Origin: an uncultured Gammaproteobacteria bacterium
GTDB taxonomy: Bacteria > Patescibacteriota > Patescibacteriia > UBA9934
Reading direction: 5' to 3'
Assembly (NCBI GenBank): GCA_964613815.1
Contig: CAZTKG010000004.1
Span: forward strand, 25,892-89,891
DNA length: 64,000 nucleotides
Positions 1-64,000 of the stretch are shown here, piece after piece; positions within the stretch are counted from its first letter, which is position 1; every line of letters starts with the position of its first letter. The translations under genes were made by a program, and so were the position numbers. The notes below the pieces were generated by a model that was not told where the DNA came from, made no database searches, and saw nothing but the letters and a program-made list of their open reading frames with translations.

Positions 1-1
1 T

Positions 2-739
2 CTCAAGCTCGCCGACGCCGAAGTCATCATCATGATCGAAGGCACCGCCCCGATCATCTTCGACGCCTTCCACCCCGAAGACGCCGAACGCGTCCTCCTC
101 AGAGGCGTCAAGGACGAACCAGACCGAACCTCCAGCATGGAGAAACGTGCAGACAAAGCACTCTACAAAGGCCCCAAACTCGGAAAAGACACGACACACC
201 TCGTCATCCCCACTGCCAATCTCTGGGCATCCATCCGAGGAGGCGGAAAAGGACTCAAGACGGCAAACAAAAGCGTCTTCACAACGAGCAAGGACAAAAC
301 CCTCCTTCCCGCCCTTCTCAGATTCACACACACCAATGTATTGCTTCTGAGACGAACCAGGGGGACAAGTGTCCGCTGGGTATCCAGCCAAGACCGCCTC
401 CCAGACGGCAGACTAGGTCGCAACCCCAACAACAATGCCGCAACCTTCATCGCCAGAGCAAGCCTCGAAGCTGGATGGCTCGGCCTCGCTCACGCCGTCG
501 TCACCGCCGGAGGCATCGAAGGCGTCACCCTCGGCACCATCCAAACCCTCCTCGAACGTGGCGGCAGACTCGAAGGCCTCTGCTCCTTCCGCCCCGCCTG
601 CTCCGGCAACTTCGGCACCTACCGCCCAGTCCATCTGGCTGTCCGCCCCCTCGCCGAAGACGCGCAGAGCTACAAGGGTCCAAACCTCACCTCCGTTCTC
701 GGCGGCCGAGGTATCGCAAACAAGACATTTGCCGCATAG
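2..739 (+). CDS. hypothetical protein, 5'-partial at window edge; paralog of 844..1602
   Basis: Frame stays open to position 2. It shares with the next ORF an H-x-V-I-P-x-x-N-L block and the C-terminal motif G-P-[ND]-L-[TP]-[ST]-V-L-x-x-R-G-[IV]-A-N-K. A hairpin plus T-run follows at ~757-778. Confidence 0.5.
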   Translation, partial: LKLADAEVIIMIEGTAPIIFDAFHPEDAERVLLRGVKDEPDRTSSMEKRADKALYKGPKLGKDTTHLVIPTANLWASIRGGGKGLKTANKSVFTTSKDKTLLPALLRFTHTNVLLLRRTRGTSVRWVSSQDRLPDGRLGRNPNNNAATFIARASLEAGWLGLAHAVVTAGGIEGVTLGTIQTLLERGGRLEGLCSFRPACSGNFGTYRPVHLAVRPLAEDAQSYKGPNLTSVLGGRGIANKTFAA

Positions 740-843
740 ACGCCCACACCCCCCTCAAAAAGGGGAGTTTTTTTATCCAAATCCATTGACATCACACACC
801 CAACCTGCTACATTCCCTCTCCGCTCATTACACAGGAGACTCC

Positions 844-1602
844 ATGCCAAAAGACACCTACCTACGCATCACCATGACCCTCTCAGCCCTCAACGGCTCC
901 CCCCTACTCATGGAACGCTGCGCCCCAGACCGCATCCCCATCCTCAAGCAAGACCCCCCAAAAAAGACAAAAGACGGCAAAAAAAGAAGGTATCGTAAAT
1001 CCGACCTCAAGCCCTCCCCCGACCCAACAGACATCCCGCCAGAAGAAATCGCACGAGCTAAACTCTACATCAACGAAACCGGCCACCCCGTCATCCCTGC
1101 CATCAACCTCCTCACCTGCCTCCGAGAAGCCGGTCGTCACATCAAGGTCAAAGGAATCCCCCTCACCCGAGCAAACGGAACATCCATCGTCCACAAGGTC
1201 ATCACCTTCAACGCAGAAGCCTTCCCCCTACACAACATGCTCGGCGATACCCCTATCACCGTCGACGTCATCCAAGTCGACAAACGAAAAGGTCAATCCG
1301 GCCCCATCGCCCGCCCCGTCTTCGACGAATGGCAATTCCACGTCACCATGACCGTCCGCACAAACGCTCTCGGCGGCACGCTCAGCAAATCCCTCATCCG
1401 CAGCCTCGTCGCCACCGCCGGCGCCAGAATCGGCATCATGGCTTTCCGCAAGATAAAAGGCCACTCTTCCCCCTTCGGCAAATTCGAAATCACCGCCTGG
1501 CACGCAGAGTCCTGCAACGGCCCCACCACCTCCTACACCGGCCCCGACCTCCCAACCGTCCTCACCGCCCGCGGCGTAGCAAACAAATTCGCCACCCACT
1601 AA
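844..1602 (+). CDS. hypothetical protein, tandem paralog of 2..739
   Basis: AGGAG lies 6-7 nt upstream of ATG 844. Shared motifs with the preceding ORF. Terminator-like hairpin+T at ~1606-1626. Confidence 0.6.
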   Translation: MPKDTYLRITMTLSALNGSPLLMERCAPDRIPILKQDPPKKTKDGKKRRYRKSDLKPSPDPTDIPPEEIARAKLYINETGHPVIPAINLLTCLREAGRHIKVKGIPLTRANGTSIVHKVITFNAEAFPLHNMLGDTPITVDVIQVDKRKGQSGPIARPVFDEWQFHVTMTVRTNALGGTLSKSLIRSLVATAGARIGIMAFRKIKGHSSPFGKFEITAWHAESCNGPTTSYTGPDLPTVLTARGVANKFATH

Positions 1603-1685
1603 CCACCAATCGGTGGTATTTTTCTTGCCAAATTCAATATTCACCGCTAACATTACTCTTCGTTCATTCAAAACAGGAGCACCAC

Positions 1686-3572
1686 GTGCAAAACCTCACC
1701 CTCCAAGCCCTCCTCGCAAACTTCCCGCACCCAACCCCGCGCCCCCTCCAGCTCGACGCATTCAACCAAATCGTCGCCACAAAAGGCCCCGGCGTCATCC
1801 TCGAAATGCCCACAGGAGGAGGCAAAACCGCCATCTACATCGCCGCCGCACGCACCATCGTGCAAGCCGGCAAGGGCCCAGTCATCATCGCCACCCCCAC
1901 AAAAGTACAACTCGACCAAATCGCCGCAAAATTCCCAAACGACGTCATCGTCACAAGCGGACGCAGCGACTACGAGTGCAACCTTTTCGCAGAAAAACAC
2001 GGCGAACCCGGCACCTCCGCCGCCGACTCCCCCTGCTACATGCTCGACTGCCCCCACCGCGTCAACATGGACTCCGGCAACGTCCAAGACCCATCGGCCA
2101 CCCCCTGCAACTACTACCAGGCCAAATGGAATGCACACGTCGCCATCCATCGCGGCAAGATCCTGCTGACCACCGTCGCATGGCTCCTCACAAACCGACT
2201 CCTCGTCAAACAGTGGCGCACCATCACCCCAGCCCTCACCATCATCGACGAAATCCACCGCCTCCCGCAAACTGTCAGATCCCTCTTCCGCCGCCAAATC
2301 ACCGACTACCACATCGGAAAAGTCGCCGAAGCCCTCGAGCCACACGCTCCAGATGAAGCCACAGAACTCCACGCATTCAGTAGACTCCTCGGCGAAATCA
2401 CAAGAACTCACGGTAGCAAGACATCACAGCCAGGGAAAAAGCACCTACTCAAGCAAGAGGACCTCAAAAAACTCATCACAGCCGCGCGCAAAATCGACAC
2501 CGCCAAAATCAAAAAAGCCACCAAGGCCGCCATCGATTCCGGCGCCCTCGATCCTACTCACGACAGAGCCGAACTGAACACCCTCGAGTCCATCGTCCTC
2601 GGCCTCCATCGCATCATTAGAAGCATGGAATACGGCACAACCGAGCACACGAAGCACCCAACAAACTTCGTCATCGCCTACTGGTACCCAGATTGGTACC
2701 TCGACAACACCAAAAAACGAGCAGCGACCACCCTGGTCATCCACTCGTACTACGTCGCCGGCGCCATCAACGCCGTCGTGGGCAGCCAAATCTTCGGCGC
2801 ATCCGCAACCCTCGGCAACCACAGAATCTTCGGCCACGAATCAGGCATCAAAGCCCCCATCGTCTCCATAGGCTCAGCATTTAACGCCGACAACACCCGC
2901 CTCTACCTCCCATCAGACGCCATCAGCCTGTCCCACCCCTCCGCAGCCACACGAAAAAAGAGACGAAACAAGGCACTCAGACGCATCATCACCGCAGCCC
3001 TCCGTTTCACCACAGAAGGCCACCGCTGCCTCGTCATCGTCCAGTCAGAAACAGAACGAGCCAAATTCGCAGAATTCGCCGCAGCATCATCACTCCAAGT
3101 GGTGACCTACGACGAAACCCAAAACGCTCGAGAGGCAACCGCCGCGTTCAAAAAAGGCAAAGGCAACGTCCTCCTAGGCACCGCCGCGCACCTCGCAGAA
3201 GGCTTCGACGCCCCTGGCACAATCGCCCCCGTCACCTTCTTCCTCCGCGCCGGCTTCCCGCCCAAAGATGCTCCCCAAGCCCAATTCGAACACCGCCGCT
3301 TCGGCAAAAACGGATGCTGGGCCATCTGGCAACACCGAGCAGCTATCCAAGCCATCCAAGCAAGAGGCCGAAACGTCCGCACAGCAACCGACCGCGGAGT
3401 CACCTTCTTCATCTCCGCCCAATTCCGCTCCTGGCTCTTCAACGCAATCCCCAAATGGCTCCAATCCGCCTACAAAGGCAACCTCATCATGGACACCTGC
3501 ATCGAAGACGCCCTCACGCTCCTGGCCACCCGAACCGGAACCCCAACCTCCGGCGCCCGCGAAGCCATCTAA
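1686..3572 (+). CDS. dinG: DinG/XPD(Rad3)-family ATP-dependent DNA helicase with FeS-cluster cysteines
   Basis: AGGAG then GTG at 1686. Walker A M-P-T-G-G-G-K-T, DEAH-like I-I-D-E-I-H, four Cys between the motor motifs (E-C-N-L-F, P-C-Y-M-L-D-C, T-P-C-N-Y-Y), and C-terminal V-L-L-G-T-A-A-H-L-A-E-G-F-D helicase motif. The upstream part of the long ORF (1329-1685) overlaps the previous gene. Confidence 0.7.
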   Translation: MQNLTLQALLANFPHPTPRPLQLDAFNQIVATKGPGVILEMPTGGGKTAIYIAAARTIVQAGKGPVIIATPTKVQLDQIAAKFPNDVIVTSGRSDYECNLFAEKHGEPGTSAADSPCYMLDCPHRVNMDSGNVQDPSATPCNYYQAKWNAHVAIHRGKILLTTVAWLLTNRLLVKQWRTITPALTIIDEIHRLPQTVRSLFRRQITDYHIGKVAEALEPHAPDEATELHAFSRLLGEITRTHGSKTSQPGKKHLLKQEDLKKLITAARKIDTAKIKKATKAAIDSGALDPTHDRAELNTLESIVLGLHRIIRSMEYGTTEHTKHPTNFVIAYWYPDWYLDNTKKRAATTLVIHSYYVAGAINAVVGSQIFGASATLGNHRIFGHESGIKAPIVSIGSAFNADNTRLYLPSDAISLSHPSAATRKKRRNKALRRIITAALRFTTEGHRCLVIVQSETERAKFAEFAAASSLQVVTYDETQNAREATAAFKKGKGNVLLGTAAHLAEGFDAPGTIAPVTFFLRAGFPPKDAPQAQFEHRRFGKNGCWAIWQHRAAIQAIQARGRNVRTATDRGVTFFISAQFRSWLFNAIPKWLQSAYKGNLIMDTCIEDALTLLATRTGTPTSGAREAI

Positions 3573-3692
3573 CCCGCCCAAACAGGCGGTTTTTTATTCG
3601 CCCACATCAAACAAACACTTCACAAGTTTAAACAGTTGACAATCATCAAAATCTCCGCTAATATTCCCAACCAACGTTCATTAGGAGCACCA

Positions 3693-3824
3693 ATGCCCGA
3701 ATCCGTAGAAATGTCCCGCGCCCGCATGCGCTTCATCATCTTCGCCGAACCCATCACAGGCGCCTTCGCTCTCATCTGCGCCATACTCGGCGTCGGCTTC
3801 TTCTTCACCCAAGAACCGTTCTGA
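3693..3824 (+). CDS. small hydrophobic protein (one TM segment)
   Basis: AGGAG is 6 nt upstream of ATG 3693. Hydrophobic C-terminal half. Confidence 0.35.
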   Translation: MPESVEMSRARMRFIIFAEPITGAFALICAILGVGFFFTQEPF

Positions 3825-3872
3825 GTCTTTCAAAACGACCTCTTCCTCCTCGGAAAAGGCGCTAGCTACGGC

Positions 3873-4109
3873 ATGATCGCATTCGCCATGATCACCGGCC
3901 TCCGAGAAAACCATCCAATCCTCCCCGGTATCCTCGGACTCTTCGCCCTCGTCACCGCCATCTTCACCGGCATGCAAATATTCATCCTCCGAGCCATAGG
4001 CATCCTCATCGGCTACATCATCGGAAACCTACTCCTGACAGTCATCGGCAATCAAGATGACCTCACCGCCGCCAAAACCCACAACTCCATGGACGCCCTC
4101 GGACTCTAA
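3873..4109 (+). CDS. small membrane protein (two TM segments)
   Basis: 78-aa ORF with two hydrophobic helices. Hairpin+T-run terminator at ~4112-4140. Confidence 0.4.
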   Translation: MIAFAMITGLRENHPILPGILGLFALVTAIFTGMQIFILRAIGILIGYIIGNLLLTVIGNQDDLTAAKTHNSMDALGL

Positions 4110-4207
4110 TATCCCCCAAAAGGGAGTTCTTTTTTTATTACCCATCCCCATTGACTTCCCCCCATTTTCATGCTACAATTCCCCGTCCTTTTCACAACGA
4201 GGCACCA

Positions 4208-5047
4208 ATGCTGAATCTCACCCTCCTGCTCCTGCTGACCCTCTTCTCCTGCGACGACAAAGAGGAATCCCGAACCCCTCCCCCCGCAGAAACCACTCAG
4301 ATCTCCCCCACCCCAAAAGCATGCGCCTTCGGAGAACGCGCAGAGGACACCAAAACCCCTCCCTACGTCGACACCGAGGCGATCTGCGCCAAACGAACCA
4401 AACTCCGCCCCATGGAAGCCTCCATGCTTCCCATCATCACGAAGCGCTACAACGCCAGACTCGCGCAACACGGCATCGACATATACATCGAACGCTGCCT
4501 CTCCTTCCGGGACATCTTCACACAGGTCGAATCCCTCACCCTCCTCCCCGCAGCCCTCATCGCCGGCTTCGCCATGAGCGAAAGCGGCGGCTGCAAACAG
4601 TCCGCAAGAGGATCAAACGGCGACATCAGCATCATGCAGATCTTCGCCTCAAGCGCCAAACACCGCCGAACCACCGCCAAGCTCCTCGACATCAAAGTCG
4701 ACAATCTCGACTACAGCGAAAACCCCCTCCACAACATCCTCCTCGGCGCCGTCATCCTCGCAGACTATGAAAACCGTGCAAGCTCCCGCTTCCACGGCAT
4801 CCTCTCCTACAACACCGGCCCCACCGGCATGCGCCGCATCGCCCGCAAGATCAAAAGAGGAACTCTCCCGCCCCTCATCGCCATGCGAGCCAAGGCTCCG
4901 ACGACGACCATCAAACACTACGTCGAACGCGTCATCGCCGACGCCACCATCATGATGGCCGCCCTAGAGGGAACCCTCATCCAGCCACACGACGCCCTCT
5001 CCCCAACCCAAATCCCCGGCTGGAACCCCGCCGATGATTGCAACTAA
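4208..5047 (+). CDS. lipoprotein, lytic transglycosylase (SLT domain)
   Basis: Lipobox L-F-S-C after ATG 4208 (AGGCACCA-ATG). E-S catalytic motif A-M-S-E-S-G-G-C and an S-Y-N-T-G-P-T-G block typical of family-1 lytic transglycosylases. Stem-loop cccccgcacccgcggggg plus T-run at 5058-5098. Confidence 0.65.
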   Translation: MLNLTLLLLLTLFSCDDKEESRTPPPAETTQISPTPKACAFGERAEDTKTPPYVDTEAICAKRTKLRPMEASMLPIITKRYNARLAQHGIDIYIERCLSFRDIFTQVESLTLLPAALIAGFAMSESGGCKQSARGSNGDISIMQIFASSAKHRRTTAKLLDIKVDNLDYSENPLHNILLGAVILADYENRASSRFHGILSYNTGPTGMRRIARKIKRGTLPPLIAMRAKAPTTTIKHYVERVIADATIMMAALEGTLIQPHDALSPTQIPGWNPADDCN

Positions 5048-5211
5048 CAATCATCAAAACCCCCGCACCCGCGGGGGTCTATCTTTTCTATCTATCGTCC
5101 ACAGGACCCAATCGCCCCAAAGGGGCCCTATCGTTTCGATTCATCGAAATCCTATCATCATCCCATCTCGACCAACACAAAGAAATCTCTCCAATCCAGT
5201 CAAAACAAAAC

Positions 5212-6282
5212 CTATGCAATACGAAAATGCATCACATCCCCATCCTTCACAACATACTCCTTCCCCTCAACCCTTAACTTCCCCTGCTCCTTCGCCCCAT
5301 GCTCCCCACCACAAGCCACAAAATCCTCATAAGCCACAACCTCCGCCCGAATATACCCTTTCTCAAAATCCGTATGAATCTTCCCCGCCGCCTGAGGCCC
5401 CGTCATCCCTTTCGTCACCGTCCAGGCCCGCGTCTCCTTCTCACCAGTCGTTAAATACGTAATCAAATTAAGCATCCCATAACTCTCCCGAATCACCCGA
5501 TCAAGCCCACTCTCTTCCAACCCTAAATCCCCCAAAAATTCTTTCGCCTCATCCCCATCAAGCACCGCAATCTCACTCTCAATCTTCACACTAAGCGGAA
5601 TAACCCGCCGATCATCACCAAAATCAAGCCCATTCCCAATCTCACCTTCATCCACATTCCCTACATACAAAATAGGCTTCATCGTAATCAAACTGCTGCT
5701 AATCCCCTTCACAACTTCTCGCTCCAAATCAGAAATCTCCACCTCACGAACCATCTTCCCAGCCTCCAAAGCCCCTTTAAACCGCTCCATGACCCCCTTC
5801 TCCATTTCCAAATCCTTATCACTCCCACTTCTTAATTGCTTTCCCAAATTCTCGACCCGCTTCTCAACAATAGCCAAATCCGCAAGCATCAATTCCATCT
5901 CAATCACCTCAATGTCCCGCCCAGGATCAACACTCCCATCAACATGCGCCACATCCCCCTCTTCAAAAGCACGAACAACATGTAAAATCATATCCGTCTC
6001 GCGAATATTAGCCAAAAACTTATTCCCAAGCCCCTCCCCCTCACTCGCCCCCTTCACAAGCCCAGCAATATCAACAAACTCAATAGCCGTCGAAATCACC
6101 TTCTCCGACTTCGACATATCCGCCAAAACACGCAAACGATCATCCGGAACTTCCACAATCCCAACATTCGGCTCAATCGTACAAAACGGAAAATTCGCAC
6201 AATCCACCTGCTTTTTGGTGAGTGCGCTAAACAACGTAGATTTCCCCACATTTGGGAGTCCAACAATACCAACTTTTAACAT
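5212..6282 (-). CDS. ychF: ribosome-binding ATPase YchF (Obg-like GTPase family)
   Basis: M-L-K-V-G-I-V-G-L-P-N-V-G-K-S-T P-loop, D-I-A-G-L-V, TGS-like C-terminus, full-length collinear match to YchF. Confidence 0.9.
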   Translation of the reverse strand: MLKVGIVGLPNVGKSTLFSALTKKQVDCANFPFCTIEPNVGIVEVPDDRLRVLADMSKSEKVISTAIEFVDIAGLVKGASEGEGLGNKFLANIRETDMILHVVRAFEEGDVAHVDGSVDPGRDIEVIEMELMLADLAIVEKRVENLGKQLRSGSDKDLEMEKGVMERFKGALEAGKMVREVEISDLEREVVKGISSSLITMKPILYVGNVDEGEIGNGLDFGDDRRVIPLSVKIESEIAVLDGDEAKEFLGDLGLEESGLDRVIRESYGMLNLITYLTTGEKETRAWTVTKGMTGPQAAGKIHTDFEKGYIRAEVVAYEDFVACGGEHGAKEQGKLRVEGKEYVVKDGDVMHFRIA

Positions 6283-6398
6283 ACCGCCCAATCATAAACG
6301 TCAATCACCAATCAAACAAGTCCAGAGATTGACACAAAGCCATTTTTCTGGTTGGATTAGCAGTGTTCATTCACAATTTTCTTCTATTCGGAGTCACA

Positions 6399-6914
6399 AT
6401 GCTCATCGCATTCTTCACCCTGATACTCTCCATCATCTCCCCTGCAGCTGCGTGCCCTACCGGCACCACGAACAAGGATCTCATCGCACCCATCCAGGCC
6501 GCCATGATCGCCGCCTTCAAGCAGGTCGACATGGAAGCCTTCAGCGCCTCAGCAAGCAAAGCTCAGACGACCTTTCTCTGCCTCCAAGAACCCATCAGTC
6601 ACGAGGCCGGAGCGGCATACCACCGCCTCCAAGCCGTCACGCTCATGGTCTCAGGAGATGAAGAAGGAAGCCGGCTCGCTTTCGCTGCAGCCATCCGACT
6701 CGATCCAACCTACCGTTTCACCATTCTTCCAAGTGGCCACGCCGTTCTCACGGCCTACGGAGCGGCAAGATTCATCGAAATCGGAGAAAAAGTACAGGTC
6801 ACAGATGACCTTATCGACGGCTCATCACAAGGCGTTGCCCTCTCCGACCTCCCCTACATCGGCCAACAAGTCGACGAAGAGTCCATCGCCAAAACCACCT
6901 ACCACAAACCATAG
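6399..6914 (+). CDS. hypothetical secreted/membrane-anchored protein
   Basis: GGAG upstream of ATG 6399. N-terminal hydrophobic segment ending A-A-A-C. Confidence 0.4.
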   Translation: MLIAFFTLILSIISPAAACPTGTTNKDLIAPIQAAMIAAFKQVDMEAFSASASKAQTTFLCLQEPISHEAGAAYHRLQAVTLMVSGDEEGSRLAFAAAIRLDPTYRFTILPSGHAVLTAYGAARFIEIGEKVQVTDDLIDGSSQGVALSDLPYIGQQVDEESIAKTTYHKP

Positions 6915-6923
6915 GAGTAGCAC

Positions 6924-8498
6924 ATGCAAGGCCTCAAGCCACACAGACGCTACAAGCTGATTCAAGAAATCGGCTCAGGCGGAATGGCATTCGTGTGGCT
7001 CGGTGAAGATAAGCGGTTCGGTGTACAGCGAGCCCTCAAGATTCTCCAGCCTCACGTCCTCCAATCCGACATCGTCATCGAGCGTTTCAAGCGGGAAGCG
7101 GAGCTACTCATGCAACTCGCGCACCCGAATGTCATCACACTCTACGACGTCGGCGCCTTCATCGACGAAACCGGACGCGAGCACCCCATGCTCATCATGG
7201 AACTCGCCAAAGGAAGTCTCGACAAATTCGTCGGGCGCGGAACACGACTTCCAGACCATCAACTCGCAAGAGCTATGATCGACGTCCTGGAAACGCTTGC
7301 CTACATCCACGAAGCAGGAGTCATCCACCGGGACATCAAACCCGGCAACATCCTCATAGACCGCTGGGGCGTCTACAAGCTTTCCGACTTCGGTGTCGCA
7401 CAAGACCCAAAACACTTCGGAGAGCTCACCGGCATCAATCTCACCATGGGATCCGGACGATATCTCTCGCCAGAATCGTTCAAAGCCGCGGCAAGCATGG
7501 GACCACGCGCAGACATTTTCGCGCTCGGCATCACCATTCTCGAACTCGCGAGCGGAAACATCGCAACCCCAGGAACCGCCAATATCGCCGAACAACTGCC
7601 AAATTTCATCGATTCCGTTCCACCTCCATGGCGCGAAATCGTCCGAAGAGCAATCCGAGTCAATCCAGACGACAGATTCCAGACGGCAGAAGAGATGCTC
7701 GCAACAATCCGGGAAGCAACAGGTATCCAAACGTCGGATCCAAGGCCAATCGTCATCCTGCAAGAAGCTCCTACTTCAACAACGATCACGACACCGCGCC
7801 ACGAACCGACTTCAAAACCTCTACCTCCACCAAAACCGCTACCCCCATTCCGTCCACAGCCAGGAGATGCCTGGCGCGCCCCGGAATGCACAATCCCAGG
7901 AATCGCCATGTCACCGCCAGCAGACCGAAGACCCTTCATCCGTCTCAGCGCGGCAACAAGCATCCTATGCTTTCTGTGCACGCTAATCGCTCTCTTCATC
8001 CCAGAAGCCGAGCGAAGCGCCGAGGCAGCACAAGTCGAAAAGCCAAGCGTTATCGAAACAGTCGCTAGCCTCATCGTCGATACCGGAATCATCCCCCCAC
8101 TGACCCCGACCATCGACACCGGAGAGCACCCCAAGATCATCGCACCCCCCGCCCCAAAGGAAACCCCTTCCCCAAAAGCGAATGCAAAGCCTCCACAAAA
8201 GGCAAAACAAACGCAAAAACCGGAAGAAGTCCCAAAGGCCATCAAGCGCAGGTCAACCCTCCGAAGCGTCACACTTCATCAAGACACGCAAGTAGCCGGC
8301 ATCAAAGTCTGGCTCGCCGACGCCGACACGGGTGAGGTCCGCAATCTGGGAGCAACGCCCAAAGGCAGATACTTCATCCTCGCCGACTTCGGAAACGGAA
8401 GAAAACCCGCAGGCGAAGTCGACGTAACAATCGGCGCTGCCAATTGGCGCGTCAAATGCGTCAAAGCCTTCCAAACCTGTACCACCGAACATCGGTAA
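6924..8498 (+). CDS. Hanks-type Ser/Thr protein kinase with C-terminal TM and extracytoplasmic domain
   Basis: AGGAG upstream. G-S-G-G-M-A-F-V, A-L-K, H-R-D-I-K-P-G-N, D-F-G-V-A motifs. Pro-rich linker and hydrophobic segment. Terminator hairpin 8499-8530. Confidence 0.85.
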   Translation: MQGLKPHRRYKLIQEIGSGGMAFVWLGEDKRFGVQRALKILQPHVLQSDIVIERFKREAELLMQLAHPNVITLYDVGAFIDETGREHPMLIMELAKGSLDKFVGRGTRLPDHQLARAMIDVLETLAYIHEAGVIHRDIKPGNILIDRWGVYKLSDFGVAQDPKHFGELTGINLTMGSGRYLSPESFKAAASMGPRADIFALGITILELASGNIATPGTANIAEQLPNFIDSVPPPWREIVRRAIRVNPDDRFQTAEEMLATIREATGIQTSDPRPIVILQEAPTSTTITTPRHEPTSKPLPPPKPLPPFRPQPGDAWRAPECTIPGIAMSPPADRRPFIRLSAATSILCFLCTLIALFIPEAERSAEAAQVEKPSVIETVASLIVDTGIIPPLTPTIDTGEHPKIIAPPAPKETPSPKANAKPPQKAKQTQKPEEVPKAIKRRSTLRSVTLHQDTQVAGIKVWLADADTGEVRNLGATPKGRYFILADFGNGRKPAGEVDVTIGAANWRVKCVKAFQTCTTEHR

Positions 8499-8599
8499 CA
8501 TCCGCATCATTCGATGCGGCTTTTTTTATCAAACCACTTGACATTTCCCCAAAACAAACATAATCTACCCCCTCGTTCATTTCATTCATCGGAGCCACC

Positions 8600-9664
8600 A
8601 TGCATATCCTCCTCGCAGCACTTTTGCTGCTCACACAGGCATTCGCAACCCCACACGCCCGAACCATCATCGTCGGCGTCCCAGGTTACGCAAATGCCCC
8701 CGAGGCATACGCAAGCCTTCCAAACGCCACCAACCACTGCCTCGCAATTCGAGGCATCCTCAAGAGAGAATCTCCACTCGCCCTCTGCACCACAGAACTG
8801 ACCGAAAAAGAGGCAATCCTCAAGGCCACAACAGTCTTCATCCAAAACCCAGAAGACACGACTCCAGTCGCCATCTTCTGGCGAGGACTCGCCCTCTCCG
8901 GACCAAGTCTCGCCGCAAGCGACACAAAGATCTACGAGCCCCCAAACGGCTCCGAAATCTCCCTGAGCACCCTCAGTGACACACTGGCACGCGCCGCTCC
9001 AAACGCAGTCCGTGCCATCATCACAAACACGGCGCCAGGCGAAACCACAGACGAATTCCTCATCCCAGACGGACACGAAGACATCAACATCCCCGGAGCA
9101 CTCGTACTCCACATCACTGCAAGAGGCGAAGGAATCACCGAGGAGACAACCAGAAACGCAACCATGGACTGCTGGCTGAACGCCGGAGACTCCATCACTG
9201 CCGACGGCAACCTCCAGGCAAACGAATACGCCTACTGCATCTCGCGAGCACTCCCATCTTCGACCCTCCACTTCATCGGAAACTGGCGCGAACAAACCCT
9301 CACCGGCCCAATCACGCCTCCCCCTCCACCACCTCCGCCTGAAGTCATCGAAGACGATCCACCGGAAATCAAAACCCGACGAATCACCCACTCGGCAGTA
9401 AAGCCAGTCACGATCTCAATCGGTACCGCCAGCTTCATCGCTGCCGGCACCCTCACTGCGATCGCTGAACTGGAACGACTGCGCCTCATCGATGCGAACG
9501 CTTCCTACGGCTCCTTCCGGGAAACAAAAGAAGCAGCAGCTCGCTACGATCGCATGCGATTCGCAAGCTACTACCTCTTCGCCACCTCCGGCGTCACGCT
9601 TTCCCTAGGCACCACGAGCATCATCGTTTCCGCTCGCCAGGCGCGCATCAAGAAAGCCTTCTAG
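8600..9664 (+). CDS. hypothetical exported protein with poly-Pro linker and C-terminal TM
   Basis: Signal-like N-terminus, P8 run, C-terminal hydrophobic helix. Immediately downstream of the kinase. Terminator-like hairpin at 9667-9695. Confidence 0.5.
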   Translation: MHILLAALLLLTQAFATPHARTIIVGVPGYANAPEAYASLPNATNHCLAIRGILKRESPLALCTTELTEKEAILKATTVFIQNPEDTTPVAIFWRGLALSGPSLAASDTKIYEPPNGSEISLSTLSDTLARAAPNAVRAIITNTAPGETTDEFLIPDGHEDINIPGALVLHITARGEGITEETTRNATMDCWLNAGDSITADGNLQANEYAYCISRALPSSTLHFIGNWREQTLTGPITPPPPPPPPEVIEDDPPEIKTRRITHSAVKPVTISIGTASFIAAGTLTAIAELERLRLIDANASYGSFRETKEAAARYDRMRFASYYLFATSGVTLSLGTTSIIVSARQARIKKAF

Positions 9665-9688
9665 CCACCCATCAGGGTGGTCATTTTT

Positions 9689-12019
9689 TTATTCTACAGG
9701 CTCAATCGGTTCAATATCATCAACCACATCATCACCAGCTCGCAATCGATCAAGCCGCTGCAAAACCGCCGTATCATCCGGATTCAACGTCTGCACAACC
9801 TCAACCTCCGCAATCGCTCGATCAATATCCCCACGATCTTCATAAATAGAAGAAAGATACCACCGCGCATTACTATAATACGGAGAAATCTCAATCACCC
9901 GCACAAACTCAGCCTCAGCCTCATCAACCTTTCCTTGCTGTAAATACAGAAGCCCAAGCTGGAACCCAACCCCAACATCCTGAGGATTCGCAAGGCGCAA
10001 CGTTTCAAGTCGAGAAACCGCCTCCGAAAGATTTCCCTGCCGAGAATAAGCAAGGGCTAAATAATAAAACGCAGGAGCATAATCCCCCTTCAATGCAAGC
10101 GCACTACCCAAAACCTCAACCGCCCGATCAAGCGCAGCTCCTCGCTCTTCAATTGCCCCTCGAGCAAAATCCTCATCCTCACTCGTCGCATAAACCGCAA
10201 GCTGATCAGCACGAATCAAATGCGCCCGCCCAAGCGCAACATAATACTTCGGATTCTGCGGAGAAAGCGCCACCGCCTCCTCATAAGCCGCGATAGCAAA
10301 CAAATCAGCATCAGCAACCACACTCGCAACATCTCGATAAACATCTCCAAGCGTGGACCAGTTCACGACATTATTAGGCGAAAGCTCCACACTTTTCTGC
10401 CCAGAAGAAATCGCAAGACCCACGACATCACGAAGCACATTCGGAGCCATCACCCCTTCCGAAACTTCCGTCGCGGCAAGTAAGTACGCGTGACTCAAAT
10501 TCCGATAATACGCATCATTCCATCGATTAAACCGAACCGCATCCTGCAAATAAGCAATAACCTCTTCCTTCTCAGCTCCTGCACTATCCGCACTAATCGC
10601 TCGAGCAAAAGAAATTTCCGCCGCATAACGAGAACTCGTCATAAACAAAAGCGTCACCACCCCAACCGACACGATCATAAATCCAAGCGATACGCCAAGT
10701 GCCATGCGAGGACTCCGTCTAAAGGCAATCACACGCTCCTTAGCAGGCAACCGACTCATCAAAAACGCAGACAAAAACCAAAACACAAACCCGAGCGTCA
10801 AATTCGAAGAATAGACAACCATCGCAAACATCAAAACCGCCCACCCGGAAAGCCCAATAACCGCAAGCATCCACTCCCGATCATCCCGCTCCCGAAACAC
10901 ATGCATAAGCGTCTCCCCAAGCAAAAATCCAACAAACAACAAAAACAACCCAACACCAACAATTCCCATCGTAGAAACAAGCGTGAACAAATGACTCACA
11001 CTCCGATCAAACCGCACATCCCAAAGCGCGGTAGAATTCACCTCCGCCACATGATGCTTCGCATAATCAATCACATACGTCCCAGGTCCAGACCCAAACA
11101 GCCATCCAAAGTCTCGAAGCGATTCCTCAGCAACATGCCAACTAGCTCCATAAGAAGGCGAAACCTCCGCCGGAAGCACTCCAGAAAGCGGCGAATCAAT
11201 AAACAAAAACAAAAGTGAAACAACAAACAGCACCATCACCGCCACAAGCCGACGAACCTCATCAAACACCCGCGGACGAATAAACCCAAACACGAACATA
11301 CACCCAAGACCAACAAGCACACTCATCCAAACAACCCAATAATCAAGCGCAAGCGCAACCAAAACAAACCCCAAAATCGAAATCCACATCAACCCTTTCT
11401 GCAAAACCCCCTTCCATCCCTCCGCAACTAAAACACCAACAGAATCATCACGAGACAAAACAAACACACCTCCAGCAATCACCGCCATGCAACCCAAATA
11501 CAACCCAAGCGCATGCGGTGTTCCAATCAAATTAAAAACTTCACCGCCAGAAAACACACCAAAAATCGAAACCAATCCAACGATTCCCGCGCCTCCAAAC
11601 AACGACCCAAAAAACGGCACCAAACTCTCCTCATCCCGAAGCATCCGAGCACCAACCAAAAACACCACCAAATAAGCAGCGATCGTCAAAAAACTCGTAT
11701 ATTCCTGCATCCCCTGACCAATAAAACTCGTCACCGGAGCAAGAGAAAATAACGAAGAAATCAAAACTCCAAGCCCAAACAACTTCGCAAGAACAATCAA
11801 ATTCAATTTCCAAACCCGAACCTTCTTCTCCAAAACCGACCCAGCCAAACTCCCGAGAAGTGCAAACAATCCAAAAACAAGCAAAACCGTCTGCTTATTA
11901 ATCTCCAAAGGATCCGTCGTCCAAGGCAAGTAAACAATTGGAATCAAAAAAACCAAAACAAAAATCGAATACCGCGAAAGAGAAGCAAAAAGCCTCTCAA
12001 AAGAAACACGAGTGTTCAT
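9689..12019 (-). CDS. O-antigen ligase-like (Wzy_C/WaaL family) polytopic membrane protein with C-terminal TPR repeats
   Basis: About 440 aa of multi-TM N-terminal region followed by tetratricopeptide-like repeats (A-x-x-Y-Y-x-L-A motifs). Confidence 0.6.
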   Translation of the reverse strand: MNTRVSFERLFASLSRYSIFVLVFLIPIVYLPWTTDPLEINKQTVLLVFGLFALLGSLAGSVLEKKVRVWKLNLIVLAKLFGLGVLISSLFSLAPVTSFIGQGMQEYTSFLTIAAYLVVFLVGARMLRDEESLVPFFGSLFGGAGIVGLVSIFGVFSGGEVFNLIGTPHALGLYLGCMAVIAGGVFVLSRDDSVGVLVAEGWKGVLQKGLMWISILGFVLVALALDYWVVWMSVLVGLGCMFVFGFIRPRVFDEVRRLVAVMVLFVVSLLFLFIDSPLSGVLPAEVSPSYGASWHVAEESLRDFGWLFGSGPGTYVIDYAKHHVAEVNSTALWDVRFDRSVSHLFTLVSTMGIVGVGLFLLFVGFLLGETLMHVFRERDDREWMLAVIGLSGWAVLMFAMVVYSSNLTLGFVFWFLSAFLMSRLPAKERVIAFRRSPRMALGVSLGFMIVSVGVVTLLFMTSSRYAAEISFARAISADSAGAEKEEVIAYLQDAVRFNRWNDAYYRNLSHAYLLAATEVSEGVMAPNVLRDVVGLAISSGQKSVELSPNNVVNWSTLGDVYRDVASVVADADLFAIAAYEEAVALSPQNPKYYVALGRAHLIRADQLAVYATSEDEDFARGAIEERGAALDRAVEVLGSALALKGDYAPAFYYLALAYSRQGNLSEAVSRLETLRLANPQDVGVGFQLGLLYLQQGKVDEAEAEFVRVIEISPYYSNARWYLSSIYEDRGDIDRAIAEVEVVQTLNPDDTAVLQRLDRLRAGDDVVDDIEPIEPVE

Positions 12020-12039
12020 GTAAAAAATTACGAGCTAAT

Positions 12040-15000
12040 TTACAAAGCTATAGTAGCACCCTCATCAGAAACCTGCTCTACCTCATCAACAATCTCCGGA
12101 GCAAGAACCTCAATCACAGGCTCATCAGCACCTTCAGAATCAACATCTTCAACCACATCAACCTCCTCTTCTACAAGAATCTCCTCAACCTCAGAATCAA
12201 CCACAATCTGCCCATCATCAGAAACCTCATCTTGAACACCAACCTCTTCTACAGGCTCTTCTTCCAAAATCTCCTCAAGAACCTCAACCTCTTCAACCAT
12301 CTCTTCATCAACAATCTCCTCATCCGCCTCCGGATCAAACACCGGCGCATAATCCTTATGATAAGCCACAACCATCCAATCAACCTTCGCATCACTATCC
12401 GTCTCAACCTCCTGAATCACAAACCCTCCATTATCCCGATCCCGAACATACAACTGCCCAGTCACAGAATCCGCCGTCAAAAACACACGATAATCATGAA
12501 CATTAGAAATCACATCATTAAACAAAGGATCAACCCGATCAAAATCAACACGAGCAAATCCATCCTTCAAATCAGACGTCCCAGACAAACTCACCGTCGC
12601 CTCACGAGAAAGCGCAGCATAGGTCTCCACATCTTCCCCTTGATAAGACTCAACAATCTGCACAATCTGCCCTTCAGTCGTAAAGTTCCCATTCTCATCA
12701 ATCGCCCAAGAAGTCCCAATCCCACTAATCGACCCAACAGAAATCACAGAACCTCCAGCGACATTCATATCAGTCGTATTCAAATCCGCAACAGCAACCA
12801 CAGAAGAAACCGCACTCACATCATCATCCGCATCAAAATACGAAACACGCACAAAACTCACAATAGACCCTTCTCCACCCTCATGAGCCTCCATCGCATA
12901 TCCCAAAATCACCCCACTCTCCGTCGCCTTCATCGCATACCCAGCCTTCGAAGATGTCGTAATAGGATCCCCGACCGCAATCGCCCCATTCTCATCCGTC
13001 ACAAGCGTTGGCACACGCCCAGCAAGCGCCACGGCAAAATGCCCCTCAATGTTCTCACCAGCGACAAACCCCGGCCGCGTAGAAATCACACCAACCGACG
13101 CCTTGTCATACACATCCCCATCAGACCGTTTCACACTCTCATCACCCCCCGCAAACACCACAACCTCTCCAGCCTGCAAATCATCATCAGACGGGAACAT
13201 CTCCGCAAAATCATAAGACCCAGTTCCCCATCCACCAGCATTCGTCCGCATCAAATCACCACCAGGCCCAGAAGAACCATCATAATAAATATACTTATCC
13301 GTCTGCATCACGCCCCTATCAGACGGATACAACCGACCCGCAAGTGCCAAATCGCCAGACTGATTCACATACGCAACCTCACTCCCAGCCGTATCAAGAA
13401 CCGACAACCGATAATCAGAAACCGTATCCACCTGCACCAAAAGTCCCATATCAACATCCTGCACAACCGACCCATCAAAACCAGAACCACGAAGCGTAAA
13501 CAAATTCGAATCAACACCGACATCACCAGCACTCGCCATGCCAGATGAGGCAATCTGCAAGTCTGTCAAAATAGACGTCGCGCTACCATCCTCCACAATC
13601 ACATCAACCGCCTGCCACTTAGGCTGCACAAACACCATGATCGTCCCATCGCCGCTTGAATGACCTTCAAGCGCTCGCCCAAGAACATACCCAGCTCCAG
13701 TAGCCTTTCTAGCCACGCCAGCCTCACTCGCAAGCGCCAAATAATCACCAGCAACAATCGCCCCACCGTCATCCGTCACATTCACAGGAACTTGCCCCAA
13801 AAGCGCCACCGGAACCGCATCCCCATCCGCACGCCAACCATCACGCCAGTTACCCAAAACATTCGGGGCGATCGAAAGAGCTCCAATCACCCGATCTGCA
13901 TCAATCGCTTTCACAATTTGCCCAGCCGCATTAAGCGCAACCACATCCCCTTCTGCAAAATCAGCATAAACTCCAGGGAAAAGCTCCGCATAGTCACTAC
14001 CAGAACTCGCATTTGTCACACCTCCAGCCCCATCTCCCTCAACCGCACCAACCGTCGTCCCATTCCCATCCCGAAACAGAATAAAATCACAATCAGAACT
14101 AGGATTCGTATCTTCACAAGCCGAAATACTAATTCCATCCTGGTCACTCGTATCCCCATCATTCGAAAGCTCCATAATAAACGCATCCGTCTCGGCATTA
14201 ATATCCACCGCCGAACCATTCGAAGAAACAGCCTGGTTCACCTGAAGTCCAATCGCATCATTTCCCGTATTCTCCATATTCACAACCAAAGCAGTCGCAT
14301 TTCCATCCTGATTCAACCGCAACACAGAAGAATCAAACAAAGAATTGTCAGCCGTAAACGCAACAAGCGGCTCCTCAGAATCCCCATCTTCATTCGTATA
14401 AACCGTCAAACCGTAATCCTGATTCCCCGTATTTGTAATATGAAGCGCTCCCCCAGCCGTGTCATCAAACGTAGATCCTGTATTCCCATTCTGATCCACA
14501 AAAACACCACTACCCGTTCCAGAAGAAGCAATATGAACAACATGTCCACTCGCACTCGCATAATTCTGATCAACTTCCAAAATGCTAGAAGAATCCGTAA
14601 CCGTTCCCGCCGTAATAGCCATCGAATTCTCAAGACTCAAAATCGACCCTGTCACCGTCATCGTTTCACCACCAGCATTCATTCCAAGCGTTCGCGTAAT
14701 AGGAACCGTATCTCCACTAACCGTATGTGTCGTCGTATGTGTTCCGCTCTGATAAATCTCAAGCATCTTCGCAGAAGTATAATCAGCAGAAGAAGTCGTA
14801 ATCGACAAACCAATCCCGCTCGTCAACGCATCAACACTAAGCGACTGCCCAAATCCAGACATAACCGTATCCGCAAGAACATTAAACGCCGCACTATTCG
14901 TCACCCCAGACGTATACGTAATCTGAGAATCATCAGCAATCGTCAGTAAGTCACTCCCATTATCCTGAATCAAAAAGTCTCCAGTACTATCCAAATTAAA

Positions 15001-16641
15001 CGTAATATTATTCGTCCCCATCGCTAGCGAAGTAGAAGCATCCAAACTAAGCGTATCGCTTAACTCAGAAAAATCTAAACAATCCGTACAATACAAATCT
15101 CCAACCTCAACATCTCCCTCCACATAAAGATCACCCGCCCCAGTCGCATTCGTCGGCGAATCCGGAGTCGAATCAGCTTCAATATGAACTGCCGATCCAC
15201 TAAAATAACCTGCAAAATTAGCTGTCCCACCACTCGCTTGAGCAAAAACTCCATATCGATTTGTCCCCTCAGAAATAGCATCAAACCGCCCTCCATAAGC
15301 CGTTCCAATACTTCCACCACCCGATTCAACGCTACCCAAAACCCCAAAAGCACTCGTCAATGTTCCACTAGAAGTAACCGCAAGTCCCTCAAGTCCAGCT
15401 GCAGTCGTCACAATCCCAGAACCATCATGCATCGCAGATCCAATCACGCCACGCAAAGAATTCGCCGCATTTGATCCGGAGATACGACCAATCCCCTTAA
15501 ACCCAGTAAAATTGTAAACATTCCCATCCGGATCAACACTACTAGTCACATACACAAATCCTCCATAATCACTCCGATCATCAGTCAACGTACCAGTAAA
15601 TTCCCCAGAAGAATCTCCATCAATCAAAAACTGCGATTGAGAAGCCACCGGACTCGTCTGGTCAGTAAAAGCCGAAATCCCACCAAATTCAAGCCCCCCA
15701 CCAGTCAAAACCAACCGATCGTCCGTCGTGTACGTCAGCGTCCCTTCATCCGCATCAGAAGCATTAAGCACAATCACCGCATTCGCCGTCGACCCAGTCC
15801 CAACCTCAATCTGATTCGCGCTCACATCCACCGCAAACGCCGCACTCGCAACCGTAGACCCCCCAATCGCCAAATCATCTGTCGTGCTCGTCAAATAACT
15901 CACCGTCCCCCCATCAGTCCAAAGCAAATCCCCGCTATAAGCCACCGTCCCATCCGCATCCTGAAACGTAATCACCCGATCAGCCGTAGGATCCGTAAAC
16001 GTAAAACTCGTCTCAAAATCATCATCAGTAGCCCCTTCAAACACCAGAGGACTTCCATCCCCCATCACCGCTCCAGAAAAATCATAAACCCCCGTAGCCG
16101 TCTGCGTCCCATCAAGCTGCAACAAATTACTAGAATCAATCCCATCAACCGTCTCCGCATTGAGCGCATAAGGCGCCGCAAGCAGCTGCTTCCGCGGCGT
16201 CAACGTCTCACTCTCAATGTAAACCTGCAAATAAATCGCCGCATTATCGCCAAAAACACTATCCGCAATCGCCGCATAAGGACTCACATCCCCCGTATCA
16301 CCAAGCTGCTCAGAAAAAAGCCCATTCGTCAGCGTCACCGTCCGAGCAACAGTCGAGGCCGGCGTATTCGTGTCACAATTCGCAGAAGAGTTAGACCAAA
16401 CACACGTCCCCCCAGTCAAAGCATCATAAAGCTCAAACTTCATACTAGCCGTAGAACTAGCAATCGGCGTCGAATTCGTATTCAAAACCCGCCCCTGATA
16501 CCCAATAATATTCGGCGCACTAGCAGCACCCACAAAACCCGCCCCCTGCAACTGCACCCCAAACAAAAAAGCAACCAAAACAAGTATCGCAAACCCACTT
16601 GCGACCCGCCTTAGTCGATATAATAAAAACTCCTTTTCCAT
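12040..16641 (-). CDS. giant (1533 aa) secreted/cell-surface protein, tail-fibre-like repeats, acidic C-terminal tail
   Basis: N-terminal signal/TM. N-terminal block I-I-G-Y-Q-G-R-V-L-N-T-N...F-E-L-Y-D-A-L-T-G-G and A-E-T-V-D-G-I-D-S-S-N-L motif. Two copies of a ~90-aa G-x-V-P-x-L-V-T-D-x-G-A-I-x-x-G-D...K-A-T-x-x-G-x-x-L-G module. C-terminal Glu/Val/Asp-rich tail. Confidence 0.6.
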   Translation of the reverse strand: MEKEFLLYRLRRVASGFAILVLVAFLFGVQLQGAGFVGAASAPNIIGYQGRVLNTNSTPIASSTASMKFELYDALTGGTCVWSNSSANCDTNTPASTVARTVTLTNGLFSEQLGDTGDVSPYAAIADSVFGDNAAIYLQVYIESETLTPRKQLLAAPYALNAETVDGIDSSNLLQLDGTQTATGVYDFSGAVMGDGSPLVFEGATDDDFETSFTFTDPTADRVITFQDADGTVAYSGDLLWTDGGTVSYLTSTTDDLAIGGSTVASAAFAVDVSANQIEVGTGSTANAVIVLNASDADEGTLTYTTDDRLVLTGGGLEFGGISAFTDQTSPVASQSQFLIDGDSSGEFTGTLTDDRSDYGGFVYVTSSVDPDGNVYNFTGFKGIGRISGSNAANSLRGVIGSAMHDGSGIVTTAAGLEGLAVTSSGTLTSAFGVLGSVESGGGSIGTAYGGRFDAISEGTNRYGVFAQASGGTANFAGYFSGSAVHIEADSTPDSPTNATGAGDLYVEGDVEVGDLYCTDCLDFSELSDTLSLDASTSLAMGTNNITFNLDSTGDFLIQDNGSDLLTIADDSQITYTSGVTNSAAFNVLADTVMSGFGQSLSVDALTSGIGLSITTSSADYTSAKMLEIYQSGTHTTTHTVSGDTVPITRTLGMNAGGETMTVTGSILSLENSMAITAGTVTDSSSILEVDQNYASASGHVVHIASSGTGSGVFVDQNGNTGSTFDDTAGGALHITNTGNQDYGLTVYTNEDGDSEEPLVAFTADNSLFDSSVLRLNQDGNATALVVNMENTGNDAIGLQVNQAVSSNGSAVDINAETDAFIMELSNDGDTSDQDGISISACEDTNPSSDCDFILFRDGNGTTVGAVEGDGAGGVTNASSGSDYAELFPGVYADFAEGDVVALNAAGQIVKAIDADRVIGALSIAPNVLGNWRDGWRADGDAVPVALLGQVPVNVTDDGGAIVAGDYLALASEAGVARKATGAGYVLGRALEGHSSGDGTIMVFVQPKWQAVDVIVEDGSATSILTDLQIASSGMASAGDVGVDSNLFTLRGSGFDGSVVQDVDMGLLVQVDTVSDYRLSVLDTAGSEVAYVNQSGDLALAGRLYPSDRGVMQTDKYIYYDGSSGPGGDLMRTNAGGWGTGSYDFAEMFPSDDDLQAGEVVVFAGGDESVKRSDGDVYDKASVGVISTRPGFVAGENIEGHFAVALAGRVPTLVTDENGAIAVGDPITTSSKAGYAMKATESGVILGYAMEAHEGGEGSIVSFVRVSYFDADDDVSAVSSVVAVADLNTTDMNVAGGSVISVGSISGIGTSWAIDENGNFTTEGQIVQIVESYQGEDVETYAALSREATVSLSGTSDLKDGFARVDFDRVDPLFNDVISNVHDYRVFLTADSVTGQLYVRDRDNGGFVIQEVETDSDAKVDWMVVAYHKDYAPVFDPEADEEIVDEEMVEEVEVLEEILEEEPVEEVGVQDEVSDDGQIVVDSEVEEILVEEEVDVVEDVDSEGADEPVIEVLAPEIVDEVEQVSDEGATIAL

Positions 16642-17110
16642 AAGCTGAAATCTGGAAAGAAAAACTTCTACCCAGAAACCAACCTACAGACAAAATTATA
16701 TCACACACGCCCCATCAAGCACCGATAACTACACACATTGACAAACAAGCAAAATTATGCCAATATATTTCAGATTCAAACAAAGGAATCTCGGAGCCTA
16801 TCATGCCCGCAAATCTCGAAAACATCTCCATCCGCACACACCATACAGCCGAATTAAACCACAGAGCATTCATTATCATAATGATGGCCATCCTGATGAC
16901 CGCCCTCATCGCACACCCACCGTTCACCGGCAAAGGAATTCCGCTCATGGCATGCGCTGCAATCTGCATCCTGAACTGCCTCAACTACGGATATCACAGA
17001 AGAGAGCTCAAAAAAGCCACCCCGGCCAACCATCCCGTCTAACTCGCCAACCAGCGAGTCATTTTTTTTCAAAACGCTTCTCAACTCTTCCACCCCTCCC
17101 CCTCTCTCTC

Positions 17111-17152
17111 CTTGATACAAAAGTGGTCCGTACGGACCACTTTTGTATCAAG
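17111..17152. repeat. 42-bp perfect palindrome CTTGATACAAAAGTGGTCCGTACGGACCACTTTTGTATCAAG
   Basis: Read directly; lies just 3' of the stop of the minus-strand gene 17172..19859. Confidence 0.9.
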
Positions 17153-17171
17153 CAAAATATCAAAATCCCAA

Positions 17172-19859
17172 CTAAGCCCCACCTTTCTGCAACCGCACAT
17201 CCACCGAAATCGGCGCCGGCTCCGTATTCGCCGTGTAATCAATCGGCCGCACTTCTTTCTTTGCAAACCCAGGCTTCTCAAACGTCACATAATACTCATT
17301 CGGCCCCACAAAAAACGCATACCGCCCTTTCTTATCAGACAACGTCGTCTCAATAAGCTTATTAAACTTCGGCTCAAACAACCGAACCACCGCATCCTTA
17401 ACCGGCTTCTTCTCCCCAGCCCAAACCATCCCCCACCCACGCTTCTGCTTCGGCCGAATCAAGTAAAACGTCACCCCCAAAACCCCAACCTGGAACCCAA
17501 ACAACAACTGTGTCACGAGCGTCGGATCAACAAACAACACAAATCCACTCAATCCCAATCCCGTCACCGAAACAACGTACTGAAGCACCCGCATAAACCG
17601 CTTCAAAGAAGCCTTCCGAGACCCAACGGCCCCCTCAACCTGCGCCGGATCAACAGGAATATTCGCCGCAATCACCGCATTCGCATCTGTCACCTCAACT
17701 TCTCCCCCATCATAAACATCCAAATACTGCCCATCCGCCTTCCGTCCCTTCACATACGCAGACGGCGAACGAAACCCTTGCTTCAAAACCTCCATCCGAT
17801 ACCGCCCATTATCAACCTTAAAGAAATACCGCCCCTCCTGATCTGTCACCATCGTTTTCACCAACTTCCCATCCGCGACATTAAACAACCGAACAATAGC
17901 CAAATCCACCGGCATCTTCGTCATCGAGTTGTACACGAGCCCAAACGTCTTCCGCTTCCGCCGAGCAAAAAACAAAATCGGTGACGTGAAGAAATATTGC
18001 AAAAATGGAAGCAATTGGAACGAACTCGTCAAAACAACCGCGCTCCCCACAGACGTCGCCACAACAACCGGCGTAGAAACCGTCGCCGCCACTTGAACCT
18101 CCGGCACCTCCCGAATCTCCTCAACAATCTGAGCCACATCATCAACAATTTCCTCAACAACCGCTACAGCAGCCTCCGGCACAATCACCTCCGCGATAGG
18201 CAAAGCCTCCGTAATCGCCTCAAAAACCGCCCCAACAACATCCTGCTCCACCATCTTAATCCGCGGCGCCAAAACCCCATGCGTCACCCGAATTTCAACC
18301 GAAGCATCATCAAAATCCACCTTCCCAGCCGTCACCCTATAAAGCCCATCAGGGACATACCAACCAACACCCCCACCAGAACTCGTCATCACAGGATTCG
18401 CTTGCCCATCAATCGCAACCCAAGGCGTCCAACTCCCGCCTTCATACACATATGCAATCACCGTAACCCCATCAAGCGGCTCCACCCCCTCTTCCCCATC
18501 AACATAAACAAGCCCTATCGAAGTTCGAATATCAAAATCCTCCGTCACCTGACGGCCATCATCAAACGCAACAACAACCTCCAAATCAAAACCAACATCA
18601 CCAATATCAATCGCCCCAACAAACGCCCCATCAACCTCCTCAAGCACAATCACCTCCCCGCCAGCCTCAACAACAGCCGAATCAACCTCATCCGCATCCT
18701 CCACCCGAACAACGACCTCAACCTCCCGCTCACCAAGAACATAAAAACTATCCCCCTCAGCATCAATAACGGCTTCACCAACAATCAAATCAACCCCTTC
18801 AATATCAACCCCATCAGAAGAACCACGAGATCCACCACCGTCAGACCCCCCAGATGATCCAGACGAACCTGAAGACCCTCCAGACGACCCACTCGACGAT
18901 CCAGACCCACTACTTCCACCCCCATCTCCGCTCCCACTATCACTACCAGACCCACCATCTGACCCCCCACCATCACCTCCGCCATCAGATCCACCAGAAT
19001 CCCCCCCACTTTCAGAACCTCCATCACTACCACCCCCCTCATCACCTCCACCCTCATCACCCGAATCGCCATCACCACCTTCATCAGAACCCTCACCATC
19101 ACCTTCTCCATCACCAGAATCCCCTTCATCCCCCGAATCACCTTCATCACCACTATCACCTTCTTCATCACCAGAATCATCACCAGAATCATCTCCAGAA
19201 TCATCACCATCACCACTATCACCATCCCCATCAGAATCACCGCCACCATCACCTCCTCCATCACCACCGACCCCACCTCCACCTCCGCCGCCACCGCTAG
19301 AAGGCACCGTAGCCGAAACCTGCCCATCATCATCACTCACCACAGGCACAGGTACCGTCCCAGAATCCCCAAAAGTCCCTGCCAACGCCAAATAATACGT
19401 CCCAATCGAAGAAGGATTCGTCACCTGATTCGACCCAGATCCGCTCGCCGTCGCATTCGCCCCAACCTCAATCGTCACCTCACTCGCAGCCGCCACCGCC
19501 CCACCGTCACCACTACACCAAGTCAGCGTCAGAACACTCGAAGCCATCACCACACTCACCGCCTCACTCCCGCTACAGTCCGCCGCCGTACTCAAATCCA
19601 CTCCATCGTCCGCCACATCAACATCATCCTCAACAACAGAACTCGTCGTAAATCCAGAAGGAAACGTCAACGTCAACGTCTCCCCTTCAGCAACCCCTCC
19701 AGGCGTCGTAAAAACAACCAAATGATTAGACCCCGTGCTCGTCTTAAGCGAACTCGGCCGATCATAAACACTCGTCACCGTCGCCGCCTCTACCCAAAAA
19801 CCGCTCATCGAAAAGCAAATGAGCAATGCAAAAATAAATGAAAACACCCTCCGCAACAT
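17172..19859 (-). CDS. large surface protein with Gly/Asp/Ser-rich low-complexity tract and carboxypeptidase-regulatory-like (transthyretin-fold) repeats
   Basis: Signal peptide. ~180-aa G/D/S/E low-complexity region. Three V-R-L-F-x...D-x-x-G-R-Y-x-F-x-V-x-x-G-x-Y repeats. Hydrophobic segments between them. Confidence 0.6.
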   Translation of the reverse strand: MLRRVFSFIFALLICFSMSGFWVEAATVTSVYDRPSSLKTSTGSNHLVVFTTPGGVAEGETLTLTFPSGFTTSSVVEDDVDVADDGVDLSTAADCSGSEAVSVVMASSVLTLTWCSGDGGAVAAASEVTIEVGANATASGSGSNQVTNPSSIGTYYLALAGTFGDSGTVPVPVVSDDDGQVSATVPSSGGGGGGGGVGGDGGGDGGGDSDGDGDSGDGDDSGDDSGDDSGDEEGDSGDEGDSGDEGDSGDGEGDGEGSDEGGDGDSGDEGGGDEGGGSDGGSESGGDSGGSDGGGDGGGSDGGSGSDSGSGDGGGSSGSGSSSGSSGGSSGSSGSSGGSDGGGSRGSSDGVDIEGVDLIVGEAVIDAEGDSFYVLGEREVEVVVRVEDADEVDSAVVEAGGEVIVLEEVDGAFVGAIDIGDVGFDLEVVVAFDDGRQVTEDFDIRTSIGLVYVDGEEGVEPLDGVTVIAYVYEGGSWTPWVAIDGQANPVMTSSGGGVGWYVPDGLYRVTAGKVDFDDASVEIRVTHGVLAPRIKMVEQDVVGAVFEAITEALPIAEVIVPEAAVAVVEEIVDDVAQIVEEIREVPEVQVAATVSTPVVVATSVGSAVVLTSSFQLLPFLQYFFTSPILFFARRKRKTFGLVYNSMTKMPVDLAIVRLFNVADGKLVKTMVTDQEGRYFFKVDNGRYRMEVLKQGFRSPSAYVKGRKADGQYLDVYDGGEVEVTDANAVIAANIPVDPAQVEGAVGSRKASLKRFMRVLQYVVSVTGLGLSGFVLFVDPTLVTQLLFGFQVGVLGVTFYLIRPKQKRGWGMVWAGEKKPVKDAVVRLFEPKFNKLIETTLSDKKGRYAFFVGPNEYYVTFEKPGFAKKEVRPIDYTANTEPAPISVDVRLQKGGA

Positions 19860-19868
19860 GAATCTCCG

Positions 19869-20861
19869 TTATCGAGATTGAAAAAAACGCACACAAACGA
19901 TCGATCCTCCAAGTAAAACACTAATCAAAAGCAGTACACGCCACGGCACCATCACAATATGAATGGCATCAATCGGCATCACCGCTCCATCAATCGATGT
20001 CCGCAAATCAGGCTTAACACGAAACAGCCCAATCATACCAAGAGAAACTTCTCGCTTCAGCCCATCAAAAAACCCATCAGGACTCCCAGAAGCCTCCCCC
20101 TGCACCCATTGTAATCCGAATTCCCTCTCACCTCCAGGCAGAACCCGATGCAAATGTGCATTAAATGGAAGCCGCGCCCGTTCCTGACCAAACAAATTCT
20201 CTATCACAATAGTCCCATAAGGCTGCAAAACCTGCTCCCCAGAATTCCTCACATCAAGCAAAATATCAACCGGCTTCACAGATGTCATCACAGGCGTTGC
20301 CAAAAACTCCGTCACACCATACCCCTGCACCAACCGTTCCCCATCAATCGTCAAAAACACAAGCGGCATCACCCCAGACTGCACCGTCACTCCCCCTCCT
20401 CGTTCTTCAAGCTCCTCCACAATCTTCACCCCAAATGAATAAACCCCAGGCTGAACCCCCTCAAAAGGCCCCATCGCAACCAAAACCTCCGTTTCCTCAC
20501 CAGGGTCAAGAAAAAAAGCTTCAGTAGAAATCAAAATCTGCTCCAAAACCCCCTCCGGAAACTCCCCATCCATCAAATCCCCCCCAGCCAAAACCTCCGC
20601 AGCATCCACCGGCACCAAAGAAACCGTATAAACCCGAGAATACACAGAATTATTAGCAACAAAAAAAGACCGCTCCGCCCCAAACCCCTCTTCAACCTCC
20701 ACATCCTCCACAAGCGGAGATGCCGTAACAGCAAAACAAACATTAAAACCTGCAAAAAACAAAAAACAACTACCAAGCATCACAACAATCCCCAAACCAA
20801 ATCGCTCCAAAAAAACTGACATAAACATGCAAAAAGTATAACACGCTACGCTCAAACACAT
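19869..20861 (-). CDS. hypothetical exported protein with C-terminal TM anchor (start uncertain)
   Basis: Hydrophobic N-terminus and C-terminal helix followed by a basic tail. Sits in the surface-protein block. Confidence 0.45.
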   Translation of the reverse strand: MCLSVACYTFCMFMSVFLERFGLGIVVMLGSCFLFFAGFNVCFAVTASPLVEDVEVEEGFGAERSFFVANNSVYSRVYTVSLVPVDAAEVLAGGDLMDGEFPEGVLEQILISTEAFFLDPGEETEVLVAMGPFEGVQPGVYSFGVKIVEELEERGGGVTVQSGVMPLVFLTIDGERLVQGYGVTEFLATPVMTSVKPVDILLDVRNSGEQVLQPYGTIVIENLFGQERARLPFNAHLHRVLPGGEREFGLQWVQGEASGSPDGFFDGLKREVSLGMIGLFRVKPDLRTSIDGAVMPIDAIHIVMVPWRVLLLISVLLGGSIVCVRFFQSR

Positions 20862-20902
20862 TGATACAAAAATGGTCCGTACGGATCACGCCTCATACAA
20901 AG
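20861..20902. repeat. degenerate copy of the 42-48 bp palindrome
   Basis: TTGATACAAAAATGGTCCGTACGGATCACG... keeps the left half-site; the right half is decayed. Confidence 0.6.
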
Positions 20903-20956
20903 AGAAACTTTTATAAAAAACAAAAACGGTAAATATTGGCAAATATTATGAATATC

Positions 20957-21004
20957 CTGCCTGATACAAAAGTGGTCCGTACGGACCACTTTTGTATCAG
21001 GCAG
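20957..21004. repeat. 48-bp perfect palindrome CTGCCTGATACAAAAGTGGTCCGTACGGACCACTTTTGTATCAGGCAG
   Basis: Read directly; shares the same 38-bp core as 17111-17152. Confidence 0.9.
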
Positions 21005-21041
21005 ACAACGTCTACCAACGCACCAAATGCTCAAAGATCAA

Positions 21042-21968
21042 TTAAAAATCTCCAACATAAATCACCGAAATTGTGTGGGAATAACTCCCATCATCCGTCC
21101 CAGCAGCAATCGCCGCCTTTAGTGTTAAAAAATCACGCGACCGAAGCGCCACAGCAGAACGATCAGCCGCAATCTGCGCAGTCGTCGTAATCGCGGTATC
21201 AGCAGTATCGAAAGTCGTGGACGCAATCGAAGAGTCGCTAGACCTAGCGCCATATTCCTCACTTCCAGCACTCACCGTCCCGTCACTCACATCCGTAATC
21301 GTATTCGAAAGATCATTACTATGCGCCAAGCCTCGATTTTCTTCTACATAAACCGAATATCCATCCGGCACATCTGTAGAAGCCTCCCAACCAACGATCG
21401 ACGTAGCAACAGCGCTGCTAGAAAGCGACCCCAAACTCAAACTAGTCCCATCAAGCGCATAAACATAGTCAGAAGTCCCATCAACACTAACCGAAGTATC
21501 CCCCTCAGCGAGCCAATCAAGCACCAAATCCGATCCAGAAACACTAGAAATCTTTCCCATCGCGCTCACCTGACTCGCCCCCTCATCCTGAACCACAGCA
21601 ACATAATCCCCAACACTAAATCCAGTAGCATCAGAAACCGTCACAGTGCTCCCACTAAGCGCACTAGCCCCTACCTGACTCGTCGCGTCTTGAAGCAAAA
21701 CCTCAAAAGCCACCGTTTGATCATAAATTCCACCACGGTAACCTCCTCTCACATCATAAGAAGTACTCGTAATCCTCCCAAGCGCCTGCCCGCCAACACT
21801 ATCCCTCAACTCATAATTCGACGAACTTCCGGTGTCTCCACCCCCTTGAGACAGGTTGTCCCAATCAATCCGAAAATTACTAGACGTCATCTGCGCAAAA
21901 CTAACACTTCCAGGAGCAAGAACGACCCCCAAACAAACCACTACACCAACAAGACGCGCTAAATTCAT
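21042..21968 (-). CDS. hypothetical secreted Ser/Thr/Gly-rich protein
   Basis: Signal peptide ending S-F-A. Low-complexity S/T/G/D-rich body. Confidence 0.45.
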   Translation of the reverse strand: MNLARLVGVVVCLGVVLAPGSVSFAQMTSSNFRIDWDNLSQGGGDTGSSSNYELRDSVGGQALGRITSTSYDVRGGYRGGIYDQTVAFEVLLQDATSQVGASALSGSTVTVSDATGFSVGDYVAVVQDEGASQVSAMGKISSVSGSDLVLDWLAEGDTSVSVDGTSDYVYALDGTSLSLGSLSSSAVATSIVGWEASTDVPDGYSVYVEENRGLAHSNDLSNTITDVSDGTVSAGSEEYGARSSDSSIASTTFDTADTAITTTAQIAADRSAVALRSRDFLTLKAAIAAGTDDGSYSHTISVIYVGDF

Positions 21969-21999
21969 ACACATTCATTATACATCGAGCACAATTCTT

Positions 22000-22740
22000 G
22001 GTCAAAGAAATATTAAGCCAATCTTAGCCACAAATCGAACATTGTGGAAGCTTTCAAAACCCACAAAAAACAGATCAAATCCAAATCTGTGGATAAATAG
22101 CTCATTTTCCACACCAAAAACACACATCAAAAAACCGCATGACACCTCACCAAAAAAATGCCCAACCATGACCCGAAAAAAAGACAAATCACTGATCTGC
22201 CTCCTCAACCAACACAAAAACCACCCAGGCCTCAATCAAAAGAAGCGGAGAAAATTTCTCAAAACTCAAAAACCCAAATTTGTCTACGCAATTCTCGACA
22301 TTCATCACAAAAAAAAATACACGTCTCGTTCCTCACAACAAAAACACAAGTTCTCAATCACAAAAAAATAACAACCATTTTTTCCTCGCGAAACACATTC
22401 TGTAGATAACCTGTAAATAACCCTGTGAACTTCTTGTAGATACACACAATCAGTCCACACCCAAAAAAATCAAAAAACACCAATAAACCATCAATTTTCC
22501 ATCGATACTCACACCAAAACCACAACGTTATCCACCGAACCAACGATCATAAACCAATCAAAACAACCAAACCCAAACAGGGCAGGGCACCAAACCAAAA
22601 AAATCCACCCTCATCACAGTGGACAACTCCCCACTTCTCCACAGTCAATACACAAAACAACCATCAACAAAATCAAAACACCAAAAAAACGGCCCACAGC
22701 CGAAAAAATAATGTCTTCCAGTTACTTTTATCAAACACAG
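22000..22740. promoter_or_regulatory. ~0.75-kb non-coding A/C-rich tract with DnaA-box-like 9-mers
   Basis: No ORF with usable codon structure. Motifs CTGTGGATAAA, TTTTCCACACC, CTGTAGATAAC, GTTATCCACCG, AGTCCACACC, GTGGACAACT. Confidence 0.4.
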
Positions 22741-22770
22741 CCTGTACAAGACCAGAAACGACGCCGAGCT

Positions 22771-22892
22771 CCCAGAGAGGGTAAGTCGCTCTGTGGTGGT
22801 GATTCTTTTTAGAAACCGCAGTAAAACGTACTCATAGTACGTAGTCGAGGATTTCTAAAAAAATCGCCGCCACAGAGTGACTTGGCCCTCTC
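22771..22892 (-). ncRNA. 122-nt imperfect long hairpin in the tRNA-Arg(CCT) 3' trailer (copy 1 of 2)
   Basis: Gapless alignment to 37341-37462 with compensatory changes on both arms (details in findings). Confidence 0.55.
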
Positions 22893-22969
22893 TGGAGGCC
22901 TCGAAGGGGGTCGAACCCTTAACCTTGTCCTTAGGACGGACCTGCTCTATCCAATTGAGCTACGAGGCC
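22893..22969 (-). tRNA. tRNA-Arg (anticodon CCT), CCA encoded
   Basis: Manual fold: acceptor GGCCTCG/CGAGGCC, D-arm GCTC-AATTGGATA-GAGC, anticodon loop GTCCTAA, T-arm AAGGG-TTCGACC-CCCTT, discriminator T then CCA. Confidence 0.85.
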
Positions 22970-23120
22970 AAATCGCTGTCTACGTTCTTTATCTTCCCAC
23001 TTGTTCCTCAAGAATATTTCTTTCACAAGCGTCGTAAAATAAAAACATATCTAACAACGTAAAAATGATACAATACCCAAACTCAAAAAACCACCTAAAC
23101 AACCTAAACCCCTACAAACC

Positions 23121-24233
23121 ATGGAAATACTCTACATCGCGCTCATCATCGCCGGATTTGCCGCAACAATTTTTACCATATTCAAAGTCACCCGAGACAA
23201 GGGAACAAACGAAGATGCGTCGCAAAATATTTTACAAAGACTTGATTCAATGAGAGAGGAGCTTCAAAGAACGAATAGCTCGCATAGAAAAGAGGTTCAA
23301 GACAAATTGGAACGCGTTCAAGACAAACTCAGCCAAGGAATGCAGCATTCCCACTCCTCCATGCAAAAACAGTTCGACCAAACCTCCAAAATCATCAAAG
23401 ACGTTACCCACCAACTCACATCCCTCGACAAAACAAACAAACAGGTCCTCGACTTCTCCTCCCAACTAGAAAACCTCCAGCACATTCTCAAAAACCCAAA
23501 ACAACGTGGAGTTTTAGGCGAATATTGGCTAGAAACCCTCCTCGGCAACGTCCTCCCAGCTTCAAGTTACAAAATGCAATATCACGTAGGTGACGACGAA
23601 GACACCAAACAAAAACTCATCGCAGACGCCGCTATCTTCATCCGAAACCAAGTCATCCCAATCGATGCCAAATTCACCTTAGAAAACTACAACCGAATGA
23701 TGCAGGAGAAAGAACCAGAAAGAAGACTAAAAATAGAAAAAGACTTCAAGACAGACGTCAAAAAACGCATCGACGAGACATCGAAATACATCCAACCAAA
23801 CTTCGACACCATGAACTTCGCCTTTATGTTCATCCCAGCAGAAGGCGTCTACTACAACCTCCTAAACGCAGCAGTAGGCTCAGGCGTAAACAGTAAAAAC
23901 CTCGTAGAATACGCCTTCGCAAAACACGTCATGCTCGTATCTCCAACATCCTTCTACGCATATCTCCAAACCGTCCTCCTCGGCCTCAGAGAACTCCAAC
24001 TAGAGGAATCCACCCAAGACATCATCAAAAGAGTAGGGGAGCTAGGGAAACACGTACACGCCTACCGCGAATATCACGAAAAACTAGGCAAAAACCTAGG
24101 AACCGTCGTCAATCAATACAATCAATCCAGCAACGAACTCAAAAAAGTCAGCAAAGACGTCATCAAAATCACGTCAGGAGAAAAAAAAGACATCATAGAA
24201 CTAGAAAACCTGACAAAGCCAGAACTAGAATAA
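23121..24233 (+). CDS. rmuC: DNA recombination protein RmuC
   Basis: N-terminal TM, long coiled-coil, conserved K-Q-R-G-V-L-G-E-Y-W-L-E-T-L-L and F-M-F-I-P-A-E-G-V-Y blocks. Confidence 0.8.
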   Translation: MEILYIALIIAGFAATIFTIFKVTRDKGTNEDASQNILQRLDSMREELQRTNSSHRKEVQDKLERVQDKLSQGMQHSHSSMQKQFDQTSKIIKDVTHQLTSLDKTNKQVLDFSSQLENLQHILKNPKQRGVLGEYWLETLLGNVLPASSYKMQYHVGDDEDTKQKLIADAAIFIRNQVIPIDAKFTLENYNRMMQEKEPERRLKIEKDFKTDVKKRIDETSKYIQPNFDTMNFAFMFIPAEGVYYNLLNAAVGSGVNSKNLVEYAFAKHVMLVSPTSFYAYLQTVLLGLRELQLEESTQDIIKRVGELGKHVHAYREYHEKLGKNLGTVVNQYNQSSNELKKVSKDVIKITSGEKKDIIELENLTKPELE

Positions 24234-24282
24234 ACCTTGACAAAACCCCCCGTTTTCCGTACCATCTCCTCATCAAATACCT

Positions 24283-24549
24283 ATGCCAAATCTAGACAAC
24301 GCCAAAAAGGCTCTGCGACAAGCAGCAAAACGAGCAGAACGAAACAAAGTCACACGCGACGAAGTTCACTCAATGCGCCGAAAATTCCGAAAACTCCTCG
24401 AGACAGGGAAACAAGACGAAGCAAAAACGCTTCTCTCATCCCTCTACAAAAAACTCGACAAGTCAGCAAAAAAAGGAATCTTCAAACAAAACAAAGTCGC
24501 TCGCATCAAATCACGAGCAACCCTCAAGCTAAACAAGGCATCAAAATAA
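24283..24549 (+). CDS. rpsT: 30S ribosomal protein S20
   Basis: M-P-N-L-D-N-A-K-K-A-L-R-Q-A-A-K-R-A-E-R-N start, basic 88-aa protein. Terminator cgggcaaaacccg+T7 at 24550-24569. Confidence 0.9.
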   Translation: MPNLDNAKKALRQAAKRAERNKVTRDEVHSMRRKFRKLLETGKQDEAKTLLSSLYKKLDKSAKKGIFKQNKVARIKSRATLKLNKASK

Positions 24550-24585
24550 CGGGCAAAACCCGTTTTTTTGATATCATCACAACAT

Positions 24586-25098
24586 ATGAAACGAGCATTC
24601 ATCGCAATCGGCACAATCATCATCATTGCCGCAGCATACTATCTCCTATCACCAATCTGGCGAGTCATTGAAGTAAACGAGGAAATCCCATTCGAGGAAC
24701 AAGTACCTATCTCACAAACAGAAGCTCCAACTGAACAACAAGAAAACGAACCGGAAAACATCGAACCAACACCAGCACCAACCACCATCGCCCAAACAGA
24801 CTTCACTCCAGCCGACCACGACGTATCAGGATCAGCCTCCATCATCACAGACGGCACCCAAACCATCCTCCGCTTCGAAAACTTCGAAACAATCAACGGC
24901 CCAAACCTCCACATCTACCTCGCCTCAGACACCTCAGCAAGCGACTACATCGACTTAGGACCCATCAAAGGAACCAAGGGCAATATCAACTACGAAATCC
25001 CATCAGACGTCGATCTAGCAACCTATAACCAAGCCCTCGTCTGGTGCGTCCCCTTCAAAGTCCTATTCAGCTACGCAGACCTCCAAATCAACGACTAG
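24586..25098 (+). CDS. DM13-domain protein with N-terminal TM anchor
   Basis: T-I-N-G-P-N-L-H-I-Y-L, G-T-K-G-N-I-N-Y-E-I-P and V-W-C-V-P-F-K-V-L-F-S-Y-A-D-L blocks match the DM13 pattern. Confidence 0.6.
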   Translation: MKRAFIAIGTIIIIAAAYYLLSPIWRVIEVNEEIPFEEQVPISQTEAPTEQQENEPENIEPTPAPTTIAQTDFTPADHDVSGSASIITDGTQTILRFENFETINGPNLHIYLASDTSASDYIDLGPIKGTKGNINYEIPSDVDLATYNQALVWCVPFKVLFSYADLQIND

Positions 25099-26080
25099 AA
25101 ACCATCTCCCCAACAAGCAAATCCACCGCAACATCCGGCGCAATCCCGCCGGATTTTGCTTTCATATCAAATTCATACAATTTGTCATGCCACCGCTCCA
25201 AATCCACCATCTCAACCTTCCGAGCTTGCCCTACGGTCTTACTTGCCACAAACGGATGCAACCCAAGCACCTTAGCCGCATCCCGCTGATTTCCGCCCCC
25301 ATCAAGAAACGCCCTCGCATTCATCAAAAGCCGAACCTGCCGAGCAATCATCGTCATCAAATAAATATCCGCCGCCCCAAACCCCCGCTGCTTATCCAAA
25401 AGCCCCAAAACACGCGCAGAATCACCCCCCACAAGCCCATCCATAAGCGCAAAAATCACATCATCACTTCGCGTCCCACCCAATAAATCAACCATCTCCC
25501 GCGTCACCGCCTCACCACCAGCATACGCACACAACTTATCAATCTCCGCACGGAGCATCCAAAGCTCCCCGCCACTCGTCGAAACAACCATCCGCAAAGC
25601 CTCATCATCAAACCGCCCCCCAATCTTCGCAACATACTCCCGAGCCCATCCATTCAAACCAGCCCCCTGCAAAACATCAAACGCATAAGAATGCACCCCT
25701 TCCTGTCCATCAAAAGCCTTAAAAAACGAATGCTTCTTCACCGCAGCAGATTTCATCCCACTCCACAAAATCACAATCGTACTCTCCGGCACCCGCTCAA
25801 ACGCCGTCACCCAAGGCGCCGCATCCGCCTTCTTTTTCTTCTCCTCCAAAAGCCCCCGAACCACAACCATCCGCTTCGCACGCAAAAAAGGCGGACTCTG
25901 CACCGCCTGCATCACCTCCCCAAGCACATTCCCACCACGCCCCAGCTTCAACTTCTCCCGCAAATCAACCTCAAGCAAATTCATCCCCGCAGCATCAAAC
26001 TTTTCCTTAAAAGCATCCCGCATCACACGAACCTTTTCCTGCGACCGATACCCATCTTCCCCAAAAACAAAAATAATCAT
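25088..26080 (-). CDS. holA: DNA polymerase III delta subunit
   Basis: M-I-I-F-V-F-G-E-D-G-Y start typical of HolA, AAA+-lid-like architecture, length ~330 aa. Confidence 0.65.
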   Translation of the reverse strand: MIIFVFGEDGYRSQEKVRVMRDAFKEKFDAAGMNLLEVDLREKLKLGRGGNVLGEVMQAVQSPPFLRAKRMVVVRGLLEEKKKKADAAPWVTAFERVPESTIVILWSGMKSAAVKKHSFFKAFDGQEGVHSYAFDVLQGAGLNGWAREYVAKIGGRFDDEALRMVVSTSGGELWMLRAEIDKLCAYAGGEAVTREMVDLLGGTRSDDVIFALMDGLVGGDSARVLGLLDKQRGFGAADIYLMTMIARQVRLLMNARAFLDGGGNQRDAAKVLGLHPFVASKTVGQARKVEMVDLERWHDKLYEFDMKAKSGGIAPDVAVDLLVGEMVSSR

Positions 26081-26146
26081 GCCAAGATGGTACCAAAACC
26101 AAGCCCCTCTTGACAAAACAACCAAAAAAACCTAAATTAACCCCTT

Positions 26147-26397
26147 CCATTTGCTCGTTCGACACCAGTCAACATCTGCGGACGCCCCGTCCCCAGAGAC
26201 GCCACCACCCAAAGCGTCAATCCGCTCTGCATATGCAACGATTGCTCAGATTTCATCAGAAATCAGAAAATCGCTGCATATGCACGACGTTCGTTTGCCC
26301 GAACCCCTCTTTCGGCACATACCTGCATCAAGATTCCCGCAAACGCACTCTAGATCAAACGAAATGGAACCCACCCCTAATAAAGGGGTAATTTTTA
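26147..26397 (+). ncRNA. small structured RNA unit A1 (family defined in findings)
   Basis: TTGACA 26110-15, 17 nt, TAAATT. 5' CCATTTGCTCGTT pairs with 3' AACGAAATGG (26358-67). Internal hairpin cTGC-GGACG-CCCC-GTCC-CCAGA. Terminator CCCCT..AGGGG plus T-run. Confidence 0.5.
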
Positions 26398-26433
26398 TTG
26401 ACAAATACAACCAAAACATCTAGAGTCCACTTT

Positions 26434-26648
26434 CCATTTGCTCGTTAGTCATCCGCTAACACTGCGGGCGCCTCGCCCCCAGAAAAAAGCATACCTGACA
26501 CGACCAGGCACGCTGCAAATATGCGACTTTTACCCGCTTCGCTCCAGTAAAAGTCGCATATTTGCCACTCAAGCTGCGCTCGAAGCCATCACGCAACTGT
26601 CATCAAGCGAAATGGAACTCACCCCCTAACGAAGGGGTATTTCTTTTT
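26434..26648 (+). ncRNA. small structured RNA unit A2
   Basis: TTGACA 26398-403, 17 nt, TAGAGT. 5' CCATTTGCTCGTT / 3' GCGAAATGG. Internal hairpin GGGCG-CCTC-GCCC and a perfect 19-bp stem GCAAATATGCGACTTTTAC/GTAAAAGTCGCATATTTGC. Terminator CCCCT-AACGA-AGGGG plus T-run. Confidence 0.5.
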
Positions 26649-26682
26649 GACAAATCCCCAAATTCCGCTAACCTAACCCCAT

Positions 26683-26937
26683 CAACTTGCTAGACGTCCT
26701 CGTCAACCTGCCCGCACCCCGCGGCCAGACCCAGACACACCCCCAAAGACCCCGAGTACAGAAAATCTCGCCTTAACGGAAATTTTGCTCCCAAACTCGC
26801 AAAATTATCCAACCAGTCAAGATTTTCTGCCGCTCCCGAGAGAAATCCGCCACTCGCCACAAGCGGCTTCACTCCGATTTCTCACGCTCCAAGTACCAAG
26901 CGAAGTTGACCCTCCCCGCCCAAAAGGCGGTTTTTCT
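26683..26937 (+). ncRNA. small structured RNA unit A3
   Basis: TTGACA 26647-52, TAACCT 26669-74. 5' CAACTTGCTAGACG / 3' AAGCGAAGTTG. Internal hairpin CCGCA-CCCC-GCGG-CCAGA. Terminator CCGCC-CAAAA-GGCGG plus T-run. Confidence 0.5.
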
Positions 26938-26941
26938 GTCC

Positions 26942-27024
26942 CATCTATCGCTCCGGCTCCGCCGAGCCCTATCGTCGAGCTCAGCTCGACCCTATCGTTC
27001 AGCTTTGCTGAATTCTATCACTCA
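26942..27024 (+). repeat. iteron-like direct repeats of (C/T)CTATCG spaced 23-28 bp, containing GGCTCCGCCGAGC
   Basis: Four CTATC(G/A) repeats. The same module recurs at 40001-40078 and partly at 40582-40640. Confidence 0.5.
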
Positions 27025-27035
27025 TGCTTAAAAGC

Positions 27036-27142
27036 TTGACAAATCACCCAAATTCCGCTAATCTCCCCCTCTGAATCAATCCCGATTCACCCCCGCTCCT
27101 TTCGCTTCGAATTGAGTACCACCCCGCGCAAAAGAGGCTATC
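27036..27142 (+). promoter_or_regulatory. promoter and leader of the RT gene
   Basis: TTGACAAATCACCCAAATTCCGCTAATCT is nearly identical to the unit A3 promoter TTGACAAATCCCCAAATTCCGCTAACCT. AAAGAGG RBS before ATG 27143. Confidence 0.55.
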
Positions 27143-28408
27143 ATGGCCAAGAAACCCCAAAAGGGACCCAAGCGCCCAGGTCAAAAAGGCTACAAGGACA
27201 ACAATTTCCAGTTGATCCTCGCCCTCCCGGCCCACTTCGCAGAGATGCTCCGCGAACTGCTTCACATCCATCAGTCCGACTGGGAAGTCCTCATGGACAT
27301 CCTCCGGCAAGGACACGAAGCCGCCTACAGAGAAGAAAAACGCCGAAAGGGCAACGGTGGCACACGCTACATCCATGCCCCCTGCGACACCCTCAAGGAC
27401 GTGCAGCGCAAGATCCTCAACCAGTTCCTCTCCCAGATCCCGATCCACTTCATTCGCTGGGGAGGCCGGAAGGGCAGCTCTGTCGTGAAGGCCGTCGACA
27501 ACGCCATCGGCGCTCGATACGCCTTCAGCATCGACATCATGAACGCCTTCCCGTCGGTCTTCCGAAGCCGAGTCCAGGCAGCCTTCATCGAGCCCGTACG
27601 CCACATGCTCCGCATGTACAAAGGTCTCGAGATATCCGAAGACGACATCAAAACCCTGGCCTACGCCCTCGCCGACCTCTGCATCCTCCACGACCGCCTC
27701 CCGCAGGGTCCACCTTCTTCGCCGCGAATCCTCGACATCGTCTCCTTCGGCATGGACCGCGACATCGGAGCCCTCGTCGGAGAGTACCGCACCCCCATCA
27801 ACAAGATGCATGCGTTCATCTGGGTCGACGACATCAACATCGTCAGCCACGAACCCATCCCAAAAATCGTGCAGGAAAAGCTGAAGGCAATCATCAGAAA
27901 GTACAAGTTCATGCCACACCACCGTCCTGGCAAGTGCGACTACTTCTCTGTCGAAACCGGCAGGTTCCCAATCCTCCTCGGGATCAACATCTTCACCGGA
28001 ACCCTCGCGCCCAAAACGGTCAGACGCTTCCGCAGCAAGCTCAACTGGCTTCTCAAGCAGAACACCTGGGGCGTCAAACAACTCCAAACGGCAGCCGGCA
28101 TCGTTGCCTACCTCGACCAGATCTACCCATCAACCGGTCGTCGTCGCAAGCGTCTTCCTTCAGCTCTCCGAGTCCTCGTCCCCCGCACTCGCGCCCGCAT
28201 CAAGGCCGAACGCGCCGGCGACCCGGTGACCATCAACATCACCGAAGTCGTCGAAGAGCTCCTCGCCGAAAAAGAAGAAAAAAACGGTCAGACCGGACGC
28301 AAGATCATCGACACCATCGTCCACGACGCCTCCGCAACCGGAGACCCCGACCACGACATCGAGATCCGCATCGCACTCGCTCAAGAGGCGCTCGCCGAAG
28401 CAAGCTGA
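27143..28408 (+). CDS. reverse transcriptase (stand-alone, retron-like fingers/palm; unusual V-D-D motif C)
   Basis: G-G-T-R-Y-I-H-A-P-C-D-T-L-K-D-V-Q-R-K-I-L (retron-like motifs 1-2), F-S-I-D-I-M-N-A-F-P-S-V (motif A), L-P-Q-G-P-P-S-S-P-R-I-L (motif B'), F-I-W-V-D-D-I-N-I-V (motif C), L-L-G-I-N-I-F-T-G-T downstream. Confidence 0.8.
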   Translation: MAKKPQKGPKRPGQKGYKDNNFQLILALPAHFAEMLRELLHIHQSDWEVLMDILRQGHEAAYREEKRRKGNGGTRYIHAPCDTLKDVQRKILNQFLSQIPIHFIRWGGRKGSSVVKAVDNAIGARYAFSIDIMNAFPSVFRSRVQAAFIEPVRHMLRMYKGLEISEDDIKTLAYALADLCILHDRLPQGPPSSPRILDIVSFGMDRDIGALVGEYRTPINKMHAFIWVDDINIVSHEPIPKIVQEKLKAIIRKYKFMPHHRPGKCDYFSVETGRFPILLGINIFTGTLAPKTVRRFRSKLNWLLKQNTWGVKQLQTAAGIVAYLDQIYPSTGRRRKRLPSALRVLVPRTRARIKAERAGDPVTINITEVVEELLAEKEEKNGQTGRKIIDTIVHDASATGDPDHDIEIRIALAQEALAEAS

Positions 28409-28823
28409 TCTCCTCAATCTCACCCTGTCGCTCGCCTACCTACCGAAAGGTAGAAGCAGCGACAGGGGATCCTATCTCGCCCTTCACCCAAAAGTGGAGA
28501 TCGAGTACGATCGAAACCTTCCCTGCAGTTTGCTTGAAAATCGGTCACCAAAAGACATTACGCGCCTAGCGTCATGCCGACCAATCACCCAAGACGACTA
28601 AGCCTCGCTGACAAAGACAAGCTTTGTCAGACGCGGTCAGGTACTCCGGTGAACAATGGGGGACGCGAGCTTCCCAATACGCCCACCTCCATACCTGACA
28701 GCGCTACCTCGTCAGTCGAAACTGCACCTTCCGGAAGTCCAACCAACTTCCGGGTTCTTATATCGCCCTTCTCCAAGCAGAAGGTCGGCAAAGGAACACC
28801 GAACATTTCATCAGGAGCACCCA

Positions 28824-29936
28824 ATGCTACAAGTCCGCGCCGTCGAAACAAACGGCAACATCACCTGGGAATTCCTCGACGAATCCCAAAGACGCTACTA
28901 CTTCGCCGAACTCGACGAACCATCCCATGACGCAGCCCCCACCCCAGATCACATCCCAAAACAACGATTCAACGACGGCGACATCTGGAACGCCGAGATC
29001 GTCCGCGCTGTAAGAGAAGGTCGCGACCGAGTCGCCTACATCCGACTCATCTCCCAAGTCCGAGACCTCTCACCCTGGGAATCCATCACCGAACTCCCTG
29101 GCTTCTGGACCGACCCAGACATGCTCAAGTCCGTCCTCGCTCTCTTCCATCTCAAAGCCTGCGTCCTCCTCAAAGGCTCAAAGGGAAGAGGAAAAACGAC
29201 CTTCATCTTCATGGTCGCCGAGCAGCTCGGCTGGCAGCACCCGTGCAAAGTCGACATGGCCGCCATCAAACGCGCCACCGACATCGCCGGCCAAAACGCC
29301 GCCAAGAAGGGAAGTACCCTCTTCCAGGGCTCCGAACTGTTCCACTTCCTCAAGCGGGCAGAAGCCGCCCACAAAGCAGGCCTCCTAGACACCTTCCCAG
29401 TCCTCCTCGACGAAATCGGCCGCGTCCACGCCAAAGCAACCGGCGCGCTCCACGGCCTGTTCGACGACACCCGCATGATCACGCTCACGACCGCAGAAGG
29501 CAGCATCACCTTCCGCATCCCCCCAAACGTCGTCATGATCGGCACGGCCAATATGGGATACGCCGGCAACTTCGAAGTCGACGAGGCACTCAAAGATCGC
29601 TTCATCGCGATCAACATGCCTCGCATCCCCACCGAAGAAGTGGCCAAGATCCTTATCGCAGAAGCCGGCATCACGCAACAACAAGCCCTCGACATCGCCC
29701 GCATGGGAGAAATCCTCGAGGACCTCTCTCGTCACGCCATCAGCTTCGCACCAAGTCTACGCGCACTCAAAGTCCTCGCCCAAATGGTCGCTCTCGGCTT
29801 CAACATGAAACAAGCCGCCTTCACCTGCCTCACCGGCTGGCTCGAAGGTGAGATCACCGACCACAGCTCAGAAGCCGGCAAAGCCTGGGTCGCCATCACC
29901 ACAAAGGCATCCGTCGACCCCGACGACGAAGAATAA
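28824..29936 (+). CDS. MoxR-like AAA+ ATPase (AAA_5/CbbQ/NorQ-like)
   Basis: CAGGAGCACCCA-ATG at 28824. Walker A L-L-K-G-S-K-G-R-G-K-T-T, Walker B V-L-L-D-E-I-G, sensor-1 I-G-T-A-N-M, Arg-finger region A-L-K-D-R-F. The upstream part of the 426-aa track ORF lacks an RBS. Confidence 0.75.
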   Translation: MLQVRAVETNGNITWEFLDESQRRYYFAELDEPSHDAAPTPDHIPKQRFNDGDIWNAEIVRAVREGRDRVAYIRLISQVRDLSPWESITELPGFWTDPDMLKSVLALFHLKACVLLKGSKGRGKTTFIFMVAEQLGWQHPCKVDMAAIKRATDIAGQNAAKKGSTLFQGSELFHFLKRAEAAHKAGLLDTFPVLLDEIGRVHAKATGALHGLFDDTRMITLTTAEGSITFRIPPNVVMIGTANMGYAGNFEVDEALKDRFIAINMPRIPTEEVAKILIAEAGITQQQALDIARMGEILEDLSRHAISFAPSLRALKVLAQMVALGFNMKQAAFTCLTGWLEGEITDHSSEAGKAWVAITTKASVDPDDEE

Positions 29937-29984
29937 CCCAACCTCCAGCAGAATCTCTGCTGGCTCATATCCTGAGCTCGATAC

Positions 29985-31440
29985 ACCACATCGAACCCAG
30001 GCCACGAGCAAATTGCTAGAACCTCTTCAAGAGACGGTCGCTAACCTTCTTGCGCCTCGCATCAAGTAGACCATTCACCCAACTCGACCAGCCCGGTCCA
30101 TCACGCCACTCTCAAGCGACGTGATCCCCGGATCGATACCATCCTACGTCAGGTATCGATTTCGACACCTCAGATTTCAATTACACACTTCCGGCTTCCA
30201 GCCTCCGTCGCGAAATCAAAATCAGAGGTGTCAAAACTATCGATCTCATTCGAATTTGCTTTTCACATCTTAACGGTTTGCTAGACTCCCAAAAGGGAAG
30301 GCCCCTCATCCGCACGCGCTTCGCGTCCGGTAGGCCAGTCACCCCTCGTGACCACGCATGACAGAAATCTGTCATGTCCTGTCATGTTGCTACTCACTCA
30401 TCGTTGAATGAGCAACATAATAACTTCCTCGCTCGCCACAACATGACAGAACCGAGCACGACAAGCGAAACCGTCCTAAACCACGCAACCTAAACACCGT
30501 GGTTTACCACGTCGCTCGCGCAGCGACGTGGCTCTTATCCCGCCCCTGAACCTCTCAGAGTCGGGAACCGAGTAAACTGCTAGAACCTCTCATCGGAGAG
30601 TCGGTCATTCATCTTCTTGCACCCAGCATTAAGTAGACCATTCACCCAGCTCGTCAAGCCCGGCCTCATCACGTCGCTCAAGAGCAACGCGACGAGGTCA
30701 TAACGTCACGACGTCACGATACCGTTACGGTAACGTCACGGTAACGTCACGTCATCAGAGGCCGTCGCCGAGTAACATCAACGCGCCGTAACGTCACCGT
30801 GACGTTACCGCAACGGCACTGTCGAGCTCTTACGAGTTTACTTCCTAGCGACTTGCTAGACACCCCGAAAGGGAAGGCCCCCTCATCCGCACGCGCCTCG
30901 CGTCCGGTAGGCCAGTCACCCCCAGAGGCCATGCCAGGGACAAACAAGTATGTCCCTGCTGGTCCCCTATCGCATTCGTCAGATGCATGGCGAACACGCT
31001 ATCACATCATGACTCACCGCGACAGGGACAAGCCAAGGCCATCCAGCGAAGTCGTTCCACCGTCGCCCACGCGACACCCTCCGGAGAATTCTCCGGGCTC
31101 TTATTCCGCCTCTGACCCAATCAGAGACGGAACATGGGCAAACTGCTAGAACCTTCTCGCAAGAGAAACGGCCATCAATCTTTCTGCGCCGTGCACCAAG
31201 TAGGCCATTCACCCGACTCGACCAACCCGGTCCTCCGGAAATGTCGGGAAACCCGATGCATTTTTACACGAGCTCGCGCGATATCGCGCGACCTTCCCTC
31301 CACTCGTTCGCGCGATATCGCGCGATCTAGCGCAAACAACGGGTCCTCACGAGTTTGCCACGCCAGAGGCCAAGCCTCTGGATTCTTCTATCGAGCTCCT
31401 CCCCGAGAAGCCCGACAAAAGAATCCCTAGCCCTTTCAAA
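29985..31440 (+). repeat. structured non-coding spacer: three diverged tandem composite units (modules E-C-var-D-var) plus perfect palindromes
   Basis: C modules 30010-30099, 30574-30665, 31139-31234 begin AAA(T/C)TGCTAGAACC. D modules 30278-30345 and 30852-30922 begin TTGCTAGAC. E modules 30530-30568 and 31095-31133. Palindromes GTAACGTCAC-c-GTGACGTTAC at 30788-30808 and TCGCGCGATATCGCGCGA at 31274-31291 and 31308-31325. Confidence 0.7.
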
Positions 31441-31451
31441 AGGAACCCAAA

Positions 31452-33269
31452 ATGCCCCTCTCTCCAACCGAAATCGCCCGCTCCCGCGCCATCCTCACCG
31501 CCATCTTCCCAGAACTCGTGAGCATCCTCCTCGCCATCACCGGAAGACCCGTCAAACTTGTCTGGGACCCCAACATCAGCACCGCAGCAACAGACTGCAA
31601 AGCAATTGTCTGGGCCAGCCCAAATCCATTCCTAAACGGATTCCCCGACGTTGGCAGAGGATCCACCATTCACGAAGGCGGCCACATCAAATGGTCACGC
31701 TTCGGCTCCCGTCTCATGCGCCAAGCCAAAGAAGAGGGAGGAGAAGGCCTCAGCCACCTCCTCAACCTCATCATGGACCGCCGAGACGACACCCTGAACG
31801 CAGACCATAACCCCGGCATAGCAACCTGCCTCCGCGCCCGCCTCGCCTACCTCTGCACCATGCAACACCGCCTCATGATGAAAGCCGCGGTGGACAGAGT
31901 CATGGCTCGCGAAGAAAAAAAACGATCATCGCCGTCACCACGCGCGATCAGAATCGCCGAACTTCGCAAAAAAAGAGACATGGACCCACGCGAAGTAGAC
32001 ACCCCTCGCCTCGAAGGCCGCGAAGCCGAAGACAAAATCACCAAACTCCTCTCCGGCGTAAAGCCAAAGGACGCTTGGGAAGACTTCTTCTTTGCCTGCA
32101 AGTGGCACAAAGGCGCCAGAACCCGCCGAGGCCGTAAAGCCATCAACATCATCGGCACCCAGCGCCTCCTCAAGGCAACCCCAGGTCAACTCCTCGGCCT
32201 CGCCAAACGCGTCCACACCATCCTCGGTGACCGCCCAAGCGAGCAAAAAACTCCACCACCCAAAGGATTCCAAAACCTCATCACAATCGCTCGCGCGATC
32301 GAACGAGGCGACAAAGAATCCATGGCAGCCCTACGCGCCATCGACCCCGACATGCACGCCGCAGTCATCCTGCTGCACACCATGGACCCAGGCATCGCCA
32401 AACTGCTCGGCAAGATGGCCAAACAGCATACGGCAAAGTCACGCGCAACCGGCATGGAGAAACTCAAAAAAATTCTCCAAACCGGATTCCGCCACCCAGG
32501 CCCAATCTCCATCGGAGACCCCGGAAAGGTCAAGGTCATAGAGCTTCCTCACAACGAAATTCACCGAGCAACGCACCGAGCTGTTCTCGCCGAAGTCGCA
32601 CATCTCAAAGACCAACTCGTCCGCACTCTCAGAAAACTCGACTCTCCAAGTGAATTCACGCTCTACGCCCAAGACGAAGGCGACGAACTCGACTTTGACG
32701 AAGTGGCCTCCATGGCATGCGGACTCGGCGGCAACTGGCAAGAAACCGTCATAGAACGCGACATCGACGCCCTCATCGCCATCGCAGCAGATATCAGCGG
32801 CTCCATGGGAGGAGAAAAACTCAGAGCGCTCCGAAGACTTCACGCCCTCCTCACAGAAGGCATCGAAGTTCTCGGCGACAGCGCAGAAGGCTACGCCTGG
32901 GCGTATCACTCACAGACCATCTTCGACCTCGGTCGCACCGCCCCAACAAGCGCCTTCCACACGCTCAAAGCAGACTACGGCAACTCTGACACCACCATGC
33001 TCACCATCGCCGGCACCCGCATGGCCATGTCCAAACGTCGCCAAAAAATCCTCTTCGTCATCACCGACAACGGCCCAGACAACATCCAGACAGCAGGGGA
33101 GAGAGCAAGACAACTCCTCGCAAGAGGCGTCCTCGTCATCCACATCATGGTAGACGTCCACGGCATCCCCGACATCTACCCAATCGAACTCCCATACGTC
33201 TCCATAGACGACCTCATAAACGGCGAGTTCAACAAACTCCTCACCCTCATCTTCAAACACTTGAAGTAA
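31452..33269 (+). CDS. two-domain protein: N-terminal HExxH (zincin-like) region plus C-terminal von Willebrand factor A domain
   Basis: I-H-E-G-G-H-I-K-W near the N-terminus. vWA MIDAS D-I-S-G-S-M-G-G-E then F-V-I-T-D-N-G. Terminator ATCCACGCACAACGTGGAT+T7 at 33270-33297. Confidence 0.7.
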   Translation: MPLSPTEIARSRAILTAIFPELVSILLAITGRPVKLVWDPNISTAATDCKAIVWASPNPFLNGFPDVGRGSTIHEGGHIKWSRFGSRLMRQAKEEGGEGLSHLLNLIMDRRDDTLNADHNPGIATCLRARLAYLCTMQHRLMMKAAVDRVMAREEKKRSSPSPRAIRIAELRKKRDMDPREVDTPRLEGREAEDKITKLLSGVKPKDAWEDFFFACKWHKGARTRRGRKAINIIGTQRLLKATPGQLLGLAKRVHTILGDRPSEQKTPPPKGFQNLITIARAIERGDKESMAALRAIDPDMHAAVILLHTMDPGIAKLLGKMAKQHTAKSRATGMEKLKKILQTGFRHPGPISIGDPGKVKVIELPHNEIHRATHRAVLAEVAHLKDQLVRTLRKLDSPSEFTLYAQDEGDELDFDEVASMACGLGGNWQETVIERDIDALIAIAADISGSMGGEKLRALRRLHALLTEGIEVLGDSAEGYAWAYHSQTIFDLGRTAPTSAFHTLKADYGNSDTTMLTIAGTRMAMSKRRQKILFVITDNGPDNIQTAGERARQLLARGVLVIHIMVDVHGIPDIYPIELPYVSIDDLINGEFNKLLTLIFKHLK

Positions 33270-33413
33270 TCCACGCACAACGTGGATCTTTTTTTAAACC
33301 AGCGAACAAATATCCATTCCCATTTCGACCAACGCGGAGAAATCTCTCTCAATAACAACATATAAATTAAACCAATCACTTGACAAAACAACCAAACCAT
33401 GCTAAATTCCCTC

Positions 33414-33650
33414 AGTGCTACGTGGCCCGACCACACCTCTTCTCGCGCCTCGCGACAAGTTTACGCACAACCTAAGCGGACCAAGCCTGGCGCTTGCGCG
33501 TCTCATGAGTTTGTCGCACTACGTCGCGACCGCACTTCATGACGCCCTTCGCCCATCATTGCGGACAGCTCTTATCCCTACGGGGACCTGTCCGCAACGT
33601 ACGCTCAATCTCAACGCCCGCCGTGCATGCACGGCGGGCGCCTTTGATTT
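33414..33650 (+). ncRNA. small structured RNA unit F (same family, variant ends)
   Basis: TTGACA 33379-84, 17 nt, TAAATT 33402-07. Internal hairpin cTTCTCGCG-CCTC-GCGAcAAG matching the family motif. Terminator CGCCCGCCGTGCATGCACGGCGGGCG plus T-rich tail. Confidence 0.5.
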
Positions 33651-33773
33651 AACAAACATTTCCACCCTCCCCCATCTCGACCCCGTGGAGAGATCTTGCA
33701 GCCCTGTCACATTCAAATTACGACAAAATTAAAATGGAGACGTCTCATTTTCTAAACAATTTCTCTAACGTTT

Positions 33774-36368
33774 TTACTTATCCCAACTATCTCCAACCAC
33801 TGGCTCTACCACAAGCGGAACCCCTCCCTCCGGCCAAACCCCCTCCATAATCCGCTTAATCTCCCCCATAGCCTCATCAACATCCCCCTCCGCAACCTCA
33901 AACACCAACTCATCATGCACCTGCACAAGCATCCCAACATCCAAATCGCTCTTCCTAGCCCATTCTTCAATCGCAATCATCGCCCGCTTCACCAAATCCG
34001 CCTGCGTCCCCTGAATCGGCATATTCACCGCCATCCGCTCCGCCTGCGCCCGAAGCATCCCCACGCCACTATCAATTCCCGGTAAATACCGTCGTCGCCC
34101 AAACGAAGTCTCAACATATCCATCCTCATGCGCCTTAACCTTCGTCTCATCAATATACCCCTGAATCCCAGGATGCACCCCAAAATATCGCTCAATAAAC
34201 CCCTTCGCCTCCTCCGCCTTCATCCCCGTATTCCGAGCCAAACTCCGCGACCCCATCCCATACAAAATCCCAAAATTAATCCCCTTAGCCGCCCGCCGCT
34301 CATCACTCGTAACAGCGCCCAACTCCTTATCAAGCACCTGCGCCGCCGTCAGCCGATGAATATCCGCCCCCTCCCGAAATGCCTCCAGAAACGCCTTATC
34401 GTCCGCAAGTACCGCAGCAACTCGAAGCTCAAACTGACTATAATCAGCCACAATAAACTTCTTCCCCTCATCAGCGACAAACGCCTTCCGAACCTCCCGC
34501 CCCATCTCCGTCCGAATAGGAATATTCTGCAAATTCGGATCATGACTGCTCAATCGACCAGTTGCCGTCACCGTCTGATCAAACGTCGAATGCACCCGCC
34601 CGTCACCGCCAACCATCGTCGGAAGCGCATCAACATACGTACTCTTCAACTTCGCCAGCTCCCGATACTTCCGCACAAGCCCCACAATCACATGCTGATC
34701 CGCAAGTTTATCAAGCTCACTAGCAGCCGTAGAAAACCCAGTCTTCGTTTTCTTAATTCCCTTCGTCGGAAGCGCCAAATCAACAAACAAAACATCCGCA
34801 AGCTGAGAAGGGGACTTAATATTAAACTCTCGCCCAGCAGCTTCATAAATAGTCTTCGTCAAAACCTCAAGCTCATCTCCAAGCCGCACAGAAAACGCAC
34901 CCAAAAACGCAGAATCAAGCAAAATCCCGCGCCGCTCCATCGCATACAAAACCCCAAGAAGCGGCATCTCAATCTCCTCAGCAAGCCGCAAAACCCCATC
35001 CTCCTCAAGCCGCTTCCGCAAAACATCCGCAAGCCCCTTCACACTCCGAACCGCATCCTCACCTTTCTTCAACTTGCCCCCAGGCAAATAATGATCCAAA
35101 AGCTCCTCCATCCCAAACGACCGATGATGATTCGCAACCAAATACCCCGCAACCTTCACATCAAAAACCTTTCCAAGCTCCCCGTCAAAATCAACCAAAT
35201 GCAAAATCCCTTTCAAATCATGAGCAACAATCACCTCAGCCCCATCAAGAACCTCCCGAAACACTCCCAAGTCAGCATCTTTCGGATCATCAACCACACA
35301 AACATCTCCACCACTCATCAGAGCAATCCTCCCAACCCGCTCTCCAAAAAGCCCAGGCTCCCGCTCCTCAACCCAAACAACAACTTCATCCCGCCCAACT
35401 AAATCACTCATTCCAACAGCCTTCCCACCTACAGGCTCCTCGCGTACATCACTATCACCACCCTCACCATCTTTCACGACAACCTCAACAGAACTCACAT
35501 CACCCTCATACTTCCGCGCAAGCGTCCGAAATCCTAACTCACCAAACATCTTCACAAGCCCCGCCGCATCAACCCCATCACAAACCGCATCTTCCAAATC
35601 AAACCCAGGCAACGCAACATCCCGCACAATCGTCACCAACTTCCGCATCGCCTCACACTCCTCCTGCTTACCCATAAGCTTCTTCTCCCACTTACTAGGC
35701 ATAAGCCCCTCATCAATCGCTCTGTAAACCCCCTCAATATCCTCAAACCGCTGCAACAACTCCATCGCACTCTTCTTCCCAATCCCCGCAATCCCCGGAA
35801 TATTATCACTAGAATCACCCATCAAAGCCTTATAATCAATCATCTGATCCGGCCGAATCCCATACCGCTCAACCACCGCAGCCGCATCATAAATCTTCGT
35901 CTCAGAAACCCCTCGCACAAACGAAACAACGCTCACCTGATCATCAACAAGCTGAAGCGCATCCATATCACCAGTCACAACAAAAACATCAAACCCTTTC
36001 TTCGGCCCATACTCCGCCGCAAGCGTCCCAATCACATCATCAGCCTCAAACCCAGGCGCCGAAAGGGAAGGGATGCCATACAAACTCATCACATCCTGAA
36101 TAATCTCAATCTGCGCATACAACTCATCAGCCTTTTCCTCGCGCCCAGCCTTATAATCCTCATAAAGCTCATCCCGAAACGTCCCCCCAGGCAAATCCCA
36201 AGCAACCACAAAATAATCAGGCGTGAACAGCTTCCGCATTTTCTCCACAATATTCGTAAACCCAAAAACCGCATTCACCACACGTCCATCATCTGTCGTA
36301 AGCGGAGGAACCGCATGCCAAGCCCGATGCAAAAGCGCATTCCCATCCAAAATCAAAACCTTTTTCAT
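33774..36368 (-). CDS. polA: DNA polymerase I (5'-3' exonuclease plus polymerase domains)
   Basis: N-terminal L-I-L-D-G-N-A-L-L-H-R-A-W-H. Pol motifs R-R-A-A-K-G-I-N-F-G-I-L-Y-G and Q-V-H-D-E-L-V-F-E. Confidence 0.9.
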   Translation of the reverse strand: MKKVLILDGNALLHRAWHAVPPLTTDDGRVVNAVFGFTNIVEKMRKLFTPDYFVVAWDLPGGTFRDELYEDYKAGREEKADELYAQIEIIQDVMSLYGIPSLSAPGFEADDVIGTLAAEYGPKKGFDVFVVTGDMDALQLVDDQVSVVSFVRGVSETKIYDAAAVVERYGIRPDQMIDYKALMGDSSDNIPGIAGIGKKSAMELLQRFEDIEGVYRAIDEGLMPSKWEKKLMGKQEECEAMRKLVTIVRDVALPGFDLEDAVCDGVDAAGLVKMFGELGFRTLARKYEGDVSSVEVVVKDGEGGDSDVREEPVGGKAVGMSDLVGRDEVVVWVEEREPGLFGERVGRIALMSGGDVCVVDDPKDADLGVFREVLDGAEVIVAHDLKGILHLVDFDGELGKVFDVKVAGYLVANHHRSFGMEELLDHYLPGGKLKKGEDAVRSVKGLADVLRKRLEEDGVLRLAEEIEMPLLGVLYAMERRGILLDSAFLGAFSVRLGDELEVLTKTIYEAAGREFNIKSPSQLADVLFVDLALPTKGIKKTKTGFSTAASELDKLADQHVIVGLVRKYRELAKLKSTYVDALPTMVGGDGRVHSTFDQTVTATGRLSSHDPNLQNIPIRTEMGREVRKAFVADEGKKFIVADYSQFELRVAAVLADDKAFLEAFREGADIHRLTAAQVLDKELGAVTSDERRAAKGINFGILYGMGSRSLARNTGMKAEEAKGFIERYFGVHPGIQGYIDETKVKAHEDGYVETSFGRRRYLPGIDSGVGMLRAQAERMAVNMPIQGTQADLVKRAMIAIEEWARKSDLDVGMLVQVHDELVFEVAEGDVDEAMGEIKRIMEGVWPEGGVPLVVEPVVGDSWDK

Positions 36369-36435
36369 AAAAAATAATCTAAAATCAAAACAAAACTACC
36401 CACACTTTACCACGAAAAAAGCCGCCATTGGCGAC

Positions 36436-36966
36436 TTATTTCTCAATCTTCTTTCCTTTGATAAGCGCAGTAATCATCCGCCTCGTAATCCGCCGCTTTC
36501 CGCGCTGACTAATCTCATCCGCAATCTTCAACGCATCAACTCCAGTACACCATTGATGATCATCAAACTCCGACTTCTCAATATCAAACTCAGAAGAAGC
36601 GACATCGCACACAACCGCGTAATACCGCTTACCTCGCATCATAACTTCCGACCCATCGTCAAGATTCATTGGTCGTGTTCCTCGTTTTTCAGCAAGAAAC
36701 TCTACCTCATCCTCATGAATCAACGTCCCAAAAGTAATCTGACCACCAAAATCCTCTCCAAGCTCCTCTTTCATCTCTCGACAAAGCGCCGTATTCAAAT
36801 CCTCTCCATTTTCAATCCCACCTTGCGCTAATTGCCAAAGTTTATATTCTTCATGGAAAACCATCAAAAGCTTCCCATCATGAACAACACAACCGACAAC
36901 AACCGGACGAAATCCGCGCTGTCGAACTGAATCAATTTGCTCCAATGTTGGCATTTTCATGCCCAA
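36436..36966 (-). CDS. Nudix hydrolase
   Basis: Nudix box G-G-I-E-N-G-E-D-L-N-T-A-L-C-R-E-M-K-E-E-L-G. Confidence 0.75.
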   Translation of the reverse strand: MGMKMPTLEQIDSVRQRGFRPVVVGCVVHDGKLLMVFHEEYKLWQLAQGGIENGEDLNTALCREMKEELGEDFGGQITFGTLIHEDEVEFLAEKRGTRPMNLDDGSEVMMRGKRYYAVVCDVASSEFDIEKSEFDDHQWCTGVDALKIADEISQRGKRRITRRMITALIKGKKIEK

Positions 36967-37197
36967 ACGCTAGCACAAATAGCCAATCTTGGCAAGAATA
37001 CAACAAAATCGAGTACAATCTACTTGACCACACGCAATTCACCTGCTAATATCCCACAGCTCATTACTCTTTCTGTCCCTCTGGCGTCAGTACCTCTACA
37101 GAGGGACAGGCTCCCACAACCCCCCAAGGCATGACGCTGCCAAAGGGGGTTATTTTTTTCCAAACGAAAAAGACTTCTCTTACAAGAAGTCTTTTTC

Positions 37198-37273
37198 TGG
37201 GGCGACTAGAGGGAATCGAACCCTCACTAGGGGCACCACAAACCCCTGTGCTAACCGTTACACCATAGCCGCC
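37198..37273 (-). tRNA. tRNA-His (anticodon GTG) with encoded G-1 and CCA
   Basis: Manual fold: G-1, acceptor GCGGCTA/TAGTCGC (one G-U), anticodon loop TTGTGGT, T-arm GAGGG-TTCGATT-CCCTC, discriminator C, CCA. Terminator hairpin follows at ~37155-37195. Confidence 0.8.
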
Positions 37274-37340
37274 ATGTTTTTTTCTTACTCTTCGAATGAG
37301 CCGTGCCAACAACCTAACCAAACTCACGCGTGAGAGGCCT

Positions 37341-37462
37341 GCCAGAAGGGGTAAGTTGCTGTGTGGTGGTGATTCTTTTGTACAACCGCAGTAAGACGTA
37401 CACATAGTACGTAGTCGAGGATTGTACAAAAAATCTCCGCCACACAGCAACTTGGCCCCTTC
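37341..37462 (-). ncRNA. 122-nt long hairpin in the tRNA-Arg(TCT) 3' trailer (copy 2 of 2)
   Basis: Collinear with 22771-22892. Arms differ from copy 1 at paired positions. Confidence 0.55.
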
Positions 37463-37539
37463 TGGTGCACCTGGCAGGACTTGAACCTGCAACCTTGAGG
37501 TTAGAACCCTCCTGCTCTATCCAATTGAGCTACAGGTGC
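37463..37539 (-). tRNA. tRNA-Arg (anticodon TCT), CCA encoded
   Basis: Manual fold: acceptor GCACCTG/CAGGTGC, anticodon loop GTTCTAA, T-arm GCAGG-TTCAAGT-CCTGC, discriminator A, CCA. Confidence 0.85.
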
Positions 37540-37662
37540 TCATTGCGTGCAGCAAATATACATGAATTAACCAAATAAATCAACCCTACTCACCCAAAAT
37601 CACCCTCAACTTGAGACTGACAAAAATAAAACGACTTCCATCCATCCAATCACCTGCAACAC

Positions 37663-38595
37663 CTATTCCTCCTTTCCATGATGCTTCTGATGCACCTCTT
37701 TCAAACGCTTATCCGTCACATGCGTGTAAACCTGCGTCGTCGTAATGGACTCATGCCCAAGCATGCTCTGCACACTCCGAATGTCCGCCCCGCTCCGCAA
37801 TAAATCCGTCGCAAATGTGTGCCGAATCGTATGCGGCGTAATCCGTTTCGCAATTCCTGCACTTCTAGCATACTTCTCAATCGTCCGCTGAATCGACCGA
37901 GGAGTAAGCGCTCCAGGTTCCCCGCGCCCAGCCTTAGCCCGATCATGACTCACAAATAAATGAGGCGACAAATCCTGCCGAGCTTCAACATAATCACGCA
38001 CCGCATCCTTAGCAGTTTCGCTCATAAACACCACACGATGCTTACTACCCTTGCCCTTAACCGTAAACTCATCCCTCTTCAAATTTAAATCATCAATCAA
38101 AAGCTTAGAAAGCTCACTAACACGAAGCCCCGTACTAAAAAGCATCTCCAAAATAGCCGAATCCCGAAGCCCAATGATCCCCGGCGTCTTATCAACCGCC
38201 AAAAACATCTCCTTCAAATCCTCTGGCTCCAAAAACTCCACCTTCCGAGTCTCATGTTTCGCAAGTTCGATCTTCTCCGGACTAAGCGTCTTCACATCAA
38301 TCTTGTGCAAATACTTCAAAAAAGACCGTAAAGCAATCAAATGATAATTCTGCGTCGTCTTTTTCAAATTCACATCATCCCGCCCCTCAACCTCACGATT
38401 CAAAAACAACCGATATTGCCGAACCATCTCCAAATCAATCTTATCCGGGGCAGGATACTTCGCCCATTTCCCAAACCGACTCAAATAAAAGTCATAATTC
38501 TGAATAGTATTCGCACTTCGACCACGCTCAACCTCCAAATACTCCAAAAATTGCGTAATAAGCTCCTGCAAACGACTCTTTTTTCCCATAAACAA
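37663..38595 (-). CDS. xerC: tyrosine site-specific recombinase XerC/XerD family
   Basis: R...H-T-I-R-H-T-F-A-T, L-G-H-E-S-I-T-T-T-Q-V-Y-T-H-V catalytic tyrosine region, N-terminal SAM-like domain. Confidence 0.8.
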   Translation of the reverse strand: MFMGKKSRLQELITQFLEYLEVERGRSANTIQNYDFYLSRFGKWAKYPAPDKIDLEMVRQYRLFLNREVEGRDDVNLKKTTQNYHLIALRSFLKYLHKIDVKTLSPEKIELAKHETRKVEFLEPEDLKEMFLAVDKTPGIIGLRDSAILEMLFSTGLRVSELSKLLIDDLNLKRDEFTVKGKGSKHRVVFMSETAKDAVRDYVEARQDLSPHLFVSHDRAKAGRGEPGALTPRSIQRTIEKYARSAGIAKRITPHTIRHTFATDLLRSGADIRSVQSMLGHESITTTQVYTHVTDKRLKEVHQKHHGKEE

Positions 38596-39036
38596 TAATC
38601 AAAACTTCAATACCAACATTATACGACACAAAACTACCACCTCCTAATTCCCATCCTGAGGCGCGCCAGCCCTAGCGCGCCGGAAGGATCTCACAGCAAA
38701 ACCATCGAATATTAGCCAAATAAGTCAAAAACACCCAACATCTGCCAATCATCACTTGACAAAAACCAAAAAACAAGCTAGTCTATAGAGTCAGTATCAA
38801 AATTCCTCACAAGCAAGCTAGAGAAAAATCCCATGCATGTTTTTCTCCAGCTCACTCATCAAAAGGGAATATCAATATTCCCATCCCCTCAAAGGAAATC
38901 ATTTCGAATGATGTCTTCTAAGGGGATCACGTTCGACACCAACAACGGGCCCGTCCAGCCCAAAAAAACAAAATCACCGCAAGGAGGTGACAGGACAAGC
39001 ACGACGAATTTACATTCCACAACCCAAGGAGTAGGA

Positions 39037-39408
39037 ATGTCTCGTCGCGATGCCCGGTGCCAGGGCCAATGGCACACAATCACCGTCAACGTGATCAACA
39101 TCCCACGCGAGGGAGGGAGAATGATCGTTACGCAAGAGCAGAGGTCAATTTGCACCTGCTGGCTCTGCGAAGACCATTTCTACCTCACCGGATGTCCAAT
39201 CCTTCGTCCAACCATGCATGCCAAGAAGAAGCCGTTCACCACGGCCGAATCCAAAGCGCGCATCGGAGACGAGAACGGATTCATCCCAACCCCGCAAACC
39301 CCCCGCGTCCGAACGCCAAGCGCAGAGCTCAAACTCAAGCGCAGGCGCAAAGAACGCGGATCAGATCGCCGCTATCACCGCCAGTGGCTCCTCTCCCAGC
39401 GAGACTAG
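39037..39408 (+). CDS. small Cys-rich protein (possible zinc ribbon); start may instead be ATG ~38908
   Basis: AGGAG 6 nt before ATG 39037. C-x-G-x-W-H...C-T-C-W-L-C-E-D-H...C-P cysteines. Consensus promoter TTGACAAAAACCAAAAAA at ~38757 with a ~250-nt leader. Confidence 0.4.
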   Translation: MSRRDARCQGQWHTITVNVINIPREGGRMIVTQEQRSICTCWLCEDHFYLTGCPILRPTMHAKKKPFTTAESKARIGDENGFIPTPQTPRVRTPSAELKLKRRRKERGSDRRYHRQWLLSQRD

Positions 39409-39483
39409 CAGCGATCCGTCCCCTCGGCTAACACCGAGGGGTTTCGCTTTACAAAAAACCAAAAAATCGCTAATATCATCACC

Positions 39484-39744
39484 TCGATTTGCTAGATCAA
39501 AAAACCTGGTCCCTTCCCGCGCCCCGTGGCAAGACCCTCAAACACACCAATCGACCCCGACATAGACATTCACGAGACCAAAACTCTCGACAAGCTCAAC
39601 TTTTGGTCCCTAAAATCTCTATTCAAATCTCACTGTGACGAGCTCTCACGCCGTGACCACGGCACTCGAGATCGTGCAAACGATATTTGACTCTGGTCAA
39701 CAAGCGAAATCGAGCTTCAACCCTCACAAGGTTGCTTTTTTTTG
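39484..39744 (+). ncRNA. small structured RNA unit B1
   Basis: TTTACA 39448-53, 17 nt, TAATAT. 5' TCGATTTGCTAGATC / 3' AAGCGAAATCGA (39702-13). Internal hairpin cTTCCCGCG-CCC-CGTGG-CAAGA. Terminator CAACC-CTCAC-AAGGTTG + T8. Confidence 0.5.
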
Positions 39745-39766
39745 ATCGAAATGCTAATTTTGCCCT

Positions 39767-40000
39767 TCGATTTGCTAACCGCCGCTGGCCCCGGCACTCT
39801 CGTATCGACATACTAGATAAATCGATATGCCTCCCCGCGCCCCGCGGCGAGAAAAGCGAACACCCTACCAGATCAGGGGAAAGTTCTTCGATCCTTTCCG
39901 AAACCGTTCCGCGATGCTGACCACCTACGGCACTCACCAGCACAGAACGTTCCCAAGCCTCAAGCGAAATCGAGCATCAACCCAATCGGGTTGCTTTTTT
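39767..40000 (+). ncRNA. small structured RNA unit B2 (weak promoter)
   Basis: 5' TCGATTTGCTAACC / 3' AAGCGAAATCGA (39962-73). Internal hairpin cTCCCCGCG-CCC-CGCGG-CGAGA. Terminator CAACCCAATCGGGTTG+T6. Confidence 0.45.
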
Positions 40001-40137
40001 CTATCGCCCGGCTCCGCCGCGCCCCTGTCGTCGAACTCAACTCGACCCTATCGTTCAGCCTCTGAACCCTATCGCCCAAAACCTCCATCATCAACATCAC
40101 CATTGACGCATTTCACCATTACTGCTAAATTCACCCC

Positions 40138-40559
40138 TCGATTTGCTAGATCGACACCCTTCGATCCCTCTCCGCGCCTCGCGGCGAGACCCCGAAATAC
40201 ACGGACAGACCAAACCCCGTACACAAAAGGACAAACTCTACGCGTTAGTCCTTTCATGTACGGCCCGAGTCGCGCACAGACCTATCGTTACCGATTCTAC
40301 GGTCAATGCGCGCCTTCCGGTACTAGTATCAAGCGAAATCGAGCCCTTACAGCTTGTTAGATGTAAACCGCATCACCTCCCGCGCCCCGCGGCAGGACCA
40401 GCGCACACACCGCGCGACCAGGATTGCCCATAAATGGGAAAGTCCCGAAACTGACGAGTTTATGTCACCCGCCTTCGGCAAACTCCAGAAACTCGATCAG
40501 TTTCGGCACTCAAGCCCTTCATCGAAGCTGTACCCCCTCGCAAATGCGAGGATTTTTAA
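40138..40559 (+). ncRNA. small structured RNA unit B3 plus a degenerate promoter-less half (B3b)
   Basis: TTGACG 40103-08, 17 nt, TAAATT. 5' TCGATTTGCTAGATCGAC, internal cTCTCCGCG-CCTC-GCGG-CGAGA, 3' AAGCGAAATCGA 40331-42. Second internal hairpin cTCCCGCG-CCC-CGCGG-CAGGA at ~40375. Terminator CCTCGCAAATGCGAGG+ATTTTT at 40535-59. Confidence 0.45.
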
Positions 40560-40682
40560 TATGCCGGGGGCATATTAACCCTTCGTAGCTCGGCTCCGCC
40601 GAGCGAAGAACGGGTAATCATCGCAAAACTCTATCACCCCCTCCATTGACACGTAACCCAATCCACTCCAAACTAAATCCAT

Positions 40683-40960
40683 TCGATTTGCTCTCAGTTG
40701 CTAACTGCAACCGCCACGCTTCTTAGTCCGGAATAAGCAGCGATCGTCCTCGCGCCCCGCGAAGACAGGCACCTACACAAAACGCCAATGCCGAAAGCAT
40801 TGCTCCAATGCGCGCATTGGTTCAATTATTTCGCACAAACGAACACTCAACTGACAGAATCGCATGCCACAAAACCATACGACACCTGTCAGTCAAGCGT
40901 CAGTTTGACCAAGGGCAACAAGCGAAATCGAACCTCAACCCCAACGGGTTGACTTTTTTT
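40683..40960 (+). ncRNA. small structured RNA unit B4
   Basis: TTGACA 40646-51 with a weak -10. 5' TCGATTTGCTCTC, internal gTCCTCGCG-CCC-CGCGA-AGACA, 3' AAGCGAAATCGA 40920-31. Terminator CAACCCCAACGGGTTG+T7. Confidence 0.45.
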
Positions 40961-40983
40961 CACCAAACCGCTATATTCACCTC

Positions 40984-41264
40984 TCGATTTGCTCCCCCGT
41001 TGCTAGCTACAACCGCTACGCCACTCAGTCTAGAATGAGTAGCAAAAGATCCTCGCGCACTGCGAAGACAGAGCAACCCACATCAAAAGTCCATGGCACT
41101 AAATCCGTGTAGCCAATTCTTGTCTCAACTGATTTAGTTGCTTTCTACGCCCGAATGAATGCATCAGTCGCTCAAATACCGCCAAATGCATTTACATCCC
41201 AGTCGCAGAAAGCACAGGACCAACAAGCGAAATCGAGCCTCAGTCCTCACGGGCTATTTTTTCT
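40984..41264 (+). ncRNA. small structured RNA unit B5
   Basis: TTGACT 40949-54, 17 nt, TATATT. 5' TCGATTTGCTCCC, internal TCCTCGCGC-ACT-GCGAAGACA, 3' AAGCGAAATCGA 41224-35. T-run at 41258-64. Confidence 0.45.
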
Positions 41265-41299
41265 TGACAAAAAACCAAAAAAACACTAACCTAACCTCT

Positions 41300-41551
41300 T
41301 CGATTTGCTAGATCGACCCTCCTCGATCCCTTCCCGCGCCCCGCGGCAAGACCCCGAGCTGGACCCCAAGTCCATACCTGACTAAGCCTGACATTCCTAC
41401 GTCTGTCAGCTTTGTCAGTAACCCGTCAGCAGATAAGTCGCTCACTATGCGCAGAATATTTGCACACCAATCGCGACTGCATACTACTGACGGCTTACCT
41501 CCGAACAACAAGCGAAATCGAACTCTCCCGCCAAAAACGGGATCTTTTTTT
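41300..41551 (+). ncRNA. small structured RNA unit B6
   Basis: TTGACAAAAAACCAAAAAAACAC-TAACCT promoter 41264-92. 5' TCGATTTGCTAGATCGACC, internal cTTCCCGCG-CCC-CGCGG-CAAGA, 3' AAGCGAAATCGA 41510-21. Terminator CCCGCCAAAAACGGG+T7. Confidence 0.5.
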
Positions 41552-41609
41552 CAAAACAAATCACCCCACCCCATTGACAAAACACAAAAACCATACTATC
41601 TTAACCACC

Positions 41610-41850
41610 TCGATTTGCTAGATCGACCACCTCGATCACTCCCTGCGCCCCGCAGCGAGACCCCGAGCCAGACACGAAGTCCGTACCTGACCGTCGCGGA
41701 CAACCGCTAAGCGTCCGTCCACGCCCTTCAAGTCCCGTCAATGGACTGCCGGCTCACCGAGCAATAAATACGCCCGCTCACGACAAGTCCATTGACCGTC
41801 CTCAAGGGCAACAAGCGAAATCGAACTCTCCGCCACCGGCGAGTTTTTTT
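41610..41850 (+). ncRNA. small structured RNA unit B7
   Basis: TTGACA 41574-79, 17 nt, TATCTT. 5' TCGATTTGCTAGATCGACC, internal cTCCCTGCG-CCC-CGCAG-CGAGA, 3' AAGCGAAATCGA 41813-24. T7 run. Confidence 0.5.
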
Positions 41851-41945
41851 ATCCCATAAACCATCTTTCACCTCTTAAAAGCATTTTTGTTATTCATTGA
41901 CAAATACAAACAATTAAACTAGTATTAGCAATTGTTCATTCATCA

Positions 41946-42238
41946 CGACTTGCTAGATCGTCTCAACCGATCCCTTCCCGCGCTACGCGGCAAGAATAAC
42001 GGATACACACAACGTCCATAGGCGTCCGTCCTCTCATCGACTATTCAATCGAGCAAGTAAACCATAACTTGCTCTCAAAAAATATTCGCTCGAGGAGGAC
42101 TTAAGCGGACGGCTGGGGCTGCCCTTCTGTCCGTACAGGACAGAGGCTGTCCTTATGTAAGGACAGAAGGTTTGCCCCCTCCTGCTTATTCCCTATCATT
42201 CGAAGTCGTGCCGTCCGCCAATACTGGCGGATTTTTAA
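41946..42238 (+). ncRNA. small structured RNA unit B8 (variant terminal helix CGACTT/AAGTCG)
   Basis: TTGACA 41897-902, 17 nt, TAGTAT. 5' CGACTTGCTAGATCG, internal cTTCCCGCG-CTA-CGCGG-CAAGA, 3' CGAAGTCG 42201-08. Two tandem hairpins TCTGTCC-GTACA-GGACAGA and CTGTCCTTA-TG-TAAGGACAG. Terminator CCGCCAATACTGGCGG+ATTTTT. Confidence 0.45.
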
Positions 42239-42357
42239 ATGAAACAACTTGACAAAAACCAAAAAACCCCGTACATTCCTCTTCATAAACAACCCTACGA
42301 TCTTCCCGGTCACGGAATGAGCCCCGTAAACTGAGATCATCGTGAATAATCGATTCT

Positions 42358-42636
42358 ATGCTCAGCAAAAAGCAAAAGCAAAACATCATTGCAAAATACA
42401 AAACCCACGAGTCCGACACCGGCTCACCGCAGGTCCAAATCGCCATCCTCACAGCAGAAGTAAAAGACCTCACCGGCCACCTCCGCATGCACAAAAAGGA
42501 CTTTTCATCACGACGTGGACTCGTCAAAAAGGTAACCGAGCGACGACGCTTGCTCAAATACCTAGAACGCGAAGACGAAGCAGCATTCCTAGCACTCGTC
42601 GAAGCCCTCAAAATCCGATTGCCCAAAAAGCAATAA
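42358..42636 (+). CDS. rpsO: 30S ribosomal protein S15
   Basis: L-S-K-K-Q-K-Q...G-S-P-Q-V-Q-I-A-I-L-T...H-L-R-M-H-K-K-D-F-S-S-R-R-G-L. Consensus promoter TTGACAAAAACCAAAAAA at 42250. Terminator at ~42640-42665. Confidence 0.9.
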   Translation: MLSKKQKQNIIAKYKTHESDTGSPQVQIAILTAEVKDLTGHLRMHKKDFSSRRGLVKKVTERRRLLKYLEREDEAAFLALVEALKIRLPKKQ

Positions 42637-42717
42637 TTTCCAAGCAAAACCGCCAAAAGCGGTCTTTGCTGTATAATAGAATCAAGTTATTTTTCTTAAT
42701 TTCAGTTTTTTTACAAT

Positions 42718-43443
42718 ATGTTGAAAACTTCAACACGCCGCGTTGGCGTCTTCATTGACGTCCAAAACATGTACTACAGCGCGCGCAACATTTTCAATCG
42801 CAAAGTGAACTTTGAAAACATCGTCAAACACGCCATAGGCGACAAACACCTCATCCGAGCCATCGCCTACACCATTTCAACCAAAGGAGGAGACGAATCA
42901 GCATTCTTCGAGGCCTTGCGCCAAAAGGGAATAGAGGTAAAGTCTAAAGAGCTCCTCGAATTCAATACAGGTGCCAAAAAAGGGGACTGGGACGTCGGCA
43001 TCACTGTCGACATCATCCGCATGCTCGACATGCTAGACGAAGTCGTTCTCGTTTCAGGCGACGGAGACTTTGTCCCGCTCGCAGACTTCGTTCGAAGCCG
43101 AGGACGAACCTTCTCTGTCATCTCTTTCCGAGAATCCACCTCCACATCCCTCGTACACGCAACGGACACGTACACAAACATGTCCGAAAACCGTCGCAAA
43201 TTCCTCATCCCAGACAAAAACGCACCACGCACAACGCCAACACGCAAAACAACGACATCAAAACCAACCACAACAAGAACCACGACAAAACCAACAACAC
43301 GAACAGCCAAAACAACAAAAACAGCAACAAAAACAACGACATCAAAATCCAAACCCCCGTCCGGACGAATCACCCCTATCACCACAGAAGACCTCGGAGA
43401 AGACGAAATCGAAGAATCCCGAACCCGCCGTCTTTCATTCTAA
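42718..43443 (+). CDS. NYN/LabA-like (PIN-fold) domain protein with Thr/Lys-rich C-terminal tail
   Basis: V-G-V-F-I-D-V-Q-N, L-V-S-G-D-G-D-F-V-P-L acidic residues. ~70-aa T/K/P low-complexity tail. Confidence 0.65.
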   Translation: MLKTSTRRVGVFIDVQNMYYSARNIFNRKVNFENIVKHAIGDKHLIRAIAYTISTKGGDESAFFEALRQKGIEVKSKELLEFNTGAKKGDWDVGITVDIIRMLDMLDEVVLVSGDGDFVPLADFVRSRGRTFSVISFRESTSTSLVHATDTYTNMSENRRKFLIPDKNAPRTTPTRKTTTSKPTTTRTTTKPTTRTAKTTKTATKTTTSKSKPPSGRITPITTEDLGEDEIEESRTRRLSF

Positions 43444-43594
43444 TTGTCTCCCTTAGGCAGATCTGCCCTGATCAGATCCGCCAACTGGCAAGATAATTAA
43501 CGCGCCTCGGCACGAAATCAGAGATCATCAAGCGCTCATCAAAACAGCGTAAAACCAATGATCTTAAATCTCGTGCTGAGCTAAGCATCTTTTT

Positions 43595-45808
43595 ATGCAC
43601 AAAGAATTCTCAGCTACCATCGCCGGAAAAGAAATCACCATCGAAACCGGCAAATTCGCCCAAGCAGCAAACGGACAATGCACCGTGCGTTGCGGCGAAA
43701 CCGTCGTCATGGCAACAGCAGTCATGTCCTCAAACACACGAGGACTCAACTACTTCCCGCTCATGGTCGACTACGAAGAAAAACTCTACGCAGCAGGCCG
43801 CATCAAGGGCTCACGCTTTATCAAAAGAGAAGGAAGACCAACAGACGAAGCCGTCCTAACCGGTCGTTTTATCGACCGAGCAATCCGCCCGCTTTTCGAC
43901 ATGCGCATCAAAAATGACGTTCAAGTCATCGTCACAGCACTCGCATTTGACGGCGAAAACGACCCAGACATTCTCGGTCTTATCGCAGCATCCTGTGCAC
44001 TCCACATTAGCGACATCCCATGGAACGGACCAATCGGAGCCATCCGAACAGCCAAAATTAACGACACCTGGATCGCGAATCCAAGCTACGAACAACGACA
44101 AAAATCAGAATTTGACCTAGACATCGCAGGAACATCAGAAAAAATCATCATGATCGAAGCTCGCGCAGATGAAGCCACAGAAGACGTCATGCTAGAAGCC
44201 TTCAAACGTGGAGCAAAAGAACTCGGAGCAATCACCGACCTCCTAGAATCAATCAAAAAAGAAATCGGAAAAGAAAAAAATACAACTGTCTTGGAGCCAC
44301 AAACAGATGAAGCCCGAGAAACACTTGTCCGCCAAGAAAAAATCAAAACAAAAGCAATCGAATTCCTCCGACCAATCTTCCACGAACTCTGCTTCACCTC
44401 CCCAACAACATCAAAAACTGCCATCAACGCGGCAAAAAAAGAGCTCGCAAAACGCCTAGACGAGTCATGGGGACCAAACGAAGACTACACAGATGACGAC
44501 ATCAAATTCGCCAAAAACCTCATCTACAACTTCACCCAAGACGAAGCATCACGAAACATTCTAGAAAACGATCACAGAATCGACGGACGAAAAATTACAG
44601 AAATCCGCACACTCGTCTCAGAAGTCGCACAGCTCCCACGAGTCCATGGCACAGGACACTTCATGCGCGGAACAACACAAGTCCTCTCAATCTGCACCCT
44701 AGGGGCTCCTGGAGACAAACAAACCCTAGACGGCATGGAAACAGTAGGAGAGAAACGCTACATGCATCACTACAACTTCCCACCATACTCAGTCGGGGAA
44801 GCAAAACCGCTTCGAGGAGCATCCAGACGAGACATCGGTCACGGAGCACTCGCAGAAAAAGCCATCGAACGCATGCTCCCATCCGCAGAAGAATTCCCAT
44901 ACACCATCCGAGTCGTATCAGAAGTCTTCAATTCAAACGGATCAAGCTCAATGGCATCCACCTGCGGATCAACACTCGCCCTCATGGACGCAGGTGTCCC
45001 AATCAAAACGCCAATCGCCGGAATCGCAATGGGTCTCGCATCTAACGACAAAGGCGACTGGAAAGTCCTCACAGACCTCCAAGACATCGAAGACGGCAAA
45101 GGAGGCATGGACTTCAAAATCACCGGCTCACGAGAAGGAATCACGGCCATCCAAATGGACACAAAGACAGAGGGAATCACCATGGAAATCATCAAACAAA
45201 CCCTCTCACAAGCCAAAGATGCTCGAATCCAAATCCTCGATGTCATGGCAGAAGCAATTGCAGAGCCCCGTGCAGAACTATCTCCGCACGCACCACGCAT
45301 CATCACCATCGAAATCCACCCAGACAAAATCCGAGATGTCATCGGTCCGGGCGGAAAGATGATCAACGAAATCATCGAAACAACAGCAGTGGACGCAATC
45401 GACATCGAACAAAGTGGACACATATTCATCACATCAAAATCTGCCAAGTCTGCAGAAAAAGCACGTGAGTGGATTCACAACCTTACACGCGACATCGAAG
45501 TCGGAGAAACATTCAAAGGAAAAGTCGTACGACTCATGGACTTCGGCGCATTCGTAGAAATCCTTCCAGGAAAAGACGGAATGGTGCACGTATCTGAACT
45601 AGCCCCATGGCGAGTCGCCAAAGTAGGGGACATCGTCAAACTGGACGACGAGGTGAACGTAAAAGTCATCGAAATCGACGACATGGGAAGAATCAACCTC
45701 TCCATGAAAAAAGCAGAAGGCAACGTCTACACGAACGAAATGAAAGAAAAAGCACAAAAACAACCACCACGATCAGACCAACGACCACCGAGACGCTCAC
45801 GAAGCTAA
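43595..45808 (+). CDS. pnp: polynucleotide phosphorylase
   Basis: Two RNase PH-like domains, KH (V-I-G-P-G-G-K-M-I) and S1 (F-K-G-K-V-V-R-L-M-D-F-G-A-F-V) domains, collinear full length. Confidence 0.9.
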   Translation: MHKEFSATIAGKEITIETGKFAQAANGQCTVRCGETVVMATAVMSSNTRGLNYFPLMVDYEEKLYAAGRIKGSRFIKREGRPTDEAVLTGRFIDRAIRPLFDMRIKNDVQVIVTALAFDGENDPDILGLIAASCALHISDIPWNGPIGAIRTAKINDTWIANPSYEQRQKSEFDLDIAGTSEKIIMIEARADEATEDVMLEAFKRGAKELGAITDLLESIKKEIGKEKNTTVLEPQTDEARETLVRQEKIKTKAIEFLRPIFHELCFTSPTTSKTAINAAKKELAKRLDESWGPNEDYTDDDIKFAKNLIYNFTQDEASRNILENDHRIDGRKITEIRTLVSEVAQLPRVHGTGHFMRGTTQVLSICTLGAPGDKQTLDGMETVGEKRYMHHYNFPPYSVGEAKPLRGASRRDIGHGALAEKAIERMLPSAEEFPYTIRVVSEVFNSNGSSSMASTCGSTLALMDAGVPIKTPIAGIAMGLASNDKGDWKVLTDLQDIEDGKGGMDFKITGSREGITAIQMDTKTEGITMEIIKQTLSQAKDARIQILDVMAEAIAEPRAELSPHAPRIITIEIHPDKIRDVIGPGGKMINEIIETTAVDAIDIEQSGHIFITSKSAKSAEKAREWIHNLTRDIEVGETFKGKVVRLMDFGAFVEILPGKDGMVHVSELAPWRVAKVGDIVKLDDEVNVKVIEIDDMGRINLSMKKAEGNVYTNEMKEKAQKQPPRSDQRPPRRSRS

Positions 45809-45889
45809 CATCAAAACAACAAAGCAGCCGCAAGGCTGTTTTGTTATTCCCAAAAAAAAGCTACAGTAAAACAAACATGGAAAAAACGT

Positions 45890-47080
45890 ATGACAAAACT
45901 GGAAATCCCGCTCTCGCAGTCACCCTACACAAAAAAACGTCCAAAAATCACCCTCACAGCTGTCATCATCCTCGCCACATTCGCCATCAGCTGGTGCTCC
46001 TTTCGACTTTTTACGTACAAAGACACAACCTCTCATCACAGACCGCAAAACACCCTAGCAACAATCCAAGTCTACAAAACAAAACAAACAACAAATCTCA
46101 TCAACCAAAAAATAGGCCATCTAGCCGCCATACCAGGGGAACCTTGGACATTCCAAGACATCCTAAACGCGACAAATAAGTCCTTCAGCATTCACATCAC
46201 AGACCAAGGAATCACAGGAATCACCGTAGATACGTCAAGCAGCCAAACAGAACCAACAACATTATTCACCTCAAATCAAACAAAAACTGAGACAATCACA
46301 CCGCAAAGCACATACACCTTCAAGTCCCTCTTTCCACAAACAGACGCGATTCTCAAAACACAGGAAAAAAACCAAACAACAAAAATCTCCATTTCAAACA
46401 ATCAAATCTCTTTAAAGACAAAAACAGAAACTCCCAACCTACCCACTCACACATTAAAAGATGCAAACATTTTTTCAAACATCTATATTGATCCAAAAAC
46501 CGCGCAAAACAACAATCTCATCCCTCAACTTCTTCAAATTTCACCAACAGACATGCTTTTCTCAGAACTTTCACAATTCGGAGCATTTCTTCAATTAGGA
46601 ACCTCGGAAGGGAAAACCAAGTTCCTCATAAACATTCCTTCAACAAATCTCCAAACAGAGGATCTAGCAAAAATCACAAAGTCAGCCCTCAAAACAACAA
46701 GTTTGGCAACGGTTCCGTTGACAATCACGGACAAAATCACCGTTCAAGAAATCAAAACAAACAATAAAGACTTAAACATCAACATTCAAAACGAAAACAA
46801 CACAAACATCATTACAGCCACCTCATCAAATGGAAACAAAATCACCGCAATAAAAACCCAAACAAATACACTTTTGACAAACGGAGAGCTAACATTAGAT
46901 AAAAATCAAAACAACACAACGTGCACAGACAACCACCAAAATACAACAAACATGAATGCACTAACTGCTATCACTCTGAACGGCCATCAAAAAATTCTCG
47001 CTCAGGCTACACAAATACATTCCATCAAAACCACTGAACAAATCAATGTCTCATCCAAAAACCTAACGTTTTGCTGGTAA
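45890..47080 (+). CDS. hypothetical membrane-anchored Asn/Thr/Lys-rich protein, compositionally atypical (AT-rich)
   Basis: N-terminal TM. N/T/K/Q-rich low-complexity body. Codon composition unlike neighbours. Confidence 0.45.
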   Translation: MTKLEIPLSQSPYTKKRPKITLTAVIILATFAISWCSFRLFTYKDTTSHHRPQNTLATIQVYKTKQTTNLINQKIGHLAAIPGEPWTFQDILNATNKSFSIHITDQGITGITVDTSSSQTEPTTLFTSNQTKTETITPQSTYTFKSLFPQTDAILKTQEKNQTTKISISNNQISLKTKTETPNLPTHTLKDANIFSNIYIDPKTAQNNNLIPQLLQISPTDMLFSELSQFGAFLQLGTSEGKTKFLINIPSTNLQTEDLAKITKSALKTTSLATVPLTITDKITVQEIKTNNKDLNINIQNENNTNIITATSSNGNKITAIKTQTNTLLTNGELTLDKNQNNTTCTDNHQNTTNMNALTAITLNGHQKILAQATQIHSIKTTEQINVSSKNLTFCW

Positions 47081-47165
47081 TGTCCACAAAACTGTGGATA
47101 AACCAGTTTTTATCACAACCTTATCCACAGCACACCCGACATCACACAAAAAAATTATCCACACC
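47081..47165. promoter_or_regulatory. cluster of four or more DnaA-box matches outside the dnaA locus
   Basis: TGTCCACAA 47081-89, CTGTGGATAA 47092-101, TTATCCACAG 47121-30, TTATCCACACC 47155-65. Confidence 0.5.
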
Positions 47166-47200
47166 ACCATTTAACCCAATAAAATCAGGTATTTCCCACG

Positions 47201-47677
47201 TTGACATTTAGTGTTCAACAAGTTATCATAAACATGTACCTAGCTCTTTCAACAACTTCGATCGTGTCTATATTTAATAGGCACATGACTCGGGGGAAGT
47301 TTCCCGAAGGACCCACTTCTTCGGGAAAGATCTCACTTCTTTACTGGATCGTTCATTCTTTAGGGGACACAGCGAACCAGGCAAGATTCTCACAATCGAT
47401 CTTTCTATTACCTTCATTTCGTGAGAACAAAGCCAAGATCTGGTAAAGCAGATAGTCACAACGGCCATCGGTTGATGCCACCGAAGAGTTGAGTTTTGAA
47501 GACATTGCCAAATTTCTCTAAAACCCAACTCTTCGAGAGATATCCCGACGCCACTTCTTGAGCGCAACAGCGCAGGATTCATTTTTATAAGCCTGCTCGC
47601 AACCGCGCTCTTCTTCTTTTCCAAAAAACCAACCCAACCATTGTCATTTTCCACAAAATCGCGTATATTTACTCCAT
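47201..47677 (+). promoter_or_regulatory. strong promoter (TTGACA-17-TATCAT) plus ~450-nt structured leader or ncRNA upstream of the DksA-like gene
   Basis: Hairpins GAAGAGTTG..CAACTCTTC at ~47492-47545 and a CAGG..CCTG hairpin+T-run at ~47575-47600. No coding signal on either strand. Confidence 0.35.
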
Positions 47678-48028
47678 ATGGTAAAGAAACTGAACGGATT
47701 CGAAGCAATCCGCATCAAAATCGAAGAGGATAAAACAAAACTTGAAGACGAACTCGAAGCACTAAAACCAACAGGCGACGCAGTCGAATTTGGCGATGAC
47801 GAAGACGAAAACGCCACCGAAGTCGCAATACAGGGCGACCGCTCCGCAGTCGCAGAACAACTCGAAAAAGCCCTAAAAGATGCCAACAAAGCCCTAGATC
47901 GCATCGAAGATGGCACATACGGAATTTGCAAATACTGCAATGAACCAATCGAAGAAGGAAGGCTTCAAATCCGCCCAACCTCATCATCCTGCGTAAAATG
48001 CAAAAAACAACTCCAGCAAGAAATCTAG
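47678..48028 (+). CDS. DksA/TraR-family C4 zinc-finger protein
   Basis: C-K-Y-C-N-E-P-I-E-E-G-R-L-Q-I-R-P-T-S-S-S-C-V-K-C zinc finger preceded by a coiled-coil region. Confidence 0.7.
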   Translation: MVKKLNGFEAIRIKIEEDKTKLEDELEALKPTGDAVEFGDDEDENATEVAIQGDRSAVAEQLEKALKDANKALDRIEDGTYGICKYCNEPIEEGRLQIRPTSSSCVKCKKQLQQEI

Positions 48029-48465
48029 CAATCATCATTGCAACATCAGGAGCGCTCATCACTGCAACAGATCTAGCACTAAAACACATCGCAATCAAAA
48101 CCCTGCCTGAATCAGGCGGGTTTTTGCATCCAGTCATCGACTTTGCCCTCCACAAAAACGCCGGAATCGCATTCAACCTAGCGATTCCTCTCGCAATTGT
48201 CATCCCACTCACACTAGCAATAATCACAATCCTCACCATCACAGCCATCAAAACAATCAAATCTAACCCCATCCAAACCGCATTTCTTTCCCTCGTCATC
48301 TCCGGAGCCGCAGGAAACCTCATAGACCGCATTCTGAACAACTTCACCACAGATTACATCATCCTCTTCCGTACAAGCGCCATCAACCTCGCAGATGTCC
48401 TCATCATAACTGGCGCCATCACAACACTGTGGTACAATAAACATACAAACACGAAGCATTCCTAA
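47998..48465 (+). CDS. lspA: lipoprotein signal peptidase II
   Basis: H-K-N-A-G-I-A-F-N, S-G-A-A-G-N-L-I-D-R and I-N-L-A-D-V motifs. Four TM segments. Confidence 0.8.
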   Translation: MQKTTPARNLAIIIATSGALITATDLALKHIAIKTLPESGGFLHPVIDFALHKNAGIAFNLAIPLAIVIPLTLAIITILTITAIKTIKSNPIQTAFLSLVISGAAGNLIDRILNNFTTDYIILFRTSAINLADVLIITGAITTLWYNKHTNTKHS

Positions 48466-48488
48466 TTTCTCCTACAAACATATATTGT

Positions 48489-50006
48489 ATGGGGTCTTTT
48501 TTTGTTTACGCCTGCGCCAACATAGGCATCGAATCACACATCATCGAAGTAGAAGCCGACATTTCTGGTGGCTTACCCAAATTAAACATCGTCGGCCTGC
48601 CCGACGCCGCCATCTCAGAATCCAAACACCGAGTCCGCGCCGCCATCAAAAACAGCGGCGCCCCATTCCCAAGATCAAGAGTAACCATAAATCTCGCCCC
48701 AGCCGACATCAAAAAATTCGGCCCGTCTTTCGATCTACCCATCGCCATCAGCATCCTCTTCGCAGCAGGAGCAATCAAACCACCTCAATCAATAAAATCC
48801 ACCATATTTCTAGGTGAACTAGCCCTAAACGGAACCATCCGCCCCATAGATGGCATCCTTTCGGCCGCCCTACAAGCAAAAAAAGAAAACTTCAACGCCA
48901 TCATCACCGCCCCGCAAAACGCCGGAGAGGCCGCGCTTGTCAAAACACTAACCGTGCATCCCATCAAATCACTGCAACAACTCATACATCTCTTCAAAAC
49001 CCAAACCCAATTTCCGAACCACACAAAAAAACACGCCAAAACAAACAAAAAAACCTACACCCACGACATGTCTCACATCAGAGGCCAGGAAAACGCCAAA
49101 AGAGCCTTAGAAATAGCAGCAGCAGGAGAGCATCACATTTTACTAAAAGGCCCACCAGGCTCGGGCAAAACCCTCCTCGCCAAAACCATCCCCTCAATCC
49201 TCCCACCGCTCTCATTCGAAGAATCCCTAGAGGTAACCAAAATCCACTCTATCGCGGGAGAAAAACCAAAATCCGTCCCTCTCATCACAACACGCCCATT
49301 CCGCACCCCACACCACTCCTCTTCATCAGTAGCTCTCGTCGGAGGAGGCGCATGGCCCCGCCCAGGAGAAATCTCCCTCGCACACAGAGGCGTGCTATTC
49401 CTAGATGAATTCCCAGAATTCACCCGAGGCACCATAGAAAACCTTCGCCAACCACTAGAAAACGGCACCGTCACAATCTCAAGAGCCGCAAAGACCCTAG
49501 AATTCCCAGCAAGATTCATGCTAGCCGCAGCCATGAACCCTTGCCCATGCGGCTTCAACTCAGACCCAAACAAACCCTGCATCTGCACCCCGCACCAAGT
49601 CGCCAAATACACACAAAAAATTTCCGGACCAATCCTAGACAGAATCGACATCACCATAGAGGTCCCACCGATCAACGCCGAAAAACTAACAAACGCATTC
49701 CAATCAGAACCATCATCAAACATCAGAAGTCGCGTATCAAAAGCGAGAGACAAACAAACCCTCCGATATCAAAACACGATGACAAGAGTAAATAGCGAAC
49801 TCACATCAAACGAGATCAAAACTCACTGTGCCCTAACTCCTCAAACAAAACAACTTCTAAAAGCAGCCATCAAAACCCACGCCCTTTCAGCAAGAGCTTT
49901 CACCAGAGTCCTAAAGGTAGCCCGGACAATTGCAGACCTAGACTCATCAAAAACAATAAAACCCCTGCATTTAGCAGAAGCAATTAACTTCAGAATATCC
50001 AACTGA
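48489..50006 (+). CDS. yifB: YifB/ComM-family Mg-chelatase-like AAA+ ATPase
   Basis: N-terminal Lon-like I-V-G-L-P-D-A-A-I-S-E-S-K-H-R-V. Walker A L-L-K-G-P-P-G-S-G-K-T-L. C-terminal ChlI-like region with Cys cluster. Confidence 0.85.
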   Translation: MGSFFVYACANIGIESHIIEVEADISGGLPKLNIVGLPDAAISESKHRVRAAIKNSGAPFPRSRVTINLAPADIKKFGPSFDLPIAISILFAAGAIKPPQSIKSTIFLGELALNGTIRPIDGILSAALQAKKENFNAIITAPQNAGEAALVKTLTVHPIKSLQQLIHLFKTQTQFPNHTKKHAKTNKKTYTHDMSHIRGQENAKRALEIAAAGEHHILLKGPPGSGKTLLAKTIPSILPPLSFEESLEVTKIHSIAGEKPKSVPLITTRPFRTPHHSSSSVALVGGGAWPRPGEISLAHRGVLFLDEFPEFTRGTIENLRQPLENGTVTISRAAKTLEFPARFMLAAAMNPCPCGFNSDPNKPCICTPHQVAKYTQKISGPILDRIDITIEVPPINAEKLTNAFQSEPSSNIRSRVSKARDKQTLRYQNTMTRVNSELTSNEIKTHCALTPQTKQLLKAAIKTHALSARAFTRVLKVARTIADLDSSKTIKPLHLAEAINFRISN

Positions 50007-50038
50007 CACCAATCTCAATTGGACAAAACAATAAAATC

Positions 50039-51340
50039 CTATCGAATATATTCAAGCGGATTCTTGAATCGCCCATTAACAATCACCTCAAAGTGAATAT
50101 GTGTCCCCGTTGATCGTCCAGTCGATCCACAACGCCCAATAGGCTGCCCCTGACTCACCGCCTGACCAGCAACGACATAGTTACTGGAATGGTGAGCATA
50201 ACGAGTCATCATCCCATTTCCATGATTGACTTCAACTGTGTACCCATATCCACCCCGCCATCCAGAATATTCAACAATCCCATCAAGTGCAGCAAAGTTA
50301 TCATGCGTATACCCACAATCAATATCAAGACCCGTATGACGCCAGCCGTAGTACTGTGTAATCGTACTAAGCTCCGTCGGCCAAATCATATATCCCGTTG
50401 TAGTTGCGGGCACGCCCGAACTCACTGGAGCACTAACCACTGCAGTCGGAGTAGGAGAGAGCACCTGACTAATCGCTTCAGACCGAGAAACCGGCGCAGC
50501 TGCCACAATCTTCCCACCAGGAATCAAAAGCTCATCACCAATAGAGAGCATATTTGCACTCGCAAGAGCATTACGATCCAAAATCTCCGTCTGCGTCACA
50601 GAATACGTATTCGCAATCGTGGAAAGCGTATCCCCACTTTTCACAACGTGCCGAACCCCACTCACTGGCAAAATCACAAGCTCATCTCCAAGCCCAAGTA
50701 CGCTGCGAACACTCAAGTCATTCGCCCACAAAAGCGTATCAAGCGAAATTCCAAACGCTTCAGCGATGGTAGAAAGAGTATCCCCGCTCTCAACCACATA
50801 CATCTCAACACGTTCACGAGGCGCGACAGAGCTATCACCATCACGCGCAGCAGGAGCAGAAATAATACTTCCACCAATCAAAGAAAACCCATCACTATCT
50901 CCAAATCCGATATCATCAACCCCAAGCGAAGCCTGAAGCGCAAACGTCTCTCGATAATGCACAGGTACAACCTCAATCGCAGCATATTCCGTCGCATATT
51001 CCTCAATCACTTCACCAGCATCCGGTCCAACTAAACGATAAAGCATACTCTTTTCCCCAAACGCCTCAGCTCGCACCTGCGTCGTCTGCAAATTCAAAAC
51101 CCCAACACCAACCACAATCATTGCAAGCACAAAATGCACCAAAAAACGATTCGTCACAATCGCCATAAACCGATTTTTTGCGGGACCAAAAATCAAAACA
51201 AATCGCCGTCTCACACCATAATAAACACCATAAACAGGCATTCCTAAAAACAAAACGAAACGACTAATCGCCGCAAAAACAGTAGTCAAAACACGCACAA
51301 ACGCCCGCTTAACCCAAACAAAAAGGCGAACAGCCTTCAA
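50039..51340 (-). CDS. membrane-anchored peptidase M23 with two LysM domains (start uncertain)
   Basis: LysM Y-V-V-E-S-G-D-T-L-S-T-I-A and H-V-V-K-S-G-D-T-L-S-T-I-A. M23 H-T-G-L-D-I...H-H-S-S...G-S-T-G-R-S-T-G-T-H-I-H-F-E. Confidence 0.8.
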   Translation of the reverse strand: MKAVRLFVWVKRAFVRVLTTVFAAISRFVLFLGMPVYGVYYGVRRRFVLIFGPAKNRFMAIVTNRFLVHFVLAMIVVGVGVLNLQTTQVRAEAFGEKSMLYRLVGPDAGEVIEEYATEYAAIEVVPVHYRETFALQASLGVDDIGFGDSDGFSLIGGSIISAPAARDGDSSVAPRERVEMYVVESGDTLSTIAEAFGISLDTLLWANDLSVRSVLGLGDELVILPVSGVRHVVKSGDTLSTIANTYSVTQTEILDRNALASANMLSIGDELLIPGGKIVAAAPVSRSEAISQVLSPTPTAVVSAPVSSGVPATTTGYMIWPTELSTITQYYGWRHTGLDIDCGYTHDNFAALDGIVEYSGWRGGYGYTVEVNHGNGMMTRYAHHSSNYVVAGQAVSQGQPIGRCGSTGRSTGTHIHFEVIVNGRFKNPLEYIR

Positions 51341-51599
51341 ACCAATAGCAACGAAACGTTGTTTAAATCGGTCAAAAATAAGTCAAAACAGAGAAAAATA
51401 AACCATTTTTTGCTCACTTCACCTACGTTAATCGTAGCAAAAAAATTAGCACAAATCTGCATTTACGTCAATTGACAATTTCAGCCGAAAACGCATATAA
51501 TCACCATGCTTTAACATAAAGACTTGCGAAGTTCAGATCAACCCATCGTGGTCCGAACCTCGTAAGTCATTACGTTTATTTAATAACTGACATCATTTT

Positions 51600-53591
51600 A
51601 TGGATGTAACCACGTATGCATTAATCGTGGTCGCAATCGCGGTTGCCTACACACTTCTTCTCATTAGATGGATCCTCAAACTTCCATCCGGAGAAGGAAA
51701 AATGAAAGGCATCGCACTCGCGATTCAAGAGGGAGCAAACGCCTACCTCGCACGACAATACCGAGTCATCGGAATTATCGGAATTGTCATTTTCTTCATC
51801 CTAGCATTTCTCCTTAGCTGGAACATTGCCTTCGGATTCCTCGTCGGAGCAGTCCTCTCAGGACTCACCGGATACATCGGCATGATCATATCCGTCCGAG
51901 CAAACGTCCGCACAGCGGAAGCCGCAAAGAAGGGCCTCAAAGAAGCCCTAGAAGTTGCCGTAAAAGGCGGAACAGTCACAGGAATGTTTGTCGTAGCCCT
52001 AGGACTCCTCGGAGTAACAGGCTTCTACATGGCAACAGGAGACGTCTACGCCCTCATCGGACTCGGATTCGGAGGATCTCTCATCTCTGTATTTGCACGT
52101 CTTGGCGGAGGCATCTTCACAAAAGCAGCAGACGTCGGAGCTGACCTCGTCGGGAAAGTCGAAGCTGGAATTCCAGAAGACGACCCACGAAACCCAGCCG
52201 TCATCGCAGACAACGTAGGAGACAATGTCGGAGATTGTGCAGGAATGGCAGCAGACCTATTCGAAACATACGCAGTAACACTCGTCGCGGCAATGCTCAT
52301 CGGAATGCTCACATTTGGCGAAATCGAAGCCATTATTACATTCCCAATCGCAATCGGCGCAGTCGCAATCCTAGCCTCAATCATCGGAACACAATTCATC
52401 AAACTAGGATCGTCCGGCGCGATCATGCCAGCACTCTACAAGGGACTCATCGTCTCGGGAGTACTCTCAGCAGCAGCATTTTACCCGCTCACAAACTGGG
52501 CACTAGGAGACGTTGCAGGCATCGACACCATGGCCATCTTCTGGTCACTCATGGTCGGACTCATCGTCACAGCTGCCCTAGTCTGGATTACCGAGTATTA
52601 CACCTCAACAGAATACAAACCAGTACAACGCATCGCTGAAGCCTCACAAACAGGCCACGGCACAAACGTCATCGCAGGACTAGCCCTATCAATGCGCTCA
52701 ACCGCGTACCCAGTCCTCGTCATCGTTGCAGGAATCCTCGCAGCTCATACGCTAGCAGGAACCTACGGAGTCGCAATGGCAGTCATGTCTATGCTTTCCC
52801 TCACAGGAATCATCGTAGCCATGGACGCCTACGGCCCAATCACAGACAACGCAGGAGGGATCGCAGAAATGGCCAACCTCCCAAAGGAAGTACGTGAAAT
52901 TACCGATCCGCTAGACGCAGTGGGGAACACCACAAAAGCCGTCACAAAAGGATACGCGATCGGATCAGCCGGCCTAGCCGCAACCGTCCTATTCGCATCC
53001 TACACAGACGAACTAGCCCTACGAGGAGCTGAATTCGACTTCTCCCTCGCTGACCCATACGTTCTCGCTGGACTCCTCATTGGAGGACTTCTCCCATACA
53101 TCTTCTCCGCATACGCCATGGAAGCAGTGGGAAAGGCAGCAGGAAAAGTCGTAGAAGAAGTCCGCCGCCAATTCAAAGAAATTAAAGGCATCATGGACGG
53201 CACAGGAAAACCTGACTACTCGCAAGCCGTAGACATCGTCACAAAAGCAGCAATCGGCGAAATGGTCGCTCCAGCCCTCATCCCAATCATCGTGCCAATC
53301 CTCGTCGGATGGTTCCTAGGCCCAGAAGCCCTCGGCGGACTCCTCATCGGATCCATCGTCACAGGAATCTTCCTCGCAATCAGCATGACAACAGGAGGAG
53401 GTGCATGGGACAACGCCAAAAAATACATCGAAATGGGCAACTTCGGCGGCAAAAAATCAATCGCTCACGAAGCAGCGGTGACCGGAGATACAGTAGGAGA
53501 TCCTTACAAAGACACAGCAGGACCAGCGATCAACCCGATGATCAAAATCATCAACATCGTCGCCCTTCTACTTGTCACATTCATTGTCTAA
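51600..53591 (+). CDS. hppA: membrane-bound proton/sodium-translocating pyrophosphatase
   Basis: [19 protein letters not shown] and [13 protein letters not shown] motifs. 15-16 TM segments. Promoter TTGACA-18-TATAAT at 51474-51503 with a ~95-nt leader. Confidence 0.9.
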
Positions 53592-53700
53592 AACAATCAA
53601 AAACACTCTCGAAAAAATCGGGAGTGTTTTTTGATAGAAAACATTGACACCAAACCACAAAAACCCTATACTTTTCGCCTAAACGACCCAGAATATATCT

Positions 53701-54987
53701 ATGCCATACACCGTAGAAATCGCCGAAAACAAGGCAACATTCACCCTCACCATCCCACAAGAAAAAGTCATCGAGGGCATGCAAAAAGCAGCGAAACAAA
53801 TTTCACAAGAATCAAAAATTCCAGGATTCCGCCCAGGAAAAGCAAACTACGAAGTCATCAAAAAACGCATTGGTGACATGAAGCTCCTCGAAGCAGCAGC
53901 GGAAGACCTCATCCGCGCAGAATTTGTTGCAGCAATGATCGAAGAAAACCTAGAAACCTGCGGTCAACCGTTTTTCGAGACAGTAAAAATGGCTCCAGAA
54001 AACGAAATGATCATCAAAGCAACAGTCACAATGTTCCCAAAATGCACCAAACTTGCTGATTACAAAAAACTCGAAGTCAAAAAGAACGCAACAAAACCAG
54101 AACAAAAAAGCATCGATCGAGCCAAAAAAGACCTCGCACTCATGCGAACAAAAGAAACAGCAGCACCAAAAGACCACAAAATCACAAAAGGCGATAAAGT
54201 CATCGTAAACCTCCTCATGAAAGAAAAAGGCGTGGTTCTCGAAGGCGGAGAAGGCCAAGGTCACGCCATTTACACCGGCGAAGACTACTTCATCGAAGGC
54301 TTCGTAGACAAAATCACCGGCCTAAAGGCAGGGGAAACACCAAAATTCAAACTCCCATTTCCAAAAGACCACTACCTCAAACATCTAGCCGGTAAAAAAA
54401 TCGACTTCGAGGTAGAAATCAAAGAAATCTTCCTCCTAGAAGCCCCGGAACTAAACGATGAATTCGCCAAAAACCTAGGACTCAAAAACACGAAAGATCT
54501 AGAAGAAAAACTCGTCGAAAACCTCACCCTGGAAAACGAACGAGAAGAATCCGTCCGCCAAGAAAAAGAAATCATCAAAACCCTCGCAGACAAATCCAAA
54601 TTCGACGAAATTCCAGACCTCCTCGTCAACCAAGAAATCGCCAAGATGACACACGAAATGCAAACAAACATCGAAGCAAAAGGCGGAAACTTCGACGACT
54701 ATCTCAAATCCATAAACAAAACAATCGCGGACATCAAACTAGATTTCGCCCCAGCAGCCCTCATGCGAATCAAAGGCGCAATCGTCCTCAAAGAAATCGC
54801 AGAAACCGAATCAATCAAACCAACAAACGAAGAAATCGACGCAGAACTAGACGCAATCGCAGACCGCTACAAGGAAAACAAAGACGCCCAAAAACAAATC
54901 TTCGAACCAAGATTCCGCGTCTACACAGAACAACGTCTAAGAGACCAAAAAACCATGCAAACCCTCAAAGAGATCATGGTCAAATAA
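53701..54987 (+). CDS. tig: trigger factor
   Basis: N-terminal ribosome-binding G-F-R-P-G-K motif, PPIase-like middle domain, C-terminal arm. Terminator 54991-55020. Confidence 0.85.
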   Translation: MPYTVEIAENKATFTLTIPQEKVIEGMQKAAKQISQESKIPGFRPGKANYEVIKKRIGDMKLLEAAAEDLIRAEFVAAMIEENLETCGQPFFETVKMAPENEMIIKATVTMFPKCTKLADYKKLEVKKNATKPEQKSIDRAKKDLALMRTKETAAPKDHKITKGDKVIVNLLMKEKGVVLEGGEGQGHAIYTGEDYFIEGFVDKITGLKAGETPKFKLPFPKDHYLKHLAGKKIDFEVEIKEIFLLEAPELNDEFAKNLGLKNTKDLEEKLVENLTLENEREESVRQEKEIIKTLADKSKFDEIPDLLVNQEIAKMTHEMQTNIEAKGGNFDDYLKSINKTIADIKLDFAPAALMRIKGAIVLKEIAETESIKPTNEEIDAELDAIADRYKENKDAQKQIFEPRFRVYTEQRLRDQKTMQTLKEIMVK

Positions 54988-55054
54988 CACAAAAGACCCT
55001 GCCAAAAACAGGGTCTTTTGCTACACTGACGTAAACAAACGTAACAACAAGACT

Positions 55055-55903
55055 ATGTTCATCGGCGGACACGTATCAGCAGCAGGCGGACTCCACAATG
55101 CAGGACCAAACGGCGCAGAAATCGGCTGCGAAGTCATCCAAATATTCTCTCGTCCCCCACAAGGCGGAAAACCAAGAGAAATCACCCCAGAAGTGCAACA
55201 AGAATTCAAAACCTCCATGCAAAAAAATGGCATCAAAGCCGTCTACATTCACGCGCCATACTTCATCAACCTCGCCTCCTCAAATCCCAGAATCAAACAC
55301 AGCTCCATCGCCGTCCTTCGCCAAGAACTAGAACGAGGGACCCTCCTAGGCTGCAAAGGGATGATGTTCCACCCAGGCTCCTCAAAAGACCTCTCAGAAG
55401 AAGAAGCCCGCAAAACCGTCATCGAATCCATCAACAAAATCATGGACGGCTACACCGGAACCTGCCAATTCCTCATCGAAATTTCCGCCGGAGCAGGAAA
55501 CGTCATGGGAGACACATTCGAAGAAGTCGCCCTCTTCCTAAACGAAGCCGAAAAGGGAGAAAATATCGGCGTCTGCTTCGACACCCAACACGCCTTCGCC
55601 TCAGGCTACGACCTCAGCACAAAAGAAGGCCTCGACACGGTCATGACCAAATTCGACGACCTCATCGGCCTAAACCGCATGCCAGTCAGTCACATCAACG
55701 ACTCAAAAGTAGAACTAAACGGCAAAAAAGACCGCCACGAACATCTCGGAGAAGGCCACATCGGCCTAGACGCCTTCAAGCACTTCATCAACCACCCAAA
55801 ACTTGGGCACCTAGACCTCATCCTAGAAACCCCATTCAAAAAAGGAGCCATGGAAGGCCGCCTAAACGACATCAAACTCCTAAAACAATTCCGAAATAAC
55901 TAA
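55055..55903 (+). CDS. nfo: endonuclease IV (AP endonuclease family 2)
   Basis: M-F-I-G-G-H-V-S-A-A-G-G start, H-A-P-Y-F-I-N-L-A-S, H-P-G-S and D-T-Q-H-A-F-A-S-G-Y motifs. Confidence 0.85.
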   Translation: MFIGGHVSAAGGLHNAGPNGAEIGCEVIQIFSRPPQGGKPREITPEVQQEFKTSMQKNGIKAVYIHAPYFINLASSNPRIKHSSIAVLRQELERGTLLGCKGMMFHPGSSKDLSEEEARKTVIESINKIMDGYTGTCQFLIEISAGAGNVMGDTFEEVALFLNEAEKGENIGVCFDTQHAFASGYDLSTKEGLDTVMTKFDDLIGLNRMPVSHINDSKVELNGKKDRHEHLGEGHIGLDAFKHFINHPKLGHLDLILETPFKKGAMEGRLNDIKLLKQFRNN

Positions 55904-55943
55904 ACGACATACGCTATCACGATAACAAATCCTATTGCCAAAA

Positions 55944-56180
55944 CTAGGGCTGATCAACCCCACCCTCACAAAAAGGATGACACCTCAACACTCTGCCACC
56001 AGCCTTCATCACGCCTCGAAAAACCCCATACTTCATCACCGCCAATCGCCCATACTCACTACAAGAAGGGAAATAGGGACAATACCCATGCGAATAAAAC
56101 ATCTTCAGCGGACCATGATCAAAACTCAACGTCTTCTGATAAACACCAATCAAAAAAACCACCCCGTCCCTCACCCTCAT
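55944..56180 (-). CDS. yidD: membrane protein insertion efficiency factor YidD
   Basis: L-I-G-V-Y-Q-K-T-L-S...C-P-Y-F-P-S-C-S-E-Y, 78 aa. Overlaps rnpA by 4 nt. Confidence 0.85.
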   Translation of the reverse strand: MRVRDGVVFLIGVYQKTLSFDHGPLKMFYSHGYCPYFPSCSEYGRLAVMKYGVFRGVMKAGGRVLRCHPFCEGGVDQP

Positions 56181-56515
56181 AAAAGCCCCGCCTTCCGCAA
56201 AACCACCTCAAACGCCTCATCCTTATCAGGATAAGACACATCAATCGCCTTCTTACTCGTCAAAAGCACCACATCATACCCAGCCTTAATCATCCCAAGC
56301 CGCTTCCGCACAATCTCCCGATACTGTCGTTTAACCTTATTCCGCACAACCGCCGACTTATCAACCTTTTTCCCAACAACCACAGCAAATCGCGAAACCC
56401 CCTCATCATTTTTCACAAACTTAACACCACAAACCGGATGAAACACGCTCTTCCCGCGCTTCACGACCCGTTGTATATCAGCATCTTTACAAAGACGATG
56501 TCGAGATCGAAACAT
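56177..56515 (-). CDS. rnpA: RNase P protein component
   Basis: Basic 112-aa protein with R-N-K-V-K-R-Q-Y-R-E (RNR-like) motif. Downstream of rpmH on the same strand. Confidence 0.8.
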   Translation of the reverse strand: MFRSRHRLCKDADIQRVVKRGKSVFHPVCGVKFVKNDEGVSRFAVVVGKKVDKSAVVRNKVKRQYREIVRKRLGMIKAGYDVVLLTSKKAIDVSYPDKDEAFEVVLRKAGLL

Positions 56516-56559
56516 AATAAACTTAGTGTACCAAAAAACGAGGCAAAGCCCCGTTTTTC

Positions 56560-56709
56560 TTATTTAGCAAGAGCAACAGCGAGTCGCTTCCGCCCCTTCG
56601 TGCGACGGCGCTTCAACACATTTCGCCCTCCCTTAGTAGCCATCCGCGCTCGAAACCCAAGTCTCCGCACACGCTTAAGCTTTTTTGGTTGATATGTTCG
56701 TTTAGGCAT
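56560..56709 (-). CDS. rpmH: 50S ribosomal protein L34
   Basis: Manual translation of the minus strand: [44 protein letters not shown]. Not in the ORF track because it is under 60 aa. Confidence 0.85.
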
Positions 56710-56916
56710 ACAGTAATTTCAGAAGGAACATATCAAATGCATACACATTTGTCAACAAAAATAAATCACGCATTTTATCCACTCTATCCACAGCTATTCC
56801 ACAGTTTAACCAAACCTAACCACCTTGATAACTGTGGATATCCGTAATAAAATGCTGAATGTCGTCCAACATCAATCAACGTCACTCTGGTGGTGACCTT
56901 TTATCAAAGGAGCAAT
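56710..56916. promoter_or_regulatory. candidate oriC (rpmH-dnaA spacer) with clustered DnaA boxes
   Basis: TTATCCACT 56776-84, ATCCACAG 56787-94, TATTCCACAG 56795-804, CTGTGGATAT 56832-41, followed by an AT-rich stretch. A compositional skew inversion occurs nearby. Confidence 0.55.
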
Positions 56917-58305
56917 ATGAATACGCACGAACTATGGCAAGCAACACTTGGAGAATTAGAGTTGAAACTCACAAAAGCGCATTTCACCACCTGGTTCCGT
57001 AAAACCTTTATTGCAAACTATAACCAGGGAGACGTCATCATTGGCGTTCCAAACACATTTACAAAAAGCTGGCTCGAGAAAAAATATCACCGAGACATTC
57101 TAAATTCATTACAGGAAATCACCGAACAACACATAAAAAGCCTGCAATATCGTGTAGAAACAAAAACATCTCCTCCGTCACCAGTCATCCTAAAACCAAC
57201 AGAAGTAGAAGCGCCAGCAGAACTATCAGAAGAATCCCTAGGATTCACAACAGGTCCAGCGGTACAAAAACCACAAGAAGAACTTCTCATTAACAACTAC
57301 TACACCTTCGAGACATTCGTTGTAGGAAAACAAAACGAACTCGCACACGCCGCAGCGCAAGCTGTAGCAGCACAACCCGGCGGAACCTATAACCCGGTAT
57401 TCATCTATGGAGACGTAGGACTAGGAAAAACCCATCTACTGAACGCCGTGGGGAACGAAATGCTGAAACGAAACCCAAACACAAAAATTCTCTACGTAAC
57501 CTGCGAACGCTTCACAAACGAATTCATCCAAGCCGTCCGAACAGGAAGAGCCAAAGAATTCAAAGACCTCTACAGAAACGTCGACCTTCTCCTTATAGAT
57601 GACATCCAATTCATCACAGGGAAAGAGGGGACTCAAGAAGAATTCTTCCACACATTCAACACGCTCCATCAAAACAACAAGCAAATCATCATCTCATCAG
57701 ACAGACCACCAAAAGCCATCGCCGCACTAGAAAAACGCCTACTTTCAAGACTAGAATGGGGCATGCTCGTAGACGTCGGCGCACCAGATCTAGAAACACG
57801 TGTCGCAATTCTCCAAATTAAGTGCCTCAAAAAAGGAATCAAACTCGAACGAGAATTCTTGCATTACATCGCATCAACAATCCAATCAAACGTCCGAGAA
57901 CTCGAGGGAGCGCTCAACAAAATCATCGCCGTCCACCAATTCAGAAACATCACTCCATCAATGGAGACAATCAAACCAATCGTAGAAAGCTTCGAAATCT
58001 CCAACATCAAAAAAACCGTCTCAACAAAGCAAATTATTCACACAGTTTCAGAGTATTTCGACGTAAATATCGAAGGAATCATGGGAAAAAGCCGAGAAAA
58101 ACGACTCGCATTCCCACGGCAAATCATCATGTTCCTTCTCCGAGAAGAAATGAAAAGCTCCTATCCATCAATCGGCGCAGAACTAGGCGGGCGCGATCAC
58201 ACAACCGCAATGCACGCCTATTCCAAAATCAATCGCCTCCTCAAAGAGAACGAACAACTAAAAAGAGACCTCGATCTCATCAAACAAAAGATGTACTCAG
58301 GTTAA
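56917..58305 (+). CDS. dnaA: chromosomal replication initiator DnaA
   Basis: AAAGGAG then ATG 56917. Walker A G-D-V-G-L-G-K-T-H-L, Walker B L-L-I-D-D-I-Q-F, C-terminal DNA-binding I-G-A-E-L-G-G-R-D-H-T-T-A-M-H-A. Confidence 0.95.
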   Translation: MNTHELWQATLGELELKLTKAHFTTWFRKTFIANYNQGDVIIGVPNTFTKSWLEKKYHRDILNSLQEITEQHIKSLQYRVETKTSPPSPVILKPTEVEAPAELSEESLGFTTGPAVQKPQEELLINNYYTFETFVVGKQNELAHAAAQAVAAQPGGTYNPVFIYGDVGLGKTHLLNAVGNEMLKRNPNTKILYVTCERFTNEFIQAVRTGRAKEFKDLYRNVDLLLIDDIQFITGKEGTQEEFFHTFNTLHQNNKQIIISSDRPPKAIAALEKRLLSRLEWGMLVDVGAPDLETRVAILQIKCLKKGIKLEREFLHYIASTIQSNVRELEGALNKIIAVHQFRNITPSMETIKPIVESFEISNIKKTVSTKQIIHTVSEYFDVNIEGIMGKSREKRLAFPRQIIMFLLREEMKSSYPSIGAELGGRDHTTAMHAYSKINRLLKENEQLKRDLDLIKQKMYSG

Positions 58306-58587
58306 CAACAGAAGACAAACAAGTTATCAGCATCTTAAACACATATTCAGAGCCTACACACATGTAAACAAACCCGGTATACAAAAGGGACAACCCTCGA
58401 AAAACTGAGGAAACATCCGTGTATAAATACGGCCCCAAAAACACCCCCTAAATTCCTCCACATGAATTACACAGATCCATCCAAAAGTTCCCCACAACAA
58501 AATACCAAAATTCATAACCAACCTTAGACCTAATTCCAAACAAGCCCACACCATCCACAGACCTATTACTACTATTAACTTATACAT

Positions 58588-59736
58588 GTGAAACTATCTT
58601 GTACGAAAGAAAACCTTGCTCAGGGACTCGCGGTCACATCGAACATCGGAACAAAAAACGTGAACCTTCCTATCCTGAACAATGTTCTCATCAAAGCCGA
58701 CAACGGAGGAATTCATTTCACAGCAACAAATCTTGAGATTGCTGTGAAAGTAAGTATTCGAGGAAAAGTGGAACAAGTAGGAGAGTACACGATTCCATCA
58801 AAACTATTCTTTGACTTTGTTAACTTACTTCCAGACGAACGCGTAGACATCGACCTACACGACGACGGGGCATTCATTGCATGCGCAACGGCAAAAACAA
58901 AACTAAAAGGCGTCGCATCATCAGAATTTCCATTAATTCCATCAGTAACAGACGGATCCATATTCACCGTATCCGTATCAGAGCTACGAAAAGTCCTCTC
59001 ACAAACACTATTCTCAGCAGCAAACAACGAATCAAGGCCAGAGCTATCGGGACTAAATTTCAATTTCGAAATCACGGAGACGACAAAGTCGCTCACAATT
59101 GCATCAACGGACAGCTATCGACTAGCAGAAGCAAAAATTGGAGTAAAGACGGACGTCATGACAGGACGATCCGTAATAATCCCAAGCAGAACACTCTCCG
59201 AACTGAATAGGATTTTCGGCGTATTCAAAGACGATGTTGAAGCATCTGACACGGTGGATATAGAAATCTCCGACAACCAAATCGTCTTCCGTTATGGGTC
59301 AGTAGAGCTCATCTCAAGAATCATTGAGGGTCAATATCCAGATTACAAACAAATCATCCCAACAGAATTCAAAACAAGTGCAACGGTAAACCGCCAAGCG
59401 CTCATCAAGGCCGTAAAAAGCACAAGTCTCTTCTCAAAAAACGGACTATACGATGTCGAACTCGCCGTATCTCCAGAAGGAGGAAAGATCGAGCTATCTG
59501 CAAGCGATGCAACAAGAGGGGAGCATTCGCTAACGCTCCCAGGAACATTCACTGGCGAGCTAAACAGAATCGTTCTCAACTATCGCTATGTCCTAGACGG
59601 TCTCGGCGCAATGAATGCTGACGAGGTAGAGGTGCGAGTCATTGACGCATCTAACCCATGCTTAGTCGTGCCAAAAGCATCAGAAGAGCAGGAAAAGGAA
59701 GGGTACAAATACGTCGTGATGCCAATCAGAAGATAA
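58588..59736 (+). CDS. dnaN: DNA polymerase III beta sliding clamp (GTG start, no clear RBS)
   Basis: Three-domain ~380-aa clamp collinear with DnaN, immediately after dnaA. Bidirectional terminator AAAAACCGCCCCTGTGGAAAAGGGCGGTTTTTT at 59816-59852. Confidence 0.85.
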   Translation: MKLSCTKENLAQGLAVTSNIGTKNVNLPILNNVLIKADNGGIHFTATNLEIAVKVSIRGKVEQVGEYTIPSKLFFDFVNLLPDERVDIDLHDDGAFIACATAKTKLKGVASSEFPLIPSVTDGSIFTVSVSELRKVLSQTLFSAANNESRPELSGLNFNFEITETTKSLTIASTDSYRLAEAKIGVKTDVMTGRSVIIPSRTLSELNRIFGVFKDDVEASDTVDIEISDNQIVFRYGSVELISRIIEGQYPDYKQIIPTEFKTSATVNRQALIKAVKSTSLFSKNGLYDVELAVSPEGGKIELSASDATRGEHSLTLPGTFTGELNRIVLNYRYVLDGLGAMNADEVEVRVIDASNPCLVVPKASEEQEKEGYKYVVMPIRR

Positions 59737-59857
59737 GAAACAAGTTCCTCAGAAACAGAAAAAGTTATCCAAACTATCCCCGACTTATCCTCATTGCAAG
59801 GAACGAGCCGGGTATCAAAAAACCGCCCCTGTGGAAAAGGGCGGTTTTTTACACAGG

Positions 59858-62674
59858 TTATTCCACGTCCTCGATCAAGCTGAATTGAGAGGTATCAACT
59901 GTTTCTTGGATCTTCACCTGAACAGGCGTCGCTTGGACATTATCTCCATCAGAGCTCTCTGCAGTCGCGGAAATGAGATAGTCGCCAGCTTCGGGTAGTG
60001 CCCAAGGAACAATGGTGACCGCAGATGCATCTCCGGCATCAATGACCTCAATCGCGATCCCGGTCCATCGCTCAGAAATCTCAACCTTTAAATCACGGAG
60101 CCGACTTGAATTCGACATCTCCAGCACAATATTATACGCATCCGAAGAGCGTTCAATGATCTGATTATCAAACGGATTCGTAATCGAGATCCGCTCACTA
60201 ACGGCGTCATTCTTCACCGTGATTCGAACAGAGTCACTTCCAGCATTATCAACATCGTCATAAGCGGTCACGGTCAATGTATGCGACCCACCATCAACCC
60301 AAGAGGGAAGAGTCAGCTTCGCGCCAGTCGTCCGAGAACTGACAGCAATAAGTGTCCCATCGATAAAATATTCCATGCGGTCAATCCCGCGCCGAGAGCT
60401 CGCGTCAACAGAAACGCTAAAGGTTCGATCAACAGAACTATTCTTAGACGGCGAATCAATATCAACCTTCGGCGCATTCGCCTTCACATGCACATCGTCC
60501 TCATCAGTCGGGACCTCACAGTTCTCTAGAGGTGCCTCACCCTCCGTCAGATTCGCGTTATACGTCTCAAGGTAACTCTGGACCCCAGCCTCCCAAGATT
60601 CGTAATCTGGGTCACTCTGAGGGTTTTCAGGAATTCCGGCAAGAGGATCATTACGATCAACGAAATGCAGGATCGTATGATACTCCCCACAAACAACCGT
60701 TTCCTTAAACCGATCCGGAGTCAGATCCGTCGCAAGCTGACCAGAAGCACTATCAATAACAACAAGCTCGCTAGGAATCTCCCCATCCAAAATCGCATTC
60801 CCAGTCACAGGAATTTCCGGCTCAACAAAACTCTCTACACCTTTCCCGGCATGAGCACTCTCCATAAACGCATTCCAAATCGGCGCAGCAACGGCGCTAC
60901 CACCAGCACCACCGCGCATCTGTGATCCATCCGTGTTCCCAGTCCAAACCCCAGCGACAATCTGCGGAGTATATCCAACCGTCCAAGCATCTTTGTAGTC
61001 ATTTGTCGTACCGGTCTTCGCGGCGGCAGCACGACCACTCAGGGTTAAGTAATTATTCTCCCCAAAGTACGGCGTCCGCGCAACATTGTCAGAAAGCACA
61101 TCAGAAATCATCGCCGCAACATTACTATCAAGAACCTCCTCACCTTCATTCTCTTCAGCCTTCCAAACAAGAAGCTCTTCACCATCAGGATCCTTCACCT
61201 CCAAAATCGAAACCGGCTCAAAGTACATTCCTCCAGTCGCAAACACGCCATACGCACCGACATGCTCCAACAGCTCAACCTCCGCCCCACCAAGAACCAT
61301 AGAAAGTCCAAACCGAGATCGATCTTCAAGTGTCGTATACCGAAGTCTCTCAGCAAAATCAGCGCCAGCATCAGTAGAAATAAGAGACAGAAGCTTCACT
61401 GCAGGAATATTCAAAGACCCCTGAAGCGCACTCCGAAGTGTCACCGGACCATGCTCCTCAAGATCATAGTTATGCGGTTCATACGGGTCGGTATCCGTCG
61501 CAAACGTCGTTAGCGTGTCCCACAAAATCGAATTCGGCGTATACCCAAGCTCAAACGCGGCAGTATAAATAATCGGTTTAAAACTAGACCCTGGCTGAAG
61601 TGGTCGCATCGTCACATTCACCTGCCCATCAATGTCATCATCAAAATAATCCGCAGACCCAACCATAGCGAGCACCTCTCCAGTATTCGGATCAAGCGCA
61701 ACAAGCCCAGAGTTATTAAACCCGTATTCTGCACTCCGTTTTTCTCGATTCGCCTCCACAGCCTCCTCAGCAGCCTGCTGCATCTCAAAATCCAAACTCG
61801 TTTTCACAATGAGCCCTCCTTGCTCAACCGTTCGCTCTGTATACAGCTCCTCTAACTGCTCCTTCACCCAAAGCACGAAATGCGGCGCCTCAATATTCGA
61901 AATAGAAATGTCAACCGCAGTATCACTCGCGATCGCAGCATCAGCCTCCTCCTGACTCACATATCCAAGCTCAGCCATGCTAGAAACAATCCAGTCACGC
62001 CGTGCCTTCAATTCATCAGGGTTATTGAGAAGGGTAGTAGGAGCCTTCGGAAGCGCAGCAAGCGTGGCAGCCTCCCCAAGCGAAAGGTCTTTAGCCTGCT
62101 TCTGAAAATACGCAAGCGCCGCAGATTCAATCCCATAGTTCGTCGACCCATAAGGGATTTCGTTCAAATACAACTGCAAAATCTCATCCTTCGTATATCG
62201 CCGCTCAAGCGCAAGCGACAAAATAACCTCCTTCAGCTTTCGTGTATACGTCTGCTCATTCGTCAGAATCGCATTCTTCACAAGTTGTTGCGTAATCGTG
62301 CTTCCTCCCTGTCCGGTTGGGTCAAACGTCGTAATGTTCACAAACATTGCTCGCAAAATACCCTTAATATCAATCCCGCTGTGCGTATAAAAGTGCCGGT
62401 CTTCAGCGGTGATGGTCGCATATGGGACATACGAAGGAAGTTCTTCAAGTGTTACAAGCGTCCGCTTTTCATCCCCGGCAATCTCATAAAGGAGGTGCTC
62501 GCCACTTCGATCATAAATCTTCGTAGACTGCGCAACTTCGCGCTCGGTAAGCGAATTCGGGTCCGGCAAGTCACGTGAGAGCCAGGCAAACAAGCCTAAA
62601 AATAAAATAGATCCGAGTAAGATAACGGCAATGCTAAGCAAAAACAGATTTTTTGCAAAACGAGCTTTATTCAT
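59858..62674 (-). CDS. class A penicillin-binding protein (PBP1A-type glycosyltransferase plus transpeptidase) with ~250-aa Ig-like C-terminal extension
   Basis: GT51 E-D-R-H-F-Y-T-H-S-G-I-D. Transpeptidase S-G-S-S-F-K-P, S-x-N, K-T-G-T. Start chosen at ATG 62674 (M-N-K-A-R-F, best RBS); the frame is open to 62812. Confidence 0.8.
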   Translation of the reverse strand: MNKARFAKNLFLLSIAVILLGSILFLGLFAWLSRDLPDPNSLTEREVAQSTKIYDRSGEHLLYEIAGDEKRTLVTLEELPSYVPYATITAEDRHFYTHSGIDIKGILRAMFVNITTFDPTGQGGSTITQQLVKNAILTNEQTYTRKLKEVILSLALERRYTKDEILQLYLNEIPYGSTNYGIESAALAYFQKQAKDLSLGEAATLAALPKAPTTLLNNPDELKARRDWIVSSMAELGYVSQEEADAAIASDTAVDISISNIEAPHFVLWVKEQLEELYTERTVEQGGLIVKTSLDFEMQQAAEEAVEANREKRSAEYGFNNSGLVALDPNTGEVLAMVGSADYFDDDIDGQVNVTMRPLQPGSSFKPIIYTAAFELGYTPNSILWDTLTTFATDTDPYEPHNYDLEEHGPVTLRSALQGSLNIPAVKLLSLISTDAGADFAERLRYTTLEDRSRFGLSMVLGGAEVELLEHVGAYGVFATGGMYFEPVSILEVKDPDGEELLVWKAEENEGEEVLDSNVAAMISDVLSDNVARTPYFGENNYLTLSGRAAAAKTGTTNDYKDAWTVGYTPQIVAGVWTGNTDGSQMRGGAGGSAVAAPIWNAFMESAHAGKGVESFVEPEIPVTGNAILDGEIPSELVVIDSASGQLATDLTPDRFKETVVCGEYHTILHFVDRNDPLAGIPENPQSDPDYESWEAGVQSYLETYNANLTEGEAPLENCEVPTDEDDVHVKANAPKVDIDSPSKNSSVDRTFSVSVDASSRRGIDRMEYFIDGTLIAVSSRTTGAKLTLPSWVDGGSHTLTVTAYDDVDNAGSDSVRITVKNDAVSERISITNPFDNQIIERSSDAYNIVLEMSNSSRLRDLKVEISERWTGIAIEVIDAGDASAVTIVPWALPEAGDYLISATAESSDGDNVQATPVQVKIQETVDTSQFSLIEDVE

Positions 62675-63017
62675 CTTCCGTTTCCCCTTGCTCGAGGAGC
62701 TTCGTCGCTTTTTAGAAAATTGACTCTTTTTCTTGCTAGAAGCCCAAGTTTGACCGCGTCTCGCCATAAAACACAAGTTATAAAGGGGTTTTGCACAAAA
62801 AACTGTACACACCCAGGGGAAAAGTATGTGGATAATCTGGGGCTATCTTACCAGTTTTTACCAAATTAGACAACTTTTTAAGGGAAAAAACAGGGCTAAT
62901 TTTAGGCAAGAATCAGACTTATCCGTTGACGAAAGGGCAAAAATATGGTATAGTGCTCTTACTCGTGAAAGCGGGTTTTTTTGTTGCCCAGGGTTCGTCT
63001 CCTGGAAAACATCGTCT

Positions 63018-63578
63018 ATGAACTATAAGCGCATCCAAAATACGCTTGAGCGGCTTTTTATTATTATAAAGTCGTCTCCAATCGAAGCAGGCATTATTGC
63101 AATAATGCTAATACTATTGTGTTACGCCACATTTCTTGGAGAGGTACATGCAGATGCTCCCGCAGTATCAAACTCCGTAAAACAGGCAACAGCACTACAA
63201 GTAAAGGCAATCCAGAACAGCTTGGCTGATTTCGGAACATTGCCGGTTGCTTCGTATCGAGGACCAGACTACTCCATGGAGGTCGCAGTGACAGCGTATA
63301 ACTCAGTGCCGTGGCAAACCGATGACACGCCATGTATTGGAGCGCAGGGAACAGATATTTGTGCCTTTCTAGAGGCCGGATACAACACATGTGCAGCAAA
63401 CTTCGTACCACTGGGAACGGTCATCGAAGTCGACGGACTTGGTCTTTGTACCGTTCGTGACCGAATGAACGCCCGGTATTGGTACCGAGTCGACTGGTAC
63501 ATGGGAATGGACATCGAATCCGCGAAACAATTTGGACTCAAGGTCCTTGACGTAGATGTCTACGCATCAAATTCATAA
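63018..63578 (+). CDS. membrane-anchored 3D-domain protein (MltA/YocH C-terminal-like cell-wall hydrolase domain)
   Basis: T-A-Y-N-S-V-P-W-Q-T-D-D-T-P-C...F-V-P-L-G-T-V-I-E-V-D-G-L...R-V-D-W-Y-M with three conserved Asp. Promoter TTGACG-17-TATAGT at 62924-52. Terminator 63581-63609. Confidence 0.65.
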   Translation: MNYKRIQNTLERLFIIIKSSPIEAGIIAIMLILLCYATFLGEVHADAPAVSNSVKQATALQVKAIQNSLADFGTLPVASYRGPDYSMEVAVTAYNSVPWQTDDTPCIGAQGTDICAFLEAGYNTCAANFVPLGTVIEVDGLGLCTVRDRMNARYWYRVDWYMGMDIESAKQFGLKVLDVDVYASNS

Positions 63579-63646
63579 CAAAAGCGACCCTCCGGGGTCG
63601 TTTTTGCGTTGATTAGAAAGGGGTGCTCTGATAGCATCAAAGGCAT

Positions 63647-64000
63647 ATGAAAAAACTCTTCACAACAATAGGACTCGTGCTGCTCATGGGAGCAGGGTGC
63701 ATGGGCTCATTCGGATCAGACGCGCAATCTGAGCCAGAGCGTGAAACATGGTGGCTCACATTTGACCTCTCATCAGAGTGGGTAATAGCTCCAGCATACG
63801 ACGACGAGCAATTAATCGACGTCCAAGACGCGATCAGGAAAGAAGTAAATGAAATTTACATTCAAAACACGTCAAAGAACATATGGCTCACAGAAGGACA
63901 GTCTCCAACAGAAGAAGAAATTCAAAAATTAGGGGGCGATGAGGCAATTGTTTACGAAGATTTTACACTCATCCACATCATGCGCTTAGACAAGCGACGC
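63647..64000 (+). CDS. hypothetical lipoprotein, 3'-partial at window edge
   Basis: AAAGG RBS. Lipobox L-L-M-G-A-G-C. Confidence 0.45.
   Translation, partial: MKKLFTTIGLVLLMGAGCMGSFGSDAQSEPERETWWLTFDLSSEWVIAPAYDDEQLIDVQDAIRKEVNEIYIQNTSKNIWLTEGQSPTEEEIQKLGGDEAIVYEDFTLIHIMRLDKRR

Follow-up and report, generated by a model that had tools for sequence, protein, structure and literature searches.

Duplicated perfect palindromes as probable two-way intrinsic terminators in a surface-protein operon of an Uhrbacteria-like bacterium

We analysed a 64,000-nt window from an uncultured, Uhrbacteria-like (CPR) bacterium and found in it two long perfect palindromes, A and B, that lie behind surface-protein genes and each contain a complete intrinsic-terminator module. 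Judging from this anatomy, A and B are probably paralogous hairpins of ~46 nt that serve as two-way intrinsic (Rho-independent) terminators and cut one operon into three units, which most likely makes them an ordinary mechanism in an unusual form. The features on which this reading is built are listed in Table 1.

Table 1. Coordinates of the palindromes, their terminator modules and the neighbouring genes, in window positions.
Feature	Positions	Strand	Description
TPR protein	9689-12019	-	776 aa; last gene of the conserved operon
1533-aa surface protein	12040-16641	-	Weak match to the Peptidase_G2 (intramolecular-chaperone autoproteolysis) domain
Putative extended -10 for the 1533-aa gene	16695-16703	-	TGATATAAT; within the 530-nt spacer; picked by eye
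ORF79 promoter-like site	16738-16766	+	TTGACA-17-CAATAT
ORF79	16803-17042	+	Orphan 79-aa hydrophobic protein, convergent with p895; GGAG Shine-Dalgarno motif
ORF79's own one-way terminator	17042-17067	+	ACTCGCCAACCAGCGAGT, then C-A-T8
Palindrome A	17111-17152	.	CTTGATACAAAAGTGGTCCGTACGGACCACTTTTGTATCAAG; 42 nt, arms 21+21 nt, 100% complementary, gapless
Terminator module of A	17115-17140	-	7-bp stem GUGGUCC/GGACCAC with GUAC loop (17123-17140), then U-tract UUUUGUAU (17115-17122)
Mirror module of A	17123-17148	+	Same hairpin, opposite strand
p895	17172-19859	-	895-aa surface protein; Gly/Asp/Ser low-complexity tract, weak CarboxypepD_reg-like repeats
p330	19869-20861	-	Longest ORF 330 aa; 319 aa in public gene calls, which begin at 20828
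Putative extended -10 for p330	20835-20843	-	TGTTATACT; 6 nt before ATG at 20828; picked by eye
Copy C, decayed	20862-20901	.	Third relative of A and B
Palindrome B	20957-21004	.	CTGCCTGATACAAAAGTGGTCCGTACGGACCACTTTTGTATCAGGCAG; 48 nt, arms 24+24 nt, 100% complementary
Terminator module of B	20964-20989	-	Same hairpin (20972-20989); U-tract 20964-20971
p310	21042-21974	-	310-aa secreted protein; opens the conserved operon; 308 aa in public gene calls, which begin at 21968
p310 promoter-like site	21977-22005	-	TTGACC-17-TATAAT; 8 nt before ATG at 21968, leaderless geometry

A terminator module inside the palindromes

The first-pass annotation had described two perfect palindromes with a common core and a decayed third copy, placed 3' of the 895-aa and 310-aa genes and 5' of the 330-aa gene, and these observations were confirmed, with the same sequences and coordinates. 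Palindrome A (46 nt if one mismatch is allowed) begins 19 nt past the p895 stop codon and B 37 nt past that of p310, both in non-coding DNA and somewhat farther than the usual -2 to +11 nt of the window's terminators, while C, recovered by half-site and centre searches, lies just 5' of p330. A and B have in common, with no differences, a 38-nt core, TGATAC...GTATCA, laid out as A4-GTGGTCC-GTAC-GGACCAC-T4GTAT. Aligned over 46 positions they differ at 3, and two of these are the paired positions immediately outside the core, T..A in A and C..G in B, so that pairing is preserved by one compensatory change, a pattern also reported in Bacillus cereus terminators (Safina et al. 2017, PMC5381666). 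Both fold into hairpins with a 4-nt loop and stems of 19 bp (A, -30 kcal/mol) and 22 bp (B, -40 kcal/mol). Copy C retains the centre and one arm with 2 substitutions and a weakened stem (20862-20889), and in place of the expected inverted arm it carries a match to the opposite arm in direct orientation (20890-20901). Since its minus-strand hairpin reaches only -3.4 kcal/mol, C is probably an older, non-functional relic.

The same annotation had held that the palindromes lack a U-tract and therefore are not simple intrinsic terminators. This proved wrong: TTTTGTAT stands directly 3' of a 7-bp GC-rich inner stem on both strands, and the U-tract thus sits within the palindrome, not after it. The full layout, ATACAAAA-GTGGTCC-GTAC-GGACCAC-TTTTGTAT, is called a terminator on both strands by our own scan. 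The inner hairpin, GUGGUCC-GUAC-GGACCAC, has 7 bp (5 of them G-C) and a predicted dG of -11.4 kcal/mol, within the 5-14 bp of stem and 3-8 nt of loop expected of such terminators. It is followed immediately, on either strand, by the U-rich tract UUUUGUAU (6 U in 8), and the A-tract AUACAAAA upstream of the stem mirrors the U-tract, as in bidirectional terminators. Because the T-tract lies inside the palindrome, the built-in scan extends the stem through it and does not report a terminator.

The same design recurs after gene ends in at least eight other terminators of the window. For example, CAAAA-stem-loop-stem-TTTTG is also found 3' of the genes for S20 (24548), a tRNA (37172), pnp (45822), the H+-PPase (53602), trigger factor (54990), PBP1 (59821) and orf62826 (63583), and the TTTTG tail is present on most other window terminators. 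With a re-implemented version of the terminator d-score, the core hairpin of A and B scores about +10, where those terminators span -8 to +21, and C scores -31. What sets A and B apart is the doubled stem length (stems elsewhere have at most 13 bp and -7 to -19 kcal/mol), the perfect outer pairs with their compensatory change, and the clustering of all copies.

If A and B act as terminators, the inner stem and GUAC loop followed by the U-tract would stop RNA polymerase, with minus-strand 3' ends predicted near 17116-17120 and 20965-20969, and the released RNA would carry a very stable hairpin at its 3' end, formed by the long outer stem. The outer ~10 pairs are located past the point of release, so that neither their perfect match nor the compensatory change can be accounted for by termination alone. 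Moreover, two-way symmetry is of no use at B, where both neighbours are co-directional, and at A the convergent ORF79 already has a terminator of its own.

Spacers particular to one lineage in a conserved operon

In nine related genomes, the genes for p310, p330, p895, the 1533-aa protein and the TPR protein are closely packed into one operon. The p310 and p330 genes overlap by 17 nt in all nine, with no spacer, and p895 is separated from the gene that follows it by 23-122 nt in eight (L030 was omitted from this comparison because its gene call looked wrong). The palindrome-bearing spacers, ~180-210 nt holding B and C and 530 nt holding A, are present only in the lineage studied here and absent from 9/9 relatives. 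ORF79, which is separated from p895 by A, is likewise confined to this lineage. Each spacer holds a promoter-like motif whose leaderless geometry matches that of the p310 promoter, and TGTTATACT, directly downstream of C, is by its sequence a putative new promoter for p330-p895. Such spacers, with terminator and promoter-like motif, would turn the ancestral operon into three units, p310, p330-p895 and 1533aa-TPR, with the orphan antisense ORF79 placed between the second and the third; it is from these features that we infer actual termination and promoter activity. The palindromes also occur in independent assemblies of the same population (JGI and ENA samples), 99.6-100% identical to the window, and are therefore not assembly artefacts.

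The fastest-evolving genes lie between the two intact copies (p330 is 25-28% identical to its relatives, p310 45-55%), which together with the perfect dyad symmetry would suit a protein-binding DNA site, either an operator of the surface-protein genes or a place where a site-specific recombinase or a hairpin-resolving enzyme would invert or excise p330-p895. Copy C abuts the putative p330 promoter, and a tyrosine recombinase is encoded at 37663-38595. We regard this explanation as very improbable. That recombinase, the only one, is Xer-like and lies 16.7 kb away, in a neighbourhood that is the same in L026 and L027 (the only relatives where it was seen), both of which lack the palindrome, and the recombinase target proposed by the first-pass annotation is accordingly not supported. 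No inversion or deletion was seen in the independent assemblies examined, all of which are collinear, and the centre of the palindromes is symmetric (GTAC / CCGTACGG), unlike known tyrosine-recombinase cores with their asymmetric spacer of 6-8 bp; a dif/lox-like core site was rejected on these grounds. An operator is unlikely as well, since both intact copies stand 3' of genes, not at promoters, a length of 38-48 bp far exceeds known operators, no DNA-binding domain was matched in the products of the five conserved genes of the operon or in the flanking RmuC, and the change from T..A to C..G suits base pairing more than base-specific protein contacts. An integron attC site was also considered and rejected: GTTRRRY boxes are absent, the stem is perfect and without bulges, and the flanked genes are syntenic core genes in the relatives. 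A cruciform-forming site, also on the list of the first-pass annotation, is a conceivable reading.

A different possibility is that A and B act on RNA, as intercistronic RNase III sites or as blocks to 3' exonucleases, without efficient termination, so that a single long transcript would supply p310, p330-p895 and the genes downstream at different levels. RNase III needs about two helical turns of duplex, a length that the stems reach: both A and B come up to the ~20 bp of continuous duplex of a candidate RNase III hairpin. Pairing is maintained far past the U-tract, compensatory pair included, and PNPase is encoded within the window. Furthermore, in the closest relatives, L010, L026 and L027, the p895 stop is followed directly by a conserved hairpin of ~20 bp that contains G.U pairs and lacks a U-tract. 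This hints at a role other than termination at this junction; the sequence similarity of A to that hairpin is, however, not significant. The RNase III hairpins of the phage T7 early region and the rpsO-pnp leader are alike in placing ~20 bp of duplex between the cistrons of a multi-gene transcript, but known sites of this kind usually have internal loops and no terminator module, whereas A and B have a perfect stem and contain such a module. The long-stem RNA processing element suggested by the first-pass annotation thus finds agreement in the stem length and in the relatives' hairpin, and conflicts with an inner module that has every part of a canonical terminator, the kind in use throughout this genome. 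The promoter-like motif after each palindrome, in turn, fits separate transcripts. On balance we find RNA processing in place of termination improbable; as a role added to termination it is conceivable.

Copying of the palindrome

Terminators of independent origin would not as a rule have 38 bases in common, and some copying process, of inferred direction and mechanism, is therefore needed for A and B. The 26-nt centre occurs twice in the window and had 0 matches in 100 dinucleotide-preserving shuffles. Searches with the half-site (up to 3 mismatches) and with the 14-nt centre (up to 2 mismatches) recover A, B and C only. Within the readable 80.9 kb of the genome (window -7308 to 73578) there are three copies, all extragenic and confined to 3.9 kb. 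No copy was found in the other public collections searched, and Rfam covariance models gave nothing at the gathering threshold, only sub-threshold matches to generic hairpins (miRNA precursors). The accessible data favour what the first-pass annotation had set against its own proposals, namely that only these copies exist and that transcripts simply terminate there.

One origin for the copies would be a non-autonomous, REP/REPIN- or MITE-like element of 46 nt, copied by a RAYT or an IS200-type HUH transposase encoded elsewhere in the genome, with termination and RNA stabilisation as by-products. This explanation overlaps in function with two-way termination and differs from it in origin; we consider it possible, though unlikely. 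The identical cores, the decayed relic beside an intact copy, and the location of every copy in extragenic spacers missing from 9/9 relatives are all compatible with mobility, as is the repetition of the palindrome alone, the spacer DNA around the copies being unique. On the other hand, the copies within the 80.9 kb are few and clustered, and neither target-site duplications nor flank repeats, as expected of a MITE, were found at the palindromes (flank alignments were not better than shuffled controls, and the flanks are inverted complements, not direct repeats). A Pfam scan of 37 ORFs in the window gave no transposase, neither a RAYT nor another of the Y1 HUH type. New DNA in the spacers (about 210 and 530 nt) greatly exceeds the palindrome, so that they are not clean element insertions.

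E. coli REPs are imperfect palindromes of ~35 nt, with hundreds of dispersed copies and a conserved head recognised by RAYT. A and B resemble REPs and BIMEs as repeated extragenic palindromes in 3' UTRs or within operons, clustered, with intact beside decayed copies, and in the proposed double role of transcription attenuator and protector of upstream mRNA. REPs, in contrast, have no U-tract and are partly Rho-dependent, whereas A and B are perfect, contain a full intrinsic-terminator module and belong to a sequence seen three times at one locus. The REP/BIME-like element that the first-pass annotation had listed agrees with the repetition, the extragenic and lineage-specific spacers and the decayed copy, and fails on the GTAG-type head, neither that nor a shared conserved tetranucleotide being found in the A and B flanks; within the 81 kb no dispersal was seen, and among the window ORFs scanned against Pfam no RAYT. 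Termination and stabilisation have both been reported for E. coli REPs (Harris et al. 2026, bioRxiv 10.64898/2026.03.23.713779), which lends the mobile origin some further plausibility. Its most far-reaching form, which we think rather doubtful, would be a self-propagating REPIN-type "mobile terminator", copied by an enzyme and splitting a conserved operon with translational coupling in a CPR bacterium of reduced genome, with the outer stem kept for recognition or RNA processing and not for termination. Should this be true, no such element would have been described before in Patescibacteria.

Two-way termination, the reading that we prefer, has its closest parallel in bidirectional intrinsic terminators, palindromes of A-tract, GC hairpin and U-tract (discussed in PMC5381666). 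The inner module likewise combines a GC-rich 7-bp stem, a tetraloop, a U-tract and a mirror A-tract just after stop codons. Compared with these, the stem of A and B is doubled, the perfect palindrome runs ~10 bp past the U-tract, 38 identical bases are shared, and B sits between co-directional genes. The inverted pairs of uptake sequences in Neisseria and Haemophilus are similar in that one sequence is reused as a terminator stem after different genes, and Kingsford et al. (2007, PMC1852404) link terminators with DNA uptake. Uptake sequences, however, have 9-12 nt and occur about once per kb, whereas the palindrome is not over-represented, with three copies in 81 kb and none in related genomes.

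Implications for operon evolution and annotation

When the A-tract of a terminator pairs with its U-tract, the terminator is easily taken for something else, and here reader and stem-extending scanner alike overlooked it. The practical warning is that terminators of this kind resemble long palindromes lacking a U-tract. For CPR biology the gain is a small one in regulatory annotation, with no new mechanism. If our reading is right, the locus would be a clear natural example of operon fission, in which a five-gene surface-protein operon, packed and overlapping in nine Uhrbacteria-like relatives, acquired terminator-plus-promoter spacers in one lineage, with the same terminator sequence reused at both cuts.

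Palindromes A, B and C

We found two perfect palindromes, A and B, where the first-pass annotation had placed them, with arms of 21+21 nt in A and 24+24 nt in B, both 100% self-complementary and without a spacer. Their 38-nt cores, TGATACAAAAGTGGTCCGTACGGACCACTTTTGTATCA, are the same in every base. The window has two matches to the 26-nt centre, and 100 dinucleotide-preserving shuffles gave none. Relaxed searches of the window, with a half-site at up to three mismatches or with the 14-nt centre at up to two mismatches, recovered A, B and only one further site, C, which is the decayed copy described earlier from the sequence. On the minus (transcribed) strand A and B can be compared over 46 nt (TGC[T/C]TGATAC...GTATCA[A/G]GCA), and three positions differ. 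Two of these three form one mutual pair immediately flanking the core (T..A in A, C..G in B), so that the palindrome is still perfect after a double change at paired positions; we estimate a probability of about 2% that, of three random substitutions, two would hit the same pair and leave it complementary. C retains the centre plus a single arm, and two transitions there destabilise the stem, while a direct copy of the opposite arm takes the place of its second arm, and it is probably an older copy that has since decayed.

Features of the window and of related contigs (window coordinates unless a contig is named)
Feature	Position	Strand	Remark
p310 (310-aa gene)	21974 to 21042	minus	first in order, then B and C
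Palindrome B	20957-21004		
Palindrome C	20862-20901		
p330 (330-aa gene)	20861 or 20828 to 19869	minus	3' of B and C in order
Extended -10 motif TGTTATACT	20835-20843		180-nt spacer, 6 nt before publicly called p330 ATG
p895 (895-aa gene)	19859 to 17172	minus	then A, then 530-nt spacer
Palindrome A	17111-17152		
ORF79 promoter-like site, TTGACA-17-CAATAT		opposite to operon	530-nt spacer
Extended -10 motif TGATATAAT	16695-16703		530-nt spacer, faces 1533-aa gene
1533-aa gene	16641 to 12040	minus	next after 530-nt spacer
TPR protein gene	12019 to 9689	minus	after 1533-aa gene
Hairpin of relatives	L010:4290-4370; L026:14417-14471; L027:14395-14462	minus (L010)	directly 3' of p895-orthologue stop
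Tandem paralogous units	39400-41700	plus	~2.3 kb without convincing ORFs
GC-rich palindrome CGCCCGCCGTGCATGCACGGCGGGCG	33615-33640		26 nt, perfect; ~130 nt downstream of polA
Nested repeats of palindrome TCGCGCGATATCGCGCGA	31263-31337		just upstream of a 605-aa ORF without Pfam match
Inverted repeat GCAAATATGCGACTTTTAC...GTAAAAGTCGCATATTTGC	26515-26565		19 nt, perfect, 13-nt loop; adjoins minus-strand terminator 26488-26514
Paralogous ORFs of 275 and 252 aa	1-1602 and ~1.3 kb leftward (L020:1734-4679)		function unassigned

Several metagenomes of JGI (3300008954, 3300007504, 3300007512, 3300007765) and ENA (ERZ23499077, including the 155-kb scaffold_69, ERZ23498963 and ERZ23498905) yielded independent assemblies of this population, which are 99.6-100% identical to the window and contain A, B and C. 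An assembly artefact was therefore rejected, and the palindromic repeat is both real and statistically striking. One same-population scaffold has Ns inside A, and a short contig of the population (L019) carries two substitutions in one arm of B. A 17-nt exact match between the right edge of A with its flank (17147-17163) and the p330 coding region (20253-20269) was returned by short-word blastn (E=0.005) and is probably due to chance. Same-population assemblies also vary in a Gly/Asp/Ser low-complexity tract of p895 (18800-19300), this gene appearing as two pieces of 184 and 538 aa in one assembly and as a 718-aa call in another, and in one ENA scaffold the 1533-aa gene is lengthened to 1611 aa by a duplication of 78 aa (12081-12324); these differences could reflect repeat-driven variation or assembly error.

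A predicted terminator module inside the palindrome

The first-pass annotation had described the palindromes as having no U-tract, which is wrong, since the tract sits within the palindrome itself. The inner module of A and B consists of a GUGGUCC/GGACCAC stem of 7 bp that closes a GUAC loop (dG -11.4 kcal/mol), followed directly 3' by UUUUGUAU and preceded 5' by its mirror, AUACAAAA. A terminator scan of the window did not report this module, apparently because stems are extended to the limit of pairing, beyond which there is no T-run. When the T-tract was fixed first, A and B were both called terminators, on both strands, together with the canonical intrinsic terminators used by this genome, many of which have the same layout. 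The arrangement CAAAA-stem-loop-stem-TTTTG is found 3' of S20 (24548), a tRNA (37172), pnp (45822), the H+-pyrophosphatase (53602), trigger factor (54990), PBP1 (59821) and orf62826 (63583). In a re-implemented d'Aubenton-Carafa score, whose energy parameters are not those of the original method and whose values are therefore only relative, the A/B core reaches about +10, window terminators of like layout -8 to +21, and C -31. The core of A and B is thus a predicted ordinary two-way intrinsic terminator, of a type common in this genome.

The hairpins as a whole are less ordinary. Counted with their A/U tracts and outer GAUAC(A/G)GCA arms, the full stems measure 19 and 22 bp, with RNA dG of -30 and -40 kcal/mol, compared with at most 13 bp and -7 to -19 kcal/mol for all other terminators of the window. 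The distance from the stop codon to the hairpin is 19 and 37 nt, compared with -2 to +11 nt elsewhere. The outer ~10 pairs lie past the point of polymerase release, so their perfection and the compensatory change go beyond what termination alone would explain. DNA hairpin energies calculated for A and B are -20 and -26 kcal/mol, and cruciform extrusion, one of the earlier proposals, would be physically possible. Their length, the compensatory pair and a location 3' of genes make a role as an operator unlikely.

Copy number and other features of the window

With the flanking contigs of the same population, 80.9 kb could be read (-7308..73578), about one tenth of a genome estimated at roughly 1 Mb, and no further copy was found there. 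No exact 20-mer match was present among 185,579 species-representative genomes, and searches of IMG/VR, of phage and plasmid records and of the Rfam families were likewise negative. An 18-mer scan of JGI metagenome contigs, a collection evidently without the source contigs, gave nine matches, all with unrelated flanks and hence attributed to chance. Three frame translations of the palindrome, used to detect spurious ORFs called across other copies, had no match in a protein database, where a known 199-aa ORF over A was equally missed, so that this negative carries no information. In the 80.9 kb and the collections searched only these copies exist, an outcome that the first-pass annotation had set against its more exotic ideas, and the palindrome has so far been seen solely in this population and at this one operon.

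The recombinase target proposed among those ideas is unlikely, as the only recombinase is an Xer-like gene 16.7 kb away, whose neighbourhood is the same in both relatives where it was seen, both without the palindrome; moreover, the palindrome has a symmetric centre, and collinearity holds in every assembly examined. We also rejected a CRISPR or TIGR array (two adjacent copies only, without associated genes), an integron attC (R boxes absent), a dif site (three copies, near dnaA), a protelomerase-type hairpin-resolution site (enzyme not found, and the context is a chromosomal operon) and an uptake sequence (not over-represented).

Other repeats and motifs were observed in the window. The GC-rich palindrome near polA has no more than a weak T-run on its 3' side, a design unlike that of usual terminators. 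At least six tandem paralogous units, mostly ~300 nt apart, lie on the plus strand; several carry a TTGACA...CTAATAT-like promoter motif, a conserved 5' end TCGATTTGCTAGATCGA, a conserved hairpin CCCGCGCCCCGCGGCAAGACCC, then a variable middle, a conserved 3' end CAACAAGCGAAATCGAGC that could pair with the 5' end by complementarity, and an intrinsic terminator of their own. The units had no match in Rfam even at E<=1, and the region resembles an array of genes for structured small RNAs. DnaA-box-like 9-mers (TTATCCACA, at most one mismatch) number 27, against 12.2 +/- 3.4 expected, with clusters at 22024-22643, 47093-47163 and 56775-56841; six are found in an A/C-rich non-coding stretch of ~900 nt on the 5' side of p310, a 70-nt interval at 47.1 kb has three perfect boxes, and another three 9-mers are immediately upstream of dnaA. 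Strand asymmetry is very strong and near-uniform, with GC skew of -0.14 to -0.55 and AT skew of +0.11 to +0.45 in every 2-kb bin but the last, irrespective of gene orientation, and nears zero only in the final 2 kb, past dnaA-dnaN. The two paralogous ORFs at the left end have similar C-termini (...Y(K/T)GP(N/D)L..V(L)..RG(I/V)ANK) and are flanked by an N6/N4 DNA methyltransferase and a DEAD/ResIII helicase, and the locus may be a defence or restriction-like module.

Operon organization in relatives

The window is a chromosomal segment, with dnaA, dnaN, polA, pnp, H+-pyrophosphatase, trigger factor and PBP1, and its RmuC shares ~70% identity with the RmuC of genome bins of Candidatus Uhrbacteria and other Patescibacteria. 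All operon genes around the palindromes are on the minus strand, and their order is common to all nine related genomes compared (L010, L011, L012, L014, L026-L030), in which the p310 orthologues are 45-59% identical to p310. The p330 ATG lies within the final p310 codons in every one of the nine, giving an overlap of 17 nt between the two genes, and the gap from p895 to the next gene is 23-122 nt in the eight that could be read (L030 was excluded because its gene call looked wrong). The palindrome was found in none of the nine, L026-L030 having been searched with the 14-nt centre. The window has instead a 180-nt spacer with B and C and a 530-nt spacer with A, whose DNA outside the palindrome has no other match in the window or in relatives L010-L015, so that the palindrome alone is repeated within them.

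Both spacers contain putative promoters, assigned by eye. Public gene calls start p330 11 codons after the start of the 330-aa ORF, and the leaderless geometry of TGTTATACT is the same as that of the strong p310 promoter-like site, TTGACC-17-TATAAT-N8-ATG. The longer spacer also holds ORF79, a 79-aa ORF that has a GGAG ribosome-binding motif as well as a one-way terminator of its own; a search for homologues, a possible clue to a mobile cassette, returned only its own sequence, leaving it an orphan.

At the junction occupied by A in the window, the three closest relatives share a conserved ~20-bp hairpin, GTTGGTGCATACATGTCTGA-loop-TCAGACATGTGGGTATCAAC, with G.U pairs and without a U-tract, which may be an intercistronic RNA element. 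Together with the excess stem length of A and B, this hairpin lends support to a role of the palindromes in RNA processing, as first proposed from the sequence, or in RNA stability. However, while the hairpin has TAGTTGG and GTATCAA in common with A, shuffling showed no significant similarity between the two, and homology is therefore unproven.

A REP/REPIN- or MITE-like origin would explain the copies, accounting for their identity, for a relic adjoining an intact copy and for the lineage-specific location, and E. coli REPs have been reported as both terminators and stabilisers (10.64898/2026.03.23.713779). However, there is no dispersal over 81 kb, no GTAG-type head, no transposase among the window ORFs scanned and no target-site or flank duplication around the spacers above shuffled controls, and the new DNA in the spacers far exceeds the palindrome. 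The simplest reading is operon fission, whereby an ancestral single operon would have been split into three transcription units by terminator-plus-promoter spacers, with the same terminator sequence used twice, at both splits. The palindrome is an oversized and duplicated element, at positions where it would split a conserved surface-protein operon of the CPR.

Follow-up and report, generated by a model that had tools for sequence, protein, structure and literature searches.

Each of the two tRNA-Arg genes in the 64-kb window (the whole stretch of DNA analysed, 64,000 nucleotides) is followed, directly 3' of its encoded CCA, by a 122-nt imperfect palindrome that folds as one long hairpin, and structurally matching elements occur patchily in related genomes. 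We propose that these sequences belong to an undescribed family of transcribed 120-140-bp imperfect-palindrome repeats nested in the tRNA units of Uhrbacteria and related Patescibacteria, a reading to which we give an even chance of being right. Judging from how its RmuC and XerC homologues are named, the host of the element is a member of Candidatus Uhrbacteria (Patescibacteria), in the candidate phyla radiation. To our knowledge, Patescibacteria have tiny, tightly packed genomes with almost no described non-coding elements, and a structure-conserved element of about 125 nt, absent from Rfam, that persists in their tRNA operons and begins precisely at the CCA is of interest for that group.

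Structure of the two copies and of their tRNA units

ARAGORN and Rfam placed both tRNA-Arg genes where the first-pass annotation had put them, and the second copy (w2) does separate tRNA-Arg from a tRNA-His gene, as had been noted there (Table 1). When the minus strand was folded together with the CCA, each copy formed a single long imperfect hairpin. The free energies listed in Table 1 compare with -30 and -33 kcal/mol for dinucleotide shuffles of w1 and w2, no shuffle in 200 folded equally well, and folding as single-stranded DNA gave z values of -9 to -13. With z of about -11 at the RNA level, the long hairpin that had been described 3' of each tRNA-Arg gene was borne out, and its outer stem indeed starts at the encoded CCA, which in w1 is itself paired with a terminal TGG. 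The outer arms of the two copies, CCA included, are CCAGAGAGGG/CCCTCTCTGG versus CCAGAAGGGG/CCCCTTCTGG; the arms previously quoted as GTCGCTCTGTGG/CCACAGAGTGAC had been written in plus-strand sense. On the tRNA-sense strand, the apical hairpin of w1 is flanked by CTCGACT and TTTACTG, and ACGTAC-N5-GTACGT has only two exact matches in the window, each within an element.

Table 1. Features of the two tRNA-Arg loci, with positions counted from the first nucleotide of the window.
Feature	Position	Strand	Evidence
tRNA-Arg(CCT) gene, CCA encoded	22893..22969	(-)	ARAGORN; Rfam tRNA 56.6 bits
Element copy 1 (w1), 122-nt imperfect palindrome directly 3' of CCA	22771..22892	(-)	sequence; RNA fold -69.3 kcal/mol, z -11.1; covariance model R1 100.9 bits
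Conserved apical hairpin of w1, ACGTAC-N5-GTACGT	22826..22842	(-)	exact-match scan; core alignment of 10 elements
Terminator-like hairpin and T-run, ~70 nt downstream of w1	22690..22702	(-)	consensus scan
Promoter-like site TTGATT-17-TATATT, ~15 nt upstream of tRNA-Arg(TCT)	37555..37583	(-)	consensus scan, consensus match only
tRNA-Arg(TCT) gene, CCA encoded	37463..37539	(-)	ARAGORN; Rfam tRNA 65.6 bits
Element copy 2 (w2), 122-nt imperfect palindrome in the tRNA-Arg(TCT)/tRNA-His spacer	37341..37462	(-)	sequence; RNA fold -72.1 kcal/mol, z -10.8; covariance model R1 104.7 bits
Conserved apical hairpin of w2	37396..37412	(-)	exact-match scan, sequence
tRNA-His(GTG), 68 nt downstream of w2, same orientation	37198..37272	(-)	ARAGORN; Rfam
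Hairpin AAAAAGACTTCT-TGTAAG-AGAAGTCTTTTT, directly 3' of the tRNA-His CCA	37165..37196	(-)	read from sequence

The alignment of w1 with w2 is gapless over 124 nt and contains 20 differences (83.9% identity). Sixteen of these make up eight double compensatory changes and the other four fall in unpaired or mismatch columns; not a single pair is broken, in agreement with the compensatory changes reported before, and 20,000 random sets, each with 20 substitutions, included none that preserved all pairs. The similarity between the copies ends at the 3' end of the hairpin. Together, tRNA and element form a direct repeat of 195 nt with 78% identity and a spacing of 14,570 nt, which matches the earlier description of ~200-bp direct repeats 14.5 kb apart. 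The identity between w1 and w2 is 84%, and the outer stems of orthologous copies have almost no sequence in common; by these comparisons, w1 and w2 look like products of recent copying and not like ancient paralogues.

Consensus scans and inspection of the sequence placed the elements between the promoter-like site and the terminators of the tRNA units, and it is from this arrangement that we infer co-transcription of the element with the tRNA. The terminators lie downstream of w1 and, for the unit with w2, downstream of tRNA-His. The first of them probably ends the transcript of tRNA-Arg(CCT) and w1, and the hairpin 3' of tRNA-His, which the terminator scanner did not call because it has too few G-C pairs, is probably the terminator of the tRNA-Arg(TCT)-element-tRNA-His unit. 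This layout, with a hairpin directly after the CCA, was common to many Patescibacteria tRNAs in a descriptive survey. No plus-strand promoter-like site reading into w1 or w2 was found in the consensus scans.

The plus strand, antisense to the tRNA, was predicted to fold better than the tRNA-sense strand (-79.7 and -78.1 kcal/mol for w1 and w2), and this energy difference stems mostly from purine-rich unpaired positions. The same holds beyond the window: the strand reading GTAAG-hairpin-GTCGAG was the better predicted folder in 8 of 10 elements, even where the opposite strand is the tRNA-sense one. Positions where a G.T pair on one strand would be A.C on its complement leaned towards the transcribed strand (Fisher p = 0.010), in a test with small counts and three 'flipped' elements, two of which (those of loci L093 and L099) are tentative members of the family. 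Counted over all elements, the wobble positions numbered 24 versus 28, favouring no fixed strand.

Related elements in other genomes

Two covariance models, R1 for the full length and R2 for the core, were used to find members among related loci (numbered L001 onwards). An RmuC-based scan of genome contigs gave 6 loci, and a metagenome scan with an RmuC alignment gave 80. The first-pass annotation had suggested looking in relatives for the element 3' of tRNA-Arg, and had taken its absence there as grounds for rejection. It was found after tRNA-Arg(CCT) in several of them: homologous elements of 125-140 nt lie directly 3' of the CCA of this gene in four diverged relatives (L001/L013, L002/L003, L007 and L011), in L011 between tRNA-Arg and tRNA-Ala. 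Both the position and the hairpin were kept between genomes with no more than 68-76% identity of their RmuC proteins. Identical copies are present in further assemblies of the window's own species (L004-L006). An exact-pattern scan of metagenome contigs with the window-type core gave no match, and the L004-L006 copies lie outside that collection. In a distant lineage (L048), the element stands 3' of tRNA-Leu(CAA). In L016, it lies between polA and holA with no adjoining tRNA, antisense to both genes; this member was recovered at 28.4 bits (E = 2e-4) by a model not trained on L016, and no DNA-level relative of the region was present among the loci for an empty-site comparison.

Across seven copies from five genomes, 25 of 31 pairs had changed on both sides, a figure reached by none of 500 shuffles, and 82.3% of cells were paired, compared with 37-49% for slid partners. 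In the core alignment of ten elements, the conserved block consists of the apical hairpin together with the motifs on either side of it, CTCGAC ... CTTAC, and the ends (the outer stem) have almost no sequence in common between genomes. The covariance model can now be used to annotate such elements, and to keep their covariation from being taken as automatic proof of a dedicated RNA gene.

Long hairpins likewise fill the tRNA-Arg(TCT)/tRNA-His spacer in L093 and L099, where they resemble an inverted element by eye and with model R2. The independent model R1 gave them just 2.4-3.5 bits (E of about 0.6-1), and for that reason they are counted as tentative members only. Their pairs are preserved through five double and four wobble changes, and the tRNA-sense strand folds better than its complement (-45.5 versus -21.8 kcal/mol in L093, -53.9 versus -46.7 kcal/mol in L099). 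The empty site relevant to these two loci is the palindrome CCATGG, with the junction between CCA and TGG.

The element was absent from L095, L096, L100 and L101, in which the spacer from tRNA-Arg to tRNA-His is 2 nt, and only a short hairpin follows tRNA-Arg(CCT) in L008, L009, L014, L015, L019 and L093-L096. Where relatives lack the element, a terminator hairpin occupies the identical place, starting at the CCA. Hairpins that include the CCA or start 0-2 nt past it were general among the Patescibacteria tRNA genes surveyed here, again descriptively, which makes a structure next to the CCA look like a habit of the lineage.

Comparison with known systems

In Rfam 15, only the three tRNAs passed the threshold in the window. 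A permissive search of both loci returned only generic models of miRNA-precursor hairpins, at 14-35 bits against thresholds of 52-114, and nothing in Rfam overlapped the elements of L001, L007 and L011. Pfam scans of about 30 window proteins detected no transposase, reverse transcriptase or other gene specifically linked to the element, which could not be connected with any transposase.

Bacterial MITE-like repeats of about 100-200 bp give rise to long stem-loop transcripts; among them, ERIC is a co-transcribed element of 127 bp, RNase III cleaves the transcripts of Correia elements, and RPE-type elements also occur fused to RNA genes (PMC2229807). The element described here resembles ERIC/IRU sequences in being an imperfect palindrome of 122-140 nt (ERIC, ~127 bp), in its place in what would be transcribed intergenic DNA, in its occurrence in either orientation, in the long stem-loops that its transcripts would form and in its patchiness between related genomes; a transposase is known for neither. 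It differs in that its hosts belong to another phylum, it lacks the TA termini of ERIC, it is tied almost exclusively to tRNA CCA ends and its copy number is very low in the DNA available. Moreover, the ERIC2 core AAGTAAGTGACTGGGGTGAGCG had no match in the window when up to 3 mismatches were allowed. According to Wilson and Sharp (2006), the evolution of ERIC is reportedly constrained by RNA structure. With the Correia/NEMIS, RUP and RPE MITEs, the element shares a length of 100-200 bp, long hairpins and, presumably, transcription together with its neighbours, but it adjoins the tRNA CCA and has neither family-wide terminal inverted repeats nor a TA duplication, and no IHF site or promoter features were seen in it. 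Its ends are inverted repeats only trivially, because the whole element is palindromic. No direct duplication of a target site was found beside any copy; the left flank was always CCA, and the right flanks are unrelated.

A likeness in position only links the element to the 3'ETS-leuZ of E. coli and to the chimeras of the herpesvirus MHV68, in both of which an RNA is encoded directly 3' of a tRNA in the same transcript. In the MHV68 tRNA-pre-miRNA chimeras, long hairpins directly follow a tRNA-like part. By analogy, tRNA-processing enzymes would release the RNA here too. The difference is that close relatives can do without the element and that one copy is located outside tRNA units.

Proposed origin and maintenance

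We favour a repeat family that resides in tRNA transcription units, usually starting at the encoded CCA, and that would behave as small non-autonomous palindromic repeats do (ERIC, REPIN, Correia/MITE-like). As read from the loci compared, the patchy distribution, the copy away from any tRNA, the copy at tRNA-Leu, the degenerate second copy in L001 and the closeness of w1 to w2 are habits of such a family, and w1 and w2 would have arisen by copying or homogenisation between the two tRNA-Arg loci of the host genome. Once transcribed with the tRNA, the element would fold on itself as a long hairpin. Selection that holds the arms complementary would make the insert probably inert to tRNA folding and allow it to be clipped off, likely by RNase III or another RNase specific for double strands, by the enzymes of the tRNA 3' end and, at the next tRNA, by RNase P. 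The element would be unnecessary for tRNA maturation; it cannot be required, because many close relatives lack it. Were it a selfish palindromic repeat, concealment within tRNA transcripts would be how it survived in extremely reduced genomes, and it would offer a clean case of RNA-level selection that keeps an insertion harmless.

Some observations sit less easily with a palindromic repeat. High copy number, the hallmark of repeat families, was not seen, because there are only 2 copies in the 64-kb window and about ten in ~0.95 Mb of related loci. The better folding of the GTAAG-hairpin-GTCGAG strand is left unaccounted for by this explanation, and the kept place after tRNA-Arg(CCT), the kept hairpin and the conserved non-palindromic loop motifs would fit a host function equally well or better.

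Alternative explanations

Such a host function would belong to a dedicated RNA, a host-beneficial hairpin module of the tRNA precursor that acts as a processing or insulator hairpin defining the tRNA 3' end, or that is released as a stable RNA of ~125 nt like the 3'ETS-derived sRNAs. We consider this rather unlikely. The same position and structure across diverged genomes, with 25/31 pairs covarying, the conserved unpaired motifs and the place inside tRNA units would suit it, as would the general habit of Patescibacteria tRNA genes to have hairpins at or including the CCA, and the L093/L099 spacer hairpins, which fold much better on the tRNA-sense strand and keep their pairs. However, many close relatives do without the element at both loci, the good member in L016 lies outside a tRNA unit and antisense to its neighbours, the non-transcribed strand folds better in most tRNA-linked copies, and w1 and w2 appear recently copied. 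Hence, from the functional RNA structure put forward by the first-pass annotation, we retain the structural constraint, evident in the eight double changes and the covarying pairs, but do not find support for a tRNA-Arg trailer or processing signal that is general or required. If the element did prove to be a functional trailer RNA, tRNA 3'-end or spacer processing in this radiation would seem to follow an unusual route. A new element specific for tRNA ends is quite improbable in our estimate, be it a mobile hairpin integrating at the single-stranded CCA end or the counterpart of a tRNA-hairpin chimeric precursor; in the latter version, long dsRNA could be freed by tRNA-processing enzymes, recognised through the CTCGAC/CTTAC loop motifs and have its own role, which would be a role for dsRNA in episymbiotic, genome-reduced bacteria. 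An oversized intrinsic terminator of the tRNA gene is very improbable: relatives without the element do have a terminator hairpin exactly there, from the CCA, and in L001 the element is followed by TTTTGTTGT, but there is no T-run directly after w1 or w2, both w2 and the L011 copy are followed by a further tRNA gene of the same unit, and separate terminators were scanned further downstream.

The other alternatives act on DNA. A mobile element of REP/REPIN type, whose single-stranded hairpin is recognised by an HUH/Y1 transposase (RAYT or IS200/IS605-like), is improbable; binding of this enzyme to the REP-like hairpin at the apex would lead to insertion of the element 3' of the short target CCA, exposed at the ends of tRNA genes. 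The plus-strand apex is in keeping with this, as a stem of 6-8 bp with a loop of 3-6 nt and GTAA(G) before the stem, and in L001 and L002 the stem CGACC-N4-5-GGTCG equals that of genuine REPs beside the RAYT genes of L095 and L096. Read in its own orientation, the element almost always has a CCA directly 5' of it, perhaps also in the tentatively flipped copies of L093 and L099, its presence varies among relatives, and compensatory changes are frequent in REPIN hairpins (PMC3116915). On the other hand, a REPIN has two highly conserved inverted REPs at its ends and a spacer that forms the hairpin (PMC3116915), and the element has a single REP-like hairpin, its conserved part being the apex and not the ends. 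REPs of the GTAG and CGTC superfamilies are short stem-loops with the respective tetranucleotide unpaired at one end (PMC3733652), and the tag before the apical hairpin is neither: it is GTAA in w1, w2, L001 and L016, and GAAA, CTAA, ATAA, CAAA or GCAA elsewhere. No RAYT/Y1 homologue was detected by tblastn in the window or in element-bearing loci, the copies are few in the DNA available rather than hundreds, and the wobble positions track the transcribed strand and not a fixed strand of the element. In L095 and L096, the syntenic region does contain RAYT genes, but the classical REPs that flank them are of GTAGGGGCGACC type and unlike the element, and the RAYT loci were matched by neither covariance model. 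Least probable of all is a recombination or attachment site, in which the tRNA-hairpin repeats would be substrates of the XerC-type recombinase (att/dif/attC-like) or would cause the 14.5-kb segment to rearrange. The recombinase gene adjoins w2, tRNA 3' ends are classical integration sites, and gene order and orientation around both loci vary among relatives. Against this, w1 adjoins rmuC, the enclosed segment consists of housekeeping genes in conserved order (rmuC, rpsT, holA, polA), and the element is not accompanied by a partial duplicate of a tRNA. Cores of attC/Xer type (RYYYAAC ... GTTRRRY, R''/R', dif-like arms) were not visible at the ends on either strand, and the window has two isolated copies and no array. 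The link to the recombinase that had been raised earlier found no support, as the gene is a neighbour of tRNA-Arg(TCT)/tRNA-His in relatives whether they carry the element or lack it (L093, L095, L096, L099 and L100).

Further observations

Function of the antisense strand, as judged from G.U pairs, held for w1 and dissolved in the overall count of 24 versus 28. A link to RAYT was dropped, as Y1 transposases turned up in L095 and L096, together with REPs that differ from the element, and none in the window or in element-bearing loci. There was no sign of a phage origin: the degenerate core pattern had two chance matches in viral contigs, in high-GC coding DNA with no tRNA near. Finally, L001 carries a degenerate second copy of the element 130 nt downstream.

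Structure and Covariation of the Window Copies

Both tRNA-Arg genes of the window are followed by a collinear element that starts at the encoded CCA (copies w1 and w2; see the table of features). Each copy was predicted to fold as a single long imperfect hairpin with the CCA in its outer stem, as the first-pass annotation had described, and the RNA minimum free energies were −69.3 kcal/mol for w1 and −72.1 kcal/mol for w2, compared with about −30 and −33 after dinucleotide shuffling (z about −11; 0/200 shuffles as good). DNA folding parameters gave z-scores of −9 to −13, and the plus strand, which is antisense to these tRNA genes, had an even stronger predicted folding (−79.7 and −78.1 kcal/mol). 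The gapless alignment of both copies revealed differences at 20 of 124 positions. Sixteen of these made up eight double-changed pairs that still paired, four fell in unpaired or mismatch columns, and no pair was broken, bearing out the earlier claim of matched changes on both arms; 20,000 random draws of 20 substitutions yielded no set that preserved all pairs. The likeness between the copies stops at the hairpin 3' end. When seven copies from the window and relatives were aligned under the guidance of a model, 25 of 31 pairs had changed on both sides, and paired cells amounted to 82.3%, versus 37–49% with partners slid by 1–3 columns; 0/500 shuffles reached the observed values.

Between genomes, the outer stems have hardly any sequence in common. 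The conserved part is the apex, a 6–8-bp hairpin with a 3–6-nt loop, flanked in the window (tRNA-sense strand) by 5' ...GCGTTG...CTCGAC and 3' (C)TTACT...CTCGTCG-GCGCCT. The identity between w1 and w2 is 84%, whereas orthologous copies elsewhere have only the core in common, and the two copies of one related genome (loci L001 and L099; L numbers denote related loci) are unlike each other; the window pair is thus probably the product of recent copying or conversion.

Coordinates of the features in the window and in related loci
Feature	Locus	Position	Strand	Basis or remark
tRNA-Arg(CCT)	window	22893-22969	-	ARAGORN + Rfam
tRNA-Arg(TCT)	window	37463-37539	-	ARAGORN + Rfam
tRNA-His(GTG)	window	37198-37272	-	ARAGORN + Rfam
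Element copy w1, 122 nt	window	22771-22892	-	sequence
Element copy w2, 122 nt	window	37341-37462	-	sequence
CCA-adjacent terminator hairpin	window	37165-37196
CCA-adjacent terminator hairpin	L036	5700-5775
CCA-adjacent terminator hairpin	L047	5135-5210
CCA-adjacent terminator hairpin	L029	516-591
RAYT gene	L095	14314-14806	-	frameshifted
RAYT gene	L096	13024-13500	-
Region of the tRNA-His 3'-end duplicate	L102	2296-2500
holA-polA segment	window	26100-33750
Local repeat families	window	30021-31336
895-aa ORF	window	17172-19859	-
Tandem units	window	38750-42300	+
Tandem units	window	26100-26700
Palindrome, three copies	window	17107-17160; 20857-20903; 20952-21005

Distribution among Relatives

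The tRNA-Arg(CCT)/rmuC pairing is widely conserved, and about 100 related loci were collected through it; the analysis covered 64 kb of the present genome and about 10–20 kb from each relative. The search for the element 3' of tRNA-Arg proposed in the first-pass annotation was productive: an imperfect hairpin of the same build (125–140 nt) lies directly after the tRNA-Arg(CCT) CCA in L001/L013, L002/L003, L007, and L011. In L011 it sits between tRNA-Arg and tRNA-Ala, and about 130 nt downstream of the L001 copy lies a second, degenerate one. In L048, which comes from a Patescibacterium further removed (RmuC identity 51%), an element of this kind is located after tRNA-Leu(CAA). The full-length covariance model R1 recovered its seven training copies at 71–121 bits, and found an untrained copy in L016 (28.4 bits, E = 2e-4), located between the polA stop and the holA start, on the strand opposite both genes and with no tRNA nearby. 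A search of about 0.95 Mb of related DNA with both covariance models yielded no additional copies, and no Rfam family matched the element in the window or relatives, only generic miRNA-hairpin models far below threshold.

In L093 and L099, a 130–140-nt hairpin fills the tRNA-Arg(TCT)/tRNA-His spacer. These hairpins are mutually orthologous (25 identical pairs, five double changes, four wobble changes, none broken), their cores look like the element in inverted orientation, and their tRNA-sense strand folds much better than the complement (−45.5 vs. −21.8 and −53.9 vs. −46.7 kcal/mol). We count them as tentative family members because R1, an independent model here, gave only 2.4–3.5 bits (E about 0.6–1).

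Many equally close relatives are element-free. Only a short hairpin, often a terminator and beginning 0–2 nt after the CCA, follows tRNA-Arg(CCT) in L008, L009, L014, L015, L019/L024, and L093–L096, and the tRNA-Arg/tRNA-His spacing is 2 nt in L095, L096, L100, and L101. The element is thus dispensable for maturation of these tRNAs, and the tRNA 3'-trailer processing element suggested earlier is not needed where a 2-nt spacer or a short hairpin takes its place. A descriptive survey showed that CCA-abutting or CCA-pairing hairpins are common after tRNA genes in the Patescibacteria group; thus, the element occupies the usual site of terminators. In many Patescibacteria loci, tRNA terminator hairpins start 0–2 nt after the encoded CCA, often pairing CCA...TGG.

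Transcription and the Level of Selection

Two consensus scans placed the window copies inside tRNA units, with a promoter-like site preceding tRNA-Arg(TCT) and with terminator-like hairpins about 70 nt after w1 and directly after tRNA-His; no promoter-like site reading into w1 or w2 was found on the plus strand. The covariation, which the first-pass annotation took as strong evidence for a functional RNA structure, is real, but alone it is no proof of RNA function, because a palindrome covaries identically on both strands. Wobble positions, G.T when read on one strand but A.C on its complement, were counted by strand. Copies with the CTCGAC strand in tRNA sense had 22 wobble positions for that strand and 16 for the other, and the three oppositely transcribed copies (L016, L093, L099) had 2 and 12, respectively (Fisher p = 0.010, unchanged after collapsing related copies; these numbers are low, and L093 and L099 are tentative members). 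This bias leans towards selection on the transcript. The GTAAG-hairpin-GTCGAG strand was predicted to be the better folder in 8 of 10 elements, irrespective of the direction of transcription, because its complement has mostly pyrimidines at the unpaired positions; this predicted preference would count against transcript-level selection, and we offer no explanation for it.

Nature of the Element

The evidence best supports a new family of palindromic intergenic repeats that are transcribed and nested in Uhrbacteria tRNA transcription units. ERIC, REPIN, and Correia-type elements are functionally closest, although the element belongs to none of them by sequence or defining features. Elements of those families measure 100–200 bp and yield long stem-loop transcripts, with RNase III cleavage of Correia RNA and co-transcription of the 127-bp ERIC (PMC2229807), and compensatory change occurs in REPIN hairpins (PMC3116915). 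These are the traits that we read into the element, whose transcription, acting enzyme, and per-genome copy number we infer here. The insert would fold on itself inside the tRNA precursor, a constraint proposed to keep its arms complementary, and would probably be removed by a double-strand-specific RNase and the normal tRNA-end enzymes. A dedicated trailer RNA function is still a serious rival, because place, shape, and loop motifs are kept over considerable divergence. A terminator is unlikely despite the site, as no T-run follows w1 or w2 and another tRNA follows w2. The nearby XerC-type gene had hinted at a recombination site; this is also unlikely, since that gene accompanies the tRNA-Arg(TCT)/tRNA-His pair with or without the element.

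Regarding mobility of the repeat family, RAYT-type Y1 transposase genes lie in the holA–polA interval of two Uhrbacteria relatives (L095 and L096), flanked by inverted classical REPs GTAGGGGCGACC-TTTA-GGTCGCCC, so REP/RAYT systems exist in this candidate phylum. The element apex is REP-like, and L001 and L002 share a CGACC...GGTCG stem with these REPs. However, its tag is GTAA-like, not GTAG or CGTC (PMC3733652), and REPINs bear conserved REPs at their ends (PMC3116915), whereas the conserved part of the element is the apex. No RAYT homologue was found in the window or element-bearing loci, no transposase or other element-linked gene in Pfam scans of about 30 window proteins, and no target duplication was seen at element copies. 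Read in the element's own orientation, nearly every copy lies directly 3' of a CCA, and for the tentative flipped copies (L093, L099) the empty site is the palindrome CCA|TGG. This adjacency to CCA may reflect a rule of target choice, or may follow from residence beside tRNA genes. In L102, 22 nt of the tRNA-His 3' end occur a second time, 185 nt from the genuine terminus and adjoining a XerC-like gene; this duplicate looks like a scar of integration or excision at tRNA-His.

Surroundings and Other Repeats

The housekeeping neighbours are rmuC, rpsT, holA, polA, a NUDIX gene, and the XerC-type recombinase gene, and the closest RmuC and XerC homologues bear the names Candidatus Uhrbacteria or Patescibacteria. 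The strand skew of the window is extreme and uniform across genes of both strands (GC skew about −0.32, locally to −0.55; AT skew +0.25), as compared with only −0.05 to −0.13 in syntenic relatives without such skew. About 7.6 kb between holA and polA are missing in relatives, where this interval holds RNase HII and sometimes RAYT; in the window, the segment encodes a MoxR/CbbQ-like AAA ATPase, includes two large ORFs that match no Pfam family, and contains several families of local repeats. No RNase HII homologue was detected in the window. The 895-aa ORF contains long acidic Gly/Asp/Ser low-complexity repeats, and relatives keep a large, Pfam-negative ORF at this position.

Tandem units of about 300 nt, at least eight in number, each carry a sigma70-like promoter of their own (TTGACAAAAAACCAAAAAA...TAACCT) and a conserved 5' module (CCTCGATTTGCTAGATCGACC...CCCGCGCCCCGCGGCAAGACCC); the middle part varies, and a conserved 3' module (AACAAGCGAAATCGARC) with a G+C hairpin and a T-run comes after it. 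The units had no Rfam match. The complementarity of 5' TCGATTTGCT and 3' AGCGAAATCGA suggests a family of structured RNAs of about 250 nt with a closing helix. Finally, the sequence TGATACAAAAGTGGTCCGTACGGACCACTTTTGTATCA, an almost perfect palindrome about 40 nt long, occurs in three copies just downstream of ORF stops; it may be a terminator acting in both directions or represent a second family of small repeats.

What the first reader, a model, noticed from the sequence alone, without database searches (positions are those of the whole stretch)
26110..42238. Multicopy family of promoter-to-terminator small structured RNA units with covarying terminal helix, reminiscent of retron a1/a2 ncRNA architecture
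About 13 tandem or dispersed + strand units of 215-300 nt lie at 26147-26937 (A1-A3), 33414-33650 (F) and 39484-42238 (B1-B8). Most have their own sigma70-like promoter (TTGACA, 17 nt, TAnnnT) and an intrinsic terminator (hairpin plus T-run). The transcript 5' end begins a helix strand that is complementary to a segment lying just before the terminator. That terminal pairing covaries between units: TCGATTT/AAATCGA in the B units, CCATTT/AAATGG in A1-A2, CAACTT/AAGTTG in A3 and CGACTT/AAGTCG in B8. A conserved GCT(A) follows the 5' arm and AAGCGAA or AACGAA flanks the 3' arm. About 15-25 nt downstream every unit has a small hairpin, cT(T/C)-stem-CC(C/T)C-stem'-(C/A)AGA, whose stem also covaries: GGACG/CGTCC, GGGCG/CGCCC, CCGCG/CGCGG, CCTGCG/CGCAG, CTCGCG/CGCGA. 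The middles are unique and often carry long perfect hairpins (a 19-bp stem in A2). Compensatory changes in two separate helices argue for selection on RNA or ssDNA structure rather than protein coding. A 5'/3' terminal inverted repeat followed by a conserved G-containing motif, next to a retron-like RT, matches the logic of retron msr-msd. It also matches the end-pairing used by rolling-circle DRT-type ncRNAs. But there are a dozen independently transcribed copies rather than one RT-linked copy. These could alternatively be an unrelated lineage-specific sRNA family.
Basis: seen in the sequence. Interest (0 to 1): 0.85.

Follow-up and report, generated by a model that had tools for sequence, protein, structure and literature searches.

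The report
Natural arrays of retron-like RNA genes
A tiny-genome (CPR/Patescibacteria) bacterium carries 19 copies of a structured RNA gene built like the template RNA of a retron: six sit inside a reverse-transcriptase operon and thirteen are stand-alone genes, and I found no published report of such a natural multi-template arrangement.

Summary

Every unit has:
- a covarying terminal helix (a1/a2);
- an invariant G just 3' of a1, and a "CG" just 5' of a2;
- two small covarying hairpins;
- an unrelated middle with long hairpins.

This is the msr-msd layout of retrons, and the junction has the same form as in retron Ec86.

The RT is retron-clade. Its profile hits only retron RTs in the PDB, and its homologues carry the NAxxH and VTG motifs. 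It belongs to none of the characterised retron types.

The operon is RT, MoxR-type AAA+ ATPase, HExxH+vWA protein. Wherever the contig reaches far enough, this order is kept in the related CPR loci, mostly with several units in the intergenic gaps. Arrays are therefore a family trait. The stand-alone promoter-to-terminator copies and the 2.8-kb B array are specific to this lineage.

Best reading: a new retron variant in which one RT serves a library of template RNAs. Reverse transcription itself is inferred, not shown.

The parts
26110..26397 (+). Unit A1. Promoter 26110-26138, RNA 26146-26368 (arms TCCATTT/AAATGGA), terminator 26373-26397.
26398..26646 (+). Unit A2. Promoter 26398-26426, RNA 26433-26616, 19-bp perfect hairpin 26515-26565, terminator 26621-26646.
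26647..26937 (+). Unit A3. Promoter 26647-26674, RNA 26682-26909 (arms TCAACTT/AAGTTGA), terminator 26916-26937.
26940..27030 (+). First of three copies of a CTATCG + short-hairpin element (contains GGCTCCGCCG). It lies between the A3 terminator and the RT promoter. Role unknown.
   Evidence: (D15)
27036..28408 (+). RT promoter (27036-27064) and retron-clade reverse transcriptase gene (27143-28408, 421 aa, catalytic WVDD).
28525..28754 (+). Unit C0 (28525-28725, arms GCAGTTT/AAACTGC) plus trailing hairpin 28730-28754, in the RT-ATPase intergenic region.
28824..29936 (+). MoxR-type AAA+ ATPase (AAA_5; CbbQ/NorQ-like). The start is probably 28824 rather than 28656, by alignment with homologues. 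Walker A is GSKGRGKT, Walker B is LLDE.
30008..31381 (+). Tandem in-operon array: C1 30008-30259, C2 30273-30474, C3 30572-30841, C4 30848-31055, C5 31138-31358, trailing hairpin 31363-31381. It is built from a duplicated two-unit module of about 566 nt with spacer hairpins.
   Evidence: (D3, D4, D18)
31452..33269 (+). Third operon gene (605 aa). N-terminal invariant HExxH motif (HEGGH, residues 74-78). C-terminal vWA/MIDAS domain (DISGS), closest to the NorD vWA domain.
33380..33650 (+). Unit F. Promoter 33380-33408, RNA from about 33414, both small hairpins kept, closing helix atypical (no canonical a2), strong terminator 33615-33650.
39448..40000 (+). Units B1 and B2. B1: promoter 39448-39476, RNA 39484-39713, terminator 39718-39742. 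B2: RNA 39767-39973, terminator 39978-40000.
40103..40558 (+). Units B3 and B4. B3: promoter 40103-40131, RNA 40138-40342, no terminator. B4: RNA 40348-40532, arms TACAGCTT/AAGCTGTA, GTT instead of GCT, terminator 40536-40558. Predicted to be one two-unit transcript.
40648..42238 (+). Units B5 40683-40931, B6 40984-41236, B7 41300-41521, B8 41610-41824 and B9 41945-42209 (arms ACGACTT/AAGTCGT). Each has its own promoter and terminator.

Best explanation
The units are msr-msd-type template RNAs of a previously unclassified, CPR-restricted retron lineage.

Components of the system:
- a retron-clade RT;
- a MoxR-type AAA+ ATPase;
- an HExxH+vWA protein;
- arrays of ncRNA genes rather than a single one.

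Proposed mechanism:
1. Each RNA folds so that its 5' arm (a1) pairs with its 3' arm (a2).
2. The RT recognises the conserved 5' module: GCUAGA plus two small hairpins, which correspond to the msr.
3. The RT primes from the 2'-OH of the invariant G immediately 3' of a1.
4. It copies the variable, hairpin-rich middle (the msd), starting at the invariant C two nucleotides 5' of a2.
5. The result is a repertoire of up to 19 different branched hairpin ssDNAs.
6. These would associate with the RT and with the MoxR/vWA pair, which is the likely effector or threshold module.

In this genome the in-operon array (C0-C5) is supplemented in trans by 13 stand-alone copies. These have ordinary strong promoters whose -10 hexamer ends 6-7 nt before a1 in most units, and terminators directly after a2.

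Shown here: the RNA architecture and its covariation, linkage to the RT operon across CPR genomes, the RT clade, and the promoter and terminator signals.

Inferred: transcription, reverse transcription, the branching G, and the role of the ATPase/vWA pair (defence is likely by analogy only).
For: Units and structure:
- 19 units, all on the + strand and all within 26.1-42.2 kb. The 5'-module covariance model gives 17 hits at 34-62 bits and nothing else above 11 bits in 128 kb searched, counting both strands.
- The terminal helix and small hairpin covary: 95.6% paired against 34-46% when slid, and 12 of 16 pairs are compensatory. RNAalifold agrees independently.
- Own-arm complement: 17 of 19 against 2.7% in the cross-unit control.
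- MFE folds recover the helices and show long msd-like hairpins in the middles of the units.

Modular design:
- The 5' modules are 68-76% identical within classes.
- The middles are no more alike than shuffled sequence (0.53 against 0.52).

RT:
- PADLOC retron RT models at E 1e-26 to 1e-15.
- A PDB profile search hits only retron RTs; Ec86 scores 1e-19.
- Homologues carry NAxxH and VTG.

Junction:
- a1|G-C... and ...C-G|a2 is the same as in retron Ec86. I recalled that sequence and verified it at 100% identity in 48 E. coli genomes, next to a gene annotated as a retron effector.

Linkage in relatives:
- The order RT, AAA_5 ATPase, 570-605-aa protein is kept in all 13 related loci that reach past the ATPase gene.
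- Units (a1 + GCTTGAYC ... YC + a2) lie in the intergenic gaps of most of these loci.
- 25 of 36 motif sites have their own 7-nt complement, against 2.4% in the control, and there are 23 distinct arms.
- Units are 8-fold enriched in operon spans and fold the same way.
Against: - There are no expression or cDNA data. Priming from the G is inferred by analogy.
- The window's own RT has degenerate versions of the retron-specific motifs (KAVDNAIG in place of NAxxH, ILLG in place of VTG), although WVDD is intact.
- 4 of 10 homologues have xxDN at the catalytic motif, which raises the question of whether all family members polymerise.
- No characterised retron type matches. NCBIfam retron_St85 scores 91 bits against a cutoff of 235.
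- Multiple ncRNAs per RT and a MoxR/vWA partner are not reported for retrons in the papers I could read.
- Unit F lacks a canonical a2.
- The window-type covariance model does not recognise the relatives' units. Homology of the internal hairpins across the family therefore rests on architecture, not on alignment.
Confidence: 0.68

Rival explanations
1. The units are RT-associated ncRNAs, but they work by a non-retron mechanism. One option is that a1/a2 closure brings the template ends together for template jumping or rolling-circle cDNA synthesis, as in DRT2. Another is that the RNAs act as scaffolds or regulators of the RT-MoxR-vWA complex and are never copied.
For: - The terminal helix closing a template-like region fits a DRT2-like logic.
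- The window RT has lost NAxxH and VTG, and 4 of 10 homologues have xxDN at the catalytic site. This could point to altered or absent polymerase chemistry.
- Having many ncRNAs per RT is unlike known retrons.
Against: - The RT family is retron-clade and not UG/DRT. Only retron RTs are hit in the PDB and in PADLOC.
- The invariant G after a1 and the CG before a2 reproduce the retron priming junction.
- The long hairpins in the middles are typical of msd regions.
Confidence: 0.2
2. The stand-alone units (A, F, B) are decayed or selfish duplicates, for example DNA-level duplications of unit cassettes, with no function of their own. Only the in-operon units would serve the RT.
For: - The 2.8-kb B array is absent from the syntenic xerC-rpsO-pnp region of the nearest sequenced relatives, so it is a recent lineage-specific expansion.
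- Unit F has lost a canonical a2.
- B2, B5 and B6 carry insertions.
Against: - 12 of 13 stand-alone units keep intact arms.
- All 13 keep the conserved small hairpin, with compensatory changes.
- 12 of the 13 have a promoter-like site; B4 follows B3, which has no terminator. In most units the -10 hexamer ends 6-7 nt before a1 (19 nt in B9). All but B3 are followed by a terminator.
- A roughly 1-Mb-class CPR genome is unlikely to retain about 4 kb of dead sequence.
Confidence: 0.08
3. The units are an RT-independent family of regulatory small RNAs that only happen to lie near the RT.
For: They have their own promoters and terminators. No Rfam family matches.
Against: - Six units are inside the RT operon.
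- Most related RT-ATPase-vWA operons carry such units in their intergenic gaps.
- Units are 8-fold enriched in those operon spans.
Confidence: 0.03

Closest known systems
Retrons (msr-msd ncRNA plus retron RT plus effector; e.g. Retron-Eco1/Ec86)
   Same: - Retron-clade RT.
- ncRNA closed by a1/a2 inverted repeats.
- Conserved G immediately 3' of a1, and 'CG' immediately 5' of a2, as in Ec86.
- One to three short msr hairpins followed by a long msd hairpin.
- Accessory genes in the same operon.
   Different: - 2-6 or more ncRNA units per operon, and 19 in this genome, instead of one.
- Units lie downstream of the RT and between the accessory genes, rather than upstream of the RT.
- 13 units are stand-alone genes.
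- The partner proteins are a MoxR AAA+ ATPase and an HExxH-vWA protein. The word AAA does not occur in the paper defining the 13 retron types (PMC7736814).
- The lineage is found only in CPR bacteria.
- msDNA production is untested.
Engineered retron arrays ('multitrons'; PMC10370050, seen only as a search hit)
   Same: Several msr-msd units with different msd inserts are served by one RT.
   Different: Those are synthetic constructs for multiplexed genome editing. The arrays here are natural and include independently transcribed units.
DRT2 (UG2 RT plus ncRNA, rolling-circle reverse transcription; PMC12039810)
   Same: An RT works with a neighbouring structured ncRNA in which a helix brings the ends of the template region together.
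   Different: DRT2 has a different RT clade (UG/Abi), a single pseudoknotted ncRNA, and no branching-G junction. The templates here are unrelated in sequence and hairpin-rich.
MoxR-vWA conflict systems, some coupled to DGR reverse transcriptases (Kaur et al. 2020, PMC7159879; PMC10907252)
   Same: An AAA+ MoxR ATPase is paired with a vWA protein and genetically coupled to an RT.
   Different: - In those systems the RT is DGR-type and mutagenises a protein-coding variable region.
- Here the RT is retron-type.
- No template/variable repeat pair was found: the unit middles have no match elsewhere in the window beyond chance.
NorQ/NorD and CbbQ/CbbO MoxR-vWA remodelling pairs
   Same: The ATPase hits AAA_5 and CbbQ_C. 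The vWA domain of the third gene is closest to NorD in NorQ-NorD complexes.
   Different: There is no link to nitric-oxide reductase or Rubisco. The vWA protein has a distinct helical N-terminal part with an HExxH motif.
CRISPR arrays (analogy only)
   Same: Constant structured scaffold elements alternate with unrelated variable inserts, in arrays next to the enzyme genes.
   Different: There are no cas genes. The variable parts are self-complementary hairpins of 90-190 nt. No protospacer-like matches were found.

Membership tests
Retron | RT belongs to the retron clade. | tested here: met
   - The best PADLOC hits are all retron RT models (RT_III-A 1.3e-26, VI, II-A).
- A profile of the RT family hits only retron RTs in the PDB (Ec86 1e-19, Ec67, Kva2, Ec83, Ec78).
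- The continuum of weaker hits in the 1.84-billion-protein library (62 at E<=1e-30, 6022 at E<=1e-10) fits a small clade inside a large retron-like superfamily.
Retron | Retron-specific RT motifs NAxxH and VTG (PMC7736814). | tested here: inconclusive
   All 9 homologues have NAxxH-type (NAxxH) and V(V/I)TG motifs. The window RT has KAVDNAIG and ILLG at those positions. The catalytic WVDD is intact.
Retron | ncRNA with terminal inverted repeats a1/a2 that pair. | tested here: met
   There are 7-9-bp helices with 11 different canonical arm sequences in the window (F excluded) and 23 in relatives.
Retron | Conserved guanosine at the 3' end of a1 (the branching G), and a template that starts next to a2. 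| tested here: met
   - G follows a1 in the 18 window units with canonical arms and in all units tabulated from relatives.
- C is at position -2 before a2 in the 17 window units tabulated, and in 23 of the 24 relatives' units by my count from the table.
- The geometry is the same as in Ec86.
- That this G is used as the primer is not testable here.
Retron | msr with 1-3 short stem-loops, then an msd with a long stem-loop (description in 10.1101/2024.07.21.604473). | tested here: met
   Two short hairpins follow GCU, the second of which covaries. Long hairpins lie in the middles, with perfect stems up to 19 bp.
Retron | Production of msDNA (a 2'-5' branched RNA-DNA molecule). | not testable with these tools
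   This needs nucleic-acid preparations from the organism or heterologous expression.
Retron | Membership of one of the 13 described types (I-XIII), defined by RT clade and effector. | tested here: not met
   - No type-specific model is reached: NCBIfam retron_St85 scores 91 bits against a cutoff of 235, and PADLOC matches are partial.
- The term AAA does not occur in the main text of the type-defining paper.
- No paper linking a retron with MoxR/vWA was found.
Diversity-generating retroelement (DGR) | A template repeat with a near-identical variable repeat in a target gene, plus a DGR-clade RT. | tested here: not met
   - The unit middles have no match elsewhere in the window beyond 11-14-nt chance hits.
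- The RT profile gives no non-retron hit in the PDB at E<=0.001.
- By my reading, RT motif 4 is QGPPSSP rather than the SQ form I recall for DGR RTs.
DRT2-type (UG2) RT-ncRNA system | An RT of the UG/Abi clade. | tested here: not met
   No DRT or UG model appears among the 25 listed PADLOC hits; the listed hits are retron RT models.
Any Rfam family | A match to a curated covariance model. | tested here: not met
   Only tRNAs reach the gathering threshold. In E-value mode the only other hits are miRNA-type noise on the long C3 hairpin.

The most novel reading that the evidence does not exclude
This is a natural 'retron array'. One retron-type RT serves a library of at least 19 template RNAs. 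They share a constant scaffold (a1-G, two hairpins, CG-a2) but carry completely unrelated hairpin inserts, so the cell would make a repertoire of distinct msDNAs. Some templates come from inside the operon, and most come from stand-alone, constitutively promoted genes acting in trans. The repertoire would be coupled to a MoxR/vWA effector. The contrast between conserved scaffolds and saturated yet perfectly self-complementary inserts hints that inserts are replaced or generated by a dedicated process rather than by drift. That would make the system a diversifiable nucleic-acid sensor or decoy set in ultra-small CPR bacteria.
Probability: 0.35. Interest if true: 0.9.

Novelty: new variant of a known kind. 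Interest (0 to 1): 0.78.

Why it matters
- Retrons are understood as one RT, one ncRNA and one effector. A lineage in which arrays of template RNAs are the rule, and in which one genome has expanded them to 19 copies with independent promoters, would change that picture.
- It would be a natural precedent for multiplexed retron arrays, which so far exist only as engineered tools.
- It would give a compact RT that presumably accepts many different inserts in one scaffold, which is of direct interest for ssDNA production and genome editing.
- It would add a MoxR/vWA-coupled RT system to the poorly known biology of CPR/Patescibacteria, where by one survey about 80% of RTs are DGR-type (PMC8632793).
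- The constant-scaffold, unrelated-insert design raises a testable question about how the inserts arise.

Tried and rejected
1. Rfam at gathering and E-value thresholds: no family. The miRNA-like hits merely reflect the long C3 hairpin.
2. DGR reading: no variable-repeat partner for any unit middle in the window.
3. Spacer-like reading:
   - The unit middles show no similarity to one another.
   - Two 22-mers from the A2 and C3 hairpins have no exact match in IMG/VR.
   - This is only a spot check.
4. A 5'-module pattern scan of IMG/VR gave 11 hits. They score about 17 bits or less, against 42-62 bits for units without insertions. The top-scoring hit I inspected lies inside a 536-codon open frame of a contig of about 64 kb and has no a2. 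I judge them chance matches.
5. No RT relatives in IMG/VR.
6. The window-derived covariance model R1 does not detect the relatives' units. I therefore located those with a descriptor (arm + GCT[TA]GA + complementary arm) and with controls.
7. With G-U pairs allowed, the cross-unit control is uninformative (24% background). I replaced it with a Watson-Crick-only test.
8. Strain comparison: two other public contigs of the same organism are identical over 22 kb, apart from one mismatch in one of them, so they give no population-level covariation.
9. The public gene calls of a 177-aa ORF across B2-B3 and of a 426-aa ATPase ORF overlapping C0 are probably artefacts.
10. Literature:
    - I found no paper describing natural multi-ncRNA retrons or retron-MoxR-vWA systems.
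    - One preprint, bioRxiv 10.64898/2026.09.22.753630, uses 'ncRNA array' 10 times alongside reverse transcriptase and cDNA.
    - It could not be opened.
    - By term counts it contains none of MoxR, vWA, AAA+, ATPase, msDNA or Patescibacteria.
    - It may or may not cover this system.


Full report
**What is there**

Between 26.1 and 42.2 kb the + strand carries 19 copies of a 185-270-nt unit. A scan looked for a 7-nt arm followed by GCT, with a complementary arm preceded by CG 120-420 nt downstream. It found 17 + strand hits, all of them units, against 5 unrelated hits on the - strand. A covariance model of the 5' module (R1) was run unfiltered over both strands of the window. It gave 17 hits at 34-62 bits, all on the + strand between 26143 and 42003. 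Nothing else scored above 11 bits. The two remaining units, B5 and B6, are picked up only in part, because they carry insertions.

The units fall into three groups:
- A1-A3 (26146-26909).
- C0 (28525-28725) and C1-C5 (30008-31358).
- F (about 33414-33605) and B1-B9 (39484-42209).

**Anatomy**

Each unit reads as follows:
1. a1, 7-9 nt.
2. G-C-U, usually GCUAGA.
3. A short hairpin of variable sequence.
4. A second hairpin with a 3-bp outer stem, a 1x1 or 2x2 internal loop, a 4-5-bp inner stem and a CCC/CCU/CUU loop.
5. A(G/A)AC-rich linker.
6. A 90-190-nt middle.
7. (A)AGCG or (A/T)(C/T)ACG.
8. a2.

Unconstrained MFE folds recover the terminal helix and both small hairpins in the units. They also show long hairpins in the middles. 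The longest perfect stems are 19 bp in A2, 18 bp in C5 and 15 bp in C3.

**Statistics**

- On a MAFFT alignment of 17 full units, the terminal helix plus the second hairpin are 95.6% paired, against 34-46% when the 3' partners are slid by 1-3 columns.
- 12 of 16 pairs show changes on both sides, and no shuffle out of 500 reaches the observed covariation.
- RNAalifold predicts exactly these two helices without my input.
- Some units were found through arm complementarity, so I ran an independent control. 17 of 19 units contain the exact complement of their own arm downstream, against 8 of 298 for arms paired with other units' downstream regions (p = 3e-20).
- The second hairpin played no part in finding the units.

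**Promoters and terminators**

- TTGACA-N17-TAnnnT is the general promoter form in this genome. It also precedes the RT, rpsO and other protein-coding genes.
- Twelve of the 13 stand-alone units have such a site. In most, the -10 hexamer ends 6-7 nt before a1; in B9 the distance is 19 nt.
- A hairpin plus T-run begins 3-5 nt after a2.
- B4 has no promoter and follows B3, which has no terminator.
- The in-operon C units have neither a promoter nor a T-run. Four of them (C0, C2, C4 and C5) are followed by hairpins without a T-run; after C0, C2 and C4 the hairpin is followed by the motif (C/T)TCTTAT(C/T)CCGCC.

**Context**

The organism is a member of the CPR/Patescibacteria.
- Its PNPase is 100% identical to a public protein found on 13 contigs.
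- The next relatives are about 70% identical and are labelled Candidatus Uhrbacteria or Patescibacteria.
- The neighbouring genes are housekeeping genes: rmuC, holA, polA, tRNAs, a XerC/D-type recombinase, rpsO and pnp.

The units surround and fill one operon:
- RT, 27143-28408.
- AAA_5 (MoxR-type) ATPase. By alignment with homologues its start is probably 28824, which leaves C0 intergenic.
- A 605-aa protein with an invariant HExxH motif and a C-terminal vWA/MIDAS domain. Its closest solved relatives are NorD vWA domains bound to the MoxR ATPase NorQ.

**The RT**

- It scores E about 1e-26 against PADLOC retron RT models.
- It is below cutoff for NCBIfam retron_St85.
- A profile of the RT and its nine homologues hits only retron RTs in the PDB.
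- The homologues carry the retron-specific NAxxH and VTG motifs. The window RT has degenerate versions of both but an intact WVDD. Four homologues have xxDN.
- The family is small: about 20-30 clusters at 50% identity are strong full-length matches, and 62 have E<=1e-30 among 1.84 billion representatives.
- Every named record is a CPR genome, apart from some labelled 'uncultured Gammaproteobacteria', which are probably mislabelled.
- None was found in IMG/VR.

**Relatives**

- All 13 non-redundant related loci that reach past the ATPase gene keep the order RT, ATPase, vWA protein.
- Their intergenic gaps range from almost nothing to 2.8 kb.
- In most of these loci the gaps contain units of the form a1 (8-9 nt) + GCTTGA(C/T)C ... 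(A/G)TCC, ACG or TCG + a2, with 2 to 6 or more units per operon.
- Using sites defined only by the motif TGCT[TA]GA[CT], 25 of 36 have the exact complement of their own arm downstream, against 2.4% in a cross-locus control (p = 1.5e-28). There are 23 distinct arm sequences.
- Descriptor hits are 8-fold denser in operon spans than elsewhere.
- The relatives' units fold the same way, with very long hairpins in the 3' half.

Arrays of units are therefore a trait of the whole family. What is special here is the size of the set and the stand-alone copies. The syntenic xerC-rpsO-pnp interval of the two nearest sequenced relatives has no B array and no R1 hits.

**Why retron-like**

Retron ncRNAs are defined by (PMC7736814; 10.1101/2024.07.21.604473):
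- a1/a2 inverted repeats;
- a conserved branching G at the end of a1;
- one to three short msr hairpins;
- an msd stem-loop that is copied starting next to a2.

All the sequence-level features are present. I recalled the Ec86 msr-msd sequence and confirmed it at 100% identity in 48 E. coli genomes, next to a gene annotated as a retron effector. It reads a1-GCGAG... and ...CTGACG-a2, so a G follows a1 and CG precedes a2, exactly as in the window units (...TTT|GCTAGA and ...AAGCG|AAATCGA). In Ec86 the G is the branch point and the C is the first templated base. That assignment comes from the literature as I remember it and was not tested here.

**Modularity**

Within a class the 5' modules are 68-76% identical. 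The middles are no more similar than shuffled sequence (0.53 against 0.52), yet they keep long perfect inverted repeats. They match nothing else in the window beyond chance. Two spot-checked 22-mers have no exact match in IMG/VR.

**Interpretation**

The best-supported explanation (about 0.68) is a new retron variant in which one RT serves arrays of msr-msd RNAs, with a MoxR/vWA pair as partner.

Rivals:
- A non-retron use of the RNAs by the RT, about 0.2.
- Stand-alone units as non-functional duplicates, about 0.08.
- An unrelated sRNA family, about 0.03.

**Novelty**

- I found no description of natural multi-ncRNA retrons or of retron-MoxR-vWA systems.
- MoxR-vWA systems coupled to DGR-type RTs are known (PMC7159879).
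- Engineered retron arrays exist (PMC10370050).
- One September 2026 preprint that mentions 'ncRNA array' together with RT and cDNA could not be read, so priority is uncertain.

Noticed in passing
window 26940-27030, 40000-40085, 40575-40640: An element of about 80 nt, made of CTATCG repeats each followed by a 6-bp hairpin and containing GGCTCCGCCG, occurs exactly three times in the window (0.11 expected by chance). Each copy lies just after the terminator that closes a sub-array (A3, B2, B4) and 55-95 nt upstream of the next -35 hexamer (RT, B3, B5). It could be an operator or a recombination site. Its function is unknown.
   Followed up: partly
window 28730-28765, 30503-30571, 31080-31137: Three in-operon units (C0, C2, C4) are followed by a hairpin and then a conserved (C/T)TCTTAT(C/T)CCGCC motif; after C2 and C4 a second hairpin (CTCTGA...TCAGAG) follows. 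The C1-C5 array is built from a duplicated two-unit module of about 566 nt. These could be processing or protein-binding sites.
   Followed up: no
window 1-64000: The + strand shows extreme compositional asymmetry over almost the whole window (GC skew mostly -0.2 to -0.55, fading near the 3' end; AT skew positive), whatever the gene orientation. This is unusually strong for a bacterial chromosome.
   Followed up: no
window 39827-40360 and 28656-28823: Public annotation of the same genome calls a 177-aa ORF across units B2-B3. The longest ATPase ORF (426 aa) overlaps unit C0. Both are probably gene-calling artefacts over ncRNA genes. The window's RT was not returned at 100% identity from the protein collection, although its neighbours were.
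   Followed up: partly
RT homologues P0002, P0005, P0007, P0008 (alignment A2): Four of ten family members have xxDN instead of xxDD at the catalytic motif. This suggests that some members may have altered or lost polymerase activity.
   Followed up: no
window 38833-39408: A 191-aa ORF with its own consensus promoter (38756) lies directly upstream of the B array. It has no Pfam, NCBIfam or PADLOC match. Whether it is related to the array is unknown.
   Followed up: no
window 28418-28470: A strong hairpin (CCCTGTCGCT...AGCGACAGGG) lies immediately after the RT stop codon and before unit C0.
   Followed up: no
L019 13292-14395; L010 12923-13903: In some relatives, neighbouring in-operon units share identical arms (ACCCAGTTT three times; TTTTGGTT twice), as the B units do in the window. 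This indicates recent local duplication of units in several lineages.
   Followed up: partly

Follow-up and report, generated by a model that had tools for sequence, protein, structure and literature searches.

A putative retron variant in Patescibacteria linking a reverse transcriptase to a MoxR ATPase, a zincin-vWA protein and arrays of msr/msd-like RNAs

The locus lies in a 64,000-nucleotide stretch of DNA (the window) from a tiny-genome CPR/Patescibacteria bacterium. Open reading frames read from the window place three genes on the + strand in the order reverse transcriptase (RT), MoxR ATPase and zincin-vWA protein, and every feature that the original prediction had ascribed to this run of three consecutive same-strand genes was found in the sequence. 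The frame of the ATPase is open from 28656 to 29936; because alignments of its homologues start at the internal ATG at 28824, the protein is taken to be 370 aa long, and the spacers therefore measure 415 nt between RT and ATPase and 1515 nt between ATPase and vWA gene. These spacers had been described as non-coding, structured and 415 nt and about 1.5 kb long, which holds for length and structure but understates their content, as they carry msr/msd-like ncRNA units. The RT promoter, when read directly, is indeed a near-copy of the promoter of a neighbouring stand-alone unit, A3 (26647-26674). The operon contains the following features.

27036-27142, + strand: RT promoter (TTGACA 27036-27041, TAATCT 27059-27064, seen on direct reading), then the 5′ UTR, which has the ribosome-binding site AAGAGG
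27143-28408, + strand: retron-type RT, 421 aa (ORF, motifs, HMM and structure matches)
28523-28727, + strand: ncRNA unit C, within the spacer between RT and ATPase; P1 TGCAGTTT/AAACTGCA, G at 28532, z-score -3.5
28824-29936, + strand: MoxR-class AAA+ ATPase, 370 aa (HMMs; start from homologue alignments)
30006-30261, + strand: ncRNA unit B1, in the ATPase-vWA spacer (closing-stem scan, folding)
30271-30476, + strand: ncRNA unit B2, same spacer; variable region with CATGACAG/CTGTCATG repeats
30570-30843, + strand: ncRNA unit B3, same spacer; long hairpin of GTAACGTCACG repeats
30846-31058, + strand: ncRNA unit B4, same spacer (folding, closing stem)
31136-31360, + strand: ncRNA unit B5, same spacer; hairpin made of CGCGCGATATCGCGCG twice
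31452-33269, + strand: zincin-vWA protein, 605 aa (motifs, fold comparison)
33269-33297, + strand: intrinsic terminator of the operon

The motifs claimed for the 421-aa RT (TRYIHAPCDTLKDVQRKI, FSIDIMNAFPSV, LPQGPPSSP and WVDD) are all present, with the motif A aspartate at D131 and the catalytic YxDD of motif C taking the form WVDD. HMM searches matched the gene to RVT_1 and retron RT models, and its significant matches in PADLOC (RT_III-A, VI and II-A, at about 1e-26), NCBIfam (retron_St85, 8e-26) and the PDB (Ec86, Ec67, Kva2, Ec83 and Ec78) were to retron RTs only, so that profile-based classification agrees with the retron-like character first proposed. A group II intron reading of the RT was considered and rejected. 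Judged by sequence, the enzyme is closest to the retron/retron-like clade, with model scores below the curated family cut-offs; its retron HMM score of 91 bits, against a cut-off of 235, counts against the retron reading. In retrons, the most conserved residue of the NAxxH motif in region X is the H (PMC7736814) and that of the VTG triplet in RT7 is the G, and the RT family bears both hallmarks in its sequences. The histidine is kept by most RTs in related loci and by 9 of 10 aligned family members (full NAxxH in seven, SAxxH in two), while at the VTG site the G is invariant, with VTG in most relatives and VLG, ALG or VNG in some. The window RT has LLG at this site and KAVDN at the NAxxH position, and the resulting absence of the retron histidine is a second point against the retron reading. 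A third is motif C itself, which reads D-N instead of D-D in 5 of the 16 distinct family RTs surveyed. The original prediction had singled out WVDD as the oddity of this enzyme; the motif is there, but KAVDN, LLG and the D-N of relatives are odder.

The second protein was correctly assigned to the MoxR/AAA_5 class: its Walker A (GSKGRGKTT) and Walker B (LLDE) motifs are present, it matches AAA_5 (2.5e-9) and CbbQ_C (21.6 bits, cut-off 20.6), and its best PDB matches are NorQ and CbbQ, with midasin-like structures also found. Its N-terminal extension of about 110 aa is without a family match. The third protein carries the N-terminal HEGGH and the C-terminal vWA motif DISGSM reported for it, and gave no match in PADLOC, Pfam or NCBIfam. 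Its N-domain (residues 1 to about 350) has a zincin fold with an invariant H74-E75-x-x-H78, and its C-domain (about 430-605) is a NorD/CobT-like vWA domain with a complete MIDAS (D447-x-S449-x-S451, T514, D539) that resembles the NorD and Rea1 MIDAS domains in structure comparison. Fold neighbours of the N-domain are found among DNA-dependent proteases (Spartan, Wss1, ArdC) and also comprise IrrE and CapP, but general zincins (minigluzincins, M32, M48) score similarly, so these scores point to no specific relationship with Spartan/SprT, Wss1, ArdC, IrrE/PprI or CapP. The view that the locus holds no obvious effector gene has to be revised, since an invariant HExxH zincin domain fused to a vWA domain makes this protein, together with the MoxR ATPase, an effector candidate. 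The family of the vWA protein has few members (43 representatives at E<=1e-30 among 1.84 billion), and a scan of viral contigs (IMG/VR) returned no relative.

The cassette was compared with 14 GTDB species loci and metagenome contigs, and the named related loci are all from Patescibacteria. Gene order and shared strand are kept in every related locus long enough to show them, and likewise in a sister family whose RTs have a canonical YVDD motif, so that the co-conservation looked for in the synteny check is there. The fixed order and strand, the same arrangement in the sister family and the small size of the vWA family argue that the three genes, the only conserved ones in the cassette, form one functional module. 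Xer-like integrase and transposase genes lie close to some of the related cassettes. The neighbours of the cassette are housekeeping genes (holA, polA), with no obvious defence island, which weighs against a retron-defence reading.

Beyond the operon lie 13 further units, most with their own promoter and terminator, bringing the window to 18 canonical units and one variant, 19 in total.

26110-26395, + strand: unit A1; promoter TTGACA-17-TAAATT at 26110-26138, RNA about 26144-26370, z-score -7.9
26153, + strand: G at the closing stem of unit A1; P1 TTCCATTT/AAATGGAA
26373-26389 plus T run, + strand: terminator of unit A1
26398-26646, + strand: unit A2; promoter 26398-26426, RNA 26431-26618, terminator 26621-26638, z-score -6.6
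26647-26937, + strand: unit A3; promoter TTGACA 26647-26652 and TAACCT 26669-26674, RNA 26680-26911, z-score -6.6, P1 TCAACTT/AAGTTGA
26916-26930, + strand: terminator of unit A3
33380-33650, + strand: stand-alone variant unit E; promoter 33380-33408, terminator 33615-33640, z-score -4.4
39448-42232, + strand: array of nine stand-alone D units (closing-stem, folding and promoter/terminator scans)
39482-39715, + strand: D1
39765-39975, + strand: D2
40136-40344, + strand: D3
40347-40534, + strand: D4
40681-40933, + strand: D5
40982-41238, + strand: D6
41298-41523, + strand: D7
41608-41826, + strand: D8
41943-42211, + strand: D9

Within the D array, consensus scans placed sigma-70-type promoters upstream of D1, D3, D6, D8 and D9 and terminators after D1, D2, D4, D5, D6, D7 and D9; reading by eye added a promoter in front of D5, another in front of D7 and a terminator behind D8. 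D3 and D4 have one common promoter, and D2 has only a weak promoter-like site. The variant unit E has a D-type hairpin (CTTCTCGCGCCTCGCGACAAG) and a shifted closing stem.

The units are 190-390 nt long and built like a retron msr-msd, with a covarying closing stem (P1, corresponding to a1/a2), an invariant G directly after its 5′ arm, conserved 5′ hairpins and a variable region that forms a long hairpin unique to each unit. The proposal that the locus sits within arrays of retron-ncRNA-like units is thus borne out and can be extended, in that spacers and flanking arrays carry one msr/msd-like family and the trait is family-wide. In 57 units P1 covaries and the G is constant; across 22 units pairing at P1 positions 3-9 is always kept, with compensatory changes, and positions 1-7 are paired in 18/18 window units through 11 distinct stems. 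The P2/P3 core of the ncRNA also covaries. A covariance model of this core, R1, built from other genomes, gave 66 matches at E<0.01 in 324 kb, all on the gene (+) strand and all in the two spacers, with 1-11 units per cassette and a copy number that varies widely between genomes. R1 detected none of the window's own units, which counts against the retron reading, and none of those of the sister family. The homology of the window units therefore rests on their shared P1-G-CU(U/A)GA ends, their position and a B-type P2 stem; unit C has the same 5′ motif, GCTTGA, as units in other genomes, and the window units have in common another covarying hairpin, different from the P2/P3 core found elsewhere. 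All 19 are more stable than dinucleotide shuffles (z-scores -2.2 to -8.6), and a strict closing-stem scan gave 23 matches on the + strand vs 2 on the - strand, so that structured units occur well beyond chance. In comparisons with the rest of the window, the variable regions had no self-targets, and only the conserved ends matched between units. When the B and D arrays were compared by blastn with 50,697 phage genomes, no match came up, a result that weighs against a retron-defence reading. No Rfam family was accepted at gathering and E-value thresholds; the sole matches were chance miRNA precursors on the long B3 hairpin.

How this arrangement relates to known systems is dependent on which of its parts is considered. 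Retrons such as Ec86, Ec78 and Kva2 share with it a retron-clade RT, an ncRNA with a1/a2 inverted repeats, a G beside the 5′ arm, short conserved 5′ hairpins and a long variable hairpin, and a three-part organization of RT, ncRNA and accessory proteins; branch formation at the conserved G would follow by analogy. In retrons, however, the ncRNA is single, contiguous with the RT and usually upstream, while here 1-11 copies per cassette (19 in this genome) lie downstream, among the accessory genes or as transcription units of their own, which counts against the retron reading. The loss of the NAxxH histidine in the window RT, the D-N motif C of some relatives and the occurrence, so far, in Patescibacteria only are further differences, and a MoxR ATPase with a vWA-zincin module is not among the 13 types (I-XIII) described by Mestre et al. 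2020 (PMC7736814). As in NorQ-NorD, CbbQ-CbbO, CobS-CobT and Rea1/midasin, the gene for an AAA_5 ATPase with a CbbQ_C lid precedes that for a large protein with a C-terminal vWA domain and complete MIDAS, the best structural match being NorD of the NorQD complex. Unlike these pairs, the one described here carries a zincin HExxH domain in the N-terminal part of its vWA protein and always occurs together with an RT and structured RNAs; genes for known clients of such pairs (NOR, Rubisco, CobN chelatase) are found neither in the window nor in related loci. The vWA-MoxR-VMAP NTP-dependent conflict systems with diversity-generating retroelements (DGRs) also combine MoxR-vWA with an RT in a probable conflict context, but occur in multicellular bacteria and not tiny-genome CPR hosts, and the cassette has no VMAP gene, a retron-type rather than DGR-type RT and no diversified target (Kaur et al. 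2020, PMC7159879). In engineered multitrons a single retron RT uses tandem msr-msd arrays, which supports feasibility (PMC10370050); those arrays are artificial, whereas this one is natural, with strongly diverged units, many of which have their own promoter and terminator. The combination of RT, MoxR, zinc-protease/vWA and ncRNA array is absent from the searchable literature, where we likewise found no characterised retron type or defence RT system of such content, in keeping with the original failure to recognise it.

On balance we lean towards a new retron variant, known up to now from Patescibacteria alone, whose effector would be a MoxR-vWA-metalloprotease and whose templates would be naturally multiplexed; we infer both that the units are reverse-transcribed and that the system serves defence. 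One retron-clade RT would serve many msr/msd-like ncRNAs, in the operon and in separate mini-genes, its protein partners being a MoxR AAA+ ATPase and a putative zincin metallopeptidase that is fused to a NorD-like vWA adaptor. First, the 5′ and 3′ ends of each ncRNA pair through P1 (a1/a2), as the covariation shows. Then, by analogy with retrons, the RT would recognise the conserved 5′ hairpins and prime from the 2′-OH of the invariant G, copying the unit-specific hairpin region into small DNA (msDNA). The RT-msDNA particles may restrain the MoxR/vWA-zincin machine, or may be its ligands. Phage or other invader factors that bind, modify or degrade particular DNA hairpins would free the ATPase-vWA motor and protease, a target would be cleaved or remodelled, and growth would stop, as in abortive infection; many different hairpins would broaden the range of triggers. 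A bolder form of this idea, which we consider doubtful, is that the natural multiplexed retron is a “DNA decoy array” of CPR innate immunity: from up to about 19 different, separately transcribed RNAs the RT would make a library of hairpin DNAs, each with its own short palindrome, that act as decoys or sensors for DNA-binding or DNA-modifying proteins of invaders, and any match would be relayed to the MoxR-vWA motor coupled to a DNA-responsive zincin protease.

It is unlikely, in our estimate, that the RT is mainly an RNA-binding scaffold making no cDNA, within a ribonucleoprotein machine whose structured RNAs regulate or target the ATPase-protease. The D-N form of motif C, which would cripple catalysis in other RTs, points in this direction, as do the absence from the window RT of the NAxxH histidine and of the VT of VTG, and RNA cores that are strongly conserved and may hold a kink-turn-like GA/GA protein-binding motif. 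Yet the motif A aspartate and the first motif C aspartate are invariant in the family, the fingers and palm motifs are well kept, and the sister family RTs have the canonical YVDD; a closing stem, an adjacent invariant G and a variable long hairpin are, moreover, what a retron template needs.

Ranked after this, and also improbable, is a MoxR-vWA-zincin pair that is no toxin but an assembly and recycling machine for RT-RNA/DNA particles, with any effector elsewhere or absent; the AAA+ ring and MIDAS adaptor would strip or load the RT, so that one enzyme serves many templates. To our knowledge, every MoxR-vWA pair characterised so far (NorQD, CbbQO, Rea1) acts as a remodelling chaperone, and retron RTs remain bound to their product, both of which favour such a machine, as do NorQ and NorD being the closest structures and the many templates per RT. 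This explanation leaves the invariant HExxH zincin domain unaccounted for, and neither classical retrons nor engineered arrays depend on a helper of this kind (PMC10370050).

Far less probable is that the units are selfish, non-autonomous retroelement copies mobilised by the RT, the arrays recording its spread. The wide differences in copy number between genomes, near-identical neighbouring copies in one related locus (L027) and the integrase and transposase genes near some cassettes fit this explanation, but units occur only beside the cassette and always on the gene strand, are highly diverged with unique variable regions and conserved structure, and showed no poly-A tracts or target duplications when read by eye; the window contig, compared for array polymorphism, is also 99.995-100% identical in four further metagenome records. 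A DGR-like diversifier, as carried by MoxR-vWA-VMAP conflict systems, is nearly refuted: although MoxR-vWA systems associate with DGR RTs (PMC7159879), CPR genomes are DGR-rich (PMC8632793) and one sister locus has a bAvd-like gene, the RT matches retron and not DGR models and has LPQGxxxSP, no template/variable-region pair was found, the variable regions have no counterpart elsewhere in the window, and the window has no Avd gene. The new retron variant is the reading that we prefer.

As known so far, a retron consists of a single RT, a single ncRNA and a single effector. In this cassette an RT of the retron clade is tied both to a MoxR-vWA module with a putative protease and to arrays of diverged, template-like RNAs, and its hosts are Patescibacteria, bacteria with reduced genomes whose catalogued RTs are about 80% DGRs (PMC8632793). 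Should the RNAs be reverse-transcribed, we would know of no earlier natural case of multiplexed msDNA production, and the locus would also bring a new class of retron effector and offer multi-donor retron editing tools a natural blueprint; otherwise it would be a new RT-derived ribonucleoprotein machine. Either way, MoxR-vWA biology gains a new, testable client.

The cassette comprises three + strand genes: a retron-type reverse transcriptase (RT, gene 1), a MoxR/AAA_5 ATPase (gene 2) and a zincin-vWA protein (gene 3). The three open reading frames and all of the motifs quoted in the original prediction are found in the sequence, and the RT promoter is, as had been proposed, close to a copy of the promoter of the adjacent structured ncRNA unit A3.

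Cassette features and stand-alone ncRNA units (window positions)
27036-27064, + strand: RT promoter, near-copy of the unit A3 promoter (sequence comparison)
27143-28408, + strand: gene 1, retron-type RT, 421 aa (Pfam RVT_1 and retron RT models)
31452-33269, + strand: gene 3, vWA-zincin protein, 605 aa (ORF; no HMM match)
Directly upstream of the cassette: units A1-A3
Directly downstream of the cassette: variant unit E
39.5-42.2 kb: units D1-D9

In HMM searches of Pfam, PADLOC and NCBIfam, the RT is better matched by retron models than by Pfam RVT_1, as the first reading of its motifs had suggested, though its NCBIfam retron_St85 match (8e-26, 91 bits) lies well below the 235-bit cut-off. The PADLOC matches are RT_III-A, RT_VI and RT_II-A, each at ~1e-26, and the PDB matches of the RT family profile are exclusively retron RTs, with Ec86 (1e-19) followed by Ec67, Kva2, Ec83 and Ec78. 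At the level of sequence, the window RT is thus retron-like. The two hallmarks of retron RTs, NAxxH and VTG (PMC7736814), are both carried by the RT family, and the window RT is aberrant at these sites, with KAVDN for NAxxH and LLG for VTG. A spurious opposite-strand ORF (27044-28087, -) is called in place of the RT in three of four public contig records, with skewed composition as the probable cause, and it is because of this call that the RT search returned no identical protein.

Alongside the RT, the partner proteins of the cassette supply a MoxR motor together with a MIDAS adaptor and a domain of zincin fold. Gene 2 matches Pfam AAA_5 and CbbQ_C, and its nearest relatives are the AAA modules of NorQ, CbbQ and midasin, in keeping with the MoxR class first assigned to it. 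Homologues align from an internal ATG at 28824, so the ATPase is 370 aa long and the RT-ATPase spacer measures the 415 nt originally given. Residues 1-110 (28824-29150) form a conserved N-terminal extension of ~110 aa that is absent from NorQ and CbbQ and matches no family; this domain may serve to bind a substrate or nucleic acid. The 605-aa protein has no match in any HMM library searched (Pfam, PADLOC, NCBIfam).

Among 5.8 billion proteins just 9 clusters are related to the RT, and among 1.84 billion the vWA protein has 43 representatives at E<=1e-30 and no relatives in IMG/VR viral contigs. The clustering of the three genes extends beyond the window: in every related locus of sufficient length, counting L001, L004, L012 and L015 (loci from other genomes or metagenome contigs) as well as loci of 14 GTDB species, which carry the labels Uhr-, Falkow-, Yanofsky-, Andersenbacteria or Parcubacteria, RT, ATPase and vWA protein follow in this order on one strand, separated by ~370-2400 nt (RT-ATPase) and ~130-2850 nt (ATPase-vWA gene). 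The cassette is therefore one conserved module. The same three genes occur in a sister family (L031, 1599-7089; L032, 788-7069), where the shorter RTs carry YVDD and VTG in canonical form and score higher with retron models (RT_XIII, 145 bits), the vWA-zincin protein has an additional N-terminal CxxC region, and the ncRNA units have the same P1-G-CU ends, P1 being the closing stem of a unit. A bAvd-like four-helix gene lies upstream of the L032 cassette.

The spacers, originally described as highly structured, are indeed so, and beyond that claim they hold repeated ncRNA units with a shared plan. Each unit begins with a 5′ arm (7-10 nt), an invariant G, CU(U/A)GA and conserved hairpins, continues with a unique 80-200-nt region that forms one or two long hairpins, and closes with (AUCC or AGCG) and a 3′ arm that is the complement of the 5′ arm. 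When the window was scanned strictly for this plan, 23 matches lay on the + strand and 2 on the - strand. Six units (C, B1-B5) are in-operon and lack promoters of their own, B1-B5 being a duplicated two-unit module. Most of the 13 stand-alone units (A1-A3, E, D1-D9) are bounded by a TTGACA-17-TAnnnT promoter, whose predicted start site falls on the 5′ arm, and by an intrinsic terminator straight after the 3′ arm. In 18/18 canonical window units, P1 positions 1-7 are paired, through 11 different stems and with the G invariant, and folding is more stable than that of shuffled sequence (z -2.2 to -8.6). RNAalifold recovers P1 in 22 units of other genomes: none of them disrupts pairs 3-9, double compensatory changes are seen at most of these pairs, and 11/15 pairs of the inner P2/P3 core covary. 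A covariance model of this core, built from units of other genomes, gave 66 matches at E<0.01 across 324 kb (both strands), all on the gene strand and in RT-ATPase or ATPase-vWA spacers, with 1-11 per cassette; it has no match in the window, whose units share another covarying hairpin, CUUnCCGCG-CCY-CGCGGnAAG. The architecture of these RNAs is retron-like and backed by covariation, and no Rfam family matches them. The core aligned across units of L001-L029 reads P2-(3-5 nt)-GA-P3 ... P3-N-GA-G-P2, an arrangement similar to that of a kink-turn, with its C-stem, bulge and tandem G.A pairs; kink-turns are typical protein-binding motifs.

The variable regions match neither one another nor anything elsewhere in the window, and the B and D arrays gave no blastn match among 50,697 phage genomes. 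Several consist of unit-specific short repeats or palindromes: the variable hairpins at 30271-30476, 30570-30843, 31136-31360 and 41943-42211 carry CATGACAG/CTGTCATG, GTAACGTCACG, CGCGCGATATCGCGCG and CTGTCC/GGACAG, and units of L004, L021, L022 and L027 contain comparable repeats, CGTCACG and CGTTACG. An inter-unit spacer element with GGCTCCGCC is repeated at 26940-27005 and 40003-40065, and is also seen at 40575-40600; GGCT(T/C)CGCC recurs in hairpin loops of units from many other genomes.

The neighbouring genes are housekeeping ones (rmuC, rpsT, holA, polA, a NUDIX gene, tRNAs, rpsO), the adjoining PolA is 52-57% identical to PolA of Patescibacteria and Candidatus Uhrbacteria, and the contig is present in four other metagenome records at 99.995-100% identity; JGI 3300008954 and 3300007765 and ENA ERZ23498963 are samples in which it occurs. 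Strand asymmetry is extreme along 1-64000 (GC skew -0.32, AT skew +0.25; + strand genes have a third-codon-position GC skew of -0.53 to -0.68, - strand genes one of +0.83 to +0.91), and is absent from the related CPR loci compared (|GC skew| <=0.2). An Xer/phage-integrase-family gene (37663-38595, -) sits in the stretch that separates the cassette from the D array, and the small ORF beside it (38751-39408, +) encodes 166-191 aa, is Cys-rich, belongs to no family and has the same TTGACAAAA-type promoter. A 195-nt direct repeat (22769-22963 vs 37339-37533, 78% identity) spans both tRNA-Arg genes (CCT, TCT) and their upstream flanks, and a 47-nt palindrome, CTGATACAAAAGTGGTCCGTACGGACCACTTTTGTATCAGGCA, present at gene ends (17108-17154, 20857-20903, 20957-21003), is probably a bidirectional terminator or REP-like element.

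We lean towards the retron-type reading as a whole, although the loss of the NAxxH histidine in the window RT, the unusual position of the ncRNAs and the housekeeping neighbourhood speak against it. So do the D-N variants of motif C, which in the family is [WY]xD[DN]: in 5/16 distinct RTs surveyed (L004, L022, L023, L024, L025) the second catalytic Asp is replaced by Asn (ADN or TDN), and these loci still keep NAxxH, VTG and ncRNA arrays. A ribonucleoprotein that makes no cDNA is unlikely but deserves some weight beside these variants. That the MoxR-vWA pair is a chaperone or recycler we regard as improbable. It is very doubtful that the units are a selfish retroelement, and a DGR-like diversifier is scarcely credible beside the retron-only PDB matches; in the literature searched, a single paper links MoxR-vWA to RTs, for DGRs (PMC7159879).

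Compared with known retrons, the window copy lacks the single contiguous upstream ncRNA and the NAxxH histidine. The MoxR-vWA module has no counterpart among the accessory modules of the 13 described types, as the terms AAA and vWA are both absent from PMC7736814. This agrees with the original view that this combination is not a characterised retron. With two retron features lacking and the accessory module undescribed, we therefore do not count the cassette as a member of any described type. By analogy it would be a retron variant outside them, a placement qualified by a September 2026 preprint (bioRxiv 10.64898/2026.09.22.753630) whose available portion has the terms 'ncRNA array' and 'reverse transcriptase' and not MoxR, vWA, AAA+ or Patescibacteria. 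Engineered arrays offer a precedent in which tandem msr-msd units are served by one retron RT (PMC10370050). We propose that this system may likewise work as a retron does: the RT would start cDNA synthesis from the invariant G with the variable hairpins as templates, the resulting small DNAs together with the RT would control the MoxR/vWA-protease, and disturbance by an invader would release the protease.
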